Shown here piece after piece: positions 1-64,000 of a stretch of DNA of 64,000 nt. A program made the translations under genes and the position numbers. Numbering within the stretch: position 1 is the stretch's first letter; every line of letters begins with the position of its first letter. Source of the DNA: Candidatus Liptonbacteria bacterium (lineage in GTDB: Bacteria > Patescibacteriota > Minisyncoccia > UBA6257 > 2-01-FULL-56-20); the NCBI GenBank assembly GCA_023244895.1, contig JAHFLL010000001.1:745802-809801 (forward strand), read 5' to 3'. Below the pieces are notes generated by a model. The model worked only from the letters and a program-made list of their open reading frames with translations. It was not told the origin of the DNA and did no database searches.

Positions 1-407
1 GCCAAGGCCATACCAGCTCCCAATGGTAAGCCATGACCTCCCGAACCATTACTAGTCTCAAGTCCTGGTAAAACATCTAGAACGACATGGCTGGCCAATT
101 TCGTACCATCTCTGCCATACTCTTCCAGTTTCTCTATGGGGAAAAAACCGAAAAATCCTAGCGTAGCATAAACTGCCGATACGGCGTGTCCCTTACTTAG
201 GACCAACTTATCTCTACCTTCCTTTTTGGGATGGTGGGGATCAACCCTCATAACCCCACCAAAATACAAAGACGTTATTATGTCGGCGGCTGAAAGAGCG
301 GAACCAACATGGGAACTCTTGGCTCGATAAATTATTTCCACAATCTTGCGCCGAGTAAGCTTGGCCTGCGACTTTAGCTCTAAAATTTTTTCTGGGGCTG
401 CCGGCAT
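1..407 (-). CDS. Transketolase, N-terminal subunit (partial; 3' end lies beyond the window edge)
   Basis: Minus-strand reading from the ATG at 405-407 gives MPAAPEKILELKSQAKLTRRKIVEIIYRAKSSHVGSALSAADIITSLYFGGVMRVDPHHPKKEGRDKLVLSKGHAVSAVYATLG, which is the thiamine-diphosphate-binding N-terminal section of split transketolases. The ORF is open to the window edge. Confidence 0.6.
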   Translation of the reverse strand, partial: MPAAPEKILELKSQAKLTRRKIVEIIYRAKSSHVGSALSAADIITSLYFGGVMRVDPHHPKKEGRDKLVLSKGHAVSAVYATLGFFGFFPIEKLEEYGRDGTKLASHVVLDVLPGLETSNGSGGHGLPLGAGMAL

Positions 408-412
408 GATAA

Positions 413-1375
413 CTATTTTTTCACAAAAAATTCATTTTTCTTATAAACTAACTCTATGTTCTCCAGCTCTTCTGGAGTAAGTCCAGGGAGTTCGCTGGCT
501 CGTACATTTTCCTCTACTTCCGAAACCTTTAGCATCCCAGGAATAACCGTAGACACAGCATTAAAACCCAAACAAAATTGGAGGGCGAGTTGAGTGGGAG
601 TCCGTTCTGGATTGCGATTTACAAAAGAAAATAAGTCCGGCGCATCTGCCCATCGCTGGAGTTGTTCTTTGGACCAAGCAGAACGATGATCTTCCTGACT
701 GAAGTTAAAGTCTTTTATTTTTCCACTTAAGAAACCAAATGCAAGTGGCGTCCGCGCGATTACACCCACCCCCCTCTCTTGAGCCAAATCAAACACGCCT
801 TGCTCTAGGGCACGCTGGTCAATCATATTGAAGTTAGTTTGCACCGTCTCTGCCCCGAACTCCTTTATGGCAATCAGCGCTTCTGCTGGATTTTTAATGG
901 ATATGCCGAACGCTTTAATCTTCCCCTCTCTCTTTAACTCCAACATGGTCGAAACCGCATCTTCCGTATCACGTATAAGCTCCATGGGCGGACTGTGAAT
1001 CTGATAAACGTCTAGATAGTCCGTTCCTAGTCGCTTCAAGCTTTGTTCTATCTCCTGCCGGATATAACTGCCATGCACATCAAACGAACCCCTATGCCTC
1101 ACCATTCCGACCTTGCTCGCGATAACAACTTTATCGCGCAGCCCCTTGAAGGCCTGGCCCAACAATTCTTCGCTGTGACCATAACCGTACACATTAGAAG
1201 TGTCATAGAGCGTAATCCCAAGATCGAAAGCTGTTCTAAGCGCCCGCAGAGACTCTTCGTCATCTGTCTCGCCATAAGAATTAGCCCCATCTGAGGTTGC
1301 TCCTCCGATACCCCAAGTACCAAAACCAATTTCAGAAACCTTTATGCCCGTATTGCCGAGTATGCGATAATTCAT
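413..1375 (-). CDS. Aldo/keto reductase family oxidoreductase
   Basis: The N-terminus MNYRILGNTGIKVSEIGFGTWGIGG and the rest of the protein show the AKR fold signature. The length is 320 aa. Confidence 0.75.
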   Translation of the reverse strand: MNYRILGNTGIKVSEIGFGTWGIGGATSDGANSYGETDDEESLRALRTAFDLGITLYDTSNVYGYGHSEELLGQAFKGLRDKVVIASKVGMVRHRGSFDVHGSYIRQEIEQSLKRLGTDYLDVYQIHSPPMELIRDTEDAVSTMLELKREGKIKAFGISIKNPAEALIAIKEFGAETVQTNFNMIDQRALEQGVFDLAQERGVGVIARTPLAFGFLSGKIKDFNFSQEDHRSAWSKEQLQRWADAPDLFSFVNRNPERTPTQLALQFCLGFNAVSTVIPGMLKVSEVEENVRASELPGLTPEELENIELVYKKNEFFVKK

Positions 1376-1379
1376 GTTT

Positions 1380-2330
1380 TTATAATCTTAATTTATTTGC
1401 ATCTGGATAGTTGGCGACAAAATAGTCAACCGCTCTCTTGATCGTGTCCCGGATGGATGCATATTTGAAGCCGGACAATTTCAAAAAGCGCGAATTGTCG
1501 GTAGCCTTACGATACTGCCCCGCCGGCTTGGTGGTATCAAATGTTATTCGGCCAGGATCAATGCCTAGAAAATCCGCAATTAGATAAGCCGCGTCTTTTA
1601 TGGATATTTCTTCCATAGTGCCTATGTTTAGAACTTGCGCCTCATCATAATTATCAATCATCCAAACCGCTATTCTAGCTACGTCCTGATCAGAGGTGAC
1701 CTGGCGTAAGGGGGAACCATCTCCCCAAACAACTAAGGGGGCACTACCTTCTTTATTTTCGTAGAACCTCCTGATAAGGGCTGGGATAGCGGTAGACGAT
1801 TTCGGATCGAAATTACTGCGTGGACCCAAAATTGCATCTGGCACCATCCCCACGACACTCATTCCGTATTCATGACGATATGCCTTGATGGTAGGATCTA
1901 TCAAGCGCTTGGCAAAGGCATAACCATAATTCGCCTCATGGGGATATCCCCCGTGCATAGATTCTTCTTTAATAGGTATTTCCACATTTAAGGGATACAC
2001 CGCCCCGGATAAAGTCATAAGAACTTTCGGGGTTCCAACATTGCGAGCCGCCTCCAAGATACTAAAATTCATCAGAATGTTGTCGCGCATTACGCTTGCG
2101 GGATGGTCTATGGTCAATTGCAAACCACCTGAAATGGCAGCGAAATGGATAATCGCATCCGGCTTCAGATCCGCCACATATTTTTTAGTAGCTTCGAAAT
2201 CTAGAAGGTTGCAATCCTTAGAGCTCGGGAGAAAAAACTCCTTTTCAGGATATTCCCCCATCACGCTCCTTAGGCCAGTTCCAGCAACCGCCCCCCCGCC
2301 CGTAACCATTATTTTCTTGTATACGCTCAT
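1380..2330 (-). CDS. GDP-L-fucose synthase-like SDR epimerase/reductase (Fcl/ColC family), paralog 1
   Basis: The protein has a Gly-rich NAD-binding N-terminus, a YxxxK active-site motif, and a C-terminal segment (VVWGDGSPLRQ...DTTKP) that parallels Fcl. Confidence 0.55.
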   Translation of the reverse strand: MSVYKKIMVTGGGAVAGTGLRSVMGEYPEKEFFLPSSKDCNLLDFEATKKYVADLKPDAIIHFAAISGGLQLTIDHPASVMRDNILMNFSILEAARNVGTPKVLMTLSGAVYPLNVEIPIKEESMHGGYPHEANYGYAFAKRLIDPTIKAYRHEYGMSVVGMVPDAILGPRSNFDPKSSTAIPALIRRFYENKEGSAPLVVWGDGSPLRQVTSDQDVARIAVWMIDNYDEAQVLNIGTMEEISIKDAAYLIADFLGIDPGRITFDTTKPAGQYRKATDNSRFLKLSGFKYASIRDTIKRAVDYFVANYPDANKLRL

Positions 2331-2426
2331 GATCCTTAAATCTTAAGACAAATGCCCAACTAAACGCAAACCATGGCGCCACTCATCGCTCGATCTAGCG
2401 CAAAAACAGGCCTCTTTTGCCACTCG

Positions 2427-3365
2427 CTATATGTTTGCGTAGTTGTTGCGCTTCACTACCTGATACCCCTTGATTAACTCTTCCACTCCGTCTCCCAGGG
2501 GGATCTGGGGCTTGTAACCAGTCTTTTCTATTTTTTCATTGCTCACGATATAGTTGCGTTTGTCTGGATCCTCTCCGATTTTGGATTCCAAGAAAACAAA
2601 CTTAGGCAACTGCTTCTGTATCTCCGCGCAAAGCTCTAACTTGCTAAGATTGGCATTACTCAGGCCCACGTTATAAACCTGGCCCTTCATTTGCTCAAAA
2701 TTGTTTAAGGCATGCATAAAGGCCCGCACTACGTCGCGGACATGAATGTAGTTGCGCTTGAAGTTGCCCTCAAAAATGACTACCGCCCTATCGTTTACCG
2801 CACGATAAACAAAATCGTTTACCAGCAAGTCTAAGCGCATGCGAGGACTTACGCCGAACACGGTTGCCAACCGAAAAACTATTGCGTTTCCAGCAGCGAG
2901 CAACTCTTGCTCTGCTTGAACCTTGAGCTTGCCATAAAGAGAAATGGGGTCAAGTGGAGAATTTTCATCGCAATAGGCGACATCGCCCTGACCCCGGCCA
3001 TAACCGCTATTAGTGTTCGGAAAAATTATCTTCTGCTCCGGTTTGCGCAACCGCAGAATCATCTGAATTGCTTCCAGATTTATAGTTCTCGCGCCTACCG
3101 GATCCTTGTCGCAAAGAGGCGCTCCCACCAAACAGGCCAATGGAATGATAAAATCCTTGCCCTCCAGATGTTTTTTAATCAGCTCCTCGTTGCGTACATC
3201 CCCTCGCACAATCGTAAAGGCCTTGTAATTGCAAACGTCCAAAAGAGAGTTCTGCCCGTACATAAAATTGTCGATCACTGTGACCTCATGGCCCGCCCTT
3301 AAGAGCTCGGGCGTCAATACCGACCCGATATATCCCGCCCCACCCGTCACTAATATTTTAGACAT
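2427..3365 (-). CDS. NAD-dependent sugar-nucleotide epimerase/dehydratase (extended SDR)
   Basis: It contains the TGGAGYIGS Rossmann motif and a YGKLK catalytic YxxxK motif. Confidence 0.6.
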   Translation of the reverse strand: MSKILVTGGAGYIGSVLTPELLRAGHEVTVIDNFMYGQNSLLDVCNYKAFTIVRGDVRNEELIKKHLEGKDFIIPLACLVGAPLCDKDPVGARTINLEAIQMILRLRKPEQKIIFPNTNSGYGRGQGDVAYCDENSPLDPISLYGKLKVQAEQELLAAGNAIVFRLATVFGVSPRMRLDLLVNDFVYRAVNDRAVVIFEGNFKRNYIHVRDVVRAFMHALNNFEQMKGQVYNVGLSNANLSKLELCAEIQKQLPKFVFLESKIGEDPDKRNYIVSNEKIEKTGYKPQIPLGDGVEELIKGYQVVKRNNYANI

Positions 3366-3384
3366 AGTTTTATTAAATTTTATA

Positions 3385-4485
3385 TTATTTTTTTTCTAAC
3401 GGCGCACCAATGCTGGAAAAAATTTCTTTGAACCTTTTCTCGGCGTAGTGATCTTTAATGGTTCGCTCATATCCCCTCTGGGCTATTTTTTCTCGTTCCT
3501 CATTATGCTCTAAATAGTAATTAATTTTTTCTGCTAAATCTTTGTTGTCCCGATAAAAAATAATTTCTTCGCCAGGCTTGTAATAATCCCTCAAATCATC
3601 CGCGTCTTGAGTAATCTCCGCGGTTCCACATGCGGGAATCTCAAAATTCCTTGCCTTCACCTGTAAAATCTTTTTCTGCATCCAAGAAGCAAAATTATCT
3701 CGGAAATTATGGATGTCTAGCTTATAGGGCAGTCCCCCTTCTCCCAAAAAGGCCCTCCTTATAAAAAGCCTTATAATTGGACGCCAGCCGAAATAAAAGG
3801 CGGGGGGGTTGAGGGACAGACTTATCTTACTACGATTTATAATGTCTATCATTTCTTCCTGGGTAACCGCTCCCTCTGGCCAACCGTTACCCCTGGTCAA
3901 AACTGAGATGTTTTTATCGCGAAGATAAGAGATGGTTTCTCCTCTTAACTTGCTCCAAGTGCCAACGAAACTGACATTTATGTCTTTGGCGGTATTGGTT
4001 TTTTTGTAAGTGCTCAAATCCACGCCTGGTTGACTATGAATTACGTTTTGACAGCCTATCTCGCGATAACGCGCCGGTGCATCCCCGCAATACGTTACTA
4101 TCCAGGAAAAAAACGGTGCGAAGTGGCGAGAGATTCTATCCCAGCTCCAACTATCGTCTACACACATATAAACCAATTTGGAATTTGATTTTTCTTTGAG
4201 CGCGCGCAACGTCTCTATGCCTATATCGTATTCTGCCCCGTGGAAAATACACACCTCCGGTTTTTCTCGCAAAATGTGATCTATTAGCATTTTCCTTGCC
4301 GGGTCGCGGCCATGCTCAAGAATGGCCTCATCTATCCAAAAAAACTCCACGCTGTGACCATTAGCCTCGGCTAAACGCTTTAGGGGTTGATATTCCAAGT
4401 AATAATTGGCGGTCCCGTTGCGATTGGTCTTTTCCCAACTACGACTGTAGTAATCGTTGCGATAATCTACTAATAGTATCTTCAT
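3385..4485 (-). CDS. CgeB-like glycosyltransferase (DUF3880 / GT1-like C-terminal domain), paralog A
   Basis: The C-terminal block FEIPACGTAEITQDADDLRDYYKPGEEIIFYRDNKDLAEKINYYLEHNEEREKIAQRGYERT is characteristic of spore-maturation CgeB-type glycosyltransferases. The same block recurs at 7182..8249 and 8259..9299. Confidence 0.5.
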   Translation of the reverse strand: MKILLVDYRNDYYSRSWEKTNRNGTANYYLEYQPLKRLAEANGHSVEFFWIDEAILEHGRDPARKMLIDHILREKPEVCIFHGAEYDIGIETLRALKEKSNSKLVYMCVDDSWSWDRISRHFAPFFSWIVTYCGDAPARYREIGCQNVIHSQPGVDLSTYKKTNTAKDINVSFVGTWSKLRGETISYLRDKNISVLTRGNGWPEGAVTQEEMIDIINRSKISLSLNPPAFYFGWRPIIRLFIRRAFLGEGGLPYKLDIHNFRDNFASWMQKKILQVKARNFEIPACGTAEITQDADDLRDYYKPGEEIIFYRDNKDLAEKINYYLEHNEEREKIAQRGYERTIKDHYAEKRFKEIFSSIGAPLEKK

Positions 4486-4494
4486 GGGTGGATG

Positions 4495-5670
4495 CTATGA
4501 CCCGACTGCGCCCAACACTATTTTGGCAATAAATTCTACGTCTTCCGGCTTCATGCTGGGATGATTCGGTAGAAAAAGCCCCGTATAATGAATGCGATCC
4601 GCCATGGGGAAGGATGCTTTGCCGTAACGATTAATCCAAAATGGATGCAACCCCAAGTTGCCTGCCGAGAAAATTCTGGTCTCTACTCCATTTTCCTCCA
4701 AGACGCTAACTATTTTGCGCCGCTCCTCTCCATCTCTCGCCAATAATCCAAAGTGGATACTGCAAATTGTGTCCATTTCCCCATACTTTTGTATTTGGAA
4801 CCGTCCATTAAATATACTCTTGTATAAGTCATGATTTGCCTTGCGTCGCTCAATCAGCCATTCCATTTTGTCCACCTGACGGATACCTAAGAAAGCGTTT
4901 AAGTCTGTGGATCGCAAGTTAAATCCCGGCTCATAGAACACAAAGGGGGCATGGAAATTATCCACCCCATACTTGTCTATTAAGGCTTGATGGGTTTCTT
5001 TGTCCAAGTCCTTACCCCAGCCATGACTACGCAACATTAACAACAGGTCGTTAAACTTCTTGTTGTCTGTAGAGACAATGCCTCCCTCAATAGTAGATAT
5101 CTGGTGCCCAAAATATAGGGAGAAGCTAGACATGTCTCCGAACGTACCGACATGCTTTCCTTTATAAGAGGCACCCATCGCAGCACAAGCATCTTCCAAC
5201 AAGAAAAATCCATACTTCTTTTTGAGCGCCATAAGCTCATCCATCTTGTGAGGCACGCCCAAAACCTGAACCATCACCACGGTGCTAGGCTCGTGCTCAA
5301 TAAGTAGTTTCTCTAAGTGGACCAAATCCAGTCCGAAGGTGTCTGGATCAGCTTCGCACATAATTGGTTCGAACCCTAACTGAATTGCGGGGGCGATGGT
5401 CGTGACCCAGCCCACGCTAGGCACAATTACCTTTTTATTCTTAAGCTCGCCGGACAGGAGCAGAGCATCATACATCAAAAGATTTGCAGAAGAACCGGAG
5501 TTATTAAACACTGAATATTTGCGACCCAGCCAGGCATTCCATTTGGCCTCGAACTCCGGGGTCAATGGCCCCTTGGTCAGCCGCGGATAAGATTTAAGCC
5601 AGGAAATCAGGGCATCTATATCTTGATTATCAATCGTGTCTTCCGCTAGAAAATATTTTATTGGTTTCAT
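4495..5670 (-). CDS. DegT/DnrJ/EryC1 family PLP enzyme of the 3-dehydratase type (ColD / E1 DdhC-like; His replaces the PLP lysine)
   Basis: It has the DegT fold. The PLP-site motif reads SFSLYFGHQISTIEGG, with His where aminotransferases have Lys, as in GDP-4-keto-6-deoxymannose 3-dehydratase ColD and CDP-hexulose 3-dehydrase E1. Confidence 0.55.
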   Translation of the reverse strand: MKPIKYFLAEDTIDNQDIDALISWLKSYPRLTKGPLTPEFEAKWNAWLGRKYSVFNNSGSSANLLMYDALLLSGELKNKKVIVPSVGWVTTIAPAIQLGFEPIMCEADPDTFGLDLVHLEKLLIEHEPSTVVMVQVLGVPHKMDELMALKKKYGFFLLEDACAAMGASYKGKHVGTFGDMSSFSLYFGHQISTIEGGIVSTDNKKFNDLLLMLRSHGWGKDLDKETHQALIDKYGVDNFHAPFVFYEPGFNLRSTDLNAFLGIRQVDKMEWLIERRKANHDLYKSIFNGRFQIQKYGEMDTICSIHFGLLARDGEERRKIVSVLEENGVETRIFSAGNLGLHPFWINRYGKASFPMADRIHYTGLFLPNHPSMKPEDVEFIAKIVLGAVGS

Positions 5671-6605
5671 TGATTTTTTAAATTTTCTTTATACCAGGAA
5701 TAGGTACGCGCCAGACCATCTAGTAAGCCGATTTTAGCTTCCCAGCCCAAAGATTGCAAACGCTCTCCAGACAAGAGTTTGCGCAATGCACCATCCGGCT
5801 TGGATGCGTCCCAAGTGATTGTTCCAGAGAAACCAACCGTATGGGCTACGAGCTCCGCAAGCTCGCGAATAGAAACTTCCGAACTGCTGGCTATATTCAT
5901 TGTCCGCCATGGCAAATTGGGCTGATTCATAATAAACATACAGGCGTCGGCAATGTCGTCCGCATAAACAAATTCTCGTTGGGGCAGACCAGTACCCCAC
6001 AACTCAACCGTGGATGTGTTGTTTCGCACCGCTTCCTCAAAACGACGCAAAAAAACAGAAAGAACATGACCCTCATTAAGACTAAAATTGTCACCTGGTC
6101 CATAGGCAGTATTAGGAATAACTGTGACAAAATCCGTGCCGTATTGTTCGTGTAGATACTCCACCAGCTTCATCCCCGATATTTTTGCAATGGCATAGCC
6201 CAAGCTCGTTTCTTCCGGTAGCCCGCGCAAGAGCTCCTCCTCTCGCATGGGCTGAGCGCATGTCTTGGGATACATACACGAACTCCCAAAAAAAATAAGG
6301 CGCTTAACGCCAACATTATGCGCCGCGGATAAAACGTTTACCTGAATCTCTGTATTCTCAAGCAAAAAATCTGCTTGATGCGTACGGTTTGCCTGAATAC
6401 TACCAACCTTGCCCGCCGCCAGGAAGACATATTCTGGTCGCTCTATGTTAAAAAAATCTCGGACCGCTCGCTGATCGCGCAAATCTAATTCGGATCTGGT
6501 TTTAACAATAATGTTTGCATACCCCGCCTCTCGTAATTTTTGCAAAAGGGAACGGCCGATCAGTCCGGTGTGGCCCGCAACGTATATTTTAGAATCTCTT
6601 TCCAT
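5667..6605 (-). CDS. fcl: GDP-L-fucose synthase / GDP-L-colitose synthase-like reductase (Fcl/ColC), paralog 2
   Basis: It aligns along its whole length with Fcl (VAGHTGLIGRSL, FFGSSCMYPK, YAIAK, ending DASKPDG). Its start overlaps the downstream 3-dehydratase gene by 4 nt, which suggests translational coupling. Confidence 0.65.
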   Translation of the reverse strand: MERDSKIYVAGHTGLIGRSLLQKLREAGYANIIVKTRSELDLRDQRAVRDFFNIERPEYVFLAAGKVGSIQANRTHQADFLLENTEIQVNVLSAAHNVGVKRLIFFGSSCMYPKTCAQPMREEELLRGLPEETSLGYAIAKISGMKLVEYLHEQYGTDFVTVIPNTAYGPGDNFSLNEGHVLSVFLRRFEEAVRNNTSTVELWGTGLPQREFVYADDIADACMFIMNQPNLPWRTMNIASSSEVSIRELAELVAHTVGFSGTITWDASKPDGALRKLLSGERLQSLGWEAKIGLLDGLARTYSWYKENLKNQ

Positions 6606-6607
6606 GG

Positions 6608-7180
6608 TTATTTAAGCCTTGGCACTACCCGCTCACAGACGAAATGCACCAGAAGCGTATGCGCCTCTTGAATTATAGCCGTATTCTCGGAGGGAACCAC
6701 GATTGAAATGTCGCACTCCGATTTTATGATCCCTCCGTCTCGCCCCAGCAACCCGATAGTCTTCATGCCCAACTCTTTCGCTCTTCTCATGGCTTGAACT
6801 ATATTCTGAGAATTACCACTGGTAGATATCCCAAAAAACACATCCCCGACTTGGCCCAGAGCCTCTATCTGTCTAGAGAATATGCTATCCAGGTCGTCTT
6901 TTCCAAAATCGTTTATCCAGGCGGTAAGGTAGGACGTATCGGTAGTGAGGGAAACGGCGGGATACCCCTGTCTTTTCTCCCTATGTAGGGTGGCAACTAT
7001 TTCTGCGGAAAGGTGTTGCGCTTGAGCGGCGCTGCCCCCATTGCCCGCGATTAGCAATTTGTGCCTGGATATTAAGGTCGCACCTATCAGATCAATGGCC
7101 TGACCAACCTGTTTCTCTATGCCTCCATCTTTTAAGCTGGCAAGGGTGGAAATTGTCTCATCTAGTCTTTGATTAAACAT
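6608..7180 (-). CDS. gmhA: D-sedoheptulose-7-phosphate isomerase (SIS domain)
   Basis: The SIS-domain motif LIAGNGGSAAQAQH is present, and the 190 aa length is typical for GmhA. Confidence 0.7.
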   Translation of the reverse strand: MFNQRLDETISTLASLKDGGIEKQVGQAIDLIGATLISRHKLLIAGNGGSAAQAQHLSAEIVATLHREKRQGYPAVSLTTDTSYLTAWINDFGKDDLDSIFSRQIEALGQVGDVFFGISTSGNSQNIVQAMRRAKELGMKTIGLLGRDGGIIKSECDISIVVPSENTAIIQEAHTLLVHFVCERVVPRLK

Positions 7181-7181
7181 T

Positions 7182-8249
7182 TTATTTTTCTATTATAGAC
7201 CCTATTATTTTATCCACCGACTTGTCATAAGTGTAGTTCAATGCTATTGCTCTTGCTCGTTTTGCGCAAGACATCCTTTCTTCTGGTCGCTCTAAATAAT
7301 ATTCCACCTTTCTCTTGAGATCTTCATCGTCTTTGTAAAAACCGATGGATTCGCCGAATAATTCGTACGTTAGAGGCACCCGTTCGCTAACCTGGAAAAC
7401 ACCCGAAAGAGCTATGTCAAAAGTACGCTGAGTGGTAGTGGTAAAAGAATCTTTCGGCATACCCAAAGTACCTATTGCGATTTTAGCGCCATTGTAAACC
7501 AGATTGGACTTATCAATCGGCAAGGAGCCACCCCACTTGTCCTTGAGCCATGGGAACTCCAAAAATCCCATCTCCCATCCATAGCCATATATTTTCAGAT
7601 TGTATTCCCTGAATGCTTCCAGGGATTTAGCGCGTGAAGGTAAATATTTACCGATAAAGACTATGTCTGACTTATACTCTTCAGCAACCTCTGCTGGAAA
7701 AAATATATTGTGATCGGAGGCCAGAGGAAGAAGCTCGACTCTTTTTTTGTTTTTCTCCCAGAGCACCTCTCGCCAGAGCCCATCTCCCACCATAAAAACA
7801 CGGTCAAAATAATCAAATTTTTCCTCCCAAGTATCATCTCTAACAACTGGCTCTCCCAACCACAAGATCAGCTTGGCTTTAGTTAATGCGCGTAATAACT
7901 TCAAGACAAGATGCGATCCAGGCGTCCAAATAAAAACAACCAGACTATCTTTTCGCCAAGACAACCAGGCCCGAAACAATACCTCTAGTTCTGTTACGAA
8001 TTGGCGAGCTGTTTTTAGATAACGAAACAACCTGGGAGTTACTCGCCGGAGGGTCATCTTCGCGCGCTCTAAAACGTTGACTACTGAATCCTTGTTTCCG
8101 CCCCAAGTAGCGGGTACGGAATTATTATAGACAATAGTAGCGGCTAGGCCCCTCCGCAAGCAGGCCTGATAAAAAAGCTTGGCCCAATCTCCATACCAAG
8201 CAGCCCCAACCACCACTATTCTGACATTCTTCCTGATCATATCTGCCAC
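7182..8249 (-). CDS. CgeB-like glycosyltransferase, paralog B
   Basis: The C-terminal motif FDIALSGVFQVSERVPL...FYKDDEDLKRKVEYYLERPEER matches the two other CgeB-like paralogs. Confidence 0.45.
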   Translation of the reverse strand: MADMIRKNVRIVVVGAAWYGDWAKLFYQACLRRGLAATIVYNNSVPATWGGNKDSVVNVLERAKMTLRRVTPRLFRYLKTARQFVTELEVLFRAWLSWRKDSLVVFIWTPGSHLVLKLLRALTKAKLILWLGEPVVRDDTWEEKFDYFDRVFMVGDGLWREVLWEKNKKRVELLPLASDHNIFFPAEVAEEYKSDIVFIGKYLPSRAKSLEAFREYNLKIYGYGWEMGFLEFPWLKDKWGGSLPIDKSNLVYNGAKIAIGTLGMPKDSFTTTTQRTFDIALSGVFQVSERVPLTYELFGESIGFYKDDEDLKRKVEYYLERPEERMSCAKRARAIALNYTYDKSVDKIIGSIIEK

Positions 8250-8258
8250 GTTGCGCAG

Positions 8259-9299
8259 CTAGCCTACTCCAGCTTTGTTAAAAATATCCTCTAACCTTTT
8301 CATGTAAGAGTGCTCTTTTACTGTCCTCTCATATCCAGCCTTAGCGATCCTCTCGCGTTCAGCGTCATGCTCCAGGTAGTACCTTATCTTGTCTATATAA
8401 TCATCATCATTCTCATAGAAAACTATTTCTTCTCCCGGTTTGAAGTAGTTTTCTAAATCATCTGCATGGGCAGTTAGCATAAATCCCCCGCAGGCGGGTA
8501 TCTCGAAGTGCCTGCCTTTAATCTGGCGCGTGCCTCTTCCGAGAAAGCTCCTCAAATTGGAGTAAAAATGATAGTCCGGAACGATCTTGTCTACGGATCT
8601 TCGGAAAAATAACCTACCCACGCTGTCTTTGTTCCAAAACCCGGGCGGCGGATTAAGCGCCAAACTCACCTTACTAATACCGAAAAGCTTGACCATCTCT
8701 TCGTCGCTCGCCCGTTTGGCGCTTGGCCATCCCCCGCCCCAAACATCCACCGGTATGCCCGCGTTGCGAATCTTGTCTACAATTTCCCCTCGGGGCTTAC
8801 TCCAGCCACCCACAAAAGTCGTGTCTGGCCTATCGGCTGGAACCGGACTGGGCTTATAAACATCGATGTTCGCCCCCCATTGGGAACGGATAACGTTTGG
8901 CTGACCGTGCTTTTTATATATCTCCGGCATCCAGGAGTAGGTGGTGATAGCCCAAGAGAAATACTTGGCCCAAATACGGGAATAATTCCAGTAGCGCCAG
9001 CTATCATCCGAAAACCAAGCTATGCTTACAGTTCGATCTTTTATTTTATCTAGGATATAAGGAGAAAATTCATCTGTGTACATGAATGCGAAGAATACGT
9101 CTGGCTTAAAATCAATTACTTTGGCCAACAGCTCTGCGTTGAACCTGTCTTTGGTTGATTGCAAGATCTTGTCAAACGCGAAAAATTCAACCTGATGCGA
9201 CGAGCTCTTCAGCTGTGTGTAAAAATTATGATACTCAAAGCTCTTCCCTCGCTTAGGATCATATTTATCGTTTTCTAATCCGGCAAAAAGTATCTTCAT
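8259..9299 (-). CDS. CgeB-like glycosyltransferase, paralog C
   Basis: It has the block HFEIPACGGFMLTAHADDLENYFKPGEEIVFYENDDDYIDKIRYYLEHDAERERIAKAGYERT. The N-terminal two thirds are also similar to paralog A (motifs WSKPRGE and SLALNPP). Confidence 0.5.
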   Translation of the reverse strand: MKILFAGLENDKYDPKRGKSFEYHNFYTQLKSSSHQVEFFAFDKILQSTKDRFNAELLAKVIDFKPDVFFAFMYTDEFSPYILDKIKDRTVSIAWFSDDSWRYWNYSRIWAKYFSWAITTYSWMPEIYKKHGQPNVIRSQWGANIDVYKPSPVPADRPDTTFVGGWSKPRGEIVDKIRNAGIPVDVWGGGWPSAKRASDEEMVKLFGISKVSLALNPPPGFWNKDSVGRLFFRRSVDKIVPDYHFYSNLRSFLGRGTRQIKGRHFEIPACGGFMLTAHADDLENYFKPGEEIVFYENDDDYIDKIRYYLEHDAERERIAKAGYERTVKEHSYMKRLEDIFNKAGVG

Positions 9300-9431
9300 A
9301 TCTTTCTAAGTTATCTTTATTTTATACTCACTCTGACTTACTAATCAAACGTTTGATTGCACTACATCTCCTCAATAGCAAGCCTAAAAATGTTTTTTGG
9401 TATTTTGCACGAGATTTCTTGCCTCCACTTA

Positions 9432-10394
<963 letters not shown>

Positions 10395-10491
10395 CTAGAA
10401 GTATAGACCCGACCCTGGTTTTGGACAAATTTTAAGGCGCGTCCCCACTGGGAGACGCGCCTCATACGAGCCCGGACGCTATCCGGGCAAT

Positions 10492-11301
10492 CTATCTAAT
10501 GAGCGGAGCGACGAGTGTGCGCAGCTCGTCCGAGAGCTGGCGCGAGCACGCGATCACAATCGGGAACTTGCGCTGCCCGATTTCCGGATCCGCGAGATCC
10601 GGAACCGGCTCGTCCGCGGCTACGCCAGTCACGACGCAACCGGCCGCCCGGCAGATGGGGATGGCGGCAGCTACATCGAAGATGGTAGCGCCGGCGTGGA
10701 CATAGGCGTCCAACTTGCCCTGTGCCACCAGCATCGCCTCCCACACGAAGGAATTGATCATGCCGGTCATGCGGGCTTTCTGCCGGACATCCACGAATAC
10801 AGATTCCAACCCGGGCCAAGCTCCCACATCGACGAGAGCATCCCGAAGTCTGCAAGGGGAGGGCGACTCGACTCGGAGGTCGAAAGTTGCGGACAGGTCA
10901 CATTCGTAGCTCATACCCGCCTTGCCGTCGTCTTCCACCCAGAACCAGCTGCCCGCGCCGTCCACGGGTAGATAGATCATGCCGAACCCCCGGACGGTAC
11001 CGGCAGAGAGACCCCAGTAGTCCGACCCGCCGGCATAGTTCGCGGTTCCATCGATTGGGTCCAGAAACCATGTCCTCCCGCCAGTGAAGAATTCTCCTTC
11101 TTCGCTCATGATGCCGTCGCTGGGGAACATCTGGCGTAGCGCGACTGCGAGGATTCTTTCCGACTTCAGATCCGCTTCGGTCACAACGTCTTGAGGGGAG
11201 GTTTTGTCTTTGACCTCCATGCCCTCGCGAAGCGCTTCCAGGGCGGCGCTCCCCGCCTGAGTCATCGCGCTGGCCAGAGCCAGAATTTCTTCTCTAGTCA
11301 C
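10492..11301 (-). CDS. Inositol monophosphatase family phosphatase (GC-rich island A)
   Basis: It carries the WFLDPIDGTANYAGG signature of the IMPase/CysQ/SuhB family. GC content is about 65 %, against about 45 % for the flanking genes. Confidence 0.6.
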   Translation of the reverse strand: MTREEILALASAMTQAGSAALEALREGMEVKDKTSPQDVVTEADLKSERILAVALRQMFPSDGIMSEEGEFFTGGRTWFLDPIDGTANYAGGSDYWGLSAGTVRGFGMIYLPVDGAGSWFWVEDDGKAGMSYECDLSATFDLRVESPSPCRLRDALVDVGAWPGLESVFVDVRQKARMTGMINSFVWEAMLVAQGKLDAYVHAGATIFDVAAAIPICRAAGCVVTGVAADEPVPDLADPEIGQRKFPIVIACSRQLSDELRTLVAPLIR

Positions 11302-11302
11302 G

Positions 11303-11890
11303 CTACACCCCCTTCTCTAGGAAGTTGACTGCCCAGCGCGTTGCCTGGACTGACTTGGCGTCCGAAATCAGGCCGTCGTCACACATTGCGACCCAGTCTG
11401 CCAGGTCGTAGAGAACCGGCAGGATGAGCTCGGTCCCATCCGGCTTCGGCTCCTGCACGAGCTCACATTCTTGAGCGACAGCCACCAGGCCCTCCATGCG
11501 TAAGGAGGCGGGGTCAACGAATACTCTGCGATCCCAGAAGATGTGAATGTATCTGGGCCAGTAGCCGGTCTCCTCGACCAACTCCACTCTGACCACATCC
11601 TCGTGGGTCTGCCCGGCCTTGGGATTGCCCCCAGGTAGCTCCAAGATCCAGGCGTTAATCGCGTGGCGATACTGCCAGGTCACAATGACTTCGTTTGCCT
11701 TGGTGACCGGAAAGATGAACACCGGTCGGGTGTTGGCGCCGAACAACCAAAAGTCGGCGGTTTTCCCGTCCGGATAGGAGAAGTCCTGAGAGAACATTCT
11801 CCTGCCGTACCTCTGGAGCTGAACCTGTTCGGGACCCAGTTGGGGCGAAATCCTAGCTGCCGGGACCTCGCCTCTTCGCAACTTCAGCAT
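11303..11890 (-). CDS. Nudix-family hydrolase (GC-rich island A)
   Basis: It has a Nudix-like box GGNPKAGQTHEDVVRVELVEETGY with one residue of slippage. The gene is GC-rich, has a GGGGGA-type RBS, and its stop is 2 nt from the IMPase start. Confidence 0.45.
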   Translation of the reverse strand: MLKLRRGEVPAARISPQLGPEQVQLQRYGRRMFSQDFSYPDGKTADFWLFGANTRPVFIFPVTKANEVIVTWQYRHAINAWILELPGGNPKAGQTHEDVVRVELVEETGYWPRYIHIFWDRRVFVDPASLRMEGLVAVAQECELVQEPKPDGTELILPVLYDLADWVAMCDDGLISDAKSVQATRWAVNFLEKGV

Positions 11891-11971
11891 CTTGATCCCC
11901 CGCTACAAACCACAACGTATTCCTATGCAGGTCCCGGGTGGGACCCAGGACCGACTAGGCCAAGTTATAAA

Positions 11972-12001
11972 TTAAAAAACCATTTCAGTCAATAAAATGG
12001 T
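11972..12001 (-). terminator. Rho-independent terminator downstream of gmd
   Basis: On the minus strand there is a hairpin ACCATTTT-ATTGACTGA-AAATGGT followed by TTTTTTAATTT. Confidence 0.5.
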
Positions 12002-12050
12002 CTCTCGAAGAAAACCCTAAAAATATTAAATACTTGTCGCCTGCTACTAC

Positions 12051-13046
12051 CTATTTCTCACTTCCCAACAATTTTATGTCCGCATCTACCATAATCTTTA
12101 CCAAATCCTCAAACTTGGTACTGGCCGTCCAACCCAACTTATTTTTTGCCTTAGTGGTATCCGCGATAAGATTTTCCACTTCCGTCGGGCGATAGTAGCG
12201 CTGATCTATTTCTACATACTTCTCCCAATCCGGTAGACCAGCATATTGGAAAGCCGCTACTAGAAACTCTTTAACAGAATGACTCTCGCCAGTGCCGATC
12301 ACGTAATCTTCCGCCACAGGTTGCTGGAGCATCAGCCACATTGCTTCCACATATTCTTTGGCATAACCCCAATCGCGCCTGGCCTCCAAATTTCCTAAGT
12401 ATAACTTCTTGTCTAGGCCTGCTTTTATGCGTGCTATTCCGCGAGTTATTTTTCTGGTAACGAACGTCTCCCCCCTGCGCGGACTTTCATGATTGAAGAG
12501 GATACCGTTTACCGCGAACATTCCGTACGCCTCCCGGTAGTTACGGGTCATGTAATACGCGAATGCCTTAGAGGCACCATAGGGACTGCGCGGATAGAAA
12601 ACGGAGTTCTCGTTTTGGGGGGGTGGCGTAGCGCCAAACATTTCCGAACTGGAAGCCTGGTAAAACTTTATCTTCCGGTCGGTATCTTCCTGATAATCCT
12701 TAACGGCCTCTAATACTCGCAAAGCACCGAGCCCGGTAATATTCGCGGTATACTCCGGAATATCAAACGATACGCGCACATGAGATTGAGCGCCTAAGTT
12801 ATATATTTCATCCGGTTGAATTTGATAAATCAGCTTGCGCAAAGTACTGGAGTCAGACAGGTCCCCATAATGCAACTTAAAAACATACTTATCCGCATGC
12901 GGGTCCTGATAAATATGATCTACCCGACTAGTATTAAAGGTGGAGGCACGCCTCATCACGCCGTGAACCTCGTATCCTTTTTGGAGCAGAAACTCCGCCA
13001 GATAGCTACCGTCTTGTCCGGTTATGCCGAAAATTAACGCCCTCAT
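12051..13046 (-). CDS. gmd: GDP-mannose 4,6-dehydratase
   Basis: The N-terminus [46 protein letters not shown] is canonical Gmd, as is the whole 331 aa protein. Confidence 0.85.
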
Positions 13047-13675
13047 TTTTTATTTTCCGCTTTTGGTACGACTATGACTAGGTCTTCCACCAGCTTTCTG
13101 GTTTTTTCATCTTTTGGCCAATCCTCCAGGATTTTATCCGTAACCGACTTGAACCGATCGCCATCCTGCTTAAACCTATAAATGTCCATTAAGCCATAGA
13201 GATACTGGGGACGATTAGGAGAGGACTCCGCGCCTTGCAAGAAGGCTTGTTCGGCGGTGTCTAAATATATAGGATTTTTTGACTGGATAGCCGATATCTC
13301 ATGTATCACGCCGAGAATATACAGGTCCTGCCCGAAGCTCATGCCGCGACCCCTCTCTATTATCGGATTATAATATCCCGCCAGAAACTTTAAACTGGCG
13401 TCTATCAATTCGGTATTATTAGTGTTTCTAATAACCGACATCAAGGAGTTGGCTAGGTTGCGAACCAGCTCCGGTTGGCCGATCGGCGAGTTTAACTCTA
13501 GAGCAGGAACAATCGCTCTCTTTAGATCGTCCAAGCTTTTAGCATTTGCCGCCTTTTGACTGGCCAGCACATAAGCGACCGACTTCCTCCAGGGCAAGTA
13601 GTTTCCATAGATGCCCACTCCGAGCATGACTATTCCTAGCGAAACTGCAATTATATGCTTAATGGATTGATTCAT
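13043..13675 (-). CDS. Hypothetical membrane-anchored protein
   Basis: It has an N-terminal TM helix. It is co-operonic with gmd (4 nt overlap) and with the O-antigen-ligase-like gene. Confidence 0.35.
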
Positions 13676-13680
13676 AGAAA

Positions 13681-15027
13681 TTATCTGACAGGGTTTTTGT
13701 TTCCCCTTAGAATATGCACCCCGAAAGCCAGGAGGATAAATAAATTGATATAAATCGGCAAGACATCAAACAAAGCTAAAGCCTGCACAAAATATGCCAC
13801 CGGCATTGCCACTAGAAGTCCGGTCATGAGCGGATGCTCGCGTAGGCCCCTCTTCCAAAGTTGCCAGTAGAAGGCCGCGAACATAGATAAGTAGGCCAAT
13901 AAGCCCACTATCCCTGTTTCGGATAGATAATCGAAGAAGACGCTATGCGCTCTATCGAACCAAGTTTCTCTGTTCTCTCCAGGAACGAAGTGACGTGCAT
14001 CAAAATACTTATCAAAGACGGTGGTAAAGTTCTCCGGGCCCCAGCCCAAGATGGGTCGTTCTTTGAACCCGCGCCAAGCGCTACCCCAGGTCCAAAATCT
14101 GGTCTGTGCCGTGGCTTCTCCAAAATCCAAGAATAATAGACGACTACCGGGCATTTGTTTGATAAACGATCTGTCGCGTAGACCAAAGGCTAAGGCGCCT
14201 AAAAGGAATAATCCAAATAGAATCAAAACCGCGATAATACGCAGTTTCTTCTGGCCATATACACAGAGATATCCTAGATACGCCAGTGCTCCGACAATAA
14301 GGCCCAACATAGCCCCACGCGTGCCAGCCAGCCAGAAGAATAAAAAGAAGAAGGCAATAAGTAATAAGTAACTAAAATGTCCCAACCAATCTCTTTTCTT
14401 GCTGAACCAAAGCCACATCCCGAAGAAGGAAACAAAAATAAGATATATGGAAACATAGGCGGGGTTGCCGAGAGATCCCTGAAAACGATATTGTGGCTCT
14501 ACCAGTCGGGACCAAAGGGTAGGAGTATTCAGCTCTGGATGCGAAAAGTAAGGACCTAGAAAACCGGAGGCTCCTATTGCCGCCGCTAATCCATAAAAAA
14601 TCATAAGCGTAGCTGCCACTAAAGATGAACGGAAAAGAATCTTCCAATCTCGCTCATCCTCAAAGAGAGTCACGAGCAACAGGAAAAATAGGTAGTAATG
14701 AATCATCTGGAAGGCGCCCTCGCCCCGCTCAAAATTAGACCAAATTGCGGAGTGCACATCCCAGGCGAATAAGGCGGCCAAGGTGTATGCAGCAGTGAAG
14801 GCGCTAACCGCCCATACGATTGGCTTATTGAACGCGTTTTTTAACCGCTCCCCCAGATTACCCCGCTCAAAGGCCCACCACAGAAGAGTGCAAATGACCG
14901 CGAACTCTATTACCCAGCGGAAAAAGTAGTACTTCACTCCGATAAACGGGAAATAGTTACTACCCGCCACCAGAACAACCGCGAAAACGGATGTGTGCAG
15001 AAAGAATTTGGATAGTTTGAGAAACAT
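13681..15027 (-). CDS. O-antigen ligase / Wzy_C-family polytopic membrane protein
   Basis: It has about 10 TM helices and a periplasmic-loop motif RAHSVFFDYLSETGIVG that fits the O-antigen ligase consensus H-[NS]-x-x-L-x(4)-E-x-G-x-x-G. Confidence 0.5.
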   Translation of the reverse strand: MFLKLSKFFLHTSVFAVVLVAGSNYFPFIGVKYYFFRWVIEFAVICTLLWWAFERGNLGERLKNAFNKPIVWAVSAFTAAYTLAALFAWDVHSAIWSNFERGEGAFQMIHYYLFFLLLVTLFEDERDWKILFRSSLVAATLMIFYGLAAAIGASGFLGPYFSHPELNTPTLWSRLVEPQYRFQGSLGNPAYVSIYLIFVSFFGMWLWFSKKRDWLGHFSYLLLIAFFFLFFWLAGTRGAMLGLIVGALAYLGYLCVYGQKKLRIIAVLILFGLFLLGALAFGLRDRSFIKQMPGSRLLFLDFGEATAQTRFWTWGSAWRGFKERPILGWGPENFTTVFDKYFDARHFVPGENRETWFDRAHSVFFDYLSETGIVGLLAYLSMFAAFYWQLWKRGLREHPLMTGLLVAMPVAYFVQALALFDVLPIYINLFILLAFGVHILRGNKNPVR

Positions 15028-15107
15028 GGAATTAATATATAGTGGGAGGCAAATAATGAATTAGGAGTTTTTTGCTTTCTACATTCTAATTACTACTTTC
15101 CGAATAT

Positions 15108-16628
15108 TTATCTGGCATATTCCACCGCGCGGACCTCGCGAATAACATTAACTTTAATCTCCCCTGGGAATTTTAGCTCGGATTGGATGCGATTCGCAAT
15201 CTCTCTGGCTAATTCTAATGCGCGGAAATCGTCTATTTTCTCTGGGATTACGAATACGCGCAATTCCCTACCCGCGGATATGGCATAGGACTGTTTTATG
15301 CCCGGGAAACCGTTTGCGATTTTTTCCAGATCCGCCAGCCGCTTAATGTAATTTTCAATATTGTCCCTGCGCGCGCCCGGACGGCCGGCAGAAATAACAT
15401 CCGCCGCTGTTACCACATACGCCTCCGAGGTGGCATAAGGATAGTCTTCATGGTGAGACTGCATGGCCTGCACCACCTTCTCGTCCACACCATATTTCCG
15501 CAAAATTTTAATACCTAATTCTACGTGCGTGCCTTCTACTTCATGGTCAATCGCCTTACCAATGTCGTGCAAGAGGGCTCCCTTTCTGGCTACCTCCACG
15601 TTGAGTCCCAATTCCGACGCCATCATAGCGGCCAGATACGCCATTTCAATGGAATGAGTCAAAACGTTTTGACCATAGCTGGTACGGAACTGAAGCCTGC
15701 CTAAAAGCTGAACAATCTCCTTGGGCAGATCATATACACCAACCTCCATAGTGGCTGCCTCGCCAATTTCCGTTATTCTCTTATTGAGCTCCTGCTTAGC
15801 CTCTTCTACTTTCTCTTCAATCTTGGCGGGCTGAATACGCCCGTCCTTGACCAGCTTCTGCAAAGCTAAACGCGCCACTTCTCTGCGATAGGGGTCAAAA
15901 GAAGAGATAACAACCGCGTCCGGCGCTTCGTCTATCACGAACTCCACTCCAGTCGCACGCTCCAACGCGCGGATATTGCGCCCCTCTCGTCCGATTATTT
16001 TGCCCTTCAGCTCCTCGTCCTCCAAGGGGAAGATAGTGGTAGTGGCTTCCGAGATATGCGACCGCGCATAGCGTTGCAGAGCCACCGTGATAATCTCCAT
16101 GGATTTCTTCTCTATCTCGTCGTGTCTTTCTTTCTCTATCTTTTGCAAGGTCTGAGCCAACTCCTGGGAACTTTCGGATTTTATCCTGCTGAATAGCTCT
16201 TCTTTCGCGCCTTGTTCGGTCAACTTGGCAACCCTTTGCAACTCTGCGTTTATCTTTTCACGACCAGCCTCGGCTTCCGCCTGCTTACCCTTCAACTCTT
16301 CCGCGTAGCGGCGCAACTCATTTTCTCCCCGTTCAATATTGCTTAACTTTTTATCCAACGTTTCTTCTCTCTCAATTAGACGAGACTCTAAAGCCGTGAG
16401 TCTATTTTTTTGCTCGCGCTCATCATTCTTTACCTCAGTTATAAGCGAGGCTGCCTTTTCTTTGGCCTCCAGGACAATCTCCTTAGCCTTGGTCTCCGCC
16501 TCGCTTAATTTGCGCTTACCCTCCTGCTCTAGCGAAGAGTTTAGATTTACTATCTGAGATCTGCGGATTAGATAACCCGCTAGGGCGCCTAAAGCTAAGG
16601 CACCCGCCCCGATTAGGTAGGTATTCAT
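15108..16628 (-). CDS. rny: Ribonuclease Y
   Basis: It has an N-terminal TM helix, a coiled coil, a KH domain and an HD domain (LLHDIGKA). Confidence 0.85.
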   Translation of the reverse strand: MNTYLIGAGALALGALAGYLIRRSQIVNLNSSLEQEGKRKLSEAETKAKEIVLEAKEKAASLITEVKNDEREQKNRLTALESRLIEREETLDKKLSNIERGENELRRYAEELKGKQAEAEAGREKINAELQRVAKLTEQGAKEELFSRIKSESSQELAQTLQKIEKERHDEIEKKSMEIITVALQRYARSHISEATTTIFPLEDEELKGKIIGREGRNIRALERATGVEFVIDEAPDAVVISSFDPYRREVARLALQKLVKDGRIQPAKIEEKVEEAKQELNKRITEIGEAATMEVGVYDLPKEIVQLLGRLQFRTSYGQNVLTHSIEMAYLAAMMASELGLNVEVARKGALLHDIGKAIDHEVEGTHVELGIKILRKYGVDEKVVQAMQSHHEDYPYATSEAYVVTAADVISAGRPGARRDNIENYIKRLADLEKIANGFPGIKQSYAISAGRELRVFVIPEKIDDFRALELAREIANRIQSELKFPGEIKVNVIREVRAVEYAR

Positions 16629-16768
16629 TGTGATATTTAGTTGTTTCTATGGTCTCGAACGAAAGTGAATACATTAAAGAACGGACGTTACCAGGAAACA
16701 AAAGACTTAATTAATTGACGTTTTAACCAACTTATTGATTGTACCAGTCAATAGGCGAAGAAGCAAGA

Positions 16769-17188
16769 CTACCATAAGAATGGGGGTAGAAAGAGAAATC
16801 CTATCAGTATGTTTACGACTGATAATATTAAAACGTAAGTCTTCCCGTCCAAAAAATCTTTATCCGCAGTTTCGGAATTGAGTTTACGATAGATCAGGCC
16901 TGTATTAATCACCCACCCAATCACAAAACAGAACAGGCTAAATATAATCTCTGCAATAATGGCAAAATCGTCCGAAGGGGCTTTTATTAGAACTATTATG
17001 GGATAGGCAACAGCCATAACCAACCCCAGGAATATTGCCGGGATAGTTTTCTTCGTGCTCTTTTTGTTTGCACTCCCCGCATCTCGTTCTCCGGACCACC
17101 TCAATCTTAATATGACATATAAAACTATAAGAGCCACTACTACCGCGACAAATAGGATTAGCTCCGAATTCAACATTATTGTTTCCAT
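16769..17188 (-). CDS. Small integral membrane protein
   Basis: It has four predicted TM helices and no recognisable family. Confidence 0.35.
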   Translation of the reverse strand: METIMLNSELILFVAVVVALIVLYVILRLRWSGERDAGSANKKSTKKTIPAIFLGLVMAVAYPIIVLIKAPSDDFAIIAEIIFSLFCFVIGWVINTGLIYRKLNSETADKDFLDGKTYVLILSVVNILIGFLFLPPFLW

Positions 17189-17273
17189 GTTGTAAGTATA
17201 CTATAAAAAACGTAGTTTAAGTCTTAAACCAATAGAGAACCCACTCCCCCTAATAATCTGCTAAAATATACCT

Positions 17274-18806
17274 ATGCATCGCACCGTAGTTTTAATGATT
17301 CTGGATGGCTGGGGAGTTGGACCGGCTAATGACGCCAATCCTATCCACGTGGTAAACCCCCAAAACTTCAAGTACCTGGCAGAAAACTATCCGGTAACTA
17401 GCCTACAGGCTTCCGGTATCAGCGTAGGTTTGCCCTGGTCAGAGACCGGCAACAGCGAGGTTGGCCACCTGACTCTTGGGGCGGGCAAAACTATCTATCA
17501 GTATTATCCCAAAATTATGATGGCCATACAGGATGGCACATTTTTTGAAAACGAAGTTTTAAAATCCGCTTTCGCGCACGCGCGCAAAAATAATTCCGGC
17601 GTGAATCTGGTGGGGCTCCTCACTAAGGCCAACACTCACGCCTCTCTGGAACATCTCCAGGCTCTTCTTCTAATGGCCGAAAAGGAGCAGATCTCCAATG
17701 TGAAGCTACACCTCTTCGGAGATGCGATTGATTCTCCTCCTAAATCTATATTAGAGATGCTGGAATCTCTGCCTGCGGAGAAACTAGCGACTTTAACTGG
17801 ACGCTATTACGCCATGGACCGCAACGAGAACTGGTCTCTTACTCAAAAAACCTACGAATGTTTAACGGGCAAGTCGGGAGGTGCCGTGCCGAATCTCGCG
17901 GAATATCTCAAAAAGTTTTTTGAGAGAAACGCCAGCGAAGAATTTCTGCCTCCTCTGCGGGTTGACCCAGCCAAAGCCATCTCCTCCAACGATGCCGTTA
18001 TCTTCTTTAATTTCCGAGAAGACAGCATCCGCCAAACGGTAGAGCCATTTATTCTGCCTAACTTTGACCGCTTCGCGCGACAGCTGCCGGAAAATCTCTA
18101 CGTTGCCACGCTCACTCGTTATGCCGAAACATATCCCGTGCCGTTCGCTTTCGCGGGTGACAAAGTGGATAGGCCTTTGGGGCTGATCCTTAGCGAGCTC
18201 AACAAAACCCAGTTGCGCCTGGCGGAAACCTATAAATACGCTCATGTAACTTATTTCTTTAACGGCTATCACGAAGAACCGTATAAGAATGAATATCGAG
18301 TATTGGTGCCCTCTCTCAATATTACTCATCCCGATGAGCACCCCGAGCTGATGGCCTCTGCCATAACAGACCGATTATTAGAGGCCCTCTCCAACCAGGC
18401 TTTTGATTTTATCTTGGTTAATTATTCCAACCCCGACACCATGGGACATTCCGGCAACTATGATGCTTGCCTTAAGGCGGTGGGGGTAATAGACCAGGAA
18501 CTTGGGAGGGTTATAAAAGCGGTGGAGCAAACCGACACGGTGCTTTTAATCACCTCCGACCATGGCAACATAGAGCAAGAACTGAATCCCATGACCGGCG
18601 TAGTGGAGACCCAGCATCAGAATAATCCCGTACCATTCTATTTGGTCGCGCAGGAATTCAAGGGCAGAAAATTTCCCAACCAGCTCGACTTGCGCAACGA
18701 TACCCTGGGGCTTTTGGCGGACGTAGCCCCGACGGTCTTGGGGCTGATGCAGATTCCCAAACCACAAGACATGTCCGGAGATAACTTGCTAAGACACCTT
18801 TTATAA
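17274..18806 (+). CDS. gpmI: 2,3-bisphosphoglycerate-independent phosphoglycerate mutase
   Basis: The N-terminus MHRTVVLMILDGWGVG and the 510 aa iPGM architecture are both present. Confidence 0.85.
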   Translation: MHRTVVLMILDGWGVGPANDANPIHVVNPQNFKYLAENYPVTSLQASGISVGLPWSETGNSEVGHLTLGAGKTIYQYYPKIMMAIQDGTFFENEVLKSAFAHARKNNSGVNLVGLLTKANTHASLEHLQALLLMAEKEQISNVKLHLFGDAIDSPPKSILEMLESLPAEKLATLTGRYYAMDRNENWSLTQKTYECLTGKSGGAVPNLAEYLKKFFERNASEEFLPPLRVDPAKAISSNDAVIFFNFREDSIRQTVEPFILPNFDRFARQLPENLYVATLTRYAETYPVPFAFAGDKVDRPLGLILSELNKTQLRLAETYKYAHVTYFFNGYHEEPYKNEYRVLVPSLNITHPDEHPELMASAITDRLLEALSNQAFDFILVNYSNPDTMGHSGNYDACLKAVGVIDQELGRVIKAVEQTDTVLLITSDHGNIEQELNPMTGVVETQHQNNPVPFYLVAQEFKGRKFPNQLDLRNDTLGLLADVAPTVLGLMQIPKPQDMSGDNLLRHLL

Positions 18807-18853
18807 ACGTACTCTATAAAAACGGCTGGAAAATATGTTACAATCAAAACGTT

Positions 18854-19216
18854 ATGCGCTGGCTCTCTAGAGTAGTCTTGGCAATAGCCATAAACTTAAT
18901 AGCGATTTTGGCCGCGAATCAATGGATTCCGGGATTTAGTGTCTCGGGCGGATTTAAGGAGTGGCTAATCGCGGCGGGGATACTTACTATCCTAAACTTC
19001 GTGGTCAAACCTGTTTTAAAGCTGGTACTCGGTCCAATTATCGTTTTGACCCTGGGTCTGGGGCTTATTTTAGTCAACATGATTGTCATATATCTGCTTG
19101 ACAAGTTTTCACAAGACATTAGCATAGAGGGCGTTCTAACGTTGCTCTATGGATCAATATTAATCGGAGCCTTGAACTTCCTAATGCATTTAGCCATACA
19201 CAAAAAAGATGAATAA
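18854..19216 (+). CDS. Four-TM membrane protein (DUF360 / phage-holin-4-like family)
   Basis: It has four hydrophobic helices and a composition typical of YvlD/DUF360 proteins. Confidence 0.4.
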   Translation: MRWLSRVVLAIAINLIAILAANQWIPGFSVSGGFKEWLIAAGILTILNFVVKPVLKLVLGPIIVLTLGLGLILVNMIVIYLLDKFSQDISIEGVLTLLYGSILIGALNFLMHLAIHKKDE

Positions 19217-19427
19217 TATAATAACCATATTACAGATAGTTTTGCCCATAGTAATCATAATCCTGATACTACTCCAGGAACGCTCCGCGGGGCTGTCCAG
19301 TCTCTGGGGTGGGGACGGAGGAGGGTTTTATCAAACCCGCCGCGGGCTGGAAAGATGGGTGTTTATCGCTACCATTGTCTGCGCTGTGCTCTTGGCGGCA
19401 GTTTCCATTTGGCGACTTATTCTATAA
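19209..19427 (+). CDS. secG: Preprotein translocase subunit SecG
   Basis: It is 72 aa with two TM helices, the motif LLQERSAGLSSLWGGDGGGFYQTRRGLE, and a Gly-rich loop typical of SecG. Confidence 0.6.
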   Translation: MNNIITILQIVLPIVIIILILLQERSAGLSSLWGGDGGGFYQTRRGLERWVFIATIVCAVLLAAVSIWRLIL

Positions 19428-19440
19428 GTATCCGAGCTTT

Positions 19441-21084
19441 ATGCTCTTTCTAAAGAAAATTCTGGGCGCGCTGAGCAGGCCGGAGAAAACGGCCGTTTTC
19501 GTGGCGTTCGTAGTAGCTCTATTATGCCTTGTCGGAATAATCTCTTTTTCAATATATCGTGCCACGGATATCGTGCCGGCCAGAGGCGGAGAATACGCGG
19601 AAGGCGTGGTTAGCCAGCCCAGTTTCGTTAATCCCATTCTGGCATCCACGGAAGCGGATAAACTTCTGGTGCGCCTGCTTTTTTCAAACATCCCGGATGT
19701 GGCCGAAAAGGTTGAGGTGGATAAAAACGGCCGGGTTTGGCAGGTAACTCTTAAAGAGAATGTGCTCTGGTCGGATAACAAGAAACTCACCAGCGACGAC
19801 ATAGTTTTCACCGTGGAGAAAATCCAGGACCCCCAGACCCAGTCCCCTTTCTTTCATAGCTGGCAAGGCGTAGCGGTCAACCGCCTAAGCGAGCTTAAAG
19901 TACAATTTAATCTGGTTTCCCCCTATCCTTTCTTTGAGGAGAATTTGCGCGGCCTTTATATTCTACCCAAACATATTTTCGCGGACACTCCGCCTGGTAA
20001 TTGGAAATTGTCGGAATATAATCTTAAGCCGATTGGTAGCGGACCGTACCGCTTCGTAGACTTCGCTAAGCAACCTAATGGCTTCATTGCCAGCTACAGT
20101 CTGGCCGCTCGGGAAGACGGAAATGAATTGCCCCTGGTTCAAAAATTTAACTTAAAGTTTTTCTCGCATACGCAAGACGCAGTCAAAGAGTTTAACGCGG
20201 GTAAGATTGATGGTCTGACCATCATGGACGGCGACATCTATAAAGATATAACCAGACCCCACCAGCTTTTTTCTTATTTCTTGCCGAGCTACTACGCGGT
20301 ATTTTTCAACCAAAGCCAGAATATGGCCCTACAGGACATATCCGTGCGCAAAGCGCTTAGCGAGGCTATAGACAGGAACCTGCTTACCGAGAAAGTATTT
20401 TCAGGACGCGCTAACGCCATAAGCTCCCCCGTCCCCGAGACACAGAATCCACCCGCCGAAAGCAAGACGAGCAGCGTATCCATAGAACAAATCAATTCCG
20501 ATTTGGAACAGGCTGGTTGGAAGATGGGCCCGGAAGGCGTAAGGATAAAATCTACTAAGAGTGGCAATCTCACTCTTAACTTAAAACTTACGGTGCCGGA
20601 TGTTGCGTTTCTCTCTAAAACCGCGGAGGAGGTGATGGAAAGGTGGGTAAACATCGGCGCACGGGTAACTATTGAAAAACTTTCTCCGGAAGAAATCATT
20701 TCCGGCGCGATAAAAAATAGGGACTACCAGATGATTCTCTACGGCAATGTTCTAAATCCCCCTTCCGACCTCTACTCCTTCTGGCACTCCCGGGAAAGGT
20801 TTTACCCGGGCCTAAACTTGTCTCTATATAACAATAAGTCTGCGGATCAGCTGATTGATTCTATCCGCCGTGACTTTGACGGTAAGGCACGGGAAGAGAT
20901 GTTGCGCAAGCTTAGCGATACCATAACCGCGGACTACCCCGCCGCCTTCCTTTATTCTCCTCATTATCTTTTCGTGGCTGGTAAAAGCTTGGGCGGGGTA
21001 ACTCCCCGATTACTAGTTGATCCGGCGGACCGCCTGACTGAAATTTCCGCCTGGTACGTCAAAACCGAAAGAACCCTTAGGTAA
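19441..21084 (+). CDS. ABC transporter substrate-binding protein, family 5 (peptide/nickel type), lipid/TM anchored
   Basis: It has an SBP_bac_5-like architecture. The start is placed at the in-frame Met (MLFLKKILG) just after the secG stop. The N-terminus contains a TM or signal segment. Confidence 0.55.
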   Translation: MLFLKKILGALSRPEKTAVFVAFVVALLCLVGIISFSIYRATDIVPARGGEYAEGVVSQPSFVNPILASTEADKLLVRLLFSNIPDVAEKVEVDKNGRVWQVTLKENVLWSDNKKLTSDDIVFTVEKIQDPQTQSPFFHSWQGVAVNRLSELKVQFNLVSPYPFFEENLRGLYILPKHIFADTPPGNWKLSEYNLKPIGSGPYRFVDFAKQPNGFIASYSLAAREDGNELPLVQKFNLKFFSHTQDAVKEFNAGKIDGLTIMDGDIYKDITRPHQLFSYFLPSYYAVFFNQSQNMALQDISVRKALSEAIDRNLLTEKVFSGRANAISSPVPETQNPPAESKTSSVSIEQINSDLEQAGWKMGPEGVRIKSTKSGNLTLNLKLTVPDVAFLSKTAEEVMERWVNIGARVTIEKLSPEEIISGAIKNRDYQMILYGNVLNPPSDLYSFWHSRERFYPGLNLSLYNNKSADQLIDSIRRDFDGKAREEMLRKLSDTITADYPAAFLYSPHYLFVAGKSLGGVTPRLLVDPADRLTEISAWYVKTERTLR

Positions 21085-21182
21085 GACTCCAAGCTCCCCG
21101 CCTTCACCCAGCTTCGGATGGGCAGGCAAATACCAAATTCCAAACAAATCTCAATTACAGAAACGGGCTCGCTTGTAAAATT

Positions 21183-21235
21183 GGTGCTTGGTCATTGTTT
21201 GTTATTTGGTGCTTGGGATTTGGTGCTTGTTCCAG
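21183..21235. repeat. Three direct copies of TTGGTGCTTG in the pgi upstream region
   Basis: ttggtgcttggtc, ttggtgcttggga and ttggtgcttgttc are spaced 24 and 15 nt apart. Confidence 0.5.
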
Positions 21236-21277
21236 CCTCTTCCCTAATTCCAATTCCTAATTCATAATTCTACCTGC

Positions 21278-22261
21278 ATGGATAGCTATCAAAAAAATAT
21301 AATCTCTTCGCCCAGCCGTCTTAGCAAGAAGGGGTTGGAAAGCGAGAACCTTTTCGTATTGAGAGGAGCGCGTCCGGACGGTATCATTATTTGCGGAATG
21401 GGAGGCTCCGGCCTCGCGGGTATGATACTCCGATACTCCCGCAAAGATACTGGTTTAGATCTGCCAGTCTTTTCTTGGAGAAACTATGAATTGCCAGAGA
21501 TGCAGGAATTTGGCTTGAAACACCCTCTCTACATCTTCACTTCTTTCTCCGGAAACACGGAGGAGACCGTTTCTGCCTATCACCTGGCGCAAAAGAAACG
21601 TTCCTTAACCATTGCCGTGATCGCCACCGGCGGGAAATTACTTCAACTGGCAGAGAAAAATCACTCCCCCTTGGTGCGGTTTCCGGCGGAAGACTTGACA
21701 CCAAGGCAAGGAGTTGGTAGAATGTTCTACGCTTTAATCCAAATACTTCAAGCTGCGAAACTTATTTCTCAAAAGGAATTTGACTATCGGCATATGGATG
21801 CCAGAAAAGAGATGTCGCTGGGACGCTCTCTGGCTAAAAAGATATTTAACAGGACCGCTGTAATATACACCGACCGAGAACACGAAGATCTAGGCTATCT
21901 CTGGAAGATAACCATCAATGAAACAGGCAAACAGCCAGCTTTTCTGAACGTTCTGCCGGAGATGCACCATAATGAAATATCCGGCTTTGAGAAAAATATT
22001 AATCCTTTCGTAGCTCTCTTACTCTACCCGCCCAAGCTGTCCCCCGCTATGCGCAAGCGCTTTGCCGTAACGCACAGAATGTTGAGCGAGCTCGGGGTCC
22101 CTATCGTAGAGATAAATCTTTCATACAAAAACAAGCTGGAGCAAGTCTGGCGCAAGTTAATGTTGACCGAGTGGGTTGGCTACTATCTGGCCCAAATGCA
22201 CAAGGCAGATCCAGCCGCCACCCCCACCGTAGACGCAATTAAGCAATTTTTGAAAAAGTAG
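21278..22261 (+). CDS. Bifunctional phosphoglucose/phosphomannose isomerase (SIS domain, archaeal-type PGI/PMI)
   Basis: It has the GMGGSGLAGMILRY motif and the 327 aa PGI/PMI family architecture. Confidence 0.7.
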   Translation: MDSYQKNIISSPSRLSKKGLESENLFVLRGARPDGIIICGMGGSGLAGMILRYSRKDTGLDLPVFSWRNYELPEMQEFGLKHPLYIFTSFSGNTEETVSAYHLAQKKRSLTIAVIATGGKLLQLAEKNHSPLVRFPAEDLTPRQGVGRMFYALIQILQAAKLISQKEFDYRHMDARKEMSLGRSLAKKIFNRTAVIYTDREHEDLGYLWKITINETGKQPAFLNVLPEMHHNEISGFEKNINPFVALLLYPPKLSPAMRKRFAVTHRMLSELGVPIVEINLSYKNKLEQVWRKLMLTEWVGYYLAQMHKADPAATPTVDAIKQFLKK

Positions 22262-22321
22262 ATTTCGTTTCTGGGATTGGTTTCTGTTCCTCGTTATATG
22301 TTATAAGTTATGGATAATTTG

Positions 22322-22403
22322 GCCCGGGTGGCGAAATTGGTAGACGCGCACGTTTCAGGTACGTGTGGGGTAACCCTTGGGAGTTCGAGTCTCCCCCCGG
22401 GCA
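22322..22403 (+). tRNA. tRNA-Leu (anticodon CAG)
   Basis: The cloverleaf has a perfect acceptor stem GCCCGGG/CCCGGGC, anticodon stem CACGT/ACGTG with loop TTCAGGT, a long variable arm, and T-arm GGGAG-TTCGAGT-CTCCC. CCA is not encoded. Confidence 0.8.
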
Positions 22404-22485
22404 CATAAATTAGAAACTAGAAGCTAGTGGTTAGTCTTTGGCGTTCTCTAATTTAAATAAGTCAAAATAAAAAATAAATAAAAAA

Positions 22486-24384
22486 ATGTTAGAAAGAAGA
22501 AATAAAAATTCCGGACCGCGCAGTCACCCCTCCCAAACTAGAGTTTGGGTGCCCGCGAAGGAAGAAAGAGTTCGGTCGGAATCCGAAATGGGCGGAGTAA
22601 ATACTCCCCTCAAATCAAAGTTTAACCCTCGGGGTGGCTCCGGCGTGAGAAACGAGCAGCACGCTTCGGCTAAATACGGCAAGAGAACAAGGCCGTCTCC
22701 TATGAGACGCGAGAACAAAGAAGATACTCTGCGCTTTGTGCCTCTGGGCGGATTGGAAGAAGTGGGACGAAATATGATGTTCTACGAGTATCGCGACGAA
22801 ATCGTTATTCTGGACGCAGGCCTACAATTCCCGGAGGAAGAAACGCCGGGGATAGACTACATCATTCCAAACGTGGCCTATCTGGCGGAACGCAAGGCGA
22901 ATATCCAAGCGATAATACTCACTCACGCTCACTACGATCACATTGGTGCTATACCGCACATTATGGAGAAGCTGGGCAATCCCCCGATTTACACCACCTC
23001 CTTGACGCGCGCCATCGTGGAAAAGCGCCAAACGGATTTTCCGAACAGCCCCAAGCTCAACATCATCACCATTAAAGATAAGGATAAAATTAAATTATCC
23101 AACTATTTTGAGGTGGAGTTTTTCGGGGTACCGCATACTGTGCCGGAAACAACCGGAGTGGTACTAAAAACACCGGTTGGCAAAGCGGTTCACTTCGCGG
23201 ACTTCCGTATTGATTACGACGAACATGGCGTGGCTTATGGACTGGAGGAATTCGCGCGCATCGGACAGATGGGCATAGACATATTTACAATCGACAGCAC
23301 CGCCGCGGAAAGAGAAGGCTATACTATTTCCGAAAAAATAGTAGAGAAAAATTTGGAAGAAATATTCCGGCGGGCAAAGGGCAGAATAATCGTAGCAACC
23401 TTCTCTTCGCTCCTGTCGCGCGTCGCGGAAATAATAAAGATAGCGGACAAGATTGGGCGTAAGGTTGCCCTGGCGGGCTACTCCATGAAGGCCAACGTAC
23501 AGATCGCCCAGAACCTGGGATTTATCAAAACCAAGCCTGGTGAAATTATCCCCATAGAGGAGGTGAGTAAGTATCATGACGATAAATTGCTCATCCTTTC
23601 CGCGGGAGCGCAAGGCGAAGCCAATGGCTCGCTGGCTAGAATCGTAAATGGCACTCATCGCAATCTGAAAATAAAACGGGGCGACTCGGTGGTTCTTTCC
23701 TCTTCCGTCATTCCCGGCAACGAGCGCAGCGTGCAGGTCGTAAAGGACAACCTCACCCGCCAGGGCGCGCACGTGTATCAATCCCTCCATATTGATATTC
23801 ATTCCAGCGGTCATGCCCCCAAAGAAGACCTGAAGCTGGTCATGCAACTTATTAAACCCAAGTATCTAATCCCGGTGCATGGTTATTACTTCATGCGGGC
23901 GGCGAACGCCCAATCCGCGGAAGACGTCGGTATCCCAGCCCAAAACGCCATCTTGATGGACAACGGCCAGGTTGGCGAACTTACCAAAGAAGGATTCCGA
24001 GTTACAGATGAAACCGTGCCGGCCTTCTACGTGATGGTAGATGGCTTGGGAGTGGGTGATGTGGAAGAGGTAGTTTTGCGCGATAGGCGCAGTTTGGCCC
24101 AAGAAGGCATGGTTGTATTGATTGTGGTAATTGACCGGGAGCATGGCGGTAAGATACTTAAGAATCCCGACATAATCTCCCGAGGCTTCATCTATATGAA
24201 GGAAAATCAGGAGGTTATGGAAGATATCCGCAAAAAGATAAAGAGCCTAATCGCCCGGCTCCCCTCTGATAAGCCGGTAGAGAGCGAATTCTTAAAGACT
24301 TTGTTGCGCGATCAGGTCGGTCAGTTCTTGTATAACAAGACTCGCCGCCGGCCCATGGTTATTCCGGTAGTAATAGAAATCTAA
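22486..24384 (+). CDS. rnj: Ribonuclease J (beta-CASP metallo-beta-lactamase) with a basic N-terminal extension of about 72 aa
   Basis: It has the MBL HxHxDH motif (ILTHAHYDHIGAIP) and the beta-CASP and C-terminal domains. The canonical RNase J N-terminus starts near Met 22702 (MRRENKEDTLRFVPLGGLEEVG), so the upstream 216 nt may or may not be translated. Confidence 0.8.
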   Translation: MLERRNKNSGPRSHPSQTRVWVPAKEERVRSESEMGGVNTPLKSKFNPRGGSGVRNEQHASAKYGKRTRPSPMRRENKEDTLRFVPLGGLEEVGRNMMFYEYRDEIVILDAGLQFPEEETPGIDYIIPNVAYLAERKANIQAIILTHAHYDHIGAIPHIMEKLGNPPIYTTSLTRAIVEKRQTDFPNSPKLNIITIKDKDKIKLSNYFEVEFFGVPHTVPETTGVVLKTPVGKAVHFADFRIDYDEHGVAYGLEEFARIGQMGIDIFTIDSTAAEREGYTISEKIVEKNLEEIFRRAKGRIIVATFSSLLSRVAEIIKIADKIGRKVALAGYSMKANVQIAQNLGFIKTKPGEIIPIEEVSKYHDDKLLILSAGAQGEANGSLARIVNGTHRNLKIKRGDSVVLSSSVIPGNERSVQVVKDNLTRQGAHVYQSLHIDIHSSGHAPKEDLKLVMQLIKPKYLIPVHGYYFMRAANAQSAEDVGIPAQNAILMDNGQVGELTKEGFRVTDETVPAFYVMVDGLGVGDVEEVVLRDRRSLAQEGMVVLIVVIDREHGGKILKNPDIISRGFIYMKENQEVMEDIRKKIKSLIARLPSDKPVESEFLKTLLRDQVGQFLYNKTRRRPMVIPVVIEI

Positions 24385-24403
24385 ACAAGGCGGTTGGCGG
24401 ACT

Positions 24404-24432
24404 TCAAAAACTGGATTTATATCCAGTTTTTG
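24404..24432. terminator. Bidirectional rho-independent terminator after rnj
   Basis: There is a hairpin AAAAACTGGAT-TTAT-ATCCAGTTTTT. Confidence 0.55.
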
Positions 24433-24447
24433 AATTAGAATGGAGTA

Positions 24448-25434
24448 ATGACTAAGCCAATCTTGGTTTCCGGAATACAACCCAGCGGCCGGTTACACAT
24501 CGGCAATTACCTGGGCGCGCTTAAAAACTTCGTGGAGCTTCAGAATTCCGGCAAATACCAGTGCTATTTTTTCATTGCGGACCTGCATTCTCTCACCGAG
24601 AGCTACACCCCCGAAGAAAAGCATAAACAGATACTGGAGCTTACCGCGGACTTTGTGGCGGCAGGGCTGGATCCCAAAAAATCGGTCATCTTCCTGCAAT
24701 CCCAAATTCCCGCCCATAGCGAGTTGGCGTGGATTTTAAGCACTATTACACCTACCGGAGAATTGCGCCGCATGACTCAATACAAGGATAAGAGTGATAA
24801 CGAAAAAGACTCGGCGAATACCGGGCTACTCACCTACCCCATTTTAATGGCCGCGGATATTATTCTTTATGACGCTAAATTTGTGCCGGTGGGTGAAGAC
24901 CAGGTCCAACATTTGGAATTGACCCGCACCCTGGCGCGTAAGTTTAATTCCCGTTTCGGAGAAATATTTATTGAACCACAACCAATTCTGACCGAGACTC
25001 CCCGCATAATGAGCCTGAAGAATCCGGAGAAGAAAATGTCCAAGTCCGACCCAAGTAGCTGTGTTTTCTTGGATGACTCTCCGGAAGATATTCGTGCCAA
25101 GTTTAAATCCGCGACAACCGACTCCGGCAATGAGATAAAGTTTGATAAAGCCAAACCCGGCATAAGCAATCTCCTTAAAATCTTCTCTGCCGTCTCAGGT
25201 GAATCTATAAAAGAATCCGAGAAAATGTTCGCTGGTTCTACTTATTCCAACTTTAAGGGCGCGGTTGCGGAATCCATCGTTGCCCACTTCACCGATTTTA
25301 GAAAGCGCAAATCCACCCTCTTGGCCAGACCCAAAACCCTAACGAACCTCCTAAGCTCCGGCTCCAAGAAAGCGTCTTTACGAGCTAATCGTAAGATAAA
25401 GGAGATAAAAAATAGGGTAGGATTGACTGTTTAG
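24448..25434 (+). CDS. trpS: Tryptophanyl-tRNA synthetase
   Basis: The class I motifs are present: GIQPSGRLHIGNYLGA (HIGH-type) and KMSKS. Confidence 0.9.
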   Translation: MTKPILVSGIQPSGRLHIGNYLGALKNFVELQNSGKYQCYFFIADLHSLTESYTPEEKHKQILELTADFVAAGLDPKKSVIFLQSQIPAHSELAWILSTITPTGELRRMTQYKDKSDNEKDSANTGLLTYPILMAADIILYDAKFVPVGEDQVQHLELTRTLARKFNSRFGEIFIEPQPILTETPRIMSLKNPEKKMSKSDPSSCVFLDDSPEDIRAKFKSATTDSGNEIKFDKAKPGISNLLKIFSAVSGESIKESEKMFAGSTYSNFKGAVAESIVAHFTDFRKRKSTLLARPKTLTNLLSSGSKKASLRANRKIKEIKNRVGLTV

Positions 25435-25527
25435 CATATTTTCATTATTGTTGGGCCAGTTCCAGCTATGCGGCTGGATCGATTTTACGTAACCAATAGG
25501 CAGGCGCCCTGGCGCCGAGGAGGCTAA

Positions 25528-26295
25528 TTGCTGAGGCGAAAAATCGGGAACGTGGCAGGCGTGGGTATCATCTACCGGGCAATCGACCCGGGAAAGATAT
25601 TCACCGAGGTCAAAGATGACGGCCTGCCAGCCGTTGTGTTCCGGCGGGGACTGTGCACGCCGGGCGGCAACTGGATCGGCGAGGCGGCGCGAGCGGATAC
25701 CAATCCGCTCGCCACCTACCGACGCGAGATCGGCGAAGAGTTGTCGCTCGAGAGAGCGGCCGCCTCCACGCTGGAATCGCGACTGTTGGGCATGGAACCC
25801 GACGGCAATTTCTACTTGGTGCCTCGGGCGAACGTCAAGCCCACCCCTGGCCAGATCTCGGCTCTCGCGGACATCAAGAGGGTCATCATCGAGGGGGCAA
25901 CACCATTCGTGGACCTGCTCAACACCACCCCACGGGCGGTGCTGGATCGCGCGGACGCCAACAACAAGAAGGGCGACATCATCGCTGTGGTGTCCTACTT
26001 CGCGACTGCATTGCGGGAACCGGAATGGCACGAGCTAGCCGCCCTGCAAGCGGCCTTCGGCAACTTGTCCAACGAGAGCATCACACTCGTCACCTCGCTG
26101 GACGAGATTATCACCAATGGCATGCGCTGGGCCTATGGCCACGAACACGCCATGCGCCGCTTTTTCCTGGCCTTCGGGCTCGAGGCAGCGAAGGACATGC
26201 TTGAGACGGAAGACGTCACGAGTGAATGCCTCGGGACGCCCCGGGCGTCGTACGACGACTACCTGGTTGAGTTTGACATCGAGCGCCGTCCATAG
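25528..26295 (+). CDS. Hypothetical Nudix-like protein with an expanded Nudix box (GC-rich island B)
   Basis: It has a beta-grasp-like N-terminus and a box PGGNWIGE-x13-RREIGEELSL (Nudix-like, but with 13 rather than 7 residues between the E and the RE). It lies in an island of about 65 % GC and is followed by a GC-rich terminator hairpin. Confidence 0.35.
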   Translation: MLRRKIGNVAGVGIIYRAIDPGKIFTEVKDDGLPAVVFRRGLCTPGGNWIGEAARADTNPLATYRREIGEELSLERAAASTLESRLLGMEPDGNFYLVPRANVKPTPGQISALADIKRVIIEGATPFVDLLNTTPRAVLDRADANNKKGDIIAVVSYFATALREPEWHELAALQAAFGNLSNESITLVTSLDEIITNGMRWAYGHEHAMRRFFLAFGLEAAKDMLETEDVTSECLGTPRASYDDYLVEFDIERRP

Positions 26296-26322
26296 AACAA
26301 GGCGGACGGCGCAGTAGCACAA

Positions 26323-26368
26323 GCAGCGCGGTCGGGAATCTAATCCCTTCCGCGCTGTTCGTTTTTTT
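26323..26368 (+). terminator. Rho-independent terminator of the island-B gene
   Basis: The stem CAGCGCGG...CCGCGCTG is followed by GTTTTTTT. Confidence 0.5.
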
Positions 26369-26386
26369 ACAGAACTGATAATTTAT

Positions 26387-27244
26387 TTAAATAATAAACC
26401 GCGCGTAGATTCCTTCCGCAATAAAACGCTTGGAGCCAGATTCGGGAATGCGTAATTCTCCATACTCCCCATCCACATTCGGAAAAACATCTTGGACTAG
26501 TTGCGCTAAAGAAAGCGGCGAGTAACCGGCGGCATAGCCGTTTAATAAGAAAAATGAACCCTGCTTGAGGTTTAATAGTTTTTTGAGAGCCACCAAGAGA
26601 CGCGGCAAGTCTTCCTCTATGCGCCAAACTTCTCCTTTGGCTCCCCTTCCGAACGCGGGCGGGTCAAGAATTATACCGTCATATTTTACCCCGCGCCGAA
26701 CTTCTCTTTCGGAAAATCTCAAAGCATCGTCCAGTATGTAGCGGATATTTTTCGAGTCGGCTCCGGACAGACGCGCGTTCTCTTTCGCCCACTCATTGCT
26801 CTGTTTAGATGCGTCCACATGGGTCACTTGCGCGCCATGCTTGGCGGCTACTACCGTCGCCGCTCCGGTATATCCAAAGAGGTTCAGTACTTGAGGATTT
26901 TTAATCTTATCCACCAGATTCGCGGACCATTCCCAATTGGGTGCCTGCTCCGGGAAGATGCCAGTGTGTTTAAAGGATGTTAAACGTAAAGAAAAATAAT
27001 TATCCTGCCAGGATATTTTCCAATCGGCCGGGATGCTATTTCTAGACCATCCACCCTTTCCATCCGCCCACCTGAATGTCGCGTCTGCTTTCCCCCATTT
27101 TCCGGAATGAAGCGGATTCCAAATTGCCTGCGTCTCCGGCCGGGAGACTGTGTATTTACCATAACGCTCTAGTTTATTGTTCGCGCCGGAATCAATCAAT
27201 TCGTAGTCCTTAAACGGTTCGGCTATAAGATTAATGTTTTTCAT
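26387..27244 (-). CDS. Class I SAM-dependent RNA methyltransferase (RlmI/RlmK-like)
   Basis: It has the motifs LFGYTGAATVVAAKHGAQVTHVDASKQS and ILDPPAFG (an MTase DPPxF-like motif). Confidence 0.55.
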   Translation of the reverse strand: MKNINLIAEPFKDYELIDSGANNKLERYGKYTVSRPETQAIWNPLHSGKWGKADATFRWADGKGGWSRNSIPADWKISWQDNYFSLRLTSFKHTGIFPEQAPNWEWSANLVDKIKNPQVLNLFGYTGAATVVAAKHGAQVTHVDASKQSNEWAKENARLSGADSKNIRYILDDALRFSEREVRRGVKYDGIILDPPAFGRGAKGEVWRIEEDLPRLLVALKKLLNLKQGSFFLLNGYAAGYSPLSLAQLVQDVFPNVDGEYGELRIPESGSKRFIAEGIYARFII

Positions 27245-27279
27245 GTGAGCTATTCTAATTTCTATCTTCTAACTACTAA

Positions 27280-28038
27280 CTACTTCCCCAATGCTTCCGG
27301 ATGGCGCAAACTCCAACCATAGAGCACCACTGCTGCCGAAACCGAAGCATTCAATGATTCGCATCTGGAATCCATCGGGATTCTTAATGTCACATCACAG
27401 CGCTCCAAAGTTTTCTGGCGGATACCCTTGCCTTCGTTGCCCACCACGAAAAGAGCCGGATTCTCAAACTTCTCGTCCATCACTTTTTTCTTGCCGTCCA
27501 TTTCCAGGGCATAGATTTTAAAGTCCATCTTCTTCAATCTATCTACGGTATAGTTCACGTTTCCAATAGAAACCAGCGGAACCCGAAATGCCATACCCGC
27601 GGAAGATTTTACCACCACCCCCGTAATGGGCGCTTGATTGTGAGACGGTATAAGCACCCCCGCCGCCCCAAAAGCCGCTGCAGAGCGTATTATGGCCCCT
27701 ACGTTGTGCGGGTCGGTGAGCTCGTCCAACAGGACCAGCATAGTCCCCGCACTCGGCTCCAAGCTGGAAGCGAAACCATCAAAATCAACCATTAACTTAT
27801 CCACATCAACTATGGCCACGACGTCCTGGTGAGCGGTATCTTGGCCCACCATGCGGGAAGCTTCCTTCCCTTTTAGAAACGCGACTGTGATATCATTTTT
27901 CGCCAATAGTTTCTTGAGTTCGTCATCTCGGGACTCCTGCGAGATAAAAACTTTTTTAATGGTGCGCGGAGCATTTTGAAGCGCCTCCATTAAGGCATGC
28001 TTACCGTAGATATATATCTTTTCGCTTTCGTAACGCAT
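27280..28038 (-). CDS. rlmB: TrmH/SpoU-family rRNA 2'-O-methyltransferase (RlmB-like)
   Basis: It has a SpoU substrate-binding N-terminus and the SPOUT C-terminal motifs FVVGNEGKGIRQ and NASVSAAVVLY. Confidence 0.7.
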   Translation of the reverse strand: MRYESEKIYIYGKHALMEALQNAPRTIKKVFISQESRDDELKKLLAKNDITVAFLKGKEASRMVGQDTAHQDVVAIVDVDKLMVDFDGFASSLEPSAGTMLVLLDELTDPHNVGAIIRSAAAFGAAGVLIPSHNQAPITGVVVKSSAGMAFRVPLVSIGNVNYTVDRLKKMDFKIYALEMDGKKKVMDEKFENPALFVVGNEGKGIRQKTLERCDVTLRIPMDSRCESLNASVSAAVVLYGWSLRHPEALGK

Positions 28039-28044
28039 ATAATT

Positions 28045-31000
28045 TTAAGCCTTGGATAAAGACAATCTTATTTCTTTTCCATCTAAAGTTATCTTTTCTC
28101 CCGCATCTCCCTCCGTTATGTCGGAAATATAAGTCTTCTCGCGGTTAAATGCTTGCACGGCTTTGTTAAGATCTGCATCTCCCGTTTTATATGTCAGCTT
28201 GGCCATTTCTCCCACTTTCATACCGCCCTGTTTGCGCAATTCTTGTATGGCTCGCTCTAAACCCCTCACCAATCCCTCTAGGCGCAATTCATCGCTGATA
28301 GTCGCGTCTAAAACAACTTCCTCTTTTTGATCGGGATCTATCTTAATGTTCTTCACATTTAACTCCTCGCAAAGTATCTTCAATAATCCTTCCTGACCCT
28401 TTAATTCTTTATTCCTAATTCCTAATTCCTGGAGCGGTTGGCGCACCGGAATGTTTAATTCCTTGCGCTTTGCCATGCCCATACTCGCGGCTTCTCGCAC
28501 CACCTTCATTTGGCTAAGCAATTCTTTCTCCTCCTGGGATAATTCTTTCTTAATTGGCCAATCTACCAGATGCACCGATTCATAAGCAGTGGGGGTTGGT
28601 CCGGAAGTTTGAATGGTAAGCCCTTCGTAGTCGGCCGCAGTGAGGCTCTTATAAATTAATTCTGATAGATACGGCATGACTGGGGCTGATGCTTTCGCGA
28701 GATTGATAAGGGCATGACGCAGTGTGCCGAAAAAGTACGCATCCGCCCGGCCCCGACTGCGACGCAAATACCAAGTAGAAAGATCGTCTATATATTCCGC
28801 AATGAAGCGGGTCGCGCGCACGGTATCGTATGCATCCAAACTGTCCGTCACGCCATTTACCAGTTCTTTAGTGCGAGCCCAAATCCATTTATCCAGAACA
28901 TTGGATAACTGTTCTATGTTTAATGTCCCATGTTTTGTGTCCTTCGGCGCGTAGGTCAAAAAATAATTCAACACATTCCAAGGAATGAGCACCATCTTGC
29001 GATACAGGTCGCCCAATTCCCGCTCGCTAAAGTTCAAATTGTCCGCCTGCATTACGCTAGAGTTCATTAGATAGAAACGCAAGGCGTCTACGCCATACTT
29101 CTCTATCACCACCCATGGGTCCGGATAGTTCTTCTTGGACTTGCTCATCTTGGAACCATCCTCAGCTAGAATCGTTCCGGTTGTGACCACGTTCTCAAAA
29201 GGCGCCTTGCCGAAGAGTTCTATGGATAAAACATGCATCACATAAAACCAGGCGCGAGTCTGGGCGATATACTCCGCCACAAACTGACCAGGGAAACGAG
29301 CTTCAAAAACTTCTTTCTGGTCAAAAGGATAATGGAATTCCGCGAAAGGCATAGAGCCCGCCTCTACCCAGGAATCAAATATCTCCGGTACGCGCTTGGC
29401 ATTCTTGCCGCACTTGTCGCATTTAAGAATAATCTGATCAATGTGCGGGCGGTGCAGGTCTGTGATGCTAACGTCCAGCGAGAAGACCTTAGCGAACCTT
29501 GGCACAGGAGGTAGCTCCGACCCATAATATTGCATAAGCACATACAACGGGTCGCCGTGCGAAACAATCAGTATTTTCTTGCCGGAATATTCGCGGTTCT
29601 TTTCGTTAATAAAATCGACCATGCGCTCCCGAACACTGGTTCGCGTCTCCCCGCCCTCCGGACACCTAGTCCACCGCTCCGAACCTGGAAAGTCCCTCTC
29701 AAACTCAGCGTACGTTTTGCCGTTGTAATCCCCGACTCCAAGCTCTCGTAAGCGCTCATCAAATTCAAGCGGAACGCCCAGCGCGGCCGCCAGGGTTTCG
29801 GCGGTTTGTTTGGTACGCGTTATGTCTGACGCGAAAATCATATCTACCCCACCCATTTCCCCTAGGTGTCCCGCCAGATCTTTTACGCGCTTCACGCCCT
29901 CCTTGGTTAGATTATATTTTTCCGGTTCTGGCCAGCAGTTATTCAATCCTAAAACATTATTTTCTCCTTCTCCGTGCCGGGTAAATAAAAATGTATTTTT
30001 TTCTAATCCCAGCTCCTTAATACTGCCAACTACTTTATTTTCTCCACAAGACTCACACTTCCAAACCGGGATGGGGTTGCCCCAGTAGCGATTGCGGGAA
30101 ATGTTCCAATCCGGCGCCTGCTCCACGCTCTTTTCATATCGGCCATGCTTCAAGTGCCCCGGATACCAGTTAATCTCCTTCTTGTTAGACTCAACCAACT
30201 TGCCCTTTATTTTCTGGATATTGATAAACCAGGCCGGAATAGCGTTATAGAAAAGCTTATTGCCGCATCTCCAGCAGTGCGGATAGGAGTGAGGGTAGTC
30301 CTGTTTAGAGAATAGCAATCCATCCTTCTCCAGCTCTTCCACGACCATCTTGTTGGCCTTCTCAAAATACTGTCCCCTTAAAAATCCGGGAGCCTTCTCG
30401 TTAAAATGACCCTTACCGTCCAAGAGCGGGACAACCGGCAGTCCGTACTTCAGTCCCAAATCATAGTCGTCTTCTCCGTAAACGACGGCAGTGTGCACTA
30501 TGCCGGTTCCGTCTTCGGTGGTAACGAAATCCGCCGGATAAACCTGGAAGGTCTTGTCGGTCTGCACGGCTGGGACATCAAACAATGCCTCATACTTCAG
30601 ACCAATCAGGCTCTTGCCGGGAATGTCTGATCTCTCTACCTCCGGCTGACTCGGAAAAACTTTGCTGACTAGATCCTTCGCTAGAACATATCTATTTCCT
30701 TCCAGCGTCGCGACGACGTATTCAACATTCTCCCCTACCGCCAAGGCGACGTTCCCCGGCAGAGTCCAGGGTGTAGTTGTCCAGGCTAACAGGTATGTAT
30801 TTTCCGGTACGGACCAGCCACCTATCTTTTGACCCGGCACAACTTTAAATTTCGCCGTGAGAGAGGTGTCGGTTACATCTTTATAGGAATTATCCATCGC
30901 CACTTCAAAGTTTGAGACTGGTGTCTCGCAGCGCGGACAATACATCAAAACTTTACGTCCTTCATAAACCAAGCCCTTTTCATAAAACTGCTTGAATCCC

Positions 31001-31500
31001 CACCAGACCGATTCCATATAGTCTCGGTCCATGGTCTTGTAGGAATTATCAAACTCGGTCCAGCGCGCTATGCGGCGGACCATCTTTTTCCACTCGCCGG
31101 CATATTCCAAAACTTTTTCCTTGCAGGTAGCGTTAAATTTTTCTATGCCCAACTCCTCAATCTGCTTTTTGCCGGAGATGCCCAAATGGCGCTCCACAAT
31201 CTCCTCAATCGGCAAGCCGTGGCAATCCCAACCCCAACGGCGACGCACATAGCGCCCCTTCATAGTCTGATAGCGAGGAATCAGGTCTTTTATAGTAGAG
31301 GCCAGAATGTGGCCATAGTGAGGCAGACCGGTTGCGAAAGGCGGACCATCATAAAAGGTGTACGCCTCCCCATCCTTGGTCTTTCCCAAGGTTTTCTCAA
31401 AAATCTTATTCTCTTCCCAAAATTTCAGAATTTTCTCCTCAATGACCGGAAGATTAAACCCTTCCTCTAAGAATTTGCCGCTATTATCTTCTGAGCTCAT
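28045..31500 (-). CDS. ileS: Isoleucyl-tRNA synthetase (type 2) with an embedded histidine-phosphatase (PGM-like) domain of about 200 aa
   Basis: It has the HIGH motif PFATGLPHYGH, the editing-domain motif WTTTPWTLPGN, and KMSKS. The insert (aa 495-700) sits between the two CxxC pairs of the Zn knuckle and carries RHGEGENN, SDITRTKQTAE, DERLRELGVGDYNGKTYAEFE, PEGGETRTSVRER and VSHGDPL, which are the full set of histidine-phosphatase branch-1 motifs. Confidence 0.85.
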   Translation of the reverse strand: MSSEDNSGKFLEEGFNLPVIEEKILKFWEENKIFEKTLGKTKDGEAYTFYDGPPFATGLPHYGHILASTIKDLIPRYQTMKGRYVRRRWGWDCHGLPIEEIVERHLGISGKKQIEELGIEKFNATCKEKVLEYAGEWKKMVRRIARWTEFDNSYKTMDRDYMESVWWGFKQFYEKGLVYEGRKVLMYCPRCETPVSNFEVAMDNSYKDVTDTSLTAKFKVVPGQKIGGWSVPENTYLLAWTTTPWTLPGNVALAVGENVEYVVATLEGNRYVLAKDLVSKVFPSQPEVERSDIPGKSLIGLKYEALFDVPAVQTDKTFQVYPADFVTTEDGTGIVHTAVVYGEDDYDLGLKYGLPVVPLLDGKGHFNEKAPGFLRGQYFEKANKMVVEELEKDGLLFSKQDYPHSYPHCWRCGNKLFYNAIPAWFINIQKIKGKLVESNKKEINWYPGHLKHGRYEKSVEQAPDWNISRNRYWGNPIPVWKCESCGENKVVGSIKELGLEKNTFLFTRHGEGENNVLGLNNCWPEPEKYNLTKEGVKRVKDLAGHLGEMGGVDMIFASDITRTKQTAETLAAALGVPLEFDERLRELGVGDYNGKTYAEFERDFPGSERWTRCPEGGETRTSVRERMVDFINEKNREYSGKKILIVSHGDPLYVLMQYYGSELPPVPRFAKVFSLDVSITDLHRPHIDQIILKCDKCGKNAKRVPEIFDSWVEAGSMPFAEFHYPFDQKEVFEARFPGQFVAEYIAQTRAWFYVMHVLSIELFGKAPFENVVTTGTILAEDGSKMSKSKKNYPDPWVVIEKYGVDALRFYLMNSSVMQADNLNFSERELGDLYRKMVLIPWNVLNYFLTYAPKDTKHGTLNIEQLSNVLDKWIWARTKELVNGVTDSLDAYDTVRATRFIAEYIDDLSTWYLRRSRGRADAYFFGTLRHALINLAKASAPVMPYLSELIYKSLTAADYEGLTIQTSGPTPTAYESVHLVDWPIKKELSQEEKELLSQMKVVREAASMGMAKRKELNIPVRQPLQELGIRNKELKGQEGLLKILCEELNVKNIKIDPDQKEEVVLDATISDELRLEGLVRGLERAIQELRKQGGMKVGEMAKLTYKTGDADLNKAVQAFNREKTYISDITEGDAGEKITLDGKEIRLSLSKA

Positions 31501-31628
31501 TCCCTAAAAATATCAGGAAGTCGGCCATAAATCAAAGATTGCGCATGGCCAGAAGGACAGGACGTGGCCCTTTCCAGTCAGCCATTCCCACGATAAACCG
31601 GGGGTGTCGGCTGTGCTATGCTTAAGAC

Positions 31629-32072
31629 ATGACCGAAGAAATAAAAATCCCGCGGGTGGCGATTAATGTTTTGGTAATTAAAGACGGCAAGGCTCTGATG
31701 GGAAAAAAGAATAATCCCAGCAAGGTAGGATGTGGCACCTGGTGCTTTCCGGGAGGAAAGTTGGATTTTGGGGAATATTTAGCGGAAGGAGCTAAACGGG
31801 AACTACTAGAAGAAACCGGCCTAAAGGCAAGAACACTAAAGCTCTCCAATATTATTGACGAACCCCAAGCTTCCGGCGGGGCTCATTATCTGCATATAAA
31901 TTTCCTTGCGACAGACTGGGAAGGAGAACCAACCGTGATGGAGCCGGATAGATTTGAGAAGTGGGAGTGGTTTGATTTAGACAAACTACCAGCAGAAACA
32001 TTCCCCAGTCACCAGAGATTTATCCCGGCGTATTTACGGAAAGAGGTTCTAGATGACGGCACTAATCGATAG
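31629..32072 (+). CDS. Nudix hydrolase (MutT-like)
   Basis: It has the canonical Nudix box GGKLDFGEYLAEGAKRELLEETGL. Confidence 0.65.
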   Translation: MTEEIKIPRVAINVLVIKDGKALMGKKNNPSKVGCGTWCFPGGKLDFGEYLAEGAKRELLEETGLKARTLKLSNIIDEPQASGGAHYLHINFLATDWEGEPTVMEPDRFEKWEWFDLDKLPAETFPSHQRFIPAYLRKEVLDDGTNR

Positions 32073-32189
32073 CACGGTCACATTAACCCGTCTTTGCCTT
32101 TCCGTTTTTTTACTTACTATCTGCTAGCTACCACTTTTTACTATTCCCCCATTCGTGTGTGCGCATTCGTAGCGCGCTATTCGTATACC

Positions 32190-33899
32190 CTAGATTCTCT
32201 CCGGCGCTTTTATACCCAAAATTCTTAATCCGCTCTTTAGGGTTTGCGCGGTAGCATCAATAAGCTTCAGGCGCGCGACGCGCAGATTAGAGTCTTCTTC
32301 CTTCATAACCGGGCAGGCTTCATAAAAACTATTAGTAGTGTTGGCTAATCCATAGAGATAGGAGCAGAGCAGATTGGGCGCGGTATTCTCTAGCGCCGCA
32401 AGCAGAGCATAGGGGTATTCGGCAATGGCGCGTATTAGAGCCAGCTCTTTTTCGTCTTTTAGGAGATGCAACTGGCGTCTGGGCCAATAGTAGTCAACTC
32501 GCCTAGCCTTACGTTTTATGCTTTGAAGCCTGGCATAGGTGTACTGTAAATACGGTCCGCTATCTCCCGAGAAATCCAACATCTTTTGCCAATCGAAAAT
32601 TATATCCGAGTTGCGATTCTCTTTAAGGTTGGTGTATTTGAGCGCGCCGATTGCCACCGCTTGGGCCACATCCTCCTTCTCTTGTCGGGAAAGACCGGGG
32701 TTTTTGTCCTGCACTATCCCCCGCGCGAGGCCCAATGCCTTCTGTAAAACCTCTTCACCGGAAACCACATTGCCCTCCCGAGTAGATAGCTTTTTGCCAG
32801 ACTCCCCCAAGACCATGCCATATTTGACATGCAACAATTCCACGCCCTGGCCCAAGCCCAACAGGTCAAAAACCGCGAAAACTTGGGAGAGGTGCAGGCT
32901 TTGCTCATTACCCACTACATAAAGAATTTTGGCGGGTTTGTATTCTTTCAAACGGTATTCCAGGTTGGCTAGGTCGCGCGTGAGATACAAGCTTCCTCCA
33001 TCCGATTTGCGCACCAGGGCCACCGGCAGATTAAACTTATCCAACGGAATAATGAGCCCGCCTTCGCTTTCCTTGGTAAGACCTTTTTCGGTTAATTCGG
33101 AAATGACCCGCTCCAATTCCTTTTCAAAAAAGTTCTCGCCTATGTCTATGTCAAAATCTATGCCCAAAGTTTTGTAGACGCGATTGAATTCACGCATAGA
33201 CTCCTTCTTGAACCAACCCCAGAGCTTGCGATTTTCTTTATCCCCCTGCTCCAGCTTACGAAATTCCGCGCGAGCTTCATCTTCCAGAGACTCATTATTC
33301 TTCGCCTCGTCATGAAAACGGATATAGAGCGCCGTTAGGGTCGGAATTGGATCCTTCTCTACCGCCGCCTCGTCGCCCCATTTACGATAAGCCACTATCA
33401 ATTTGCCGAATTGAGTGCCCCAGTCCCCCAAATAGTTCCAGCGCACCACCTTATAACCAGTCGCCTGATAAATATTGGCCAAAGAATCGCCCGTAAAGGC
33501 ATTGCGTAAATGTCCCACGTGGATGGGCTTCGCGATATTCAAAGAAGAGTGTTCCACTATCACTGTTTTATTCTGACCGATATTCCAAACCCCATATTTA
33601 TTACCCTGACCCAAAATATCGTCCAGGCTCCCGTGCCAGGCGGAGGGAGTTAGCCAAAAATTTATGAAGCCGGGCGGGGCGACCTCTACTTTTTCAAAAA
33701 AGTCCGCGGGGGCGGAAGACTTAATCCGCTCCGCGAAATCGTTCGCGATATCAAGCGGGTTCTGATGGATAAGCTTGGCATGGCGCATCGCCAAATTAGT
33801 GGAATAGTGCCCCTGCTCCACGTGGTCCGAGACCATAATATCAAAACCCGCCTCGGAACCGACGGCGCGTTCTATTATCTCTTTCAACTTGGCTCTCAT
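32190..33899 (-). CDS. argS: Arginyl-tRNA synthetase
   Basis: It is 569 aa with the HVGHLRN (HIGH-type) motif and an anticodon-binding DALR C-terminus. Confidence 0.9.
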   Translation of the reverse strand: MRAKLKEIIERAVGSEAGFDIMVSDHVEQGHYSTNLAMRHAKLIHQNPLDIANDFAERIKSSAPADFFEKVEVAPPGFINFWLTPSAWHGSLDDILGQGNKYGVWNIGQNKTVIVEHSSLNIAKPIHVGHLRNAFTGDSLANIYQATGYKVVRWNYLGDWGTQFGKLIVAYRKWGDEAAVEKDPIPTLTALYIRFHDEAKNNESLEDEARAEFRKLEQGDKENRKLWGWFKKESMREFNRVYKTLGIDFDIDIGENFFEKELERVISELTEKGLTKESEGGLIIPLDKFNLPVALVRKSDGGSLYLTRDLANLEYRLKEYKPAKILYVVGNEQSLHLSQVFAVFDLLGLGQGVELLHVKYGMVLGESGKKLSTREGNVVSGEEVLQKALGLARGIVQDKNPGLSRQEKEDVAQAVAIGALKYTNLKENRNSDIIFDWQKMLDFSGDSGPYLQYTYARLQSIKRKARRVDYYWPRRQLHLLKDEKELALIRAIAEYPYALLAALENTAPNLLCSYLYGLANTTNSFYEACPVMKEEDSNLRVARLKLIDATAQTLKSGLRILGIKAPERI

Positions 33900-33992
33900 T
33901 AAATTCTTGTTTTTACCCGTGAATCGGTTATCTTAAATCTGGACCGCCTGATTACCCATAATCATATCCTAAAATCAGGTATCCGCAATTAT

Positions 33993-34454
33993 ATGGCAGA
34001 AGCCAAGCAACACAAGAATATTGCCGAGAACCGCCGGGCGCGGTTTGACTATGAAATCTCCGACACATACGAGGCTGGCTTAGAGCTCTCCGGTATGGAG
34101 GCCAAAAGCGCGCGACTGGGCGGAATGAACCTTTCTGGTAGCCACGCACTCGTCAAGAAAGGAGAGGTTTGGCTCTTAAATTCCCAAATAATGCCCTTCC
34201 AACCCAAAAATGCCGGGAGTGATTACGAGCCAACCCGTTTCCGCCGTTTGCTACTGCACGGCGCGGAAATAGCTATTTTAGCCAACCGCCTGCAAGAAAA
34301 AGGTTGGTCGCTGGTGCCCCTGCGGGCATATCTCAAAAAAAATCTAGTGAAAGTGGAGCTCGGCCTGGGCAGGAGCAAAAAAGCCCACGATAAACGGGAT
34401 ACCATAAAGAAGAGAGACGTAAAACGGGAAATAGATCGCTCCCGAGCGCGCTAA
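33993..34454 (+). CDS. smpB: SsrA-binding protein
   Basis: It has the motif IAENRRARFDYEISDTYEAGLELSGMEAKS, and both its length and basic C-terminal tail are typical of SmpB. Confidence 0.85.
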   Translation: MAEAKQHKNIAENRRARFDYEISDTYEAGLELSGMEAKSARLGGMNLSGSHALVKKGEVWLLNSQIMPFQPKNAGSDYEPTRFRRLLLHGAEIAILANRLQEKGWSLVPLRAYLKKNLVKVELGLGRSKKAHDKRDTIKKRDVKREIDRSRAR

Positions 34455-34504
34455 TTTTTACAAACCTCCCCGGTCTTTACAAATCCCCCCTACGGGGTTA
34501 GATT

Positions 34505-35275
34505 TTGGACATAAATCAACCGCCCTCGCAGGGCAAAAATATGGAAGAAAATCAAAACGAATCAAATAAGGTCATAGAAATACCTGGGTCAAACGAGCCC
34601 ATCCGCTCGGAAAGCATGGTTATCGGCGCCCCCAAAGAAGAAACTGGTCGGGGTGGTTGGCGCAAGACTTTTTGGGCAGGGTTAGTAGTGGTTGTTGTTT
34701 TGGGATTAGCGACGAACCAGTGGCGAGGCGTGGAGAAAAACGAAGGCCAGTCCGCTCAGGTATCGGATACGGGTGGATTCTGGAGTGATTTGTTCGGTGG
34801 CAAAGAAGAAACAAAAAATGCTGAGGTTGCTTCCCAAAACGGCATAGACCTCTCCTTTGTTAAGGACGCGGACTATATCTCCCCCCTGGACCGAACCGCG
34901 CTTTACGCCGTACGCGACGGACAGTATAAAACCGAAGGATTAGAATTTGTTCCCGACCAAAGCCTGGTGGCGAAAGGTGACCTAAATGGCGACGGCAAAG
35001 AAGATGCGGCAATTGTCGTGAATGAAAAAACAAACGGACACGACTTCGCGATGCTCTCCGTTCTGGAGAACACCGGGGATGGATATAAAAATGTGCGCAC
35101 CTTCCTTCTGGGCGATAACATTAAAGCCACCTCTCTTAAGATAGAAAATGGCATCGCGAGGGTTGGCATAGTTTCCCACCGTCTGGAAGATTTAATTTCC
35201 GAGCCAACCTCTTTGCAGGCCCTGATTGTTAAATATGATGCAGCGAAAGGCTGGCTGATGGAATACGCCAACTAG
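34505..35275 (+). CDS. Hypothetical single-pass membrane-anchored extracytoplasmic protein
   Basis: It has an N-terminal low-complexity region, one TM helix (FWAGLVVVVVLGLA), and no recognisable domain. Confidence 0.35.
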   Translation: MDINQPPSQGKNMEENQNESNKVIEIPGSNEPIRSESMVIGAPKEETGRGGWRKTFWAGLVVVVVLGLATNQWRGVEKNEGQSAQVSDTGGFWSDLFGGKEETKNAEVASQNGIDLSFVKDADYISPLDRTALYAVRDGQYKTEGLEFVPDQSLVAKGDLNGDGKEDAAIVVNEKTNGHDFAMLSVLENTGDGYKNVRTFLLGDNIKATSLKIENGIARVGIVSHRLEDLISEPTSLQALIVKYDAAKGWLMEYAN

Positions 35276-35326
35276 AGATAGTAGTTAGAAGATAGAATCT
35301 AGAAGTTGGTAGATGCCAACCAAATC

Positions 35327-35354
35327 AAAAACTGCTCCCAAGAGCAGTTTTTGA
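35327..35354. terminator. Bidirectional rho-independent terminator between convergent genes
   Basis: There is a perfect hairpin AAAAACTGCTC-CCAA-GAGCAGTTTTT. Confidence 0.6.
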
Positions 35355-35387
35355 TTCAATCACGTTCTACTTTCTACCTTCTAACTT

Positions 35388-36074
35388 CTACTTGGTAACA
35401 TCTACTCCCGCTTCCTCCGCTATCTCCAAGCAATCCGTAACTTCTTTTTGGACAGACTTAAGCTCTCCCCCGCTTAATGTGTATGGCCTACGTTCGGGAT
35501 TCTCTTGGGAAACATTAACGGACTCCAAGTCCTGATATAGCCAGGCAGATGCGCACTTACCCAGAGTCTCATCCTTAAAAGATTCTCTGAAAACCAAATC
35601 CTTACCCCGAATGCCTACAATACGAAGCTCTCTATCCTCAGGTAAATATTGCCTCAAAAGATAAGACACGGAATACCTCTCTAAAGATGGTTTCATAACC
35701 TCATACTTTCCATAAGACACGTCCCAGGCCAAGTCATACATAGCGAGCGCCGTTCCCTCCGCAGGATTAGTCTGGGGTATCACAAAATAGAACTTATTGG
35801 GCTTTTCAAAATCACGAAACACATCTTGCGGACGAATTTGCCAAACCTCACTTATAGCTAGGCGCGTCTTAGCTTCTATCAGCTGGTTGCGAGTCAGCTC
35901 CAGTCCCGGCAAAAAAACTCCTTGGCGGGCGGCGATATAAGTGGAAATACGATAGTTTGCCCAATGATAGCCGTATTTAGTACCCAAGAAAAAACCAACA
36001 AACGGTAGGGCAATAAAAAGAATCATAGCGAGCAACTTGGAAGACCTAGTAACGCTATTCCATTTTATTCTCAT
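35388..36074 (-). CDS. Hypothetical membrane-anchored protein
   Basis: It has an N-terminal TM helix and no recognisable domain. Confidence 0.35.
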   Translation of the reverse strand: MRIKWNSVTRSSKLLAMILFIALPFVGFFLGTKYGYHWANYRISTYIAARQGVFLPGLELTRNQLIEAKTRLAISEVWQIRPQDVFRDFEKPNKFYFVIPQTNPAEGTALAMYDLAWDVSYGKYEVMKPSLERYSVSYLLRQYLPEDRELRIVGIRGKDLVFRESFKDETLGKCASAWLYQDLESVNVSQENPERRPYTLSGGELKSVQKEVTDCLEIAEEAGVDVTK

Positions 36075-36130
36075 TAGCTTAATTATATAACTTTATCTAT
36101 TTCATTCCAATTCCCAATTCTAATTCTCAA

Positions 36131-36763
36131 TTGGGTTATAATGGGAATATGGATTTGGGATTTAATAAGGAAGAGCTCGCTATTTTACGCAAACTGCGCA
36201 CGCCGGAAAAAATCCAGGATTTTTTGGATACTCTGCCGATAAATTTTGAAAAGAGTGGCGAAACAAATATGTCTCCCCGGAGAGTATTGCGCGAAAAGAA
36301 AGCGCATTGCATGGAAGGCGCGCTCTTGGCCGCCGCCGCCCTGTGGCTCAATGGCCATCCTCCCCTGCTTCTAGACCTTAAGACCGGGAGGGGCGACACC
36401 GACCACATAGTCACACTTTTCAAATATAAAAATTATTGGGGAGGCATAACCAAAACCAACCACTCCGTTTTACGCTACCGCGATCCCATCTACCGCGACC
36501 CCAGAGAACTTGCGCTGTCTTTTTTCCATGAATATTTTTTGGATAGCGGTCGCAAAACGCTTTTAAGCTACTCCCGCCCGTTTGACCTGCGGAAAGTTTT
36601 TAAAAAATATAATTGGACTGTGAGCGAAGAAGATTTATGGGATTTATCCGTAGAACTGGACGAGTCGCCTCACCTGCCCATCGTCCCCAAAGGACTAAAA
36701 CTCCGCCCCGCCAGTAAGACCGAAATAGAAGCCGGGAAAGTTACGGAGTGGAAGAGGAACTAA
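36131..36763 (+). CDS. Hypothetical protein (possible transglutaminase/papain-like Cys-His fold)
   Basis: It has a Cys in the KAHCMEGALLAAAAL context followed by DHIVTLF. This is weak and fold-level only. Confidence 0.25.
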   Translation: MGYNGNMDLGFNKEELAILRKLRTPEKIQDFLDTLPINFEKSGETNMSPRRVLREKKAHCMEGALLAAAALWLNGHPPLLLDLKTGRGDTDHIVTLFKYKNYWGGITKTNHSVLRYRDPIYRDPRELALSFFHEYFLDSGRKTLLSYSRPFDLRKVFKKYNWTVSEEDLWDLSVELDESPHLPIVPKGLKLRPASKTEIEAGKVTEWKRN

Positions 36764-36802
36764 AAAGTCCTCCGGTCTGCGGTCAAATTAATAAATACAT
36801 AG

Positions 36803-37228
36803 CTAAGCCGCCCTTAGCTCATCTTCTATTTCGCTATAAAGACCCAGCGTCTTACTTACTGCTTCGTATGGTCCGTCTCCGCCGCCTAAAAGCGCTTCTA
36901 TGCCGGACGTAGCCCTCGGATATTCACTGGCCTCCCCTCGGAACATAGCTTTTAGAGCCTCTAACTCAGCCTTCCTCCTCTCGTACACCTCACAACCAGT
37001 CATCACTGCCTCTAGCTGACTGGTTATCTCTTTAAAAAGTTGTTCTTGTTTTTCTTCCCCCTCAGGAAGAGTCATGCCCTCCATACTCTCAAAAACCTCT
37101 GCGTCCTCCGCGGTATATAGCGCAGATGTGAGACTGGATAGTGTTTCTAAATCGTCCGCTAGGGCATCCATCTTTTCGAGAATGGCCGCCTTCTGGGCTT
37201 CTGGAGATTGTGGACTTTCTACGATCAT
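36803..37228 (-). CDS. Hypothetical acidic helical protein
   Basis: It is 141 aa, Glu/Asp-rich, with predicted coiled-coil character. It sits downstream of the CYTH gene in an operon-like arrangement. Confidence 0.3.
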   Translation of the reverse strand: MIVESPQSPEAQKAAILEKMDALADDLETLSSLTSALYTAEDAEVFESMEGMTLPEGEEKQEQLFKEITSQLEAVMTGCEVYERRKAELEALKAMFRGEASEYPRATSGIEALLGGGDGPYEAVSKTLGLYSEIEDELRAA

Positions 37229-37307
37229 TTTATTTGGTTAGTTTTAATTTGTTGTATAACCTTTCCCTTTATTATAAAAGTTATTTGCTGGCCGGCAAAG
37301 TGACTAC

Positions 37308-37913
37308 CTAAGGGGAAAATTTAGAAATATCGCTGGACTCGAAATCAAACCAGCCGTTCGCCTCTTCGTTTAACTTGGCTTCATAAGCGTCCCAACCCTC
37401 TCGATCAAAAACAGGAAGTTTTATTTCCGCTAGAAGTTCGCGAAGTCTTTTTTCTGCTTCGTCCTTGTTCTCTGGACTGGCCATAATCTCCGCTTCGTAA
37501 AATCTGCTATGTAGCTGTCCATTATCCATGCGCATAACGCTCTGAACCGCGAATTCTATTTCTCCGACGGTGTGTCTCTCTATTTCTCTAATGCCAGAGA
37601 CTCCCTTCGGGTATCCCAAAAGGGCAAGGGTGTGCAGGGCCTGCTTTAGACCACCTGCTTCTATATTCACCTCCGCTTCTTCCCGGGAAGAGCTCTCTCT
37701 AATGCTTTTCTTGACCACTATCTGAATCTTGCCGTTAGTCGTTTTGACTCGCACGTCCAAAGTGCGGTTATTAATGCCTATCGCCTGGGAAAGATCAAAA
37801 AACACGCGCTTCTGGGAATTCGTGTGTTTGCCGTTCGCGGCTAGATAGGCCTGGATAGTTTTGTACCCCACCTCGTCCAATGGTCCGCGCAACTCAACTT
37901 CTATGTGGTTCAT
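37308..37913 (-). CDS. CYTH-domain protein (triphosphate tunnel metalloenzyme; class IV adenylate cyclase/triphosphatase-like)
   Basis: It has the N-terminal ExExK-type motif (HIEVELRG) and downstream acidic strand motifs (EIEFAV, YEAEI). The length is about 200 aa. Confidence 0.45.
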   Translation of the reverse strand: MNHIEVELRGPLDEVGYKTIQAYLAANGKHTNSQKRVFFDLSQAIGINNRTLDVRVKTTNGKIQIVVKKSIRESSSREEAEVNIEAGGLKQALHTLALLGYPKGVSGIREIERHTVGEIEFAVQSVMRMDNGQLHSRFYEAEIMASPENKDEAEKRLRELLAEIKLPVFDREGWDAYEAKLNEEANGWFDFESSDISKFSP

Positions 37914-37985
37914 GCGGGAATTATGACAGCCAAATACATCATGAGCAAATACATGAATAGCGAAGTGGTAGAGATGGGTGGAATC

Positions 37986-38258
37986 TCACGTCGCTAACTT
38001 CGTAGGTAGCCCCTTAGAAAATCTATCTATAAGCATTTCCTTCTTATCTCTGCGCCATTTCTTGATTTGAACTTCTCGGTGGCGAGCCTCGTTTAATGTA
38101 TCGTGCCTTTCATAAAATACAACGCTAAATATTGACTTACCTTTTGTAAATTGAGCGCCCTGTTTTGAGTTGTGATGTTTTAGCCTGCTCTCAATGTCTT
38201 TTGTTATACCAACATACAACTTCCCAAAATCATTTCTAATCATATACACAAAGAACAT
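37986..38258 (-). CDS. GIY-YIG nuclease-domain small protein
   Basis: It is 90 aa and has the motif FFVYMIRNDFGKLYVGITKDIESRLKHHN, the GIY-YIG signature with its conserved Arg and His. Confidence 0.6.
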   Translation of the reverse strand: MFFVYMIRNDFGKLYVGITKDIESRLKHHNSKQGAQFTKGKSIFSVVFYERHDTLNEARHREVQIKKWRRDKKEMLIDRFSKGLPTKLAT

Positions 38259-38365
38259 ATACTAATTCTATCAAACCTGCCCGTTCGACTCTCGCCTGCG
38301 ACGAACGCAGTCGAATCGCTCAGGGCACTCGACTCTTATTTAAAGTGGCTTGCCACGAGAGAAGT

Positions 38366-38389
38366 AAAGCCCCCCTTAAGGGGGGCTTT
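38366..38389 (-). terminator. Terminator hairpin immediately 3' of tmRNA
   Basis: There is a perfect hairpin AAAGCCCCCC-TTAA-GGGGGGCTTT. Confidence 0.55.
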
Positions 38390-38399
38390 ACGAGTCGAG

Positions 38400-38722
38400 T
38401 GGAGATGGGCGGAGTCGAACCGCCGTGTAAGACAGAAACCGATGAATCATCTACGAGTGTAGTTCGCTAAAGCGGACAAACACTCCACATTCTTTCGCGC
38501 CATATGCGGTGGAGCACGTATATATGGCCCTAGCCTCCTTGTATAAGACCGGTATCAAGCTAAGAGGCCCAGCCTGGCCGATCCTCCAGACGCTACGCGT
38601 TAAACGTAGGCGAAAGCTGGAGCTGCAACTTTATTGTTGGCAGTTAAGATTTTTGCCAGATTTACGAGGTGGCACTCGACTCGCCGATTCAAGGTACTGA
38701 CTTATCGAAGCCGGTCATCCCC
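38400..38722 (-). ncRNA. ssrA: tmRNA (SsrA), about 323 nt without CCA
   Basis: On the minus strand the 5' end reads GGGGATGACCGGCTTCGATAAG and the 3' end reads GGCGGTTCGACTCCGCCCATCTCCA. The T-arm is GGCGG-TTCGACT-CCGCC. The acceptor stem GGGGATG/CATCTCC contains the G3-U70 alanine identity pair. The candidate in-frame tag is GCC-AAC-AAT-AAA-GTT-GCA-GCT-CCA-GCT-TTC-GCC-TAC-GTT-TAA (ANNKVAAPAFAYV*), which is tentative. smpB lies 4 kb away. Confidence 0.75.
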
Positions 38723-38845
38723 GTTTTCGATTGCTCTTATATTCTAACATAAATTTATATTATTGACAATATCCCATATCAAGTGATATAACCTGGCCAG
38801 CCGTCGCGCACGATCGCGCGACACAATGATTCTGGGGGTAAATCC

Positions 38846-39406
38846 ATGGGACTTCCGCCATACCTGTGCTTTGACAGAGAGATCTGCAAGTCGACAGTCG
38901 AAACCCTGCTGACAAAGCTCCGTAGCGCGAACTCCACAAATCGCGTGTACGTGAGCTCGCCCGGAGGGACGTTCGACTTTTTTTCGGTGCTCGGCCCGGC
39001 TATCCAACGCCAGGGCATCGTGACCCTGTCGGGCGACGTCCGCTCGGCAGCAGTCGTCCTCTTCCTGCTTGGACACGTACGGCAGGCCCTGCCGGACGCG
39101 ACATTCTTCTTCCACGAAGTGAGGACGTTCGTCGGCCAGGGCAACCAGATCACCGTGGCCGACCTGGAACACGCCGAGGAGTATGAGCGGATGATGTCTG
39201 CTGAAGGACAGGAGGCGTACCAGGAATGGCGCCAGAGCATGAAGATGGCCCAGGCTTGGTTCGCGCGCTTCATCTCCACCCAGACCGGACTCCCCGCGAG
39301 CACGTTCCTCAATCTCATGCGTGCCGAGGCAACCCTCTCCGCTCGGGAGGCAGTTCGGTACGGCATCGTGCACGAGATCGTGCCGGCCAGACTCGTCTGG
39401 AAATAG
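38846..39406 (+). CDS. ClpP-family (S14) serine peptidase-like protein, short form (GC-rich island C)
   Basis: It aligns to the ClpP core: SSPGGTFDFFSVLGPAIQRQGIVTLSGDVRSAAVVLFLLGH carries the Ser of the GxS motif, FFFHEV carries the His, and the C-terminus reads LSAREAVRYGIVHEIV. It is GC-rich with a GGGGG RBS. The opposite-strand ORFs are R-rich antisense artefacts. Confidence 0.5.
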   Translation: MGLPPYLCFDREICKSTVETLLTKLRSANSTNRVYVSSPGGTFDFFSVLGPAIQRQGIVTLSGDVRSAAVVLFLLGHVRQALPDATFFFHEVRTFVGQGNQITVADLEHAEEYERMMSAEGQEAYQEWRQSMKMAQAWFARFISTQTGLPASTFLNLMRAEATLSAREAVRYGIVHEIVPARLVWK

Positions 39407-39530
39407 CGACAGTGGACGGGCACGCGCAGCGCGTGCCTGCCCCAACCTCAGTTTGGGAAATTTTCGCAAATTGAGGTTGGGTAAAAATTTATTAAACGAA
39501 ACGGGCCCGGTCGCGAATGACCAAGCCCGT

Positions 39531-40295
39531 CTATCTTACTTTGTCACCATTCCCGTTTTGAGGCGGGAAACGGCGACGCAACTCCCGCAAGATGGGTTCG
39601 GCCTCTTTTTGCCGCTTCTCCCGCTGGAGCAGTTCTGCTAAGGCGAATTTGGCTTCCGCCACATCCAGCTCAGAGCAGGAAGAACAAGAGGTGGCCCGAT
39701 GAATGTGCGCGAGGGCCTTGTCGTGGCTACCTCCGCCCAGGAGCCGGCGTACTGCCCAAGAACGTTCGGCGACAACCTGCTCGATCCAGCCCAGAGCGGT
39801 AAGCGCCCGCGCGTGATTAGGGTCGCGCACCAACACTCTCTCTAACCCGGCGCGGGCAGAGCGATACTCACCGAGCCCGGTCTTGCGGTCCAACACCTGT
39901 AGGTTCAGCCACAGCTTATTGAGATGTAGCTTTGCCAACAGAAACTCGCAGCGGGCGTTGCGGGGAGAGTCGCGCAGGCACCTCTCGGCTTGGCGAACTC
40001 CCTCCGCCTGCAGTCTTAAGAATTCGGCTAGCGTACTCGGGTCGGGGGCCTGTTTGCTAAGTAATAGACCCGAACCATTCACGCCCGCCTGTTTCCGAAG
40101 CCGGAAGAGTAGCGCGCTGGTATGCGCCTCGTAGCTCTCCGGATCGTCCGGAAACAGCTTACGAGCCGCAGTTGCCCGCGTTGCCGCTACTTGGAAGTCC
40201 TGCCTGAAAAACGCTTCTCGGGACGCGTTTATTCTGGTCTCATACTCGGCGGGCAGGGCGAGCATGAGCAGAAGTCCCCAAATGGACCAGTTCAT
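39531..40295 (-). CDS. Secreted helical (TPR-like) hypothetical protein (GC-rich island C)
   Basis: It has a signal peptide MNWSIWGLLLMLALPA, a repetitive helical composition, and a GGAGG RBS. Confidence 0.35.
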   Translation of the reverse strand: MNWSIWGLLLMLALPAEYETRINASREAFFRQDFQVAATRATAARKLFPDDPESYEAHTSALLFRLRKQAGVNGSGLLLSKQAPDPSTLAEFLRLQAEGVRQAERCLRDSPRNARCEFLLAKLHLNKLWLNLQVLDRKTGLGEYRSARAGLERVLVRDPNHARALTALGWIEQVVAERSWAVRRLLGGGSHDKALAHIHRATSCSSCSELDVAEAKFALAELLQREKRQKEAEPILRELRRRFPPQNGNGDKVR

Positions 40296-40372
40296 GTTGC
40301 ACCTCCCCGTGCTGGTTCGGATTCTAGCAGGAAAAGTTTTGGGCGCAAGTTAAGTAATGTTAAAATAACCTC

Positions 40373-41248
40373 ATGCAAATCTTTGGCATCGCCTGGGCGC
40401 TCGTCGCGCTTTTTAGTTTTGGCTTTGGGGATTTTATGATTCAGCGCGCCACTCGTAGAATCGGGGATGTTCACGCTCTCTTTTATATCGGTATAACCGG
40501 CGGAATAGTTCTTCTACCTTTTATTTGGCAGGAGTTGCCAAACATATTTTCCAATAGTAATGGGATTGTTTTGCTTTTAGTTGTCTCCGTAATAACGGTG
40601 ATAGCTTCTTTGTTTGATTTTGAGGCACTGAAAGTGGGAAAAATTTCTATTATTAACCCGATTACCGGGCTGGAATTGCCCATAACCGTAGCGCTTGGAA
40701 TTTTTATTTTAGACGAGTGGATGGGCTGGTTGGATTTTGTGCTTATGATTTTAGTTTTTACGGGGATAGCGCTCGCCTCTTTCGGTGGGAAACTTAGACA
40801 CTTTTTTGAAACCAATTATCTGGAGAAGGGTGTGGTTCTCGCGTTTATAAGCGCCATCACCATGGCTCTCTTAAACTTTTTCGTGGGTGTTTCAAGCGAA
40901 GAGACTTCTCCGCTTCTCACTATTTGGTTCGCATTTCTATTCTCCGGAATATTTTGCCTGATAATTATGCTTATAACCGGGACTGCCAGACAAATTGGGC
41001 GCGACCTCCGACATAATCCTAAATTGATTATCGCGCAGTGTTCGCTAGACACGCTGGGCTGGGTTGCCTTTGCGCAAGCGACCACTTTTATATCCATTGC
41101 CATCACCACAACTATCAGCGAAGCATACATAGCGCTCTCCGCCCTTTTAGGCTTGTGGGTTGGCAGAGAAAAATTGGCGACTCACCAGAAAATAGGCATA
41201 GCCGTAACTATTGCCGGCGTTTTGATTTTATCCGCCTTAGTTTCATAG
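40373..41248 (+). CDS. EamA/DMT-superfamily transporter
   Basis: It has 10 TM helices and the two-repeat EamA architecture. Its GC content matches the backbone. Confidence 0.65.
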   Translation: MQIFGIAWALVALFSFGFGDFMIQRATRRIGDVHALFYIGITGGIVLLPFIWQELPNIFSNSNGIVLLLVVSVITVIASLFDFEALKVGKISIINPITGLELPITVALGIFILDEWMGWLDFVLMILVFTGIALASFGGKLRHFFETNYLEKGVVLAFISAITMALLNFFVGVSSEETSPLLTIWFAFLFSGIFCLIIMLITGTARQIGRDLRHNPKLIIAQCSLDTLGWVAFAQATTFISIAITTTISEAYIALSALLGLWVGREKLATHQKIGIAVTIAGVLILSALVS

Positions 41249-41321
41249 CCTTATTTGACTTTTTAGAAATTTATTATAAAATGTAGCCCTGTTCTTTGAA
41301 GGGGATGGAGGTCCCCTGCTG

Positions 41322-42173
41322 ATGACTATCCGACTTCTTGTTGCGGCGCTAGCGTTCCTGCTTTTCGTTCCCATAGGGGTATCGGCGCAGGACGCCAAGC
41401 CTAGTCCGTGGTCGGGGTTCGCGTACATACACCTCAACACGGATACGAGCCGCGACGGAGGGAAGATGGAAATCCCCCGAGCGCGGCTACGCCTGACACG
41501 TAAACCCCAAGAGGGTTGCGCGGCGGGGCAGGTGGAACTTGACCCGTCTGACCAGAGCTGGGTCCACCAGGCCTGGCTGGCCTGTCACACGGAAAACGGC
41601 TGGGCCATGAAGATTGGGCGGGTGTTTCTGTCCGCGCTGACTCAGAGCCCGCCGCCCTTCCTCCTCCGGGAGGTGGGGTATCAAGGAAGCTATCCCTACA
41701 ACGCCTACGCCTATGGGGCGCAGGTAGAGGGTCCGTTGGGAAGGGGTTGGAAGGTCGGAGTCGACTTCACTGGCAAGTCCGGACTCGACTTCTCCGCGCC
41801 GGGGCAGTTCCGGGGCATGGAGGTCTCCCTGCTCGTCTCTCGGAAGAAGGGGGTTGTGGGGTACGGCTTTGCGGCCCAGGTCGGAAGCGACATCGCGTCG
41901 CGCTACGGCCTAAATGGCGAGTGGCGCGCGAAGCGTTTTACACTCAGCGGGCTCGTAAGCTACGCGACTGAGCGCAAACACGCGGAAGGGTTCGTGGTCG
42001 CAGAGCTTCGCCTAACCGAATTCCTCCAGCCGTACTTCCAGCTGGACCGGAGCAAGGGCCACACCACCTGGCTCCTCGGCCTCCAGTTCCGGCCAAGCGG
42101 CAACGTCTTTCTGGTCGCCGACGCGAATCGCGCGCGGGCGGCCACCAGGACGCAGGTTTTCTTCAAGAAGTAG
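41322..42173 (+). CDS. Secreted beta-rich protein, possible beta-barrel (GC-rich island D)
   Basis: It has a signal peptide (LLFVPIGVSA-QD) and alternating hydrophobic strands (RFTLSGLVSYATE, GFVVAELRLTEF, TTWLLGLQF). It is a paralog of the island-E protein and has a GGAGG RBS. Confidence 0.4.
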   Translation: MTIRLLVAALAFLLFVPIGVSAQDAKPSPWSGFAYIHLNTDTSRDGGKMEIPRARLRLTRKPQEGCAAGQVELDPSDQSWVHQAWLACHTENGWAMKIGRVFLSALTQSPPPFLLREVGYQGSYPYNAYAYGAQVEGPLGRGWKVGVDFTGKSGLDFSAPGQFRGMEVSLLVSRKKGVVGYGFAAQVGSDIASRYGLNGEWRAKRFTLSGLVSYATERKHAEGFVVAELRLTEFLQPYFQLDRSKGHTTWLLGLQFRPSGNVFLVADANRARAATRTQVFFKK

Positions 42174-42179
42174 TAGCGA

Positions 42180-42205
42180 GGCAGGACGGCAACGCGTCGT
42201 CCTGC
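42180..42205 (+). terminator. GC-rich hairpin terminating the island-D gene
   Basis: The hairpin is GGCAGGACG-GCAACGC-CGTCCTGCC. Confidence 0.4.
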
Positions 42206-42207
42206 CC

Positions 42208-42247
42208 GCTCAATCCGAGCTCAGAATTATTTCTGAATTCGGATTGA
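42208..42247 (+). promoter_or_regulatory. Long (18 bp stem) hairpin or extended palindrome upstream of capA
   Basis: CTCAATCCGAGCTCAGAATTATTTCTGAATTCGGATTGAG pairs from its ends with one wobble, one mismatch and a four-nt loop. Confidence 0.4.
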
Positions 42248-42301
42248 GCCACGCGGACTGATTTGGCACGATTTTATCTTCCGCGCTAAGATTGGAGCGA
42301 G

Positions 42302-43369
42302 ATGCACCAGTTCTATAAATATCTGACCATAATATTGCTTGCGACCGCCGCCATAATCGGTCCAATTTTGTTCTTTGTTTTCCGACTATCCCCCGCTCCA
42401 CTCTTAGAACAAGCAAGTGTCCCGGGCACAAAAGAAGAAGTTGTGGAGTCGGAGACTCCCGTCCCCCGGGAACGGCAACCTATCAAGCTACTTGCCTTGG
42501 GCGATATTATGCTGGGTCGCGCAGTGCGAACTATGTATGAGAAGAATGGCCAGAACTATCTTTTGGGCAGTGCTTCGGAATTATTTTCCGGTAACGATAT
42601 CATCTGGACCAACCTGGAGGGTCCGACGCTTTATAACCCGCCCATCACGCCCGTAAATGGAATGGCGTTTGCTTTCACGACCAGCTCGCTCGCCATCCTA
42701 AAAAATGCGAATATAAACTTTCTTAATCTAGCCAATAACCACGGACTGGATCAGGGCAGGAAAGGATTTGAGGAAGCCCAGAAGATACTGCGCGAGAATA
42801 ATTTTATGTTTATGGGCGATCCGGCCAAGATCGGCGCGGCAAGTGTCGCCACCACCACGGTCAATGGCCGAGAGCTCGCGCTTCTGGGATTTAACGCAAC
42901 CTGGCAAACTTTTAAGCCGGAGGAGGCCGTAAAATTGATTCGGGAAATGAAGAGCTCCTCCTCTCGGTTAATCTTGGTAATGATCCATTGGGGGGAAGAA
43001 TATAAGCTCATTCATAACGCCGAACAGGAAAAAATCGCACATGCGCTTATAGACGCTGGCGCGGAGGTGGTTTTTGGCCATCATCCTCACGTGGTTCAAG
43101 ATATTGAAAAATATAACGGCAAATATATCTTCTACTCTCTGGGCAATCTTCTTTTTGACCAGTGGTTTTCAAAAGAGACTCAAGAGGGGCTGGCAGTGGA
43201 GATGAGTATTCTGGACGAGAATATTTCTTACCGCCTTCTGCCCTACCGTAGTGCACGCAGCGCGGTTACGGAACTGAGCGAGCCGGAAACACAAGCTTGG
43301 TTTTTAGACTTCGCGAAGCGCAACCCAAAAGAGCTGAGCGAGCCTATAGCGACTGGATATTTGGATTAA
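42302..43369 (+). CDS. CapA-family metallophosphoesterase (poly-gamma-glutamate synthesis/capsule protein CapA-like)
   Basis: It has an N-terminal TM helix, the motif LLALGDIMLGRAV, and FGHHPHVVQ (PGA_cap family). Confidence 0.65.
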   Translation: MHQFYKYLTIILLATAAIIGPILFFVFRLSPAPLLEQASVPGTKEEVVESETPVPRERQPIKLLALGDIMLGRAVRTMYEKNGQNYLLGSASELFSGNDIIWTNLEGPTLYNPPITPVNGMAFAFTTSSLAILKNANINFLNLANNHGLDQGRKGFEEAQKILRENNFMFMGDPAKIGAASVATTTVNGRELALLGFNATWQTFKPEEAVKLIREMKSSSSRLILVMIHWGEEYKLIHNAEQEKIAHALIDAGAEVVFGHHPHVVQDIEKYNGKYIFYSLGNLLFDQWFSKETQEGLAVEMSILDENISYRLLPYRSARSAVTELSEPETQAWFLDFAKRNPKELSEPIATGYLD

Positions 43370-43427
43370 TGTCAGATTGTCCGAGTTCGATATTCTATGT
43401 TTTATGACTCATGTTGCATATTCTTAA

Positions 43428-43988
43428 TTGACTTTTACGCCTAATTTATGTAATATTGCGCTTGTAAATCAATACCCCATAGCCATACTTAGACCACGCA
43501 TCAACAATCAAATAACCGCTCCGCAATTGCGGGTAATAGACTCGGAAGGTAAAAATCTGGGGGTTATTACACGGGAAGAGGCGTTGCAGTTGGCTCGACC
43601 AGAAGAAGGACTGGACCTGATAGAGATTTCTTCCACTGCCGTGCCTCCAGTAGCGCGCATAATGAGCTTTGATAAGTACCGCTATGAACGCGAGAAGGCA
43701 GATAAGAAGGAGCGTCAACTTCAAAAGGCGGCAGGGGGCAAGAGAATCCAAATCAGCGTGCGAGCCGCGGAACACGACCTTCAAACCAAGGTTCATCAGC
43801 TAGAAAAGTTTCTAAATGAAGGACATCAGGTGGAAGTGTACGTAAGATTGAGGGGCAGGGAGAAGTACAATCAGAACTTCGCGAATCAGAAACTAGGCGA
43901 TTTCTTGAAAATGATAACTGTGGAATATAAGACTATGGGCGCGCCCCGCTTCGCGCAAGGATTAAGTATTCAAATAGTAAAAAAGTAG
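43428..43988 (+). CDS. infC: Translation initiation factor IF-3
   Basis: It aligns with E. coli IF-3 from INNQITAPQLRVIDSEGKNLGV through EISSTAVPPVARIMSF. The ORF-track start at 43428 is TTG. The true start is probably a non-AUG codon (AUA/AUU at about 43479-43487), as in infC of other bacteria. Confidence 0.8.
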   Translation: MTFTPNLCNIALVNQYPIAILRPRINNQITAPQLRVIDSEGKNLGVITREEALQLARPEEGLDLIEISSTAVPPVARIMSFDKYRYEREKADKKERQLQKAAGGKRIQISVRAAEHDLQTKVHQLEKFLNEGHQVEVYVRLRGREKYNQNFANQKLGDFLKMITVEYKTMGAPRFAQGLSIQIVKK

Positions 43989-44040
43989 ACAGCGACCCGA
44001 ATGTCACGAATTACATACGAATTACCCGAATAATAAAAAC

Positions 44041-44211
44041 ATGAGTATTAGAAAAAGCATCAGTAAGAGAATAAGGATAACCAGAAACGGCAAGATTGTG
44101 CGTCGCCCCATGGGCGTGGACCATTTTCGCACTCGCAAGAGCAGTAAGAATGTGCGCAGCAAGCGCAAGACTCTTTCTATTGATCACGCCGTTAAAACAA
44201 TAATGCACTAG
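44041..44211 (+). CDS. rpmI: 50S ribosomal protein L35 (56 aa; below the ORF-track cutoff)
   Basis: It reads MSIRKSISKRIRITRNGKIVRRPMGVDHFRTRKSSKNVRSKRKTLSIDHAVKTIMH, a basic L35-like protein. It sits between infC and rplT in the conserved infC-rpmI-rplT operon order. Confidence 0.7.
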   Translation: MSIRKSISKRIRITRNGKIVRRPMGVDHFRTRKSSKNVRSKRKTLSIDHAVKTIMH

Positions 44212-44256
44212 TGGTCAATTTATAAATTATTAATTAATAATCATTAATCAACCGAT

Positions 44257-44601
44257 ATGCCTAGAGTAAAGAGAGGAACAACCGCGAATAAGCGCCGTAA
44301 GAACGTACTCAAACAAACCAAAGGTTTTCGCTGGGGCCGTAAGTCTAAAGAGCGCGCCGCCAAGGAAGCGCTACTGCACGGTTTGCGCCGCAAACTACGC
44401 GGACGCAAAGAGAAGAAGCGCAATTATCGCGCCCTGTGGAGTGCCCGCATCAATGCCGGCACCCGCGCGGAAGGAATGAGTTATAGCAAATTGATTTCCG
44501 GGTTAAAGAAGAAGGGGATAAAGCTGGACCGCAAGATTCTTTCTACCCTAGCTGAAACCGAACCCAAAGTATTCAAAAATATCATAGAGCTGGCCAAATA
44601 G
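44257..44601 (+). CDS. rplT: 50S ribosomal protein L20
   Basis: It begins MPRVKRGTTANKRRKNVLKQTKGFRWGRK and is canonical L20. Confidence 0.9.
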   Translation: MPRVKRGTTANKRRKNVLKQTKGFRWGRKSKERAAKEALLHGLRRKLRGRKEKKRNYRALWSARINAGTRAEGMSYSKLISGLKKKGIKLDRKILSTLAETEPKVFKNIIELAK

Positions 44602-44625
44602 AATAATTCCACACGAAACTTGTAC

Positions 44626-44651
44626 GCGCCCCCGCCGATTGACGGGGGCGC
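44626..44651. terminator. GC-rich bidirectional hairpin between rplT and the island-E gene
   Basis: The hairpin is GCGCCCCCG-CCGATTGA-CGGGGGCGC. Confidence 0.45.
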
Positions 44652-44658
44652 GTTCGTT

Positions 44659-45324
44659 CTAGCGCAAAAACACGATGTACCAGCGCAGAAAGTTGCGGTC
44701 GTTCCGGAGCTGGTATGCGGCGGTGAGCGCGATTTTGCGCGCGCCGAGATGTGGGAGCGGCCGCAAGACCAGGCTCACTCGTGGACCCGCGCCCCAGGAA
44801 TCCCGGCCATGAAAACGGCTCACCACCTCAGATTCCGCTCCGACTCGCAGGACCATGCCTGCGGTATCCAGTTTAGCAGAACTGGAGGCTACGGGTGCGT
44901 CCGTGGAAATAAAGGAGATGGTGCGAGCGGACTGGCCACGGGGGTAGAGGTGGGCTTCTCCGTAAAGATTCCACTCCCCGATTTTGCGCAGACCGCGCAG
45001 ATTGAAGGCTGGCTCCAAGCGGATCGCTCCTCCCTGATTGACCCGCGCGCCGATCAGGAACTCCACCCAGTTGGGTTTACTGGCCCAACCGACACCAACC
45101 AGGCTTAAAGAGGTGGCGCCCGTGCTCGTGCCCTCTTTATTGACCGCAGTCATGTCCGGCAGGACCAGCCATCCTGCCAGGGACCAGCCCGATTGGGCGG
45201 GCTGCTGGTGGAACGCGAGCCGGACTTGTGTCTCCGTGCCGTTCTGCGCCATCGCTGGCATAGCCCAAAGGAACGCGAAAAGCACGGTGATCGTGGCGAC
45301 GAGCATCTTAATATTAAGACCCAT
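44659..45324 (-). CDS. Secreted beta-rich protein, paralog of 41322..42173 (GC-rich island E)
   Basis: It has a signal peptide (VLFAFLWAMPAMA-QNG) and is similar in length and strand pattern to the island-D protein. The start is set at MGLNI (45324), which is preceded by a GGGAAGG RBS. Confidence 0.4.
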   Translation of the reverse strand: MGLNIKMLVATITVLFAFLWAMPAMAQNGTETQVRLAFHQQPAQSGWSLAGWLVLPDMTAVNKEGTSTGATSLSLVGVGWASKPNWVEFLIGARVNQGGAIRLEPAFNLRGLRKIGEWNLYGEAHLYPRGQSARTISFISTDAPVASSSAKLDTAGMVLRVGAESEVVSRFHGRDSWGAGPRVSLVLRPLPHLGARKIALTAAYQLRNDRNFLRWYIVFLR

Positions 45325-45423
45325 GATGCGCCTTCCCTTCTGTCTTAGTTTCAAGATATTTAATTCTCAAGGCTTAAGTGTCAGGATTGACACTCTGGCC
45401 CTAATCATTCATAGTTAGGCAGT

Positions 45424-45459
45424 GGTGGCCAAGACCACCAATGGGTGGTATATACCACC
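45424..45459. promoter_or_regulatory. Two adjacent GGTGG-N6-CCACC palindromes (candidate operator) upstream of the TrmB-family regulator gene
   Basis: TGGTGG-CCAAGA-CCACCA at 45423-45440 and GGTGG-TATATA-CCACC at 45444-45459 lie in the divergent promoter region between the island-E gene and the TrmB regulator gene. Confidence 0.4.
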
Positions 45460-45571
45460 ACATAGTTCTTGATAATATTTGATCTTCTACTGCAGGCATT
45501 ACAGACGCGTGCTAAAGAAAGCGGGCTGCCTACGAGAAAAAACATGTCGTTAGATTTACATAAATATTAAA

Positions 45572-46345
45572 ATGGTAATCTCAAGAGTGGTGGCGGAAAG
45601 CCTGGGCCTCTCCCCTAATGAAGCGAGAATATACGAGGCACTCGTGGAACACGGTGAGTCGGGAGTGAGCGAGATAGCGCTTTTCGGCAATATCCACCGC
45701 CGGAACGCTTATGACGCTATCCATCGTTTAGTAGAGAAGGGGCTGTGCTTCCCGATTCTTTCCGCGGGAGAAAATAAATACAACGCCGTGGACCCAGATA
45801 AACTGGTTGAGCTTCTATCGGAAAATTCCGAACGCCTATTAAAAGTTCTACCGGAATTAAAAAAGAAATTTGCCGCCCGGGTGGCACCGGAAGAGGCTTA
45901 TATCTATCGCGGGCTGGAAGGCCAAAAGAATATTTGGCGAGACGTTCTGCGGGTGGGCGAGGACAGCTATTTCATCGGCGCCAAAGGTGGCTGGTTTGAT
46001 CCCCTTCTCGCGCATTCCAATGAGGCATTCTTTAAAGAGGCTAACCGCAAGAAAATAAAATTTATTCAACTTTTTGATTATGAAGTTAAGGATCAATTAT
46101 CCGACTTCCCTGACTACTTTCCCGGCAAACTAGAATACAGGTTTTTGGACAAAAAATATTCTACTGATTCTGGCATTCATATCTTCGGCGATTACGTTGT
46201 TACCTATACCGGCCTGCATATTAAAAAACTGGCGGAGGATTTAACTTTTTTCGTAATCCATAGCAAGAACCTAGCCGAAAGTTACCGTATCTGGTTTTGG
46301 TCCATGTGGGATTCCGCCATTCCACCTAAAAGTCTGAAAAGGTAA
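45572..46345 (+). CDS. TrmB-family transcriptional regulator (sugar-responsive HTH regulator)
   Basis: The N-terminal wHTH LGLSPNEARIYEALVEHGESGVSEIAL is typical of TrmB. The C-terminal domain is of sugar-binding length. Confidence 0.55.
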   Translation: MVISRVVAESLGLSPNEARIYEALVEHGESGVSEIALFGNIHRRNAYDAIHRLVEKGLCFPILSAGENKYNAVDPDKLVELLSENSERLLKVLPELKKKFAARVAPEEAYIYRGLEGQKNIWRDVLRVGEDSYFIGAKGGWFDPLLAHSNEAFFKEANRKKIKFIQLFDYEVKDQLSDFPDYFPGKLEYRFLDKKYSTDSGIHIFGDYVVTYTGLHIKKLAEDLTFFVIHSKNLAESYRIWFWSMWDSAIPPKSLKR

Positions 46346-47058
46346 TTCGCGCACCACATATCAAAAATACCCCAAGTGGGATATTTTTGATTTATACTCT
46401 CACCGTTTTAATCCACGATATAATCCCGAACTAAAACGGTTGGAGGTCGGACGCATTGCGCGCCCGACCTCCGGATTCTGTCTGCAGGTGTCCCTATCCT
46501 GCACGGGGCCGACACTGCCGTCGACAGCCTCCAGTGTGTTTTTTACGCATCCCTGGATACAGCGTTCGACCTTAGTCGTGGTCAACGACTAGGTCGCAGC
46601 GAACCTTCTTCGCGGGGGTCTTTTCGCCACAGGCCACCCCACCGGCTAGTTCGCACATCGCCTTTCGCCAGCCTGGTTCTGCTACGCAGGAAGCCCTACG
46701 GGCTCCTGTTTCATAACGACACGCTTTCCCTCCTTGGATCTTTGGGATCCGCGTAAAACGACGGTCAATGCGGCGACCGCCAACCGTGCCCCACCAATAA
46801 GCGGAGCAAGTAATACCGGGGTGTTCTTATCCCCAGCGCCAAATATCTAAACCGACATTACAAACACTTAAATGGATAATTCTATTTAGATACTTAGCGC
46901 TAGGGACACCTTAAAAGAACTCCTCGTCTCAATCTACAAACTATCATTTATAGATTGAGGTAGGAGTCCCAACATGCGACGTATCGCAGTTGGGACCCAA
47001 GATGTTGTGGAGTGGACTGATGGAGAATCAGTCGCGGACTCCTATTTCAGCTACCCGC

Positions 47059-47631
47059 CTAGAAGACGGCGGGCCGCACTACCGGGATCGGGTGGGGCTT
47101 TGTCCATGTTGCCCCGACCAGCCCAGCGGCGTGGACCTCGGCCAGTCGCTCCTTGGGAACGATCCAGCCCCGCGTGCCACTAACCGAGAAGTCGGCGACA
47201 GCGAACTCGTCGCCGAACCCGACTGGCTGAAACCCACCGGGGCTATACAGTACCGGGAGGCCCAACTCACGGCAGCCGCGGCGGAGCGGCAGGTCACGCA
47301 ACAGCTCGATTTCGCAACCGGGCCAGTACGCTCCCTCCCTCATCGCCCGCGCGAACCGCAGGTGGCGACAGGAGTGCCCACCGCGCGAGCCCCCTTCCAC
47401 TACGACGATCGCGTCATTGGTAAAGGTGAAGGTCGCGCCATTAACCCCCATCCAGTCCTCGATCGGCTTGTCGCAAGTCGCGACCTGCAGGACGTCGGGG
47501 GTAGCGATGATGGCCACCCACAACTTCCATCCGGCCGGGACGAACATCGGGGTCTGCTCGTAGGCGTCCATCCGCCAGCTGGCGGGCAGGTCTGCCACCG
47601 GCTGCACGAATCTTCCTGATAGTCCTGACAT
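47059..47631 (-). CDS. Hypothetical protein (GC-rich island F)
   Basis: The ORF has strong GC3 bias and a GGAGGTGGTC-ATG RBS at the in-frame Met MSGLSG. The opposite-strand ORF 46990..47619 is Pro/Arg/Gly-rich and judged to be an antisense artefact. Confidence 0.4.
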   Translation of the reverse strand: MSGLSGRFVQPVADLPASWRMDAYEQTPMFVPAGWKLWVAIIATPDVLQVATCDKPIEDWMGVNGATFTFTNDAIVVVEGGSRGGHSCRHLRFARAMREGAYWPGCEIELLRDLPLRRGCRELGLPVLYSPGGFQPVGFGDEFAVADFSVSGTRGWIVPKERLAEVHAAGLVGATWTKPHPIPVVRPAVF

Positions 47632-47865
47632 GACCACCTCCACGAAGGTTGCAGGTCCCACCGCCTGCGATTAATTTTGAACATCGCCGTGGGGAGCGAT
47701 GTTTTCGGCAGAGTACTTAAAAATCAATAAATATTAATTCCTAAATACTCCGCCGAAAATCAACTTATCTCAAGGTACTATTCAAGCTTACTCTCTTATT
47801 ATACCACATAATATGCCATATTGTCAAGTGTAAAATAGCCCTATTTTACCTATATAAAAACACGA

Positions 47866-48219
47866 TCAGATCCCTCTCCGCCTGCTGGCGGCTCGGGATG
47901 AAAAACTATACCGCCTTAGGTCTACCTTTCCTTTTCTTACCAATACCCCTTCCTGGGCGAGAAGTGCCTGCTTCTTTTTGGTGCCAAAAGCGAAACCGCC
48001 CAAGGAACCGTCCGAGCACACCACCCGATGGCAAGGCACCCGCCGGTTGGCGGACAAATCTTTTACAAGATATGAATATTTATTTTTATTTAAAGCATTG
48101 CCCACCGCCCGAGCGGCACGCGGATGGCCAATCATGCGCGCGATTTGCGCGTAGGTGGCAACTTTACCGCGTGGTATTTTGCGGGCGGCGTTCCACACCT
48201 TTTCTGCGAAGGAAATCAT
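47866..48219 (-). CDS. Methylated-DNA-protein-cysteine methyltransferase-like DNA-binding domain protein (Ogt/ATL-like, short)
   Basis: It has the active-site motif PCHRVV inside a winged-helix MGMT C-terminal domain. It is 117 aa. Confidence 0.6.
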   Translation of the reverse strand: MISFAEKVWNAARKIPRGKVATYAQIARMIGHPRAARAVGNALNKNKYSYLVKDLSANRRVPCHRVVCSDGSLGGFAFGTKKKQALLAQEGVLVRKGKVDLRRYSFSSRAASRRRGI

Positions 48220-48721
48220 TAGCTTGTTGGAGAGCTCGCTTAGTTCCTTGATAACGACCTAAGATGTGCATCGCGTCCGGATACAAAAACCAGGCATAGC
48301 CACTATGCTCCCTGTCCGAAATACGCACTTCCGCTTTTCTGGTTTCCGCCAGATACAAAATCACAGTGTCGTAAATACGATGGCCGTCTTTCTCAAAATG
48401 AAATTTTACGTAGGTCTTAAACCCTTGCGCCAAGTGTAAATCGGCACGCTTTAGTCCGGTCTCTTCCTCGGTCTCTCGAAAGGCGGTTGCCAAGGCGTTT
48501 TCGCCCTGCTCGAAGTGCCCCTTGGGGAAGTTCCAATAGGAGCCACGCCTGTACAAGAGAAGATACTTCGTGCCTTCTTCCGTCTTGCGATACACAATAA
48601 ATCCCGCCACCACCTGTTTCTTTACGTTGGGATCATGAACCGACTGACTGGGTACGTTTGAGTGGCCATCCCTCCCGCGCGCGATATTTGTTCGATTTTG
48701 CCTGTATTGAGATTGATTCAT
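48164..48721 (-). CDS. Nudix hydrolase
   Basis: It has the Nudix box GHFEQGENALATAFRETEEETGL. Its 3' end overlaps the MGMT-like gene by 56 nt. Confidence 0.6.
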   Translation of the reverse strand: MNQSQYRQNRTNIARGRDGHSNVPSQSVHDPNVKKQVVAGFIVYRKTEEGTKYLLLYRRGSYWNFPKGHFEQGENALATAFRETEEETGLKRADLHLAQGFKTYVKFHFEKDGHRIYDTVILYLAETRKAEVRISDREHSGYAWFLYPDAMHILGRYQGTKRALQQANDFLRRKGVERRPQNTTR

Positions 48722-48841
48722 TTTCCTACTGAGATACCAATTTAATTAAGGGCTAATAATATCACGAGCGAAAAATAAATAATAATTCACAACAGATAAC
48801 CGGAGAGGGGCGACCGAGAGATAACAAAGGCGCGCCTAGAA

Positions 48842-51370
48842 TTATTCTCCGACAAAATCGAAATTCTCATCCCGATATACCAGTCGAACCGCGCTACCTT
48901 TTTTTATTTCCTGTCCCAGAATATGTTGAGCCAAGGTGGCGCGCACCTTCTCTTCTATTACCCTGCGCAACGGGCGGGCGCCGAAGGCTGGGTCATAGCC
49001 CAGTTTAGCAATCTGATCCACGGCCGACTTATCAAAGGAAAGGGATATGCCCTGGTCCTCTACCATCTTAGCTAACGCATTAAGATTTATCTCCGCCACC
49101 TGGCGAACCTCGCCTGGTTTCAAGTCGTGGAAAATGACTATTTTAGAAAAACGGTTCAATAACTCCGGCTTAAACACATCTACTAATCTTTGTTTCAGAT
49201 ACTCGCCTATCTGATGCATGGTCTGACCGGCACGCATCGCTTCGTTGATTATGTCGGAGTGCGCATTGGAAGTGGCAATAATGATGGTGTTAGAGAAGTC
49301 TACCGTGCGCCCGAGATTATCGGTCAACCGGCCATCATCCAGCACCTGCAAGAAAAGATTCAAAATATCTGGAAACGCTTTTTCAAATTCATCCAGGAGT
49401 ATCAGGGCATAGGGTTTTTTGAGTATCGCATCCGTAAGAGCACCGGAGGTAGCCCCGTCTGGAGAACCGATAAAACGATAGAAGCTTTGCTTGTCCTGGT
49501 ATTCCGTCATATCAAAACGCACCATCGCTTCTTTGGAGCCAAATTGTATTTCGGACAAAATCTTAGACAGCTCGGTCTTGCCGACTCCGGTTGGGCCCAC
49601 AAACAAGAAACTGGCGATCGGCCCACCCGGACGAGTAAGTCCGCTTCGATATTCTCGTAGAGCGTCCGCAACCGACTTAACCGCTTCCTCCTGCCCTATT
49701 AAGCGCTTATGGATTATTTCTTCTAGTTGAAGTAGTTGTTTCGCCTCCTCCTCCCCGGCCGCATGGATAGGCACATTAACCCTCTGCTCTGTGACCGCGA
49801 TAACCTGCTCCGGCCCAAGCCTCTTCTCTCCTTTCTCTAAAACGTAAGTCAGGGCGCTTTTCAAAAGATCTTCCGCGCTGGCAGGTAACATCTTTTCCCG
49901 AAAGTGACGCTTTGCCAATTGTACCGCCATCTTAATTGCTCCAAAACTGATATTAACTTTGTGCTTACCCTCCAATAAGACTGCTTCATAAGTCAAAACT
50001 CTCTGGGCGTCTCGTTCGCTTAACTCATTTATGCGTATTACTTCAAACGCGCTCGTGAAGTCGCTGCGCGGCTCTATCATCTGCTTATATTCTCTGGGGT
50101 AAGTACTGCCCACGATTGGGAACGCGTCATTCTCAATAACGGGGATAAGTGCGTCTGCGGCGGAAAGGAAGGCCTGCCCGGAGGTGTGCACTAAATTATG
50201 GATATCGGGGATATAGAGGATTATATTCCCGGCAGTCATTATCTCTTCCACTATCTCTCCAATTCGCTTCTGGACCTCTTCCGGCGCAGCACCCGAGACC
50301 ATATCCGCGATACTTAATTGCACTAAACGCTTATCAAAAAGAGGAGGCGGGACGCGATCTTTAACTAACTGCGCCGCCAAGTGTTCCACAATGGTGTTTT
50401 TTCCGGAACCATTTTCCCCCACTAGAATCACATTCGGCTTACTAATGCGCGCCAATGTTTCGGCCAAGCGCTCGTATTCCTCGCTGTGTCCTATTAAAAA
50501 TCCTACACTGCCCTCTCGGGCTTCGTCGGTCAGATCTCTCGCCAAAGAATCTAAACGCGGGGTGGGTCGGCTGGTCCAGGCCCGATTCATAATACGATGA
50601 CGCAAACCCTTTTCCCCTCCCAGAATTATGGCGTTTAAGACCTGGGGTAGTCGCGATCGCTTGCCAAATTGGCGAACAGCGGCGGAAAAAGACATGGCCT
50701 GCACGATGTCCCCAGAATCAAGCGAAAAGGTCGCGAAGGCGCGCCGAACGCTTTCATCTTCAATCTCCACCAGGCTCGCGAAGATATCCGTCACCTCCAC
50801 AAATCTCTCACGATTTTCCATGGCCTTATCAACCGCGTGACGGACCATCAATTCAATCCGGGCGTAGGTTGCCTCCTTGTTGTCCGTGGCAAAACTTTTA
50901 TCCGTTGCTAATAGCTCCTCTATCTTGTGCCGGAACTCCTCCTTTTTTATATCTAATCTATCTAAGCCCAAGCCCACCTGCTCGGATTTGCGCACTAGAT
51001 GTAAGACCATTTCTAAAAACACGTTGGTCTTTTTAATAAGCGCGTGGTCGTAAACATGCTCCAGCGCGGCGTAGGAATGAGGGCAAAGATAGTGGGCCAG
51101 ATTAACTCGCCCCTCGCTCGGCATTTCCATTAGATGACGTTGGGCTTCCCCGCGGTGCCTATACCAATCCCATAGAAAGAGCAGTAAAAGTATGCCAATT
51201 GCCCAAAGCTGGGGCATGTCCGAAAAAAGAGCGGTGACCGCGAGCGCGCCTAAGAGAGTAAAGAAGGTTGGGCCAACCACGCGCACCAAAAACCGCCCAC
51301 CCAGCGTCATACGCAAGCGCGGTTCGTCAAAAAAATATTCTCTTTTATTGGAAGAAAATACTTGAGCCAT
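48842..51370 (-). CDS. ClpA/ClpC-family AAA+ unfoldase with an N-terminal two-TM membrane anchor and a degenerate D1
   Basis: The first 90 aa contain two TM helices. D1 has an atypical Walker A GENGSGKNT and a Walker B IPDIH where IDEIH is expected. D2 is canonical (GPTGVGKT, ILLDEFEKA). There is no long M-domain. The loop that docks ClpP reads IGE rather than IGF/IGL. Confidence 0.7.
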   Translation of the reverse strand: MAQVFSSNKREYFFDEPRLRMTLGGRFLVRVVGPTFFTLLGALAVTALFSDMPQLWAIGILLLLFLWDWYRHRGEAQRHLMEMPSEGRVNLAHYLCPHSYAALEHVYDHALIKKTNVFLEMVLHLVRKSEQVGLGLDRLDIKKEEFRHKIEELLATDKSFATDNKEATYARIELMVRHAVDKAMENRERFVEVTDIFASLVEIEDESVRRAFATFSLDSGDIVQAMSFSAAVRQFGKRSRLPQVLNAIILGGEKGLRHRIMNRAWTSRPTPRLDSLARDLTDEAREGSVGFLIGHSEEYERLAETLARISKPNVILVGENGSGKNTIVEHLAAQLVKDRVPPPLFDKRLVQLSIADMVSGAAPEEVQKRIGEIVEEIMTAGNIILYIPDIHNLVHTSGQAFLSAADALIPVIENDAFPIVGSTYPREYKQMIEPRSDFTSAFEVIRINELSERDAQRVLTYEAVLLEGKHKVNISFGAIKMAVQLAKRHFREKMLPASAEDLLKSALTYVLEKGEKRLGPEQVIAVTEQRVNVPIHAAGEEEAKQLLQLEEIIHKRLIGQEEAVKSVADALREYRSGLTRPGGPIASFLFVGPTGVGKTELSKILSEIQFGSKEAMVRFDMTEYQDKQSFYRFIGSPDGATSGALTDAILKKPYALILLDEFEKAFPDILNLFLQVLDDGRLTDNLGRTVDFSNTIIIATSNAHSDIINEAMRAGQTMHQIGEYLKQRLVDVFKPELLNRFSKIVIFHDLKPGEVRQVAEINLNALAKMVEDQGISLSFDKSAVDQIAKLGYDPAFGARPLRRVIEEKVRATLAQHILGQEIKKGSAVRLVYRDENFDFVGE

Positions 51371-51719
51371 ATATTAATAAAACCGGAGGTAATAATATCC
51401 AGAATAGGTAAATAGCCAAAAAGACGACTCCGCTTATAAGATAGAAAATGCCGCCAATCAGCACGCGCAGGGAGCGGAAAACCACCCCTAAGATACGCCC
51501 GATTATAGAGTAGTCTTTGTAGAGCGGTTGAAAGAAGTGTTTAAGGGTAACTCTAAGCGCAAAAGTCCGGTCACGCTCCTCCAAAAAATCTATAAACTTA
51601 TGCGAGAACCAGATGGAGCCATCCATGTACCAATGGTGGTAGAAATCAAAAGCCCGCTCAATGGCCCGGTAGGCGATATAGACCGGCGCGAAGTTCATGG
51701 ATACATTATACAAAAGCAA
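51345..51719 (-). CDS. Small hypothetical membrane protein
   Basis: It has a C-terminal TM helix. Its 3' end overlaps the Clp-like gene start, or abuts it if the Clp protein starts at Met21. Confidence 0.3.
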   Translation of the reverse strand: MLLYNVSMNFAPVYIAYRAIERAFDFYHHWYMDGSIWFSHKFIDFLEERDRTFALRVTLKHFFQPLYKDYSIIGRILGVVFRSLRVLIGGIFYLISGVVFLAIYLFWILLPPVLLIYGSSIFFQ

Positions 51720-51775
51720 CCCGAATACTACGAATTACATCCTAATTATCCAAAAATGATTTGGGTCATTTGGAT

Positions 51776-51848
51776 GCGATTCGAAACATTCGGGTCGCTA
51801 ACCTTTATTCGGATCATTCGGGTGTGATTATAAATATTCGGGTCGCTA
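51776..51848. repeat. Iterated ATTCGG(G/A)T(C)GCTA-type direct repeats (4-5 copies)
   Basis: The copies are cgattcgaaac, cattcgggtcgcta, tattcggatc, cattcgggtgtga and tattcgggtcgcta. They lie between the UDG stop and the start of the next minus-strand gene. Confidence 0.5.
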
Positions 51849-52469
51849 TTAAAAGAGTCCCTTCTGCACCGGTTTATAAACTGCCGAACTTTTCTTGAGG
51901 GGACGTTCCGCAAGAAGCTTATCCGCTTGAGCGACTACCTTGGGTAGCTTTTTGAAATTATCCTGAAACTCCTTCATGTAGGCTGGATTGCGTAAGGCCA
52001 CCGCGGGATGGAACATGGGCACAATGAGGTGCCGAGTAGAGCGAAAAACCTTGCCCTGGTCGCGGGTAATCTTAGCCTCTGGTAAAAAATAATTCATAGA
52101 GAACCTGCCCAAAGGCACAATTACCCTAGGATTAATAATTTCTATCTGCCTCTCAAGATACGGCTTATATGCCTCAATCTCATCCGGCAGGGGGTCGCGG
52201 TTGTCGGGCGGTCTGCGCTTTACGATATTAGTAATATAAACCTCCTCCTCTTTCCAGCCCACCTCCCGAATATTCTTGCGCAATAGCTGGCCGGAACGGC
52301 CCACAAAAGGACGCACCAGCTGATCTTCCATCTGACCCGGCGCCTCTCCAATAAAAAGAACTCCTCCGTCCGGGTCGCCCTCGCCAAAGACCAGATTAGT
52401 CGTGAGCGGCAGGGATCTATCCGCCAACATCTCGTCCTTCAATTCCTGGAGTCCTGTCGCCTTGTCCAT
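51849..52469 (-). CDS. Uracil-DNA glycosylase, family 4
   Basis: It has the motif GEGDPDGGVLFIGEAPGQMEDQ...PFVGRSG and a C-terminus typical of family 4 UDGs. Confidence 0.75.
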   Translation of the reverse strand: MDKATGLQELKDEMLADRSLPLTTNLVFGEGDPDGGVLFIGEAPGQMEDQLVRPFVGRSGQLLRKNIREVGWKEEEVYITNIVKRRPPDNRDPLPDEIEAYKPYLERQIEIINPRVIVPLGRFSMNYFLPEAKITRDQGKVFRSTRHLIVPMFHPAVALRNPAYMKEFQDNFKKLPKVVAQADKLLAERPLKKSSAVYKPVQKGLF

Positions 52470-52541
52470 AAGTTAATAACTTAGAATTTAAGAGGGTGTC
52501 AATTAAATATTTGGCCGCCCAAGCTAAAAAAACAAGAATGT

Positions 52542-52823
52542 CTAGCCCCAACCCACAAAAAGACCTAGGGCCCACAAAACCATGGCTAAAAACAATAGTA
52601 TAGCCAACATGGAAGATGCCTTTGAAAAAGAGCGCGGCTTTTCTATGTTCGCACTATCTTTCATGCCCAGAATCGCGAATATTGGTGTGGCGACAAAAAG
52701 AACCCAACATGAGGTAATTACTAAACTATTACTAAACGCCACATTAAAAGATAGGCAGACCACAACATAAAGCGCAGAAAGCAGTGCGATCAAGGAGTAA
52801 AAATTCATACTCAAATCATACAA
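52542..52823 (-). CDS. Small integral membrane protein
   Basis: It is 93 aa with three hydrophobic helices. Confidence 0.3.
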   Translation of the reverse strand: MYDLSMNFYSLIALLSALYVVVCLSFNVAFSNSLVITSCWVLFVATPIFAILGMKDSANIEKPRSFSKASSMLAILLFLAMVLWALGLFVGWG

Positions 52824-52844
52824 CCAGGACCTTCTTTGTCAAAA

Positions 52845-53396
52845 TCAAATCGAACGGGCGATTAACCCAATAATTAGTATGCCCAAAGAATTTAGCGCGA
52901 AAGAAAGCGGGGCGAAATACTTGTTGGGCATCTTGGTCGCGCCCCAAATAGCGAGTCCAACCTCATCCGGCAAGGGAGAGGCGATAATAATAGCTCCCAG
53001 CAACGGGAATATCCAGCGGAATATCTTAAGGTGGAATATGTGGGACCAACGTTCCCGCTCTGGTTTATTAAACAACGCGAAGAGCGCCTCCGAGATATCG
53101 TCTCGAAAGAATCGGAAGATTAAAAAGTCTCCTAGAAGCGCGCCTAATCCTCCAAAAAGCGCCGTCCAAAAAATGGAATATTCTTGAGCTATCTCGCCCA
53201 GCGCTATAGTCGCGGGAATAGTTGTAAAGATGGAGGAGAAAAACATGCCTCCCAGGAAGCTCGCTATCATTTTGGCTTCGGAGGCAAGACCTAAAATATA
53301 CACGACCGCCTGAGTTTTAATCAGAACAAACCCCACTAAGATGCTGATAAAAATGATTACCAAGTCCCAGGCCAGTCGATTTTTCTCGAAGTTCAT
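52845..53396 (-). CDS. Integral membrane protein (small export-protein-like)
   Basis: It has 4-5 TM helices and no confident family assignment. Confidence 0.35.
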   Translation of the reverse strand: MNFEKNRLAWDLVIIFISILVGFVLIKTQAVVYILGLASEAKMIASFLGGMFFSSIFTTIPATIALGEIAQEYSIFWTALFGGLGALLGDFLIFRFFRDDISEALFALFNKPERERWSHIFHLKIFRWIFPLLGAIIIASPLPDEVGLAIWGATKMPNKYFAPLSFALNSLGILIIGLIARSI

Positions 53397-53481
53397 GATT
53401 ATGAGTATAGCAAAACCCCAGTTCGTGCGCCCACGAGGAACAACTCGACCGTGTTCACCACAAATTAAACCTCATACTCAG

Positions 53482-53665
53482 TGCTCCCGACAGGAATTGA
53501 ACCTGTATCGCCTCCCCCGCCCCGCACCTTTTGCCTACGTGCCCCCGGTTGGAATCGAACCAGCATTTCCTCCTTCGGAGGGAGATGTCCTATCCATTGA
53601 ACGACGAGGGCTTTATAAGGTGCGGGGTGAAGAGGGAGATGTCCTATCCGTTGAACGACGAGAGC
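53482..53665 (-). other. Split tRNA-like gene whose 5' half (53632-53665) and 3' half (53482-53515) flank the tRNA-Arg(CCG) gene
   Basis: The 5' half GCTCTCGTCGTTCAACGGATAGGACATCTCCCTC is a near-copy of the inner tRNA's 5' half. The 3' half GGAGG-CGAT-ACAGG-TTCAATT-CCTGT-CGGGAGC-A supplies an anticodon-stem 3' strand, a perfect T-arm and an acceptor 3' strand complementary to the upstream half, including a compensatory 3-70 T-A pair. An 11 bp inverted repeat CCCCGCACCTT / AAGGTGCGGGG brackets the inner tRNA. Confidence 0.3.
53540..53611 (-). tRNA. tRNA-Arg (anticodon CCG), 72 nt
   Basis: The acceptor stem is GCCCTCG/CGGGGGC with one G-U pair. D-arm is GTTC-AATGGATA-GGAC. Anticodon stem is TCTCC/GGAGG with loop CTCCGAA. 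T-arm is GCTGG-TTCGATT-CCAAC with one C-A mismatch. Confidence 0.7.
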
Positions 53666-53675
53666 TTTTACGCGC

Positions 53676-54791
53676 TTATCCTAATACAAAAACCCAGATT
53701 TCGTAAATCGCGGCTAGGATGAAAATATAAATTAGAGCATTGATTAAATTTCTCTGCCAACCATGGGGATGAAGTATTCTTTTGCTAACCCACAGGATTA
53801 GGACATATTCCAGACCCAAAAACACTCCTCCCACCAGTCCGATTACGCTTATAAAATTATCCAAGCCTAACAGCATCAGAAGCGGGGGCATACCAAAAAC
53901 CAGAACAGAAGACCACCACCTAGACCAGCCCAAATCCTTTTCCGCGGACTTCTTTATCTCCAGCCCCGTCGGCACATAAGAAGTCCATATCGCGAAAAAG
54001 GCCAATAGCATTACTAGCACCACGCCCAAGACTGGCCAACCCGTAAGACCGCTTAAAGTATCCGGGGTTACAACTGGCACGGAAATTAAGATCCCGATCA
54101 CAAAAGAGATATAAACCAAAACCGAGAGAAGCGTGCCTTTGTTTAGACCGGAAATAGATTCCTTAAGAGACAAGCCCCGACTCCTGGCGTATTCATAAAC
54201 GGGTTCCACTGCGGTCCAACCCGCCAGCGCGAAAAGAATCGGTCCGAATGGCAGAAGGATATTCTTCCAATTAAAGGCTGGATATGTCTTGGGTGAAACA
54301 GAGGGATTGATTATACCGAAAGCCATAAGACCCAAAACCGCGCACATAATAATCAGGGTGCCGAGCGACTCGGAAAGCATCATCTGGCCAGTTTTAAATT
54401 CAATTATAATCGTGGTGACTATCCAAAAAATCAGGAGCGCCCAAATCTCTAAACCAGGAAATGCGAGCGCTGCCAAATTTCTAACTAAGATAAGATAGGC
54501 GACCAGGGTAAGCGTCAAGCCGCCCAAAATAACCAATAAGCTCGTAAATCTCAGGGCTGGGCCGCCATGTTCTTCCGCCAGACCCAATAGACGATGTTTA
54601 CCATAGGACTCTTTAACCGTGCGCAGATATAGCCCGTGAACGTATGCCACCAGCAGGGACAAGACAATCAGATAGAAACCAGACACCAACCACCCCGAAG
54701 TAGTAAAAAGATATGGCAAGCCAAATATGCCCGCCCCTATTGTGGTGGCAGCCATAGTGCCGGCGATGGAAAGACTTTTTTTATCCAACAT
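53676..54791 (-). CDS. Amino-acid permease-like transporter (aromatic amino acid / Trp-Tyr permease-like)
   Basis: It has about 11 TM helices, and the N-terminal motif SIAGTMAATTIGAGIFGLPY resembles the aromatic amino acid permease family. Confidence 0.45.
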   Translation of the reverse strand: MLDKKSLSIAGTMAATTIGAGIFGLPYLFTTSGWLVSGFYLIVLSLLVAYVHGLYLRTVKESYGKHRLLGLAEEHGGPALRFTSLLVILGGLTLTLVAYLILVRNLAALAFPGLEIWALLIFWIVTTIIIEFKTGQMMLSESLGTLIIMCAVLGLMAFGIINPSVSPKTYPAFNWKNILLPFGPILFALAGWTAVEPVYEYARSRGLSLKESISGLNKGTLLSVLVYISFVIGILISVPVVTPDTLSGLTGWPVLGVVLVMLLAFFAIWTSYVPTGLEIKKSAEKDLGWSRWWSSVLVFGMPPLLMLLGLDNFISVIGLVGGVFLGLEYVLILWVSKRILHPHGWQRNLINALIYIFILAAIYEIWVFVLG

Positions 54792-54803
54792 CTATCTTCA
54801 AAC

Positions 54804-55190
54804 TTATTTTGCCAAGTAAACTAAATCTCCTTCTCGCACCTTCTTCTTAACCTTAAGACCTATCTCCTTACCCTTAGGCGCCAGCTTAATTGGTTTGTGA
54901 TCATACTGCATAGAAACAATTTTATCCTCAAATTTAGTGGTGGCGCCTTCAAAGCGTAATTTTGCGCCGACTCTTACCGGCTGTCTAAATTTTATAATCG
55001 CGACCCGAATATTCCCGTAAAAATGAGTTACCGTTCCAAGTGGTTTATTTGGCTTGATCTTAGGAGTCGTCTTTTTGGCAGTAACTTTTCTGGCAATTTT
55101 CTTAACCGTTTTCTTAACCGATTTTTTTACGGTCTTCTTTGTCTTTTTCTTACCTGTTGTTTTCTTGGGCATAGTGGTGAGCTTTATCAT
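54804..55190 (-). CDS. Lysine-rich (histone H1-like N-terminus) small protein with a beta-barrel-like C-terminal domain
   Basis: The N-terminus is a KKTTGKKKTKKTVKKSVKK low-complexity basic tail, and the C-terminal 80 aa are rich in beta-strand pattern. Confidence 0.35.
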   Translation of the reverse strand: MIKLTTMPKKTTGKKKTKKTVKKSVKKTVKKIARKVTAKKTTPKIKPNKPLGTVTHFYGNIRVAIIKFRQPVRVGAKLRFEGATTKFEDKIVSMQYDHKPIKLAPKGKEIGLKVKKKVREGDLVYLAK

Positions 55191-55917
55191 AAAACTCGTC
55201 TCTTATTTTGGCCTTTTTTATTATTTTCATCGCCTCTTCGGCGGTATTCACGATGGTATATATCTTAGTATCAGAAGGATCTATGTACCCCAACTTATCG
55301 CACAGAACCTCTTCCATCCAGGATATAAACGGACGCCAATGACTTTCGCCCAATAGAATAACCGGGATTGGCTCTATCTCCTTAGTTTGTATCAGAGTGA
55401 TTATCTCAAAGAACTCATCCAGGGTTCCGAAGCCGCCCGGCAAATAAACATACGCCTCGGCGGAATATGTCAGCATCAGTTTGCGCGTGAAGAAATAGTG
55501 AAACTCGCGCGACTTTTTCACATAGCCGTTTACTCTCTGTTCTTGAGGTAGCTCAATATTCAGACCCACCGACTCGCCACCGGATTCATAAGCACCCCTA
55601 TTGGCTGCCGCCATCGCTCCTGGCCCTCCCCCCGTCACAACCGTGATACCCTCTTTAGCTAAGAGTCGGCCTAGCTTGCGAGCCTCCTCATACCAGGGAT
55701 CGCCCTCCGCGGTGCGGGTAGAACCAAAAACACTAACCGATTTTTGGAAATCCGCCACAAACTCCCAACCCATAGCGAACTCCGACATAACTCGGAACAT
55801 GCGCCACGACATGGACGAACGGAAGTCTTTAAAATCATTATGCCCCTTAGGCTTGTTGTTAAACATAATAAAATTATAGCACAACCGATTCGCCTGATTT
55901 TGGCACCACAGTCTCAA
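55150..55917 (-). CDS. LOG-family protein (cytokinin riboside 5'-monophosphate phosphoribohydrolase-like / TIGR00730)
   Basis: It has the motifs VFGSTRT, GGGPGAMAAANRGA and PGGFGTLDEFFE. The start is probably at the internal Met MFNNKPKG. Confidence 0.7.
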   Translation of the reverse strand: MRLWCQNQANRLCYNFIMFNNKPKGHNDFKDFRSSMSWRMFRVMSEFAMGWEFVADFQKSVSVFGSTRTAEGDPWYEEARKLGRLLAKEGITVVTGGGPGAMAAANRGAYESGGESVGLNIELPQEQRVNGYVKKSREFHYFFTRKLMLTYSAEAYVYLPGGFGTLDEFFEIITLIQTKEIEPIPVILLGESHWRPFISWMEEVLCDKLGYIDPSDTKIYTIVNTAEEAMKIIKKAKIRDEFYDKAHHYAQENNR

Positions 55918-57211
55918 GTTGCAGGTCTGATTTTATTTTGCCTGCCAGAACCATAGAAGACTCTTCTTCGCCCTGCACCACAAATACCTTTTTTACCGAA
56001 CTACGCATATGGCCCAACCATTCTAAGAGACGAGGCTGGTCGGCGTGGGCGGAATAGGCCGAAATACTCCTTTTCTCGCAACGTACCGGAACGTCTTCTC
56101 CATGTATCCTAACCTCTTGCGCACCATCTATTATTCTCCTGCCTAAAGTGTTTTTGGCTTGATAGCCCACAAACAAAATCATACTGTTCGGATCGGGCAG
56201 GTAGCGTATCTCGTGATGCAATATCCGTCCGCCGTTCGACATGCCCGACCCGGCAATAATTATTTTAGGGTTAGGCACGTGGTTTATTTCTTTGGACTGC
56301 TCGGTAGTGAGGGTCATGTGCAGTCCCGGAAAGTTAAAGATATCGTCTCCGGACTTTATGATCTCATTGTCAAAATAGTCCTCAAACTTTTTGTACACCT
56401 CCGTTAATTTTATGGCTAAGGGGCTGTCTATATAGACCGGCACGTGCGGTATTTTTTTGCTCTCCACTAAACGATTGATATGAAAAAGAAGGTCCTGAGT
56501 GCGCTCCATCGCGAAAGCAGGAATAATAAGCGCGCCACCCGTCTTTATAACCCTCTCAATCGCCCCCTCCAACTCCTGCTCCCTACGCTCGGTTGGCTCA
56601 TGGACGCGGTCACCATAAGTGGACTCTATTAAAACAAAGTCTGCCGAGGCGAGCATTTCCGTGTCCTGAATTATCGGGGCGGGAAAGTTGCCGAGGTCGC
56701 CGGAGAAAACAATGCTTTTGCCCTCCGCTTCTATTCTGTAACACGCCGAACCAAGAATGTGCCCGGCATTATAGGGCGTAACTTTGACATCGCCAATGCC
56801 GGTTGTCTCGTGATATTTAATATTGTGCCAAACCGACATCGCACCCTCCACATCAGCAGTTTCATATAAACTCGGGTAGCCCTCCTGCGCCGCTTCTTTT
56901 TGAAGAACATGCTCAGAATCCAATAGGAGATATTCACTGGAGTCCTTGGTGGGCGCGGTGGAATATATTTTTCCCCGAAAACCGTCCTTCCAAAGTTTGG
57001 GGATACGACCGGTGTGGTCAATATGGGCGTGAGTTACGAAAAGAGCGTCTATCTCGGTTGGGTCATAGGGAAATGGCTCAAAATTTTGGAGTTCCGCAAA
57101 TCTGCTACCCTGGGCCATTCCGCAATCTATTAATATTTTTTTACCACCCGCCTCCAATAAATAGTTCGCGCCCGTCACTTCTCCCGCTCCTCCGCAAAAA
57201 GTTAATTTCAT
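55874..57211 (-). CDS. MBL-fold beta-CASP metallo-hydrolase (RNA-metabolising, RNase J/CPSF-like)
   Basis: It has the HxHxDH motif FVTHAHIDHTG and is 445 aa with beta-CASP architecture. It is the second beta-CASP protein in the window. Confidence 0.65.
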   Translation of the reverse strand: MKLTFCGGAGEVTGANYLLEAGGKKILIDCGMAQGSRFAELQNFEPFPYDPTEIDALFVTHAHIDHTGRIPKLWKDGFRGKIYSTAPTKDSSEYLLLDSEHVLQKEAAQEGYPSLYETADVEGAMSVWHNIKYHETTGIGDVKVTPYNAGHILGSACYRIEAEGKSIVFSGDLGNFPAPIIQDTEMLASADFVLIESTYGDRVHEPTERREQELEGAIERVIKTGGALIIPAFAMERTQDLLFHINRLVESKKIPHVPVYIDSPLAIKLTEVYKKFEDYFDNEIIKSGDDIFNFPGLHMTLTTEQSKEINHVPNPKIIIAGSGMSNGGRILHHEIRYLPDPNSMILFVGYQAKNTLGRRIIDGAQEVRIHGEDVPVRCEKRSISAYSAHADQPRLLEWLGHMRSSVKKVFVVQGEEESSMVLAGKIKSDLQLETVVPKSGESVVL

Positions 57212-57322
57212 TCATTTGATTATAACAGTAAGCGGACAAAGCAGAAATGATTGACACAAAACAATTTTTGACGCATAAAAAAGATAGCAATTCGGCAACG
57301 GCCTTTCTTTTGGGGGGTAGGC

Positions 57323-57616
57323 ATGAATGGACTGGTACTTCACTCTAAAGTCGTGCGCCACCCCAAATCCGACCGGATAACGGGGGTGGAGGTAAGCGAC
57401 GGAGAGACGACGCTCTGTTTCTATCGTCGCATAAAACCGGACCCGAACAAGTTACCGGTAGTGTGCGGTTCGCCCCCAGACGCGCCCTGGCAAGAATCAC
57501 GAAAGAGACTTCCCGGCTGGCAGTTCTATGCCTTTGCGGAAGAGGCGATGAAGCGGTTCGGCATTGAACCGCCCCATGGATATACCGGACGACAGAGAGG
57601 CAGGAGGTGGAGATGA
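57323..57616 (+). CDS. Hypothetical protein (GC-rich island G)
   Basis: It is GC-rich with a GGGGGGTAGGC-ATG RBS and is 97 aa. The confidence is low. Confidence 0.3.
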   Translation: MNGLVLHSKVVRHPKSDRITGVEVSDGETTLCFYRRIKPDPNKLPVVCGSPPDAPWQESRKRLPGWQFYAFAEEAMKRFGIEPPHGYTGRQRGRRWR

Positions 57617-57816
57617 TTCCGAAGGCCACGCCCGTGAACATCGCTATGCTCGGCTGGATACTTTCGGGCGTGGGCTGTCTGACGACCGCGGTTTGCGCCT
57701 ACTCCCAAGACCGCGCTCTCCAGGACAGGGCGAACGCGCTCATCCTCTTCGGACTGGCCCTGGTCGCGACGGCCATTTTCCGAGCGTTTAAGCAGGGCAA
57801 GACAAAGCGAGAATAA
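57607..57816 (+). CDS. Small two-TM membrane protein (GC-rich island G)
   Basis: A GGAGGTGGAG-ATG start overlaps the upstream stop, which suggests coupling. It has two hydrophobic helices and is followed by hairpin 57817-57840. Confidence 0.3.
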   Translation: MEMIPKATPVNIAMLGWILSGVGCLTTAVCAYSQDRALQDRANALILFGLALVATAIFRAFKQGKTKRE

Positions 57817-57848
57817 GGACGGACCAGAGCTGGTCCGTCCTTCGCACA

Positions 57849-59153
57849 TCAAAGACCCATTGCCTCTTCTACAATCCTTCTATCACTCCAGGGAATCTTC
57901 TTACCACCCGCAACGCACATCCAAACCTCTCCACCCTTGCCACTTATAACCACTACGTCCCCAGAGGCGGCCCCTTGGACTGCCATTTTAATCGCTTCCG
58001 CCCGATCTATTATTTTTTTGGTCTTGGCGCGCTGTTTCTCTGGAATACTATTTTCAATATCGTTCACTATTCTTTCTGGATTATCATCATAGGGATCTTC
58101 GTTGGTTAAAATCAATTCATCGCAAACACCGGCCGCAATCTTTCCCATCTCGCCCCGCTTCCATTCGTCCCTGCCTCCGCCCTGCGCGCCAAGAATGCCA
58201 ATTATGCGCTTGGGTGAAAGTAATTTAACCGCATCATAGAGGGCCTGCAGGCTGGCTGGTTCGTGGGCGTAATCCACCACCACCCGCACACCCTTACTCT
58301 CCAAAACTTCAAATCTGCCCGGAACAGGCTTGGCGCTTAGCAGTGTTTGAGCGATAGTGCCAGGCGATATTTTTTGAGAAAGCGCCACGCACACCGCCGC
58401 CGCAGAATTTAAAACGTTAAACTTACCTACCAGCGGTACTTCGTATTTATTCCCTCCCATAGAGAAAGATGATTTACTCGCAGAAAGGCTTATGCCTGAG
58501 ATTTGGTACTGATTGGCTTCCGGCAAATTGGGGTTGGGGAGAGCAGCGGTTATGCCGTAGCCGTAGCGGTAGCGCACGTCCGGCACAAAAAACATTTCCA
58601 CATTCTCGTCATCCAAATTATATACGCCCACTCCGTCGTTTTTCCGGGCAATTTGCTCAAAAAGTTTTATCTTGGCCGCGCGATAATTCTCAAACCCGCC
58701 ATGCCGTTCAATATGTTCCGGGGAAAGGTTTGTAAAAACGGCAATGCGGTAGTCAATGAAACGCTGGCGATGTTGCAATATTCCTTCCGAAGAAGTTTCT
58801 ATGACCGCGTATCTACAGTTCGCGCCCACCATCTTGCGCATTAAGCCCTGAAGAGCGAAGCGACCCAACATGGTTTGCTTGGTGTCGTTCACCCACTCCT
58901 TATCGTCTATTCTAAAATTTACCGTGGTTGCTAGACCGACTTTATATCCCGCCCCGGCGAGTATTTGAGCGATCAAATTACAGGTGGTGGTCTTGCCCTT
59001 AGTGCCCGTAACGCCTATCACAATCATCCTGCGTGATGGAAAGCCGTAAAAAGCCGCTCCCAGCCAAGCCAGAGAAAGATGGTATAGGGACAAAAGACGA
59101 GGCGAGTTATATAACCAGTTAAAACCTGGTATTTTTTTAAGGATAGAGGGCAT
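57849..59153 (-). CDS. Mur ligase family protein (MurE/MurF-like P-loop; N-terminal domain replaced by a short hydrophobic segment)
   Basis: It has the P-loop VIGVTGTKGKTTT, middle and C-terminal Mur ligase domains, and only about 45 aa before the P-loop, including a hydrophobic stretch LLSLYHLSLAWLGAAFYGF. Confidence 0.55.
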   Translation of the reverse strand: MPSILKKIPGFNWLYNSPRLLSLYHLSLAWLGAAFYGFPSRRMIVIGVTGTKGKTTTCNLIAQILAGAGYKVGLATTVNFRIDDKEWVNDTKQTMLGRFALQGLMRKMVGANCRYAVIETSSEGILQHRQRFIDYRIAVFTNLSPEHIERHGGFENYRAAKIKLFEQIARKNDGVGVYNLDDENVEMFFVPDVRYRYGYGITAALPNPNLPEANQYQISGISLSASKSSFSMGGNKYEVPLVGKFNVLNSAAAVCVALSQKISPGTIAQTLLSAKPVPGRFEVLESKGVRVVVDYAHEPASLQALYDAVKLLSPKRIIGILGAQGGGRDEWKRGEMGKIAAGVCDELILTNEDPYDDNPERIVNDIENSIPEKQRAKTKKIIDRAEAIKMAVQGAASGDVVVISGKGGEVWMCVAGGKKIPWSDRRIVEEAMGL

Positions 59154-59728
59154 TATTTTCCGCTTAATATTTTGAACGCCGCCTTAAGCCTGTCTTCTAG
59201 TCCGGATGTTTCTTTGCCCACCTTCTCTAATGCCGCTTTGGCCTGCTCGCGGCGATAACCCAGACTAACTAAGGTTTCAATAAGATCGGAGTCTGCGTCC
59301 ATTCTGCGCACGCTCGCGTTCGCTCCGGTGGTTGCAACTTTATTGCGCAAGTCTAATATTATCCTCTCCGCGGTCTTGCGCCCAATGCCCGACGCCTGAG
59401 TTAAGAGATCGGGACGCCCCTCCTGGATGGCCGCAGTTAAGCCCTGCAGATCGGATATGTCCATTATAGAAAGAGCCGATTTTGGGCCTACGCCGGAGAC
59501 AGATATGAGCTGTTCGAATAGGTCTAGTTCTGGTTCGGTTAAAAACCCATATAAATCCATGGAGTCCTCCCGAACATGGAAGTGGCAGAATAAAAAAGCC
59601 TCCTCGCCCACCCGGAGCGTGGCGAGTGCTCGCGCATGGCTAAAAACCTTATAGCCCAATCCACCTGTTTCCATGACCGCAAATTGGCCTATTTTGGCGG
59701 AAACCATGCCCCGCACGGAATAAATCAT
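59153..59728 (-). CDS. ruvA: Holliday junction branch migration protein RuvA
   Basis: It has an OB-fold N-terminus, an HhH pair (VSGVGPKSALSIM) and a C-terminal domain III. Confidence 0.8.
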   Translation of the reverse strand: MIYSVRGMVSAKIGQFAVMETGGLGYKVFSHARALATLRVGEEAFLFCHFHVREDSMDLYGFLTEPELDLFEQLISVSGVGPKSALSIMDISDLQGLTAAIQEGRPDLLTQASGIGRKTAERIILDLRNKVATTGANASVRRMDADSDLIETLVSLGYRREQAKAALEKVGKETSGLEDRLKAAFKILSGK

Positions 59729-59861
59729 AAAGTCATTATATCCCTTACGGGGCAGAATTAGAATAAAGAATCAGATGGGGAGCATCTTGATTTTATAAAC
59801 AGTTGCTGGTATTATATTCTCCGTCCTAATTCTTAATTCACAATTCATAATTCTCTAAGAG

Positions 59862-60125
59862 ATGCCTATCACCAAATCAGCTAAGAAGGCCTTGCGCCAA
59901 AATGTTACCCGCCACGCGCGCAACACTAAGCACCGCAAGACCATGAAAGACACCATAAAGACCTACCGCAAGTTGGTCTCTCAAAAGAAGGTGGAAGAGG
60001 CCCAAAAGATGTTGCCCCGAGTCTTCCAACTGCTGGATAAAACTGTTAAAACCGGCGTCATCAAGAAAAACGCCGCCAATCGCTTAAAGTCTAGACTGTC
60101 TAAGAAAGTCTCTGTGAAGAAATAA
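59862..60125 (+). CDS. rpsT: 30S ribosomal protein S20
   Basis: It reads MPITKSAKKALRQNVTRHARNTKHRKTMKD..., which is canonical S20. Confidence 0.85.
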   Translation: MPITKSAKKALRQNVTRHARNTKHRKTMKDTIKTYRKLVSQKKVEEAQKMLPRVFQLLDKTVKTGVIKKNAANRLKSRLSKKVSVKK

Positions 60126-60130
60126 TCAAA

Positions 60131-60157
60131 ACCCCCGCCAGAGCGGGGGTTTTGATT
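60131..60157. terminator. Bidirectional rho-independent terminator after rpsT
   Basis: The hairpin AAAACCCCCGC-CAGA-GCGGGGGTTTT is followed by GATTT. Confidence 0.65.
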
Positions 60158-60955
60158 TCAGGACAATACCATATCTAGCAGTACTTCTTCGTACTCACAC
60201 TTGCCCGACTTAACCGCTAAGTCGTATTTAGCCATAATCTCCGCACGATCGTACCACTGCGCAGAAATGATGTTGAATATTTTGGCAGCTGGCTCGTTAC
60301 TTAAGAAAAGTTGCTCTAAGGCTCGTAAGCGTATTTTTACGTCCGAACTTTTAAGAGCCATAAGGGTTGGGAAAAAATCCGGCAGAGTTTCCAGCCCAAG
60401 CCTTTCCAAGTCCGACTTATTAATCTCTTTCTTGCCTATAAGAGAGATCTTATCCAGCTCCGTAGTTAATCTCCAAGAATCCCCCTCGTAAACTTCCTCC
60501 AGAAATTCCACCGCCTCGGGAGTTGCTTGCACCTTACGAACCGCAATCTCCCGCTTGACGAACTTGCTCCAGTCCGCGCCTTTAAGCTTGTCAAATTTCT
60601 GCTCTAAAACCTCTTTGTTCTTCTCACCTTTTTGACGTAGAAAAGTCCAAGGAGAGAGAGGCGCCTCATTCTCCGATAAAATTATAAATATGGTCTTGGA
60701 TTTCTGAGCTTGCTTAACCGCCCCTACCAGATTTTTATCTTTGCTTTGGTTGATAGCGGAGACTAGAGCTAATTTGTATGGCTCAAAAATAGATTGGCTA
60801 ACCAAAAAATCCGCCAGCGCGGAATCCTCCCCGGGCTCGTCTAAGCTAAACCTACGAATTCCCAGATTGGAATGTTTCTTGGAAAAGTCCGCGATTAACT
60901 CGCGCTCTTTCTCCCGCCTACGATAGTCATCCGCTCCCCAGAGTAAAATGGTCAT
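60158..60955 (-). CDS. Hypothetical protein, possibly a DNA polymerase III delta subunit (HolA-like, reduced)
   Basis: The N-terminus MTILLWGADDYRRRE resembles the HolA start (LLYGEEEYL...). The helical C-terminal half and the 265 aa length are compatible with a reduced HolA. Confidence 0.35.
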   Translation of the reverse strand: MTILLWGADDYRRREKERELIADFSKKHSNLGIRRFSLDEPGEDSALADFLVSQSIFEPYKLALVSAINQSKDKNLVGAVKQAQKSKTIFIILSENEAPLSPWTFLRQKGEKNKEVLEQKFDKLKGADWSKFVKREIAVRKVQATPEAVEFLEEVYEGDSWRLTTELDKISLIGKKEINKSDLERLGLETLPDFFPTLMALKSSDVKIRLRALEQLFLSNEPAAKIFNIISAQWYDRAEIMAKYDLAVKSGKCEYEEVLLDMVLS

Positions 60956-61018
60956 AGGTCATTTACCTCCACCCCAATCGAGAATATCTCCAATCAATTG
61001 GCTTAGGGGGCGTGCTCA

Positions 61019-62758
61019 CTATTTGCTCTTCTTAACTGTGGTTCGTGCCTCTTTTTTGCTCCCGTTTTTTGGCTTTGAGACTGGCTGCTTCCTCGCAATC
61101 TTCACCTTTTGATCTTCCTCTCCGTAAGCGGTATTGTTTACCGCTCTTAAAAACTCCACGAATAGTGGATGGGGACGCAGGGGTCGCGACTTTAGTTCGG
61201 GATGAAACTGGGTACCCAAAAAGAAAGGATGCTTGTCGCGGGGCAGCTCTGCCACCTCCATTAACTTACGGTTAGGAGAAATTCCAGAAAACACCAGGCC
61301 CGCTTTTTCTAGTTGAGCGATAAATTCCGGATTAACCTCATAACGATGACGATGTCGTTCTGAGATGGAAAGCGTGCCATAAGCATGAGCCACAATGGTG
61401 CCCTTTTTAAGTTGGGCGGGGTAAGCACCCAGGCGCATAGTCGCGCCGTAGTCTTTATTCACCAGGTTTTTCTTCTGCTCCGGCATAATATCTATGACCG
61501 GATGCTTGGTTTTGGGATCTACCTCGGTCGTATGCGCGTCTTGCCAGCCCAAAATATCTCGCGCGTATTCCACGGTCGCAATCTGCATGCCGTAGCAAAG
61601 ACCAAAGTAAGGGATTTGGTGCTCGCGGCAGTAACGCGCCACTCGAATCTTGCCCTCTACCCCTCTTTTCCCAAACCCACCCGGGACAATTATGCCATCA
61701 TAACGAGCTAGATCGCGCACGCGCCGAGGGTCTTTCTCAAACTCTTCCGCGTTTAACCAAGTTATTTCGGGCTTAACTTTTATTTTCGCCCCAGCGTGCT
61801 TGATGGCCTCAATCACGGAAATATAAGAGTCTTCCAGCATAAAACTACCGCTATCAAAGTATTTACCCACGATACCGATCTTCACTACTTTTTCGGAATC
61901 ATTGATTGCGGCCACCATTTGTCTCCACTCTCTAAGGTCGGTCGCCTTGGGCTTTATGTCCAGTTTGTGTAATATTCTATCGCTCAGTTTTACCTTCTCA
62001 AAATTTAAAGCCACCTCATACACGCTCCTCGCGTTGGGCGCGGAGATGACGTCGTCTTTAGAGGCCAAACCACAGACAAAAGCTATTTTCTCCCTCCTCT
62101 TCTCATCCAGCGCAATTGGCGCGCGGCCAAAAATTAAATCTGCTTGCAAGCCGCCTGCGTTCAAGGTGCGAGCCGCGTATTGGGTCGGTTTGGTTTTAAG
62201 CTCCGTTCCGCCCGCAGTGAGAGATGGCACCAAGCTAACCAGTATTAAAAGAACATCTTTAGGTCTTTTTATTTTTAAGATCCTAACCGCTTCCAGAAAA
62301 AGAATGTTTTGATACTCCCCCGCGGTCCCGCCAATTTCTACGATAACTACGTCTGCCCTGCTTTTTTTCTCGGCTGCCTGTATGCGCCGAATAACTTCTA
62401 GCGGAATGTCCGGCACAACCTCCACGCACCTGCCGTTATAGCCCAAGTTTCTTTCCCTATTAATTACGCTCAAATATATACTCCCCGTAGTCATGTAGTT
62501 GTCCCGGGATAGATCCTGATCCAAGAACCTCTCATAGTTACCCATGTCCTGGTCGCACTCCGTGCCATCATCCAGCACAAAAGTTTCGCCGTGCTCGGTA
62601 GGATTCATGGTGCCGGCATCTACGTTCACATAGGGATCTATTTTTATAGCAGTAACCCGCAAGCCCCGCGCTTGCAGTATCTTGCCGATGGAAGCGGAGG
62701 TTATGCCCTTACCTACGCCCGAGATAACTCCCCCAACTACGAAAATATATTTGGCCAT
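61019..62758 (-). CDS. pyrG: CTP synthase with a Lys-rich C-terminal tail
   Basis: It begins MAKYIFVVGGVISGVGKGITSASIGKIL, has a glutamine amidotransferase domain, and ends with the tail KQPVSKPKNGSKKEARTTVKKSK. Confidence 0.9.
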   Translation of the reverse strand: MAKYIFVVGGVISGVGKGITSASIGKILQARGLRVTAIKIDPYVNVDAGTMNPTEHGETFVLDDGTECDQDMGNYERFLDQDLSRDNYMTTGSIYLSVINRERNLGYNGRCVEVVPDIPLEVIRRIQAAEKKSRADVVIVEIGGTAGEYQNILFLEAVRILKIKRPKDVLLILVSLVPSLTAGGTELKTKPTQYAARTLNAGGLQADLIFGRAPIALDEKRREKIAFVCGLASKDDVISAPNARSVYEVALNFEKVKLSDRILHKLDIKPKATDLREWRQMVAAINDSEKVVKIGIVGKYFDSGSFMLEDSYISVIEAIKHAGAKIKVKPEITWLNAEEFEKDPRRVRDLARYDGIIVPGGFGKRGVEGKIRVARYCREHQIPYFGLCYGMQIATVEYARDILGWQDAHTTEVDPKTKHPVIDIMPEQKKNLVNKDYGATMRLGAYPAQLKKGTIVAHAYGTLSISERHRHRYEVNPEFIAQLEKAGLVFSGISPNRKLMEVAELPRDKHPFFLGTQFHPELKSRPLRPHPLFVEFLRAVNNTAYGEEDQKVKIARKQPVSKPKNGSKKEARTTVKKSK

Positions 62759-62865
62759 ACTGGTTTAATTTGCAATTGCTCTAATTATTCTAATCTCTAA
62801 AAGTTCCCAACTCCTTAGGCTTAGATCTGTTAGGAATTAGGTTAATTAGATCAATTTCGACATCC

Positions 62866-63975
62866 CTATTCTAACGCCATCTCCTGGGTTGGGACAAGGG
62901 TTGAGTCGGTCGGCAGGGTAAGGTGGAATGTGGAGCCTCTGCCCGGCTGAGATTCGGCCCACATCTGCCCCCCATGGGCCCGCACGATATTGCGGGCGAT
63001 ATAAAGCCCCAGTCCGGAACCATCCGCCTGGAACTTTACCGCGTTTTCAGCCCGGAAAAACTTACTAAAAAGCTTGTCCATCTGCTCCTGGGGCACGCCA
63101 ATACCAGTATCCTTCACGCTCACGTCTACAAAGGGTCCTTGGGGTGTCTTTTTTATGCTGACGACGATCTCTCCGTTTTGCACATTATACCGAACCGCAT
63201 TATCAAGCAGATTAGAAAGCACCATAGATATTTTTTGAGGATCTATGGAGATAGAGGGTAAGGGGTCGGAGGGACGATCAAAATATATTTTTAACCCCGC
63301 CTTCTCTATCTGAGGCATCGCCTCCGACAAAATTTGCCCCACATAATCCACAATATCCATAGGTTGGAAGTTATATCCGAATCGCCCCTCCTCAATGCGA
63401 GAAGCGTTCAGGAGGTCTTCCACTATGTTTTTCATCTTACGCGCGGAGGTTAGCGCGTTTTTGGCTATATCCTGATTGGAAGCATCCAAGCCCTGGTCCT
63501 GAGCAATGGTTTCCATGGCCCAGTTGAGTTCGGTAATGGGGGTGCGCAACTGGTGGGAAGCGACCGCGATAAATTCGCTTTTGGATTTTATTAGCGTCAC
63601 TTCGCGAGTACGATCGTGGATGATTTTCATGAACCCCAGGATTTGTCCGTTCTCGTCCGCCATGGGCGCGGTCGCGACCCTAAGCTCGCAAGCTGGGTCC
63701 GCGAAAGACAAGTCCGCTATTTGGGGATACTCTCCCGCCTTTGAGCGCAGGGCAAGACTGGGCGCGAGAGACGGAAATATTACTTGCGCCAGCAATTGGA
63801 GGGATTTATTTTCTACGTCTTGCGGTTGCAAAACATGCCCAATCATCTCTTCGGTTTTAAGTCCAAATAAAGATTCCGCGGCGCGGTTAAAAAATGTAAT
63901 ACGAAAATTTTGGTCGTAAGCTATCAATCCATCCTGCAGACCACCCACAATACTTTTAAGCTCACTGCGCTCCAT
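62866..63975 (-). CDS. Sensor histidine kinase (PAS-HisKA-HATPase_c), cytoplasmic
   Basis: It has an N-terminal PAS domain, an H-box ASHQLRTPITELNW, and N, G1 and G2 boxes (DTGIGVPQEQ, GSGLGLYI). No response regulator gene lies within the window. Confidence 0.7.
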   Translation of the reverse strand: MERSELKSIVGGLQDGLIAYDQNFRITFFNRAAESLFGLKTEEMIGHVLQPQDVENKSLQLLAQVIFPSLAPSLALRSKAGEYPQIADLSFADPACELRVATAPMADENGQILGFMKIIHDRTREVTLIKSKSEFIAVASHQLRTPITELNWAMETIAQDQGLDASNQDIAKNALTSARKMKNIVEDLLNASRIEEGRFGYNFQPMDIVDYVGQILSEAMPQIEKAGLKIYFDRPSDPLPSISIDPQKISMVLSNLLDNAVRYNVQNGEIVVSIKKTPQGPFVDVSVKDTGIGVPQEQMDKLFSKFFRAENAVKFQADGSGLGLYIARNIVRAHGGQMWAESQPGRGSTFHLTLPTDSTLVPTQEMALE

Positions 63976-64000
63976 CTTGGTCTTGTAATTGACCTTACCC

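Follow-up and report, generated by a model that had tools for sequence, protein, structure and literature searches.

A tightly packed minus-strand glycan array in a Patescibacteria (CPR) genome (positions 1380-15027 of the window, i.e. the 64,000-nucleotide stretch analysed here) encodes a DegT-fold protein with a histidine at the position of the PLP lysine, which raises the question of which sugar this protein serves. The initial annotation had proposed a colitose pathway leading from Gmd via ColD to ColC. All of its open reading frames were found in place on the minus strand (Table 1), and the genes are indeed tightly packed: the start of the dehydratase gene and the stop of the neighbouring Fcl-like gene overlap in ATGA, gmd and the gene for a 210-aa protein overlap by 4 nt, and the other junctions measure 1-20 nt. 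The array covers 1380-15027 as described but reaches beyond 1380, via the aldo/keto reductase gene and past the left edge of the window. A split-transketolase gene straddles this edge, and GHMP kinase, GmhB-like phosphatase and nucleotidyltransferase genes lie outside it. Families were assigned by Pfam and NCBIfam profile matches, with the NCBIfam equivalog cutoffs applied.

Table 1. Genes of the array within the window and the matches on which their assignments are based.
Feature	Position	Strand	Evidence
Split-transketolase N subunit, first 135 aa (runs off the left edge)	3..407	-	Translation identical to locus L004, 10969-11796
Aldo/keto reductase	413..1375	-	PF00248, E 1.6e-63
GDP-fucose-synthase-like SDR without epimerase dyad	1380..2330	-	Fcl 179 bits; human GFS 4e5y, E 2e-60
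SDR, Cj1427 ortholog (GDP-heptose C4-dehydrogenase type)	2427..3365	-	PDB 6vo6/6vo8, E 2.9e-115
Glycosyltransferase, CgeB-like	3385..4485	-	PF13524, E 5.9e-29
His-variant DegT-fold PLP/PMP sugar C3-dehydratase candidate, ColD-type, distinct clade	4495..5670	-	PF01041 DegT_DnrJ_EryC1, E 4e-69
GDP-L-fucose-synthase/ColC-like 3,5-epimerase-4-reductase	5667..6605	-	NCBIfam Fcl 379 bits; 1bsv (E. coli GFS), E 1.2e-88
GmhA-like sedoheptulose-7-phosphate isomerase	6608..7180	-	TIGR00441 178 bits, below cutoff 209
Glycosyltransferase	7182..8249	-	PF13524, E 2.7e-20
Glycosyltransferase	8259..9299	-	PF13524, E 5.4e-32
Second GDP-fucose-synthase-like epimerase/reductase	9432..10382	-	NCBIfam Fcl 264 bits; PDB 8du0, E 8e-59
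Inositol-monophosphatase-family phosphatase	10492..11301	-	PF00459, E 2.4e-28; GC-rich interval
NUDIX hydrolase	11303..11890	-	PF00293, E 9e-8
Canonical GDP-mannose 4,6-dehydratase Gmd	12051..13046	-	TIGR01472 527 bits, above cutoff 415
210-aa protein	13043..13675	-	Homologs in relatives; no family match
Wzy_C-domain membrane protein (polymerase, ligase or O-oligosaccharyltransferase family)	13681..15027	-	PF04932, E 4.6e-16

The motif SFSLYFGHQISTIEGG is present in the dehydratase candidate, and its histidine aligns with His188 of ColD, in agreement with the proposed loss of the PLP lysine; the mutant entries H188N and H188K in the PDB fix this column, as it is exactly the one at which they depart from the wild type. 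Both ColD and E1 had been named as the 3-dehydratase type. Only the former stands, as the best PDB match is ColD (2gms, E 5e-51) and E1 reaches only 2e-37; a 4-Cys Fe-S motif is absent from the sequence, since it contains only 3 Cys in total. The His188 equivalent is kept in 193/193 relatives, Asp159, Ser183, Trp88 and Asn248 are likewise 100% conserved and Arg331 occurs in 192 of the 193, while the alignment shows no conserved lysine close to the site. The nearest known enzymes are ColD (WbdK, the GDP-4-keto-6-deoxy-D-mannose 3-dehydratase of E. coli O55 and Yersinia pseudotuberculosis) and the GDP-heptose C3-dehydratases of C. jejuni HS:5/HS:11. They share the DegT fold, a length of ~390 aa, the histidine and the other conserved residues, a GDP-sugar genomic context, and the lack of both an Fe-S cysteine motif and an E3 partner. 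However, the identity to ColD is only 29.6%, whereas pairwise identities among the characterised C3-dehydratases for hexoses and heptoses lie at 62-67% (PMC10440746), and the whole clade departs from ColD at four positions (Ser187 to Gly, His189 to Gln, Glu162 to Ala and Arg219 to Lys). This separate and highly conserved clade spans Patescibacteria, Nitrospira, Elusimicrobia and other phyla.

Two genes downstream of the dehydratase lies the gene for an SDR that had been taken for an additional epimerase. It is an SDR, but it matches the C4-dehydrogenase Cj1427 rather than an epimerase, with 58% identity over 310 aa (E 3e-134), and its next PDB match after 6vo6/6vo8 drops to E 7e-24. The protein in these two structures was identified as Cj1427 from its Cj1430-to-Cj1423 neighbourhood in C. 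jejuni. The presence of GmhA was also borne out (49% identity with the C. jejuni protein across 150 aa), and its partners in GDP-heptose supply lie just outside the window, namely an HddA-like kinase, a GmhB-like (HAD) phosphatase and an NTP_transferase nucleotidyltransferase. The four best PDB matches of the GHMP kinase are heptose-phosphate kinases, and HddA is its top NCBIfam model; its identity to C. jejuni HddA is only 27%. GmhA, kinase and phosphatase all score below their equivalog cutoffs, and the nucleotidyltransferase is known from a 47-aa fragment and a gene call only. The split transketolase has the split-chain transketolase 6yak as its best PDB match (E 8e-65), and the L004 sequence carries the ThDP motif GDG...N. 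Its nearest solved relative is a genuine transketolase, and it may supply sedoheptulose-7-phosphate only.

To place these genes in context, we compared ~80 related clusters and counted partner genes in the 43 loci with intact flanks (6 kb or more to either side). A Cj1427-like gene was recorded in 41 of them, and BLAST shows one in the other two; a heptose-phosphate-kinase-like GHMP kinase occurs in 36/43, B12-radical-SAM genes in 28/43 and a canonical Gmd in 3/43. ThDP enzymes are found among the related loci in three almost mutually exclusive architectures: E1 alpha/beta (28 loci), ALS/YerE-type (14) and split transketolase (13). An analogous cassette on a plasmid of Azospirillum lipoferum 4B combines a dehydratase of the ColD-proper clade (49% identical to ColD) with a Cj1427-like gene, E1 alpha/beta, an SIS protein and an HddC-GmhB fusion. 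The array also resembles the GDP-D-glycero-heptose pathway of C. jejuni NCTC 11168 (Cj1427/Cj1428/Cj1430) in GmhA, the GHMP heptose-phosphate kinase, the small nucleotidyltransferase, the Cj1427 ortholog and GFS-like C4 reductases. In contrast to that pathway, the window lacks a cupin (RmlC-like) epimerase, Fcl-like enzymes retain the Cys/His dyad, and a ThDP enzyme and an aldo/keto reductase have been added. In C. jejuni HS:2 no C3-dehydratase lies beside Cj1427; the two have been combined only in vitro, where Cj1427 and a ColD-type C3-dehydratase yielded GDP-D-glycero-3-deoxy-4-keto-heptose (PMC10680097).

Judging from the genes and their arrangement, we consider it somewhat better than an even bet that two GDP-sugar modules, one of fucose type and one for a 3-deoxy heptose with the His-variant enzyme, feed a single surface-glycan line. 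In the first, Gmd and a GFS-type epimerase/reductase would give GDP-L-fucose or a related 6-deoxyhexose. In the second, GDP-heptose would be converted into a 4-keto sugar and then into a 3-deoxy-4-keto-heptose, possibly with a later branch at C4. The Cj1427-type SDR would oxidise C4 and leave the 6-OH in place, and the predicted product keeps this group because the step before the dehydratase is assigned to a conserved C4-dehydrogenase and not, as in the ColD group, to a 4,6-dehydratase. The dehydratase would form a PMP ketimine at C4, with the histidine as the base, and expel the 3-OH to give GDP-3-deoxy-4-keto-heptose; PMP would be regenerated from glutamate, and therefore no E3-type reductase would be needed. 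One possible continuation is epimerisation and reduction at the keto group, for which an Fcl-like SDR (5667-6605 or 1380-2330) is available. Alternatively, the neighbouring ThDP enzyme could add a carbon branch by a YerE-type logic, followed by side-chain reduction by an SDR or the aldo/keto reductase. The latter is a candidate side-chain or keto reductase, a role that we infer, with homologs (48-55% identity) in related loci L006, L068 and L074 and a further aldo/keto reductase in L002. What the dehydratase acts on, in which order the reactions follow, whether a branch is added and which sugar finally results are likewise inferred.

The branched option follows the established scheme for acyl-branched sugars, in which a 3-dehydratase, a YerE-type ThDP enzyme and a reductase act in turn (PMC9306805). 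As in the yersiniose, erwiniose and caryophyllose pathways (E1, YerE-type, YerF), a candidate PMP-dependent 3-dehydratase leading to a 3-deoxy-4-keto nucleotide sugar adjoins a ThDP enzyme and reductases, and ThDP enzymes of the ALS/YerE type are present in 14 of the related loci. Whereas those pathways use a CDP-hexose, an Fe-S-containing E1 and E3, a GDP-heptose scaffold and a ColD-type enzyme are proposed here, and the ThDP enzyme of the window is a split transketolase, perhaps a plain one; branching is a proposal in this locus.

Several points speak against the heptose reading: this array does include a canonical Gmd, the dehydratase is translationally coupled to a GFS/ColC-like gene and not to the Cj1427-like one, its identity to ColD is ~30%, and the clade has changed at Ser187, Glu162 and Arg219. 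To these come the sub-cutoff scores of GmhA, kinase and phosphatase, the low identity of the kinase to HddA, the fragmentary nucleotidyltransferase and the chance that the transketolase is a plain one. A colitose pathway, in which Gmd makes GDP-4-keto-6-deoxymannose, the ColD-like enzyme removes the 3-OH and an Fcl/ColC-like enzyme epimerises C5 and reduces C4 to give the 3,6-dideoxyhexose GDP-L-colitose, is chemically possible, since both residues of the epimerase dyad, Cys and His, are intact in the coupled Fcl homolog. Alignment of this protein confirmed Ser107, Cys109, Tyr136, Lys140 and His179, i.e. the full GFS triad and the dyad (for the roles of the dyad see PMC7949155). All three proposed Fcl/ColC paralogs are GDP-fucose-synthase-like SDRs and score below the equivalog cutoff of 500 bits. 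The second (9432-10382) has Thr/Cys/Tyr/Lys/His with an intact dyad; the third (1380-2330) retains Ser/Tyr/Lys but, relative to E. coli GFS, has Cys109 replaced by Ala and His179 by Thr, and is probably a reductase only. ColD-type C3-dehydratases, promiscuous at the C6 substituent, take both 6-deoxy and 6-hydroxy 4-keto substrates in vitro, and colitose could therefore be made as well (PMC10680097). Nevertheless, colitose is improbable as the primary product. The dehydratase has its best match among solved structures in ColD and retains the catalytic histidine, but the identity is low, and its clade is accompanied by the Cj1427-type enzyme in essentially all intact loci and rarely by Gmd. Moreover, in the Gmd-bearing relatives the gene of the 5667-6605 type adjoins gmd as the classic gmd-fcl fucose pair, and a colitose route has no role for GmhA, the heptose-kinase-like gene, GmhB and the Cj1427 ortholog.

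Less probable still is a route of the C. jejuni HS:5 type, established in that organism (PMC10440746), in which GDP-heptose is 4,6-dehydrated, 3-dehydrated, epimerised and reduced to a GDP-3,6-dideoxyheptose. A GDP-heptose supply set that looks complete is at hand, as are a C3-dehydratase and Fcl-like reductases, and ~8 related loci contain an SDR that matches, among solved structures, 7us5 best (E 1.3e-51), the GDP-heptose 4,6-dehydratase of C. jejuni; in most of these loci it directly follows the dehydratase. The window, however, has no 7us5-type enzyme; its sole 4,6-dehydratase is the Gmd, canonical as annotated (1n7g, E 5e-143 vs 7us5, 8e-33), and the conserved partner is of the non-dehydrating C4-dehydrogenase type. 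It is very unlikely that the DegT-fold protein makes a 4-amino rather than a deoxy sugar, as a sugar aminotransferase or a PMP enzyme with another outcome would: the family consists mostly of aminotransferases, the top NCBIfam match is PseC (sub-threshold), the clade has changed at the three ColD positions named above, and ColD itself has low aminotransferase side activity, but the histidine is invariant with no conserved lysine near it, and in work of the Holden laboratory ColD reportedly becomes an aminotransferase only through the His188-to-Lys change, which an engineered PDB entry carries.

Returning to the two-module reading, the fucose-type part resembles the gmd-fcl(-gmm) module of the E. 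coli colanic acid cluster: Gmd is canonical, a GFS homolog retains every catalytic residue, and a NUDIX gene adjoins gmd. Unlike that module, it has three Fcl-like paralogs, none at the equivalog cutoff, and its NUDIX protein is weakly similar to known families and encoded in a GC-rich interval. This interval (10001-12000, 2 kb, GC 56% (0.563) vs ~46% (~0.46) in the neighbouring intervals) holds the genes at 10492-11890. From its place beside gmd, the NUDIX protein is possibly a nucleotide-sugar hydrolase; NUDIX genes also occur in Patescibacteria-type loci L010, L017, L068, L071 and L075. ManB and ManC are absent from the window, as had been noted, and the product of the gene at 21278-22261 falls into the bifunctional PGI/PMI family, scoring 195 bits against a cutoff of 254.

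The GDP linkage of the sugars and their use in decorating a surface glycan both hold up. PF13524 matches confirm the three CgeB-like glycosyltransferases, the first of which has orthologs directly after the dehydratase in L005 and L010, and the O-antigen-ligase-like membrane protein contains a Wzy_C domain. For assembly there are at least seven glycosyltransferases and two Wzy_C proteins, with a Wzx flippase just outside the window. Searches of Pfam and NCBIfam gave zero matches for the 210-aa protein, which has homologs (38-40% identity) at the same position in L006 and L007, adjoining Gmd and the Wzy-like protein.

Taken together, active-site residues, Cj1427 orthology and conserved synteny suggest that the dehydratase acts on a heptose, from which it would remove an oxygen, rather than making colitose. 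If this reading is true, the His-variant pathway would be a 3-deoxy heptose route common to several phyla.

According to ORF calls and Pfam/NCBIfam assignments, the minus strand carries an uninterrupted co-directional gene array that starts at position 15027 and reaches the window's left end. The stop of the second transcribed Fcl-like gene and the start of the DegT gene overlap in ATGA. The initial annotation had described this array from 15027 to 1380, and it was right in every detail that could be checked. Since bases 3-407 encode the start of a split transketolase, the array runs past the window's left edge. A promoter/terminator scan of positions 1-17300 gave counts at the level of shuffled sequence and does not inform on the operon limits.

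Genes of the minus-strand glycan array, in window coordinates
Feature	Position	Strand	Basis
Wzy_C membrane protein	13681-15027	-	Pfam/NCBIfam
210-aa protein	13043-13675	-	no family match
Gmd	12051-13046	-	TIGR01472, 527 bits (cutoff 415)
NUDIX protein	11303-11890	-	Pfam/NCBIfam
Inositol-monophosphatase-family protein	10492-11301	-	Pfam/NCBIfam
Fcl-like SDR (first transcribed)	9432-10382	-	Pfam/NCBIfam
PF13524 glycosyltransferase	8259-9299	-	Pfam
PF13524 glycosyltransferase	7182-8249	-	Pfam
GmhA-like isomerase	6608-7180	-	NCBIfam
Fcl-like SDR (second transcribed)	5667-6605	-	Pfam/NCBIfam
DegT-fold protein	4495-5670	-	PF01041
PF13524 glycosyltransferase (third)	3385-4485	-	Pfam
GalE-like SDR	2427-3365	-	Pfam/NCBIfam
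Fcl-like SDR (third transcribed)	1380-2330	-	Pfam/NCBIfam
Aldo/keto reductase	413-1375	-	Pfam
Split transketolase, first 135 residues	3-407	-	translated bases

The 210-aa protein has no Pfam/NCBIfam match, and its gene shares a 4-nt overlap with the Gmd start. Homologs (38-40% identity) lie upstream of Gmd in the related loci L006 and L007, in L006 with a Wzy-like gene on the other side. The interval 10001-12000, which holds the inositol-monophosphatase-family and NUDIX genes (10492-11890), has a GC content of 56% versus about 46% in the neighbouring intervals, and this contrast suggests a recent foreign insertion into the glycan array. Nevertheless, NUDIX and inositol-monophosphatase-like genes recur, at about 30% identity, in the Patescibacteria-type loci L010, L017, L068, L071 and L075. 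Farther along the window, 28045-31500 (minus strand) encodes a 1151-aa IleRS-like class-I aminoacyl-tRNA synthetase (tRNA-synt_1 in two stretches, Anticodon_1, DUF5915) with a PGAM-like histidine-phosphatase domain (His_Phos_1) inserted at residues 505-660, within the catalytic domain, which is unusual for a synthetase.

The DegT-fold protein (391 aa) belongs to the DegT/AAT fold-type I PLP enzymes, matching PF01041 over residues 13-384 (E 4e-69). Its best solved relative is ColD of E. coli O55 (2gms, E 5e-51), and the E1 dehydratase of Yersinia (3bcx) is matched at E 2e-37. The ColD mutants H188N and H188K in the PDB (3b8x, 2r0t) depart from the wild type exactly at the histidine column of the window protein, in ...SLYFGHQISTIEGG..., which bears out the earlier proposal that a histidine occupies the lysine-equivalent position. 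When 193 relatives were aligned, made up of 120 database proteins and the translation products of related loci, all 193 had histidine at the ColD His188 column, and no conserved lysine was found near the active site in this alignment. Equivalents of Asp159, Ser183, Trp88 and Asn248 were likewise present in 193 of 193 relatives and Arg331 in 192. Gly replaces Ser187 throughout, Ala replaces Glu162 in nearly all relatives, and most have Lys in place of Arg219. We take Asp159, Ser183, Trp88, Asn248, Arg219 and Arg331 to be cofactor- or nucleotide-binding residues of ColD.

The class had initially been given as ColD/E1, of which the ColD half stands. E1 is distinguished from ColD by a [2Fe-2S] motif and an E3 reductase partner. 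The window protein has the length of ColD and only three cysteines, and the 35 kb that were searched contain no E3 or ferredoxin-reductase-like gene; the protein is therefore of the ColD type. The same features, together with the higher-ranking match to ColD, rule out an Fe-S, E3-dependent dehydratase. The assignment of the window protein as a His-variant 3-dehydratase is well supported, and we regard it as a credible candidate for a PMP-dependent C3-dehydratase.

The dehydratase shares only 29.6% identity with ColD, and thus falls short of ortholog-level similarity to characterised enzymes, whereas the proven GDP-sugar C3-dehydratases of E. coli, Yersinia and C. jejuni, be their substrates hexoses or heptoses, are 62-67% identical to each other (PMC10440746). 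Within its own clade, the window protein is 50-82% identical to sequences from Patescibacteria, Elusimicrobia, Nitrospira, Deltaproteobacteria, KSB1, Rokubacteria, Methylomirabilia and one Nanoarchaeota bin. Eighty related loci were fetched, their ORFs were called and clustered at a threshold of at least 45% identity, and synteny counts were restricted to the 43 loci in which 6 kb or more flank the dehydratase gene on either side. An ortholog of the GalE-like SDR (2427-3365) is present in 41 of these intact loci, and the remaining two show one by BLAST. A GHMP kinase follows with 36/43, a B12-binding radical-SAM enzyme with 28/43 and a small nucleotidyltransferase with 18/43. Canonical Gmd, on the other hand, accompanies the dehydratase in only three.

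The identity of the constant partner points to heptose chemistry. The GalE-like SDR matches the structures 6vo6/6vo8 with an E-value of 2.9e-115, the next solved relative being at 7e-24. The 6vo6 sequence is a 313-aa C. jejuni protein whose gene is flanked by an Fcl-like SDR and a cupin epimerase gene on one side and by GHMP kinase, SIS and nucleotidyltransferase genes on the other; as this is the Cj1430-to-Cj1423 order, the protein is Cj1427. With 58% identity over 310 residues (E 3e-134), the window SDR resembles Cj1427 at ortholog level and is a predicted Cj1427-type GDP-heptose C4-dehydrogenase. Cj1427 oxidises GDP-heptose at C4 and has a tightly bound NADH, which is recycled by alpha-ketoglutarate (PMC10680097). 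The Raushel group has combined Cj1427 in vitro with a ColD-type C3-dehydratase to obtain GDP-D-glycero-3-deoxy-4-keto-heptose, described as a route to novel GDP-3-deoxy-heptoses (PMC10680097).

Candidates for heptose supply are found in the array and in its continuation beyond the left edge, which can be followed on an identical public contig (L001/L004). There, both transketolase halves, a GHMP kinase, a GT2 glycosyltransferase and a methyltransferase-GT4 fusion are encoded, and further out a second Wzy_C protein, a HAD phosphatase, another GT2 enzyme, a Wzx-type flippase and a 237-aa NTP_transferase. For the GHMP kinase the best NCBIfam model is HddA, albeit with 145 bits, far below the cutoff of 600; the four top-ranking PDB structures are without exception D-glycero-D-manno-heptose phosphate kinases (3k85, 4n3o, 4usk, 4usm; E 7e-40 to 4e-32), and fucokinases come next at 1e-15. 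The HAD protein resembles GmhB, with 149 bits against a cutoff of 178, and the GmhA-like isomerase scores 178 bits, below the cutoff of 209, while being 49% identical to C. jejuni GmhA. The NTP_transferase is known only from the gene call and from a 47-aa fragment, which is 37% identical to HddC. In the closest Patescibacteria relatives (L005 3379-7242 and L075 182-5301), a second, paralogous heptose set lies upstream of the dehydratase gene; it consists of a GHMP kinase, a SIS protein, an SDR and an NTP_transferase-HAD fusion, and is additional to the cassette-type GHMP kinase. Both GHMP paralogs of these two loci score alike on the HddA model (about 133-147 bits).

Gmd itself probably does not belong to this route. 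It matches 1n7g with an E-value of 5e-143, and plant and bacterial GMDs range from 1e-143 to 1e-94, versus only 8e-33 for the C. jejuni GDP-heptose 4,6-dehydratase (7us5), which rules out a function as heptose 4,6-dehydratase. The three Fcl paralogs were aligned to the E. coli GDP-fucose synthase (GFS) sequence, with Ser107, Cys109, Tyr136, Lys140 and His179 at their expected positions. In 5667-6605 both the Ser/Tyr/Lys triad and the epimerase dyad of Cys109 and His179 are kept, and 9432-10382 has Thr/Tyr/Lys plus the dyad. The third paralog (1380-2330) has kept the triad but carries Ala and Thr at the dyad positions. GFS owes its epimerase activity to the Cys/His dyad, and those C. jejuni heptose reductases that lack it can only reduce (PMC7949155). 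The 1380-2330 protein is therefore likely to be a reductase only. In the Gmd-bearing relatives (L006, L007 and L010) a 5667-type gene lies within a few genes of Gmd, directly adjoining it in L007, and this is the classic gmd-fcl arrangement for GDP-fucose. Given this arrangement and the canonical nature of Gmd, we read Gmd together with one of the Fcl homologs as a module of its own, for fucose or another 6-deoxyhexose. The translational coupling of 5667-6605 to the dehydratase means, however, that this enzyme could alternatively or additionally act on the 3-deoxy-4-keto product, of whatever sugar, as a ColC-like 5-epimerase/4-reductase.

The prediction of GDP-colitose through Gmd, ColD and ColC has to be weighed against these results. 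Its candidate genes are present: besides the His-variant 3-dehydratase, this genome has a canonical Gmd and a ColC candidate with an intact dyad, i.e. everything for the route except ManB and ManC, neither of which was found in the window. However, the distance of the dehydratase from ColD, the scarcity of Gmd beside its clade and the Cj1427-like nature of its constant partner make it improbable that colitose is the main product.

A different dehydratase partner is found in some relatives, where the gene directly after the dehydratase encodes an SDR of about 329 aa (L009, L012, L014, L019, L021, L034, L051, L061, L065 and L066). The best solved relative of the L009 representative is the C. jejuni GDP-heptose 4,6-dehydratase (7us5, E 1.3e-51). 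From this likeness, some members of the dehydratase family may make 3,6-dideoxyheptoses.

A ThDP enzyme accompanies the dehydratase in 58 of 73 related loci. An E1 alpha/beta pair (not to be confused with the E1 dehydratase) was found in 28, an acetolactate-synthase/YerE-type single chain in 14, a split transketolase in 13, and E1 and transketolase together in 3; the 15 loci lacking a ThDP enzyme are mostly truncated contigs. The YerE type never occurs with either of the other two, and in 21 loci an E1 or transketolase pair lies at most two genes from the dehydratase, usually immediately upstream. This distribution and position suggest that three unrelated architectures are analogous enzymes filling one function. 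Where a ThDP enzyme adjoins a sugar 3-dehydratase, the reaction established so far is C-acylation of the 3-deoxy-4-keto sugar, after which the side chain is reduced; this sequence occurs in yersiniose and has been proposed for erwiniose and caryophyllose (PMC9306805). In the window the ThDP enzyme is of the transketolase type, with a genuine split-chain transketolase as its closest solved relative (6yak, E 8e-65), and in a deltaproteobacterial locus a transaldolase gene adjoins the SIS gene. The split transketolase may therefore simply supply sedoheptulose-7-phosphate, and the 3-deoxy-4-keto sugar may or may not become branched. A literature search for split transketolases in polysaccharide clusters gave no relevant paper.

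Similar cassettes occur in quite different settings. Plasmid AZO_p6 of the cultured Azospirillum lipoferum 4B (L085, NC_016588.1 33016-61939) harbors an analogous module with a Cj1427-like SDR (63% identical to that of the window), E1 alpha, E1 beta, a SIS protein and an HddC-GmhB fusion. Its His-variant DegT protein (motif SHHISTMEGG) falls into the ColD-proper clade, with 49% identity to ColD and 32% to the window protein, so that two different His-type dehydratase clades have the same partners. The module adjoins genes for TPR proteins, a GT41 glycosyltransferase and sulfotransferases. In Nitrospira the order is dehydratase, Fcl-like SDR, Cj1427-like SDR, GHMP kinase, nucleotidyltransferase, aminotransferase, B12-dependent radical-SAM enzyme, YerE-type ThDP enzyme and methyltransferase. 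Whereas the window cassette lies among glycosyltransferase, Wzy_C and Wzx genes, the Nitrospira cassette (L053 1-21155 and about 20 other loci) is located directly downstream of flgK, an flgL-like gene and fliW. The upstream flank also encodes a hybrid histidine kinase, an HD-GYP-like protein and a YcgR-type PilZ protein. This proximity to flgK, flgL, fliW and the PilZ gene suggests that the sugar decorates the flagellum in Nitrospira.

Taking homology and synteny as the basis for all substrates and products, the best-supported model, to which we give somewhat better than even chances, is a GDP-heptose route alongside an ordinary GDP-fucose module. GDP-heptose would be oxidised at C4 by the Cj1427-type SDR, and the ColD-type dehydratase would then remove the 3-hydroxyl group from the 4-keto heptose, with the fucose module running beside this route. 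More tentatively, and with the odds against it, the His-variant dehydratase, the C4-dehydrogenase, the heptose-kinase-like GHMP kinase, an interchangeable ThDP carboligase (E1 alpha/beta, YerE-type or split transketolase) and often the B12-dependent radical-SAM enzyme might constitute one horizontally mobile cassette. It would make an undescribed GDP-activated 3-deoxy, C4-branched (possibly C-methylated) heptose for use on the surfaces of Patescibacteria, Elusimicrobia, Rokubacteria and Deltaproteobacteria, and perhaps on the flagella of Nitrospira. A literature search for natural 3-deoxyheptoses and for heptose glycans of Patescibacteria gave only in vitro work, which, as coverage was incomplete, is weak evidence of novelty.

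Should colitose be the product after all, the locus would add one more ordinary case to a known pathway. If the heptose reading holds, nature already uses the combination of Cj1427 and a C3-dehydratase that has so far only been assembled in vitro. This would define a new nucleotide-sugar pathway, yield annotation rules for thousands of proteins now labelled 'DegT aminotransferase' or 'NAD-dependent epimerase', and supply catalysts for the synthesis of rare deoxy or branched heptoses. The cassette is both common and conserved, published substrates and assays would allow direct tests of it, and A. lipoferum 4B offers a tractable system for identifying the sugar. Its proteins have remained 50-80% identical in six or more phyla, and its carriers include Nitrospira, a key nitrifier, as well as CPR bacteria; the surface chemistry of the latter is practically uncharted and probably controls how they attach to their hosts.

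Follow-up and report, generated by a model that had tools for sequence, protein, structure and literature searches.

Composition and layout of the GC-rich islands

The window analyzed here, a 64,000-nt stretch of DNA, derives from the ~0.84 Mb genome of an ultra-small groundwater member of the Patescibacteria (CPR) related to Ca. Liptonbacteria and Paceibacterota. Scattered along it are seven GC-rich islands, all in intergenic sites between conserved housekeeping genes that start without a Shine-Dalgarno (SD) sequence (Table 1). A 150-nt GC profile with a threshold of 56% GC resolves eight sharp segments ranging from 59 to 66% GC, within a window of 48.5% GC, and these coordinates agree with the islands of a preliminary description of this DNA; the backbone measures 47-48% GC and not the ~45% given there. 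Related loci contain similar islets at a density of 11 per ~220 kb.

Table 1. Islands, genes, and associated features of the window
Feature	Position	Strand	Description
GC-rich segment	10475-11875		60.5% GC
GC-rich segment	25525-26300		61.7% GC
GC-rich segment	38925-40250		60.5% GC
GC-rich segment	41375-42175		63.9% GC
GC-rich segment	44675-45250		63% GC
GC-rich segment	46500-46750		59% GC
GC-rich segment	47025-47625		65.5% GC
GC-rich segment	57425-57800		60.5% GC
Island 1	10436-11965	-	two-gene unit, 60.5% GC; 5'UTR with hairpin, Nudix gene, IMPase-family gene, two GC hairpins
Island 1 GC hairpins	10436-10462 and 10470-10488
Island 1 IMPase-family gene	10492-11301	-	Pfam Inositol_P 2.4e-28
Island 1 Nudix gene	11303-11890	-	Pfam NUDIX 9e-8
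Island 2	25470-26368	+	61.7% GC, GC3 0.80; 5'UTR, GAGGAGG SD, one gene, hairpin with T-run
Island 2 gene	25528-26295	+	255 aa, uncharacterized family
Island 2 hairpin with T-run	26322-26368
tmRNA gene	38397-38722	-	Rfam RF00023, 122 bits; 5' side adjoins island 3
Island 3a	38790-39491	+	5'UTR hairpin, GGGGG SD, divergent ClpP-like gene, two hairpins
Island 3a ClpP-like gene	38846-39406	+	GC3 0.79
Island 3a two hairpins	39412-39491
Island 3b	39492-40330	-	TPR-repeat protein gene, GGGGAGG SD, hairpin 39501-39530
Island 3b TPR gene	39531-40295	-	GC3 0.67; product with hydrophobic N-terminus; TPR_14 and TPR_16 matches
Island 4	41249-42301	+	1053-nt insertion between EamA and PGA_cap; 63.9% GC, GC3 0.77
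Island 4 promoter	41255-41282	+	TTGACT-16-TAAAAT
Island 4 gene	41322-42173	+	283 aa, porin-like beta-barrel (predicted), GGAGG SD
Island 4 two hairpins	42176-42245
New TAAGAT box for PGA_cap	42263-42292		within island 4
Island 5	44624-45376	-	63% GC, GC3 0.72; short leader (AAGGGAAGG), 3' hairpin 44624-44653
Island 5 gene	44659-45324	-	221 aa, signal peptide, beta-rich
Island 6	46346-47865	-	promoter, leader, gene, GC-rich non-coding segment; GC3 0.80
Island 6 non-coding segment	46436-46830		395 nt, GC-rich; minus strand folds, z=-4.05
Island 6 gene	47059-47631	-	190-aa orphan, GGAGG SD
Island 6 promoter	47827-47798	-	perfect sigma-70, followed by ~160-nt leader
Island 7	57300-57845	+	60.5% GC; two overlapping small ORFs, each with SD (GGGGGG and GGAGG), hairpin 57817-57841
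Island 7 ORF 1	57323-57616	+	97 aa
Island 7 ORF 2	57613-57816	+	67 aa, membrane-like

Island genes have GC3 values of 0.60-0.80, disjoint from those of 48 backbone genes (0.516±0.048, maximum 0.58; Mann-Whitney p=2e-6), which bears out the contrast in codon usage on which the preliminary description had staked its reading. GC1 and GC2 are likewise shifted, and the encoded proteins are enriched in Ala, Arg, Gly, Pro, and Trp and depleted in Lys, Ile, Asn, and Tyr. The GC-normalized dinucleotide signature (delta*x1000) is 94-183 for islands versus 69±23 for backbone chunks. In GC, GC3, dinucleotide signature, and amino-acid usage, the islands therefore display the deviant composition of classical genomic islands.

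Initiation signals separate the two gene sets as sharply: an SD 5-mer (GGAGG/GGGGG) precedes 9/10 island genes versus 1/48 backbone genes (Fisher p=9e-9). In 10 of the 14 backbone genes with a strict -10 box, the box starts at -12/-13 from the ATG, a leaderless pattern, and judging by these upstream sequences the backbone genes look leaderless. The 70 nt 3' of the stop codon fold far more strongly in islands than in the backbone (mean -31 versus -12.5 kcal/mol, p=1e-4), in keeping with the description of a GC-rich terminator hairpin for each island; most of these hairpins lack a U-tract. Each island would constitute a complete accessory transcription unit, in which an AT-rich promoter of sigma-70 type is followed by a GC-rich leader bearing a canonical SD, by one or two ORFs, and by a strong GC hairpin.

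As previously described, neither an integrase nor a transposase was detected among the window ORFs scanned with Pfam, and no target-site duplication was found at island 4, for which the empty site is known. Neither terminal repeats common to the islands nor flanking repeats were found. The mobility genes, direct repeats, and tRNA 3' att site of a classical genomic island were not detected either, island 3 adjoining only the 5' side of the tmRNA gene.

Genes carried by the islands

Both genes of island 1 are preceded by GGGGG (GC3 0.76 and 0.72), and Pfam upholds their earlier identification as an IMPase and Nudix pair. The IMPase-family protein scores 99.8 bits against PF00459 (gathering cut-off 27), which places it within the family, and 92.7 against the HisN equivalog, below the cut-off of 275. 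The island 2 gene had also been called Nudix-like, a label that finds no profile support: its protein has no match in Pfam or NCBIfam, and a 44-sequence profile finds nothing among PDB sequences. Only an atypical RExxEE motif recalls the Nudix box GX5EX7REUXEEXGU; conserved across the family is GGNWIG...RExxEEL, with 13 and not 7 residues between Glu and RE. The island 2 family comprises >100 clusters, mostly of low-GC-type amino-acid composition, and in L053-L056 the ortholog lies directly 3' of TrpRS. One member, on a contig of 36% GC, is itself of native low GC, so GC-richness is not intrinsic to this family; this member is SD-led as well. Island 7 ORF 1 has an ortholog at the matching locus in L057 (78% aa identity), with divergence equal to that of the backbone.

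The tmRNA gene beside island 3 specifies the tag peptide ANNKVAAPAFAYV (ARAGORN). The ClpP-like protein of island 3a has weak and partial matches to Pfam CLP_protease (1.3e-8, over C-terminal residues 131-180 only) and to PDB ClpP (4e-5, over residues 32-118), and weak matches to phage head-maturation proteases (NCBIfam 3e-4, PHROG 8e-8). Its hairpin block (39419-39491) is 92% identical to that of the relative L023, in which the interval of the adjoining TPR gene is occupied by a 247-aa gene of normal GC and a 104-aa ORF. The island 3b product, previously described as a helical secreted protein, is instead a TPR protein.

Orthologs of island 5 occupy the matching site in L003 (50% aa identity) and L024 (36% aa identity, 64% GC), between flanks that are 83-99% aa identical. 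The island 4 and 5 proteins, previously proposed as paralogs, are not: BLASTP returns E=2.2 and hhalign aligns their signal peptides only. The non-coding segment of island 6 contains no ORF >61 aa and matches no Rfam family. Island 6 as a whole is missing from L024 and L003 and present in L051 at 90% nt identity (dN/dS 0.17).

Island 4 carries its own promoter and a new one for the downstream gene, PGA_cap. L023 and L003 show the empty site, with a gap of 1-9 nt between EamA and PGA_cap. An AF2 model of its protein (pLDDT 84.8, pTM 0.78) has 16 strands, and Foldseek returns OmpC/OmpF/OmpK36 as the best matches (E~1e-10, TM 0.62-0.70); the top 50 PDB hits consist almost entirely of porins from bacterial outer membranes or engineered variants of these. 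On this model, the protein is predicted to be a 16-strand antiparallel beta-barrel of general-porin fold, which, together with an N-terminal signal peptide, it would share with Gram-negative general porins (OmpC/OmpF/OmpK36/OmpU and the Rhodobacter porin). Sequence identity to solved porins is 10-16%, and there is no Pfam porin match. The C-terminal aromatic beta-signal for BAM-dependent insertion is missing from the window copy (...VFFKK) and from the relative P0122 (LMIKR). Among remote family members the last residue is mostly F or W, and a ...Q-x-x-F signature closes most sequences of the family. No Omp85 was detected among the ORFs scanned in this 64 kb of the ~840 kb genome. A further difference from general porins lies in the carrier, a member of the CPR, of which the few cells described are monoderm (PMC8871954). 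Elsewhere the island 4 family forms GC-elevated, SD-led insertions in the low-GC small genomes L017 (beside SSB/S6) and L061 (between fusA and tuf), and one homolog, of only 40% identity, lies beside a TolB-like gene on a contig of uniformly 68% GC.

Conservation and age of the islands

Sharp GC steps of this kind, and nothing further, might suggest an assembly or binning artefact in which high-GC contaminant reads were joined chimerically into a low-GC contig. However, an independent assembly, Logan contig SRR14366796_329761, matches window positions 492-31234 at 100% identity, spanning islands 1 and 2, the same proteins are found in NCBI and ENA on a contig of 840,672 bp, and orthologous islands with the same flanks recur in 4+4+4+1+1 independent assemblies. 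We assign such an artefact a negligible probability, and on these sequence comparisons chimeric assembly can be considered excluded.

Orthologous islands at identical loci in independent metagenomes are GC-rich and SD-led too (L012-L015, L053-L056, L024, L057, and L051). Island 1 (in L012-L015, at 63-66% GC), island 2 (L053-L056), island 5 (L003, L024), and island 7 (L057) are kept in the relatives found and hold the same syntenic positions, whereas only islands 4 and 6 and the TPR gene are sporadic among close relatives, at otherwise collinear sites. Synonymous divergence of islands 1, 2, 5, and 7 is similar to that of flanking housekeeping genes. Island 1 has a retained same-codon fraction of 0.17-0.37 (backbone 0.03-0.24), island 2 of 0.21 (backbone 0.04-0.12), and island 7 of 0.35 (backbone 0.30-0.40). 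Their shared synteny with relatives and a divergence close to that of the backbone mark islands 1, 2, 5, and 7 as old. Island genes are under purifying selection (dN/dS 0.15-0.3).

This conservation bears directly on the preliminary description, which interpreted the islands as recent, repeated captures of single genes from a high-GC donor, with the host of an epibiont as one suggested source. Foreign composition and SD signals, the lineage restriction of islands 4 and 6, and an island 4 porin-like fold typical of diderm bacteria all agree with that interpretation. The synteny and flank-like synonymous divergence of four of the seven islands in distant relatives contradict recency for these four, however, and the island families differ in distribution. 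No donor of >40% identity emerged from searches of 5.8 and 1.8 billion proteins, including Rifle-type groundwater samples containing this lineage; the nearest homologs apart from self-matches belong to other CPR islands, beyond which identity reaches at most 31-40%, and outside close relatives no homolog exceeds 40%, the youngest island included. Close homologs that would place a donor lineage in another clade, as for a genomic island, did not emerge from these searches. With the island 2 family being mostly of low-GC type, these searches lend no support to a high-GC donor. Because no donor above 40% identity was found, an origin from a host is likewise unsupported, and nothing identifies such a host. 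We regard recent capture from one donor as very improbable. The proposal of acquisition itself is sustained by the contrasts in composition, dinucleotides, and SD and by some of the presence/absence patterns; its recency and high-GC donor are not. The one datum bearing on a host origin is the island 4 homolog on the 68% GC contig.

Old islands are as GC-rich as young ones, with GC3 of 0.72-0.80 in islands 1 and 2 versus 0.77-0.80 in islands 4 and 6. Under two-state neutral decay, the retained-codon values would require island 1 to have started at a GC3 of at least 0.95 and island 2 at >1, so that acquisition with simple amelioration afterwards explains the islands incompletely. GC-richness lasting over saturating divergence would be explained if the islands were an endogenous gene class, i.e. 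lineage-intrinsic SD-led genes whose GC-rich mRNAs and codons are upheld either by selection or, at accessory loci prone to recombination, by GC-biased conversion. Consistent with this, islands 1, 2, 5, and 7 are syntenic and have diverged along with the backbone, high GC3 and SD are associated in every relative examined, island GC3 remains at 0.77-0.80 across lineages whose backbone GC3 differs by 0.1-0.15, and the widespread, mostly low-GC-type island 2 family bears an SD even in the 36% GC contig. The island 2 homolog on that contig is not GC-rich, however, and the island 4 homolog sits on a uniformly GC-rich contig. Presence and absence of islands 4 and 6 and the TPR gene at collinear sites also argue against an endogenous class, as do shifts that extend beyond GC3 to GC1, GC2, amino acids, UTRs, hairpins, and dinucleotides. 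The island shift (GC3 +0.25) is, moreover, far above reported gBGC effects. We consider an endogenous class unlikely, though the most probable of the alternatives.

Origin and comparison with known systems

Phage "morons", as described by Hendrix and colleagues, are self-contained genes with their own promoter and terminator and deviant composition, situated between genes that are adjacent in relatives. The islands resemble them as autonomous promoter-gene-terminator units of deviant composition inserted between neighboring genes of relatives. This layout, the position of island 3 beside the tmRNA gene, and the head-maturation protease matches of the ClpP-like protein could point to remnants of integrated mobile elements, either prophage morons or decayed islands targeting the tmRNA gene. 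Against such remnants, no other phage genes and no integrase or transposase genes appear among the ORFs scanned, the surroundings are chromosomal housekeeping genes and not a prophage, island 3 lies on the tmRNA 5' side and not at the usual 3' att site, direct repeats are missing, IMG/VR holds no close relatives of three island proteins, and PADLOC and plasmid searches were empty. An origin from mobile element remnants is accordingly judged improbable, and the islands do not conform to a moron residing inside a prophage.

Integron gene cassettes, including those at isolated attC sites, consist of single SD-led ORFs followed by an imperfect palindrome, without a transposase. The islands are similar in their SD-led ORF, palindrome-type hairpin, and lack of a transposase. 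Unlike cassettes, which combine a promoterless ORF with an attC of conserved R''/R' cores, they have their own promoter-like sites and 3' hairpins of unrelated sequence, without consensus or R'/R'' cores, and they are scattered in both orientations with neither an integrase nor shared repeats.

Horizontal transfer and genomic islands have been documented in groundwater Patescibacteria, mostly between Patescibacteria (PMC12455944, mSystems 2025). Shared with that study are small CPR genomes with compositionally atypical, individually transferred genes or islands (there <=13% of genome length) and transfers that are mostly Patescibacteria-to-Patescibacteria, not recent, and often from unrecovered donors. 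The present islands differ in being single transcription units of 0.5-1.5 kb without mobility genes, at which initiation changes from the leaderless type to SD-led (the word "Shine" is absent from PMC12455944), several of which hold a GC3 excess of +0.2-0.28 across saturating divergence.

Significant contrasts in composition, codons, dinucleotides, SD, and hairpins, together with the empty sites of islands 4 and 6 and of the TPR gene, support horizontal acquisition. We therefore favor, as the probable explanation, that the islands are accessory transcription units acquired horizontally at differing times, inherited vertically, and retaining a foreign composition for unexpectedly long. Their most likely origin would be higher-GC, SD-using lineages; several sources are likely, among them perhaps Patescibacteria of higher GC and, in the case of the porin-like gene, diderm bacteria. 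Insertion may have proceeded by illegitimate recombination without integrase or target duplication. Mobility genes, att sites, and repeats that would point to a mechanism were not found, which, like the lack of a donor at >40% identity, counts against the acquisition account. Islands 1, 2, and 5 would have been acquired before the separation of relatives that show saturation at synonymous sites, and island 7 before the divergence of a ~84%-nt relative; island 6 is shared with a ~90%-nt relative alone, and island 4 and the TPR gene are missing from ~85%-nt relatives. Following insertion, the units would have been inherited vertically under purifying selection, keeping foreign composition and SD far beyond the time that simple amelioration predicts. 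Such long GC retention would imply either very GC-rich sources with slow decay or a force holding GC up, such as selection or biased conversion.

A broader proposal, which we hold to be unlikely, is that the islets are not decaying imports but genes of Paceibacteria-like CPR that selection maintains as a set with its own expression and that include envelope-interaction proteins, with composition and initiation signals kept apart from the leaderless, moderate-GC backbone by selection over deep time. One such protein would be the 16-strand porin-like barrel, produced by cells presumed to have no outer membrane and perhaps delivered into that of a diderm host.

Composition and gene content of the islands

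The window has an overall GC content of 48.5%, and a 150-nt sliding profile resolves eight segments with sharp boundaries and more than 56% GC (see table), which match the positions of the GC-rich islands in the preliminary description; the observation of these islands is confirmed. Third-codon-position GC (GC3) is 0.60-0.80 in the best-supported island ORFs versus 0.516±0.048 (maximum 0.58) in 48 backbone genes, so the comparison of codon usage proposed in that description does separate islands from backbone, with no overlap between the two ranges (Mann-Whitney p=2e-6). GC1 and GC2 are also shifted, and island proteins are richer in Ala, Arg, Gly, Pro and Trp and poorer in Lys, Ile, Asn and Tyr. 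The GC-normalised dinucleotide signature places 7 of 9 island pieces beyond the 95th percentile of backbone chunks.

Coordinates of GC-rich islands and other features (window positions, or contig positions where a relative is named)
Feature	Coordinates	Description
Island 1	10475-11875	IMPase-family gene and Nudix gene (Pfam)
Island 2	25525-26300	255-aa protein, large uncharacterised family
Island 3	38925-40250	divergent ClpP-like gene and convergent TPR gene
Island 4	41375-42175	283-aa signal-peptide protein
Island 5	44675-45250	221-aa signal-peptide, β-rich protein; family other than that of island 4
Island 6	46500-46750; 47025-47625	190-aa orphan gene, true start 47631, GGAGGTGGTC upstream
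Island 6, non-coding segment	46436-46830	395 nt, GC-rich
Island 7	57425-57800	two overlapping small ORFs, 97 and 67 aa
tmRNA gene	38397-38722	
Region holding hairpin block	39380-39491	compared with L023 1-119; hairpin block behind ClpP-like gene 92% conserved there
Low-GC outlier	37986-38258	GIY-YIG endonuclease gene adjoining tmRNA gene, 37% GC
Low-GC outliers	16769-17188; 54804-55190	two small genes, 39-40% GC
IleRS-like gene	28045-31500 (-)	1151 aa
IleRS-like gene, L053	5565-9233	same insertion as window gene
tRNA-Arg(CCG), 5' 37 nt	53578-53614	region 53539-53668
Copy of tRNA-Arg(CCG) 5' part	53632-53668	95% identical, 54 nt upstream
Intergenic element	45377-45461	82% conserved with L024
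AT-rich intergenic repeats	43991-44034; 51715-51848; also 21240-21271; 28405-28429; 36097-36120; 59835-59854	two families
Fic gene, L057	2819-3937	38% GC, inserted at island 7 locus
GC-rich islets in relatives	L012 17118-18650; L017 5439-6143; L004 14978-15568; L025 6406-6954; L046 19632-20054	

Island 1 sits within a polysaccharide gene cluster; a relationship between its Nudix protein and the island 2 protein was rejected on comparison. The island 2 family comprises more than 100 clusters at 50% identity, and the protein has no sequence match in Pfam, NCBIfam or the PDB. Island 3 adjoins the 5' side of the tmRNA gene. The hairpin block behind its ClpP-like gene recurs on L023, a contig of a relative, where the 46 nt of coding sequence ahead of it end a different-looking, GC-rich reading frame, suggesting that different cargo genes may share one terminator module.

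For the island 4 protein, AlphaFold2 (18-sequence alignment) confidently predicts a 16-strand antiparallel barrel (pLDDT 84.8, pTM 0.78), whose best PDB matches are the Gram-negative general porins OmpC, OmpF, OmpK36 and OmpU and the Rhodobacter porin (E~1e-10, TM 0.62-0.70). In predicted fold the protein resembles porins, but the terminal aromatic signal is missing from it; most remote members of its family end in Q-x-x-F, and the window copy does not. The island 5 product had been taken for its paralog, a relationship contradicted by a BLASTP E of 2.2 and an hhalign alignment confined to the signal peptides. The conserved intergenic element separates the island 5 promoter from a TrmB-like regulator gene; it holds the palindrome GGTGGTATATACCACC and, given its content and position, may be an operator.

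The island 6 gene has a perfect TTGACA-18-TATAAT promoter. The non-coding segment of this island contains no ORF longer than 61 aa. Folding of its minus strand gives z=-4.05 and several perfect hairpins; either a structured RNA or a decayed gene may lie here. Its identity as a known RNA was rejected, as none of the Rfam families passed the gathering threshold and hits by E-value were chance miRNA models.

Backbone genes include those for TrpRS, IleRS, ArgRS, RNase J, RNase Y, IF3, L20, SmpB, a ClpB-like ATPase, a Mur ligase, RuvA and CTP synthase. Among labelled genomes a Ca. Liptonbacteria MAG is nearest, and with the homologs of the island 1 IMPase this assigns the window to a chromosome of the CPR (Patescibacteria). 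The IleRS-like gene carries a His_Phos_1 domain (aa 505-660, E=1.3e-31) inside the class-I catalytic domain, and a relative (L053) has the same histidine-phosphatase insertion. The repeated 5' part of tRNA-Arg(CCG) may have arisen by duplication of a tRNA fragment or belong to a second, unrecognised gene. Between its genes the backbone has two small families of AT-rich repeats, of which one consists of direct and inverted copies of AGCGACCCGAAT...CGAATTAC and the other of AATTCCTAATTC-type pentamer runs.

Initiation signals and putative transcript ends

A Shine-Dalgarno (SD) 5-mer (GGAGG, GGGGG or GAGGA, 4-18 nt upstream of the start codon) precedes 9 of 10 island genes versus 1 of 48 backbone genes (Fisher p=9e-9), which bears out the earlier impression of strong SD sites in the islands and mostly none in the backbone. 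Backbone genes often have a TAnAAT box instead, its first base 12-13 nt before the ATG, and 10 of 14 strict TA[TAG]A[AT]T boxes begin exactly at this distance. This geometry suggests that the backbone mRNAs of this candidate phyla radiation (CPR) genome are mostly leaderless; a search of a limited set of papers for SD or leaderless usage in CPR returned nothing.

Perfect 8-14-bp GC stems lie within 70 nt 3' of island stop codons, and the mean folding energy of the 70 nt past the stop is -31 kcal/mol for islands versus -12.5 for backbone genes (p=1e-4). The islands had been credited with GC-rich terminator hairpins of their own, and these stronger 3' folds agree, although few of them have a U-tract. 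In each island an AT-rich, -10-like box immediately precedes the GC-rich stretch, and since the stretch starts just past this box, each island appears to be one transcribed unit. Judged by composition and initiation mode, the 0.84 Mb genome would contain two gene populations, leaderless-type and SD-led.

Age and origin of the islands

The island proteins are found on an 840,672-bp contig in NCBI and ENA, and a 60-kb Logan contig (SRR14366796_329761) is 100% identical to window positions 492-31234, covering islands 1 and 2. At the level of assemblies, this independent identity and the syntenic island orthologs in other metagenomes exclude a chimera.

In four assemblies of relatives (L012-L015), as in the window, island 1 is flanked by genes for GDP-mannose dehydratase and epimerase; it is SD-led there and has 63-66% GC versus ~50% in the backbone. 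Amino acid identity to the window is 74-95% for backbone proteins, 66-68% for the IMPase and 73-77% for the Nudix protein, with synonymous sites near saturation in backbone and island genes alike. Retention, the fraction of conserved residues still on the same codon beyond shuffled expectation, is 0.37 for the IMPase, 0.17 for the Nudix gene and 0.03-0.24 for the backbone. An island 2 ortholog (51% aa) lies directly 3' of TrpRS in L053-L056, with a retention of 0.21 versus 0.04-0.12 in flanking genes; GC3 is 0.80 (window) and 0.77 (L053) in the island, and 0.55-0.58 and 0.63-0.72 in the respective backbones. L003 (50% aa) and L024 (36% aa, 64% GC) have island 5 at the corresponding site, between flanks (IF3, L20, TrmB) that are 83-99% identical; this locus is changing, or being replaced, far faster than its surroundings. 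L057 (83-85% nt) carries island 7 at the corresponding locus, with a retention on par with the backbone (0.35 vs 0.30-0.40).

Other units are more restricted. Island 6 is present in L051 (90% nt, low-GC flank included), where the gene's dS of 0.36 and dN/dS of 0.17 indicate that it is real and constrained; it is absent from L024 and L003, which have an MGMT-like gene directly after TrmB. Neither L023 (82-89% nt) nor L003 has island 4; in them the EamA stop and PGA_cap start are 9 nt and 1 nt apart. The window interval is 1053 nt longer and holds the gene with its promoter, a pair of hairpins and, for PGA_cap, a new TAAGAT box, with no target-site duplication relative to the empty sites. The place of the TPR gene is taken in L023 by a 247-aa gene of normal GC together with an ORF of 104 aa. 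Only two or three units are thus lineage-restricted, and the claim of recent acquisition is wrong for the remainder, islands 1, 2, 5 and 7 being syntenic in relatives and diverged.

Homology searches found no donor; the preliminary description had envisaged a high-GC one. The IMPase has three close homologs, at least two of them in CPR islands and the closest named one from 'Candidatus Paceibacterota', beyond which identity is at most 31%, with actinobacterial HisN-like proteins foremost. Island 6 has one close relative and one 37% match. For island 4, word-indexed search returned one cluster (39%) and exhaustive HMMER ~17 clusters at 25-40%. In other low-GC small genomes these homologs are GC-elevated, SD-led single-gene insertions, as in L017 (adjoining SSB/S6, 55% GC vs ~40%) and L061 (between fusA and tuf, GC3 0.65 vs 0.30-0.38); another (40%) has a TolB-like gene as its neighbour on a contig of uniformly 68% GC and so seems native to a high-GC organism. 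That the islands are recent, host-derived captures is, with its restricted units on one side and the diverged syntenic ones and missing donor on the other, very improbable, and the earlier interpretation is partly supported.

Comparable islets number 11 in ~220 kb of related CPR loci, most of them SD-led. Related CPR contigs have such GC-rich, SD-led single-gene islets of their own at other loci, which makes the phenomenon clade-wide; one in L012 is a B12-binding radical-SAM gene with a GC3 of 0.84. The low-GC outliers of the window and the Fic insertion in L057 suggest that AT-rich cargo is taken up at the same hot spots too.

No integrase or transposase turned up among the window ORFs scanned with Pfam, in line with the earlier statement on the islands, and neither terminal or flanking repeats shared among islands nor attC-like sites at them were found. 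A phage origin was rejected, as none of three island proteins (ClpP-like, island 2, island 4) had close relatives on IMG/VR viral contigs; only the ClpP-like protein had PHROG matches. PADLOC reported no defence systems, and neither the island 4 protein nor the non-coding DNA of island 6 matched a PLSDB plasmid. Like genomic islets and phage morons, the islands are autonomous promoter-gene-terminator units that have an odd composition and separate genes found side by side elsewhere. They differ from classical genomic islands in having no mobility genes or att repeats, from morons in having no surrounding prophage, and from integron cassettes in having their own promoters and unrelated hairpins.

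Persistence of the GC excess and its implications

Horizontal acquisition of entire accessory transcription units is the account that the evidence supports best. These would have come at different times from higher-GC, SD-using sources and been inserted at intergenic hot spots by putative illegitimate recombination, of which no machinery or scars are visible, followed by vertical inheritance under purifying selection. Horizontal transfer is abundant in aquifer Patescibacteria genomes, mostly old and mostly within Patescibacteria, with donors often unrecovered (PMC12455944).

Acquisition does not explain the persistence of the GC excess, as GC3 in old, shared islands (0.72-0.80) is as high as in young ones (0.77-0.80). 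Under a two-state model of neutral decay toward backbone GC3, with codon retention as clock and backbone GC3 taken as the mutational equilibrium, a rough calculation has island 1 starting at a GC3 of 0.95 or more and island 2 at a value above 1. The alternatives are extremely GC-rich sources with a decay slower than the clock suggests, or some force that holds GC up; candidates for such a force are selection via SD-led expression or mRNA structure, biased conversion, and repeated allele replacement from a GC-rich pool, the last hinted at by the island 5 pattern. The unexplained persistence is why an intrinsic, selection-maintained gene class is kept as the main alternative, albeit an unlikely one. 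At the level of the protein family, intrinsic GC-richness was rejected for island 2: amino acid composition in this family is mostly low-GC-type and a member on a 36% GC contig has a GC3 of 0.33, so the GC-richness belongs to this lineage's copies.

Under the acquisition account, foreign-looking genes as such are not new, since islets of this kind are already known in Patescibacteria. What stands out is how cleanly leaderless-type genes seem to separate from SD-led ones, the seemingly long-lived GC excess, and a predicted porin-like barrel gene in a CPR genome. The two gene populations, with relatives at several levels of divergence, offer a natural test bed for the rate of amelioration, or its failure. 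Composition-based binning can lose or misassign sharp GC islets, and CPR accessory genomes may therefore be undercounted. The few described CPR cells are monoderm (PMC8871954), and the predicted porin-like β-barrel bears on CPR envelope architecture and on how epibionts tap their hosts.

What the first reader, a model, noticed from the sequence alone, without database searches (positions are those of the whole stretch)
29400..30060. Complete histidine-phosphatase (PGM/SixA-like) domain inserted into the Zn-knuckle loop of isoleucyl-tRNA synthetase
The IleRS ORF is 1151 aa; typical type-2 enzymes are about 1050 aa. Between the two CxxC pairs (CESC ... CDKC) that normally enclose a short Zn-knuckle loop just upstream of the DSW/KMSKS region lies an insert of about 200 aa. 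The insert carries the full histidine-phosphatase branch-1 motif set: RHGEGENN, SDITRTKQTAE, DERLRELGVGDYNGKTYAEFE, GGETRTSVRER and VSHG. I checked the RHG codons directly in the DNA (ttt tta ttt acc cgg cac gga gaa gga gaa on the minus strand at about 29955-29985). I do not know of any aaRS described with an embedded phosphomutase/phosphatase module. It could act on a tRNA 3'/2',3'-cyclic phosphate, on Ap4A-type by-products, or on a phosphorylated regulator.
Basis: partly seen in the sequence, partly recalled or inferred. Interest (0 to 1): 0.88.

Follow-up and report, generated by a model that had tools for sequence, protein, structure and literature searches.

The report
Phosphatase domain nested inside isoleucyl-tRNA synthetase
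The isoleucyl-tRNA synthetase of this candidate-phyla-radiation bacterium has a complete, apparently active histidine-phosphatase enzyme built into one of its surface zinc-finger loops; the design is shared by hundreds of related uncultured bacteria, no paper I could search describes it, and what the phosphatase acts on is unknown.

Summary
ORF 28045-31500 (-) encodes an 1151-aa type-2 IleRS that passes the ileS equivalog cutoff. Residues ~499-682 are a His_Phos_1 domain (E=1.3e-31) nested at the tip of the CP3 zinc hairpin (C482/C485...C694/C697). It replaces ~11 residues of T. thermophilus IleRS. The AF2 model is confident and its closest structure is PhoE.

It is not an assembly artefact. 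119 of the 120 closest IleRS relatives, all named ones Patescibacteria, carry the domain at the same point, and R508, H509, R562, E586 and H648 are invariant.

New findings:
1. In relatives with insert-less IleRS, the closest free-standing homolog (~190 aa) lies directly between argS and ileS in 8 of 9 contexts. This is a split/fused (Rosetta-stone) pair.
2. Some IleRSs carry 2 to at least 4 tandem copies at CP3, or a second copy in an anticodon-binding-domain loop. All complete copies keep the catalytic residues.
3. Some Liptonbacteria have lost the insert.

Best reading: an autonomous, active PhoE-like phosphomonoesterase captured from the operon neighbour and selectively kept tethered to IleRS. 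The substrate is unknown. A tRNA-end or translation-linked phosphoester is plausible but untested. Nine literature searches found no description, although the sequences are already in public databases. It is a new variant of a known kind.

The parts
28045..31500 (-). Whole IleRS-with-phosphatase ORF (1151 aa plus stop)
   Evidence: ORF. (tRNA-synt_1, His_Phos_1, Anticodon_1, DUF5915). (TIGR00392 ileS, 803.5 bits against a cutoff of 621.4).
30007..31500 (-). IleRS N-terminal part, aa 1-498: Rossmann first half with HYGH (aa 61-64, window 31309-31320), CP core Zn knuckle CPRC188/CWRC409, CP1 editing domain, CP2, and the first half of CP3
   Evidence: aligns to 1ILE residues 9-477; the editing domain matches 1WK8 at E=2.4e-32.
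30046..30057 (-). First CP3 zinc-knuckle Cys pair, C482-E-S-C485
   Evidence: C482 is invariant in 121 of 121 sequences.
29455..30006 (-). Nested histidine-phosphatase (PhoE/CobC-like) domain, aa 499-682
   Evidence: PF00300, E=1.3e-31. (AF2 pLDDT 87; PhoE 1H2E TM 0.69/0.74). (pLDDT 91-97 in the full-length model). (same insertion point in all embedded forms).
29971..29979 (-). RHG motif: R508, nucleophile H509, G510
   Evidence: R and H present in 120 of 120 insert-bearing orthologs.
29815..29817 (-). R562, second phosphate-binding Arg (SDITRTK motif)
   Evidence: 120 of 120..
29743..29745 (-). E586, predicted proton donor (RLRE motif)
   Evidence: E in 114, D in 6..
29557..29559 (-). H648, second catalytic His (VSHGD)
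   Evidence: 120 of 120..
29410..29421 (-). Second CP3 zinc-knuckle Cys pair, C694-D-K-C697
   Evidence: both Cys in 121 of 121 sequences.
28048..29454 (-). IleRS C-terminal part, aa 683-1151: DLHRP...DSWVE, Rossmann second half, KMSKS (29137-29151), anticodon-binding domain, and the type-2 C-terminal DUF5915 domain
   Evidence: aligns to 1ILE residues 489-817.
32190..33899 (-). ArgRS gene. It is the conserved upstream neighbour. In relatives the free-standing phosphatase gene lies between it and ileS.
   Evidence: Pfam. (synteny).
31629..32072 (+). NUDIX hydrolase gene on the opposite strand, in the argS-ileS gap where relatives carry the phosphatase gene. It is context only and is not conserved at this position.
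   Evidence: (no homolog in the other loci).
33993..34454 (+). SmpB gene, part of the conserved SmpB|argS-ileS neighbourhood

Best explanation
This is the housekeeping type-2 isoleucyl-tRNA synthetase of a Patescibacteria (CPR) bacterium. It has become a two-enzyme protein. A complete PhoE/CobC-like histidine phosphatase of about 184 aa is nested at the tip of the CP3 zinc-finger hairpin of the catalytic domain and is joined to it by two short linkers. The synthetase body is otherwise intact.

Shown: the domain folds autonomously, it keeps every catalytic residue (R508, H509, R562, E586, H648), and it sits at the same insertion point across IleRS cores that have diverged to about 40% identity.

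Shown: its closest free-standing relatives are ~190-aa CPR proteins encoded directly between argS and ileS, often with overlapping or nearly abutting genes, in genomes whose IleRS lacks the insert.

Inferred: the domain was captured once from this operon neighbour. It was then repeatedly amplified within IleRS, as tandem copies at CP3 and as a second site in the anticodon-binding-domain loop, and it was occasionally lost.

Inferred mechanism: each copy works as an independent phosphomonoesterase through a phospho-His509 intermediate. What selection maintains is its physical tethering and stoichiometric co-expression with IleRS. Its substrate is therefore probably tied to tRNA charging or translation and is not an arbitrary metabolite. 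The substrate itself is not identified. My split is roughly 0.55 for a function coupled to IleRS, tRNA or translation (within that, about 0.2-0.25 for a tRNA 3'-end phosphate or pyrophosphate), 0.3 for an uncoupled housekeeping phosphatase, and the rest for other roles.
For: Domain identity and fold. Clean nesting in CP3: 1ILE 477-489 replaced; 30-residue loop in the insert-less relative P0125; identical junctions 'VGSxxEL | DLHRPYID'. CP3 nomenclature: PMC7191050 and PMC10810186. Catalytic residues are invariant in 120 of 120 orthologs although the insert averages only 46% identity, and they are kept in every complete copy of the multi-copy proteins. Lineage-wide occurrence: 119 of the top 120 IleRS relatives, GTDB-representative MAGs L005-L013, and 799 family clusters at E<=1e-30 of which about 83 of the top 150 are IleRS-embedded. 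Split/fused pattern: the free-standing homolog lies between argS and ileS in 8 of 9 contexts. Recurrence within IleRS only: tandem x2 to at least x4 at CP3, plus a second site in four clusters. One of those clusters has 6 members on 6 contigs up to 1.06 Mb. No other host protein was found. Copies are 22-36% identical to each other, so they are ancient and independently maintained. The IleRS is functional by sequence: the ileS equivalog cutoff is passed and HYGH, KMSKS and the editing domain are present. Insert GC and GC3 equal the rest of the gene.
Against: There is no biochemical evidence for activity or substrate. Gene adjacency alone could explain why IleRS was the recipient, because the source DNA lay next door, so recurrence is not proof of functional coupling. 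The insert has been lost in some Liptonbacteria, which have no phosphatase gene in the local neighbourhood, so IleRS does not need it. The second site is in a different part of the protein, which argues against a precise geometric relation to the aminoacylation site. The best-studied analogous fusion, mycobacterial RNase HI-CobC, was concluded to be functionally dissociated and fixed by drift (PMC7466739). Tree support for a single capture is weak: the embedded clade has bootstrap 13/100 and the deep host-tree topology is unresolved. The full-length AF2 model gives no usable inter-domain geometry.
Confidence: 0.6

Rival explanations
1. Hitch-hiking fusion with no functional link. The phosphatase is an ordinary housekeeping, broad-specificity phosphomonoesterase (nucleotide or sugar-phosphate 'housecleaning'). 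It was next to ileS, landed in a permissive surface loop and was fixed by drift. Its catalytic residues are conserved only because the cell still needs the phosphatase.
For: The closest characterised relatives are broad-specificity or metabolite phosphatases: PhoE, GpgP, PspA and CobC. CP3 is a peripheral module with variable topology and no assigned function. The insert is dispensable in some lineages. The second site is elsewhere on the protein. There is a precedent in the RNase HI-CobC fusion, which was judged functionally dissociated. Operons in reduced genomes often mix functions.
Against: An in-frame insertion into an essential enzyme's catalytic domain has been retained across IleRS divergence to ~40% identity. 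There is also a second independent in-frame insertion site and tandem amplification, always in IleRS and in no other host. The free-standing gene keeps its position between argS and ileS in 8 of 9 contexts, even when mobile elements are inserted on either side of it.
Confidence: 0.3
2. Built-in tRNA-end or translation repair. The phosphatase removes a 2'/3'-phosphate, a 2',3'-cyclic-phosphate product or a pyrophosphate-derived phosphate from the tRNA CCA end (for example after nuclease or toxSAS/CapRel-type attack), or it dephosphorylates a phospho-inhibited synthetase. Chargeable substrate or enzyme is thereby restored right at the synthetase.
For: The Rosetta-stone link to two aaRS genes sits inside a translation-gene neighbourhood that includes SmpB, IF3-L35-L20 and UMP-kinase-like genes. 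The base of CP3 borders the active site (PMC12077802). The best NCBIfam partial match is to the phosphatase module of a nucleic-acid enzyme fusion. Multiple tethered active copies would raise local activity on a bound macromolecule.
Against: No member of this superfamily is established as a tRNA 3'-phosphatase (my own knowledge). It is not clear why only IleRS would carry a general tRNA-repair activity. The second site in the anticodon-binding-domain loop is far from the acceptor end. Insert charge simply tracks host and genome composition, so there is no signal of an RNA-binding surface. No geometry is available.
Confidence: 0.22
3. The insert is a cofactor-dependent phosphoglycerate mutase (or SixA-type phosphohistidine phosphatase) that supplies a glycolytic or signalling function, as the reader's 'PGM/SixA-like' label suggests.
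For: It belongs to the same superfamily. It has a partial match to the short archaeal dPGM model NF038349 (78 bits) and to dPGM structures by fold.
Against: All dPGM equivalog scores are far below cutoff: 78 against 225, 47 against 261, and 25.6 against 81.7. SixA scores 24.7 against 74.5. The sequence after the proton-donor Glu is PhoE-like ('RELGVGDYNGKT', compare PhoE 'REIHLGDWEGKT'), not the dPGM 'ERHYG' type (my own knowledge). The domain is ~184 aa and lacks the dPGM C-terminal tail. The best structural matches are phosphatases with lower rmsd (2.8-3.8 A) than the mutases (5-8 A).
Confidence: 0.05
4. Artefact: a mis-assembly, a chimeric contig or a gene-calling error has fused two genes.
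For: None was found. The adjacent free-standing gene in relatives could in principle suggest a chimera.
Against: The reading frame is continuous with IleRS motifs on both sides. The junctions are identical in more than 100 independent sequences from NCBI, JGI, ENA and Logan assemblies. The exact protein is on a public 840,672-bp contig. GC and GC3 are homogeneous across the gene. The domain is internal, not an end-to-end fusion.
Confidence: 0.01

Closest known systems
PhoE (YhfR) broad-specificity phosphatase of Geobacillus stearothermophilus, and the PhoE/CobC/GpgP/PspA group of short histidine phosphatases (PDB 1H2E/1EBB, 4PZ9, 4IJ5, 6E4B)
   Same: Same fold and catalytic apparatus: RHG His nucleophile, two Arg, a Glu proton donor and a second His. 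The size is also similar, at ~190 aa. PhoE is the top hit by sequence (E=3e-12) and by structure (Foldseek E=5e-15, TM 0.69/0.74, rmsd 2.8 A).
   Different: Only 25-29% identity. No NCBIfam equivalog cutoff is reached. Here the domain is nested inside another enzyme, not free-standing. The substrate is unknown.
CAAD domain insertions in cyanobacterial class I aaRSs (ValRS, IleRS, LeuRS, GluRS, ArgRS, MetRS, CysRS): Olmedo-Verd et al. 2011; Santamaria-Gomez et al. 2016 (PMC4893482)
   Same: A lineage-restricted internal insertion into class I synthetases of a domain homologous to a free-standing protein. Capture is recurrent, including two alternative insertion points in one synthetase (ValRS). 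The host is the only copy of the synthetase and remains active.
   Different: [quoted passage not shown] Here the insert is a catalytic phosphatase, the main site is CP3 within the catalytic domain, it was found only in IleRS, and the donor gene is the immediate operon neighbour.
Mycobacterial RnhC (MSMEG_4305 / Rv2228c): RNase HI fused to a CobC-type acid phosphatase
   Same: A PhoE/CobC-like histidine phosphatase covalently joined to a nucleic-acid enzyme. It is the best partial NCBIfam match of the insert (PRK07238, 86 bits). The biological reason for that fusion is also unclear.
   Different: It is an end-to-end C-terminal fusion, not a nested insertion. It is restricted to Actinomycetales. 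The domains were reported to be functionally dissociated in vivo, with a role in B12 synthesis (PMC7466739).
Canonical type-2 ('eukaryote-like') IleRS, e.g. T. thermophilus IleRS (1ILE/1JZQ), with a Zn-binding CP3
   Same: Full-length homology (E=6e-207). It has the same CP core and CP3 Cys knuckles, HIGH/KMSKS motifs and editing domain, and the same type of C-terminal region without the bacterial type-1 zinc-binding domain.
   Different: In T. thermophilus the CP3 hairpin tip is ~11 residues. Here ~182 residues forming a second enzyme occupy that position.
NCBIfam NF040702 'ileS_w_GNAT' (IleRS containing an N-acetyltransferase domain)
   Same: It is a precedent, in a curated annotation library, for an IleRS that carries an extra enzymatic domain.
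   Different: It has a different added domain and belongs to a different IleRS type. The query scores 285 bits against a cutoff of 1999, so it is not a member. I did not examine where the GNAT domain sits.

Membership tests
Histidine phosphatase superfamily, branch 1 (Pfam PF00300 His_Phos_1) | Scores above the Pfam gathering threshold | tested here: met
   110.3 bits against a cutoff of 21.7, E=1.3e-31, aa 505-660.
Histidine phosphatase superfamily, branch 1 (Pfam PF00300 His_Phos_1) | RHG motif with the nucleophilic His, plus a second Arg, an acidic proton donor and a second His | tested here: met
   R508, H509, R562, E586 and H648 are present. They are invariant (E586 as E or D) in 120 of 120 orthologs and in all complete copies of the multi-copy proteins.
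Histidine phosphatase superfamily, branch 1 (Pfam PF00300 His_Phos_1) | Alpha/beta fold of the dPGM/PhoE type | tested here: met
   AF2 pLDDT is 87 overall and >93 across the core. The Foldseek top hit is PhoE 1H2E at E=5e-15, and 302 PDB hits have E<=1e-3, with the 50 listed all belonging to this superfamily.
Histidine phosphatase superfamily, branch 1 (Pfam PF00300 His_Phos_1) | Phosphomonoesterase or mutase activity through a phospho-histidine intermediate | not testable with these tools
   This needs an enzyme assay of the domain and of an H509A mutant.
Cofactor-dependent phosphoglycerate mutase (dPGM) | Reaches an NCBIfam dPGM equivalog or subfamily cutoff | tested here: not met
   NF038349 77.9 against 225; PRK03482 46.9 against 261; TIGR01258 25.6 against 81.7.
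SixA phosphohistidine phosphatase | Reaches the TIGR00249 cutoff | tested here: not met
   24.7 bits against 74.5, matching only a ~50-residue stretch.
Alpha-ribazole phosphatase CobC | Reaches the TIGR03162 or PRK15004 cutoff | tested here: not met
   77.0 against 162.9, and 50.4 against 250.
Isoleucine--tRNA ligase (TIGR00392 ileS) | Scores above the equivalog cutoff despite the insert | tested here: met
   803.5 bits against 621.4, in two stretches flanking the insert.
Isoleucine--tRNA ligase (TIGR00392 ileS) | Class I signature motifs HIGH and KMSKS, and the CP1 editing domain | tested here: met
   HYGH at aa 61-64 and KMSKS at aa 784-788. KMSKS is conserved in all 121 sequences, with M785 replaced by L in 5. 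The editing domain matches 1WK8 at E=2.4e-32.
Isoleucine--tRNA ligase (TIGR00392 ileS) | It is the sole (housekeeping) IleRS of the genome and it charges tRNA-Ile | not testable with these tools
   There is no second IleRS in the 64-kb window. Activity needs an assay.
Type-2 (eukaryote/archaeal-like) IleRS | C-terminal region of the DUF5915 type, not the bacterial type-1 Zn-binding domain; closest to T. thermophilus and eukaryotic IleRS | tested here: met
   PF19302 DUF5915 covers aa 983-1126. The best PDB matches are 1ILE and yeast, Candida and human IleRS at E~1e-200, against type-1 S. aureus 1FFY at E=2e-84.
Mupirocin-resistance IleRS MupA/MupB | Reaches the NCBIfam exception-model cutoff | tested here: not met
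   641-655 bits against 1900.
CAAD-containing aaRS (cyanobacterial) | The insert is homologous to CURT1/CAAD and has two transmembrane helices | tested here: not met
   The insert is a soluble His_Phos_1 domain and no CAAD family appears in the Pfam scan. This family is an analogue only.

The most novel reading that the evidence does not exclude
The nested phosphatase is a new kind of aaRS-associated quality-control or repair activity. It would act on a phosphorylated form of the synthetase's own macromolecular substrate or of the synthetase itself, for example by removing a 2'/3'-phosphate (or the residue of a pyrophosphorylated or cyclic-phosphate end) from the tRNA CCA terminus, or by reversing an inhibitory phosphorylation, so that charging can go ahead. 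Tandem and second-site copies would then be an arms-race-style amplification of that protection in CPR bacteria.
Probability: 0.2. Interest if true: 0.9.

Novelty: new variant of a known kind. Interest (0 to 1): 0.66.

Why it matters
Aminoacyl-tRNA synthetases are known to pick up extra domains, but these are mostly RNA-binding, editing, localisation or interaction modules. Here a catalytically intact phosphatase is nested inside the catalytic domain of an essential synthetase. It is conserved across a large part of the Candidate Phyla Radiation, amplified to as many as four or more copies, and matched in sister lineages by a separate gene wedged between argS and ileS. That implies an unrecognised phosphoester-hydrolysing step that these minimal-genome bacteria keep physically and genetically tied to tRNA charging.

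The question is directly testable, because the domain can be expressed, mutated at H509, or deleted back to the natural 30-residue loop seen in Liptonbacteria. If the substrate turns out to be tRNA- or synthetase-linked, this would be a new class of aaRS-associated repair or proofreading. If it is not, it is a clean natural example of how operon neighbours become nested domains in reduced genomes, and a caution for Rosetta-stone inference.

It also has a practical consequence for annotation. NCBI's pipeline currently names the listed relatives only 'class I tRNA ligase family protein'.

Tried and rejected
1. Mis-assembly or chimera. Rejected, because the junctions are identical in more than 100 independent sequences and the exact protein lies on a public 840-kb contig.
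2. Split IleRS genes. Five clusters start at the same internal position 'MSDLRDKL'. Rejected: the IleRS frame continues upstream to the contig edge, so these are truncated gene calls at a conserved internal Met. The 'HP-D-E-F' proteins start at variable points inside the CP3 knuckle and are also truncations.
3. Charge or pI as a sign of RNA binding. Free-standing domains have median pI 9.5 and embedded domains 6.2. The control shows that insert charge tracks the charge of the host IleRS/ArgRS and genome GC, so the result is inconclusive.
4. NUDIX gene as a conserved partner. The NUDIX gene between argS and ileS in the window has no homolog in the other loci.
5. Recent horizontal acquisition of the insert. 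GC and GC3 are the same as in the rest of the gene.
6. Inter-domain geometry from a full-length AF2 model. The phosphatase is confident but parts of the Rossmann core fall below pLDDT 50 with this shallow alignment, and no coordinates are returned, so the distance from H509 to the aminoacylation site could not be measured.
7. Taxonomic census by genome scan.
9. Direction of evolution. NJ trees place all embedded domains in one clade nested among free-standing ones, but with bootstrap 13/100. The deep host IleRS topology is unresolved. A single capture therefore rests mainly on the identical insertion point.
10. Literature. Nine full-text searches found no description of an IleRS or any other aaRS with a histidine-phosphatase domain. 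Subscription-only papers were not searched.
Full report

Yes. The window has a single 1151-aa ORF at 28045..31500 on the minus strand. Pfam finds tRNA-synt_1 on both sides of a His_Phos_1 (PF00300) match at aa 505-660, with E=1.3e-31 and 110 bits against a cutoff of 21.7. It also finds Anticodon_1 and the type-2 C-terminal DUF5915 domain.

- CESC at aa 482-485 (window 30057-30046)
- RHGEG at aa 508-512 (29979-29965)
- SDITRTK at aa 558
- VSHGD at aa 646
- CDKC at aa 694-697 (29421-29410)
- DSWVE at aa 709
- KMSKS at aa 784

The protein still passes NCBI's ileS equivalog model, with 803.5 bits against a cutoff of 621.4.

Against T. thermophilus IleRS (1ILE), residues 16-498 align to 9-477 and residues 681-1013 align to 489-817. 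About 182 residues here therefore replace about 11 residues at the tip of a hairpin held by two Cys pairs. An insert-less close relative (P0125) has 30 residues between the knuckles, compared with 208 here.

The literature calls this element the CP3 subdomain, or CP3 'cysteine-rich zinc finger'. It is Zn-binding in T. thermophilus, its topology varies between IleRSs, it is normally 25-77 aa, and no function is listed for it (PMC7191050; PMC10810186 Table 1).

**2. Is the insert a real, autonomous and probably active phosphatase?**

An AF2 model of the insert has mean pLDDT 87 and >93 through the core. Its best structural match in the PDB is the broad-specificity phosphatase PhoE (1H2E, E=5e-15, TM 0.69/0.74, rmsd 2.8 A). 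This is followed by glucosyl-3-phosphoglycerate phosphatase, PspA phosphoserine phosphatase and CobC. dPGMs match with much higher rmsd. Sequence searches agree.

In the full-length model the phosphatase is the most confident region, with pLDDT 91-97.

No NCBIfam equivalog cutoff is reached, whether for dPGM, SixA, CobC, PspA or the RNase H/acid-phosphatase family. The domain is therefore an unnamed PhoE/CobC-like subfamily and not a PGM or SixA.

Across 120 insert-bearing orthologs the insert averages only 46% identity to the query, against 74-80% for the Rossmann halves. Even so, R508, H509, R562 and H648 are invariant and E586 is always E or D. That pattern is the signature of purifying selection on catalysis.

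**3. Is it an artefact or a one-off?**

Neither. Of the 120 best IleRS matches (53-91% identity, 905-1239 aa), 119 carry PF00300. The source names are Doudnabacteria, Liptonbacteria, Jorgensenbacteria, Saccharibacteria, Minisyncoccia and 'Patescibacteria group'.

Species-representative MAGs give the same picture. They include IleRS cores only 40-46% identical to the query (L008-L013).

The insertion point is identical everywhere, at '...VGSxxEL | domain | DLHRPYID...'. There are two length classes, about 207 and about 230-245 residues between the knuckles.

The window's exact protein is in NCBI, ENA and Logan on an 840,672-bp contig. One ortholog is UniRef100_A0A1F5Q552, named 'Isoleucine--tRNA ligase'. 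NCBI names the listed relatives 'class I tRNA ligase family protein'. Insert GC and GC3 equal those of the rest of the gene.

**4. Where did the domain come from?**

The closest non-IleRS relatives of the insert are ~190-aa free-standing CPR proteins at 35-45% identity. They share the 'CWPEKFxNPLTKKG' signature.

Their genomic context is striking. In 8 of 9 cases examined, the gene lies on the same strand directly between argS and an insert-less ileS of 890-982 aa. The gaps are a few bases, or the genes overlap by 4 bp. The one exception, P0013, is a distant member.

Where mobile elements have entered the cluster, the phosphatase gene stays with one synthetase or the other:
- A DGR cassette separates it from ileS in L004.
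- A toxin-antitoxin pair plus an HD-domain gene separates it from ileS in L026.
- An HTH gene separates it from argS in L027.

The window has the same SmpB | argS ... ileS neighbourhood, but here the phosphatase is inside ileS. A third state also exists: Liptonbacteria loci L003/P0125 and L014 have argS-ileS with neither insert nor adjacent gene.

In an NJ tree of the IleRS body, those insert-less sequences nest inside the short-insert clade with bootstrap 91/100, which implies secondary loss. In a domain-only NJ tree, all embedded domains form one clade nested in a grade of free-standing proteins, and the argS-adjacent genes are their sister. Support for this is weak, at 13/100.

Together with the identical junctions, I infer a single ancient capture of the operon neighbour. 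I have not proven it.

**5. Recurrent amplification within IleRS**

A profile of the family finds 799 clusters (at 50% identity) with E<=1e-30 in 1.84 billion representatives. I mapped the architecture of the best 150:
- 60 are free-standing single domains.
- 7 are HP-HP proteins of about 400 aa.
- About 83 are IleRS or IleRS fragments with the domain at CP3.

Among the IleRS-embedded group, some carry two tandem copies at CP3 (P0144, P0154, P0165, P0190, P0209, P0184), and one fragment carries at least four (P0143). Four clusters (P0149, P0168, P0188, P0204) carry a second copy at a different site. That site is the loop between the first two helices of the anticodon-binding domain, after '...TYAxxD' and before 'LDxW...'.

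The P0168 cluster has six members on six contigs of up to 1.06 Mb, so the two-site architecture is real. Every complete copy retains R-H-R-E-H. Copies within one protein are only 22-36% identical, so they are old and independently maintained.

No host other than IleRS appeared in the 150 mapped architectures, in the ten hosts checked by Pfam, or in the top 120 of a second profile search, which were all free-standing proteins.

**6. How it most likely works**

Shown: this is a synthetase with all its own motifs plus one (elsewhere several) intact PhoE-like catalytic module on a surface hairpin.

Inferred from the superfamily's chemistry: each module hydrolyses a phosphomonoester through a phospho-His509 intermediate. 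R508, R562 and H648 would bind the phosphate, and E586 would act as the proton donor.

Inferred from genomics: the split/fused pattern, the fixed operon position, retention across deep divergence, a second independent in-frame site, and tandem amplification always in IleRS all point the same way. Selection appears to favour keeping this phosphatase physically or stoichiometrically tied to IleRS. The substrate is therefore more likely connected to tRNA charging or translation than arbitrary.

My probabilities are about 0.55 for coupled, 0.3 for uncoupled and 0.15 for other.

Within 'coupled', the most interesting option is repair of phosphorylated tRNA 3' ends or reversal of an inhibitory phosphorylation, at about 0.2. 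I found no direct support for it. Insert charge simply follows host composition. The second site is far from the acceptor end. The model gives no geometry.

The strongest counter-argument is opportunity. The donor gene lay next to ileS, CP3 is a permissive and variable loop, and some lineages lost the insert. In addition, the best-studied analogous fusion, mycobacterial RNase HI-CobC, was judged functionally dissociated (PMC7466739).

**7. Comparison with what is known**

By family, the host is a type-2 IleRS and the insert is a branch-1 histidine phosphatase of the PhoE/CobC type. Both memberships were tested and met. Membership of dPGM, SixA, CobC and MupA/B was tested and not met (see the membership table).

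By design, the nearest precedent is the CAAD domain of cyanobacterial class I aaRSs. It too is derived from a free-standing gene, inserted internally, recurrent, and found at two sites in ValRS (PMC4893482). CAAD, however, is a non-catalytic membrane anchor, it occurs in seven different aaRSs, and it lies outside the catalytic domain.

NCBIfam also holds an 'IleRS with GNAT domain' model, so IleRS with an added enzyme domain is not unprecedented.

Nine full-text searches found no paper describing an aaRS with a histidine-phosphatase domain. Subscription-only literature was not searchable.

**8. Verdict**

It is a new variant of a known kind, namely lineage-specific domain insertion into a class I aaRS, and it is unusual in that the insert is an intact enzyme. 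The function is unknown but directly testable. Interest is 0.66: surprising to an aaRS specialist and experimentally tractable, but tempered by a credible neutral explanation and by the sequences already being public.

Noticed in passing
window 25528-26295 (+), within the GC-rich patch around 26000-26300: A 255-aa ORF lies in a locally GC-rich stretch (GC 0.61 against 0.485 for the window). It has no Pfam or Rfam match, but it contains a Nudix-box-like motif ('GGNWIGE...REIGEELSL'). It may be a divergent Nudix-type protein or a horizontally acquired gene.
   Followed up: partly
window 31629-32072 (+): A NUDIX hydrolase gene on the opposite strand fills the argS-ileS gap, exactly where related genomes carry the free-standing phosphatase gene. 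It has no homolog in the other loci fetched.
   Followed up: partly
window 38397-38722 (-) and 33993-34454 (+): A tmRNA gene (Rfam, 122 bits) lies about 4 kb from its partner gene smpB. smpB is divergently adjacent to argS, and this arrangement is conserved in many of the related loci.
   Followed up: no
window 22486-25434 (+): RNase J and a class Ib synthetase (TrpRS/TyrRS family) lie just beyond ileS. The same two genes lie near ileS in the Liptonbacteria locus L003, so synteny extends beyond the argS-ileS pair.
   Followed up: no
L001/L002 4255-5586; L004 7840-8853: Cassettes that look like diversity-generating retroelements (bAvd plus a reverse transcriptase in L001/L002; a reverse transcriptase in L004) lie next to the argS-HP-ileS cluster. 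In L004 the cassette sits between the phosphatase gene and ileS.
   Followed up: no
L026 5152-6319: An RHH antitoxin, a ParE/YafQ-type toxin and an HD_3 domain gene are inserted between the free-standing phosphatase gene and ileS.
   Followed up: no
L023 1-151; L024 1-31 (proteins P0005, P0163, P0193, P0232, P0278): Five protein clusters start at the same internal IleRS position ('MSDLRDKL'). For the two contigs examined (L023, L024), these are truncated gene calls at a conserved Met on short contigs. L023 also has an in-frame TGA inside the IleRS frame near the contig start and a premature TAG after the insert, which could mean an alternative genetic code, a pseudogene or sequencing error.
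   Followed up: partly
proteins P0057 and P0091, first CP3 knuckle (aligned to query aa 482-485): Two Liptonbacteria IleRSs have extra residues (about 12) within or next to the first Cys pair of CP3. P0028 appears to lack the second Cys of that pair. The Zn site itself therefore varies within the clade.
   Followed up: no
L015 (Tepidiformaceae), L017 (Dehalococcoidia), L016 (Woesearchaeota): In the NJ tree, insert-less IleRSs from Chloroflexi and a DPANN archaeon intermingle with CPR IleRSs. This hints at horizontal transfer of type-2 IleRS among these groups, but the deep topology was not supported.
   Followed up: no
proteins P0174, P0238, P0239, P0242, P0261, P0264, P0274: These proteins of about 360-420 aa consist of two tandem phosphatase domains with intact catalytic residues. 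They could be free-standing double-domain proteins (JGI names one of them PhoE) or fragments of tandem-insert IleRSs. Their contexts were not examined.
   Followed up: no
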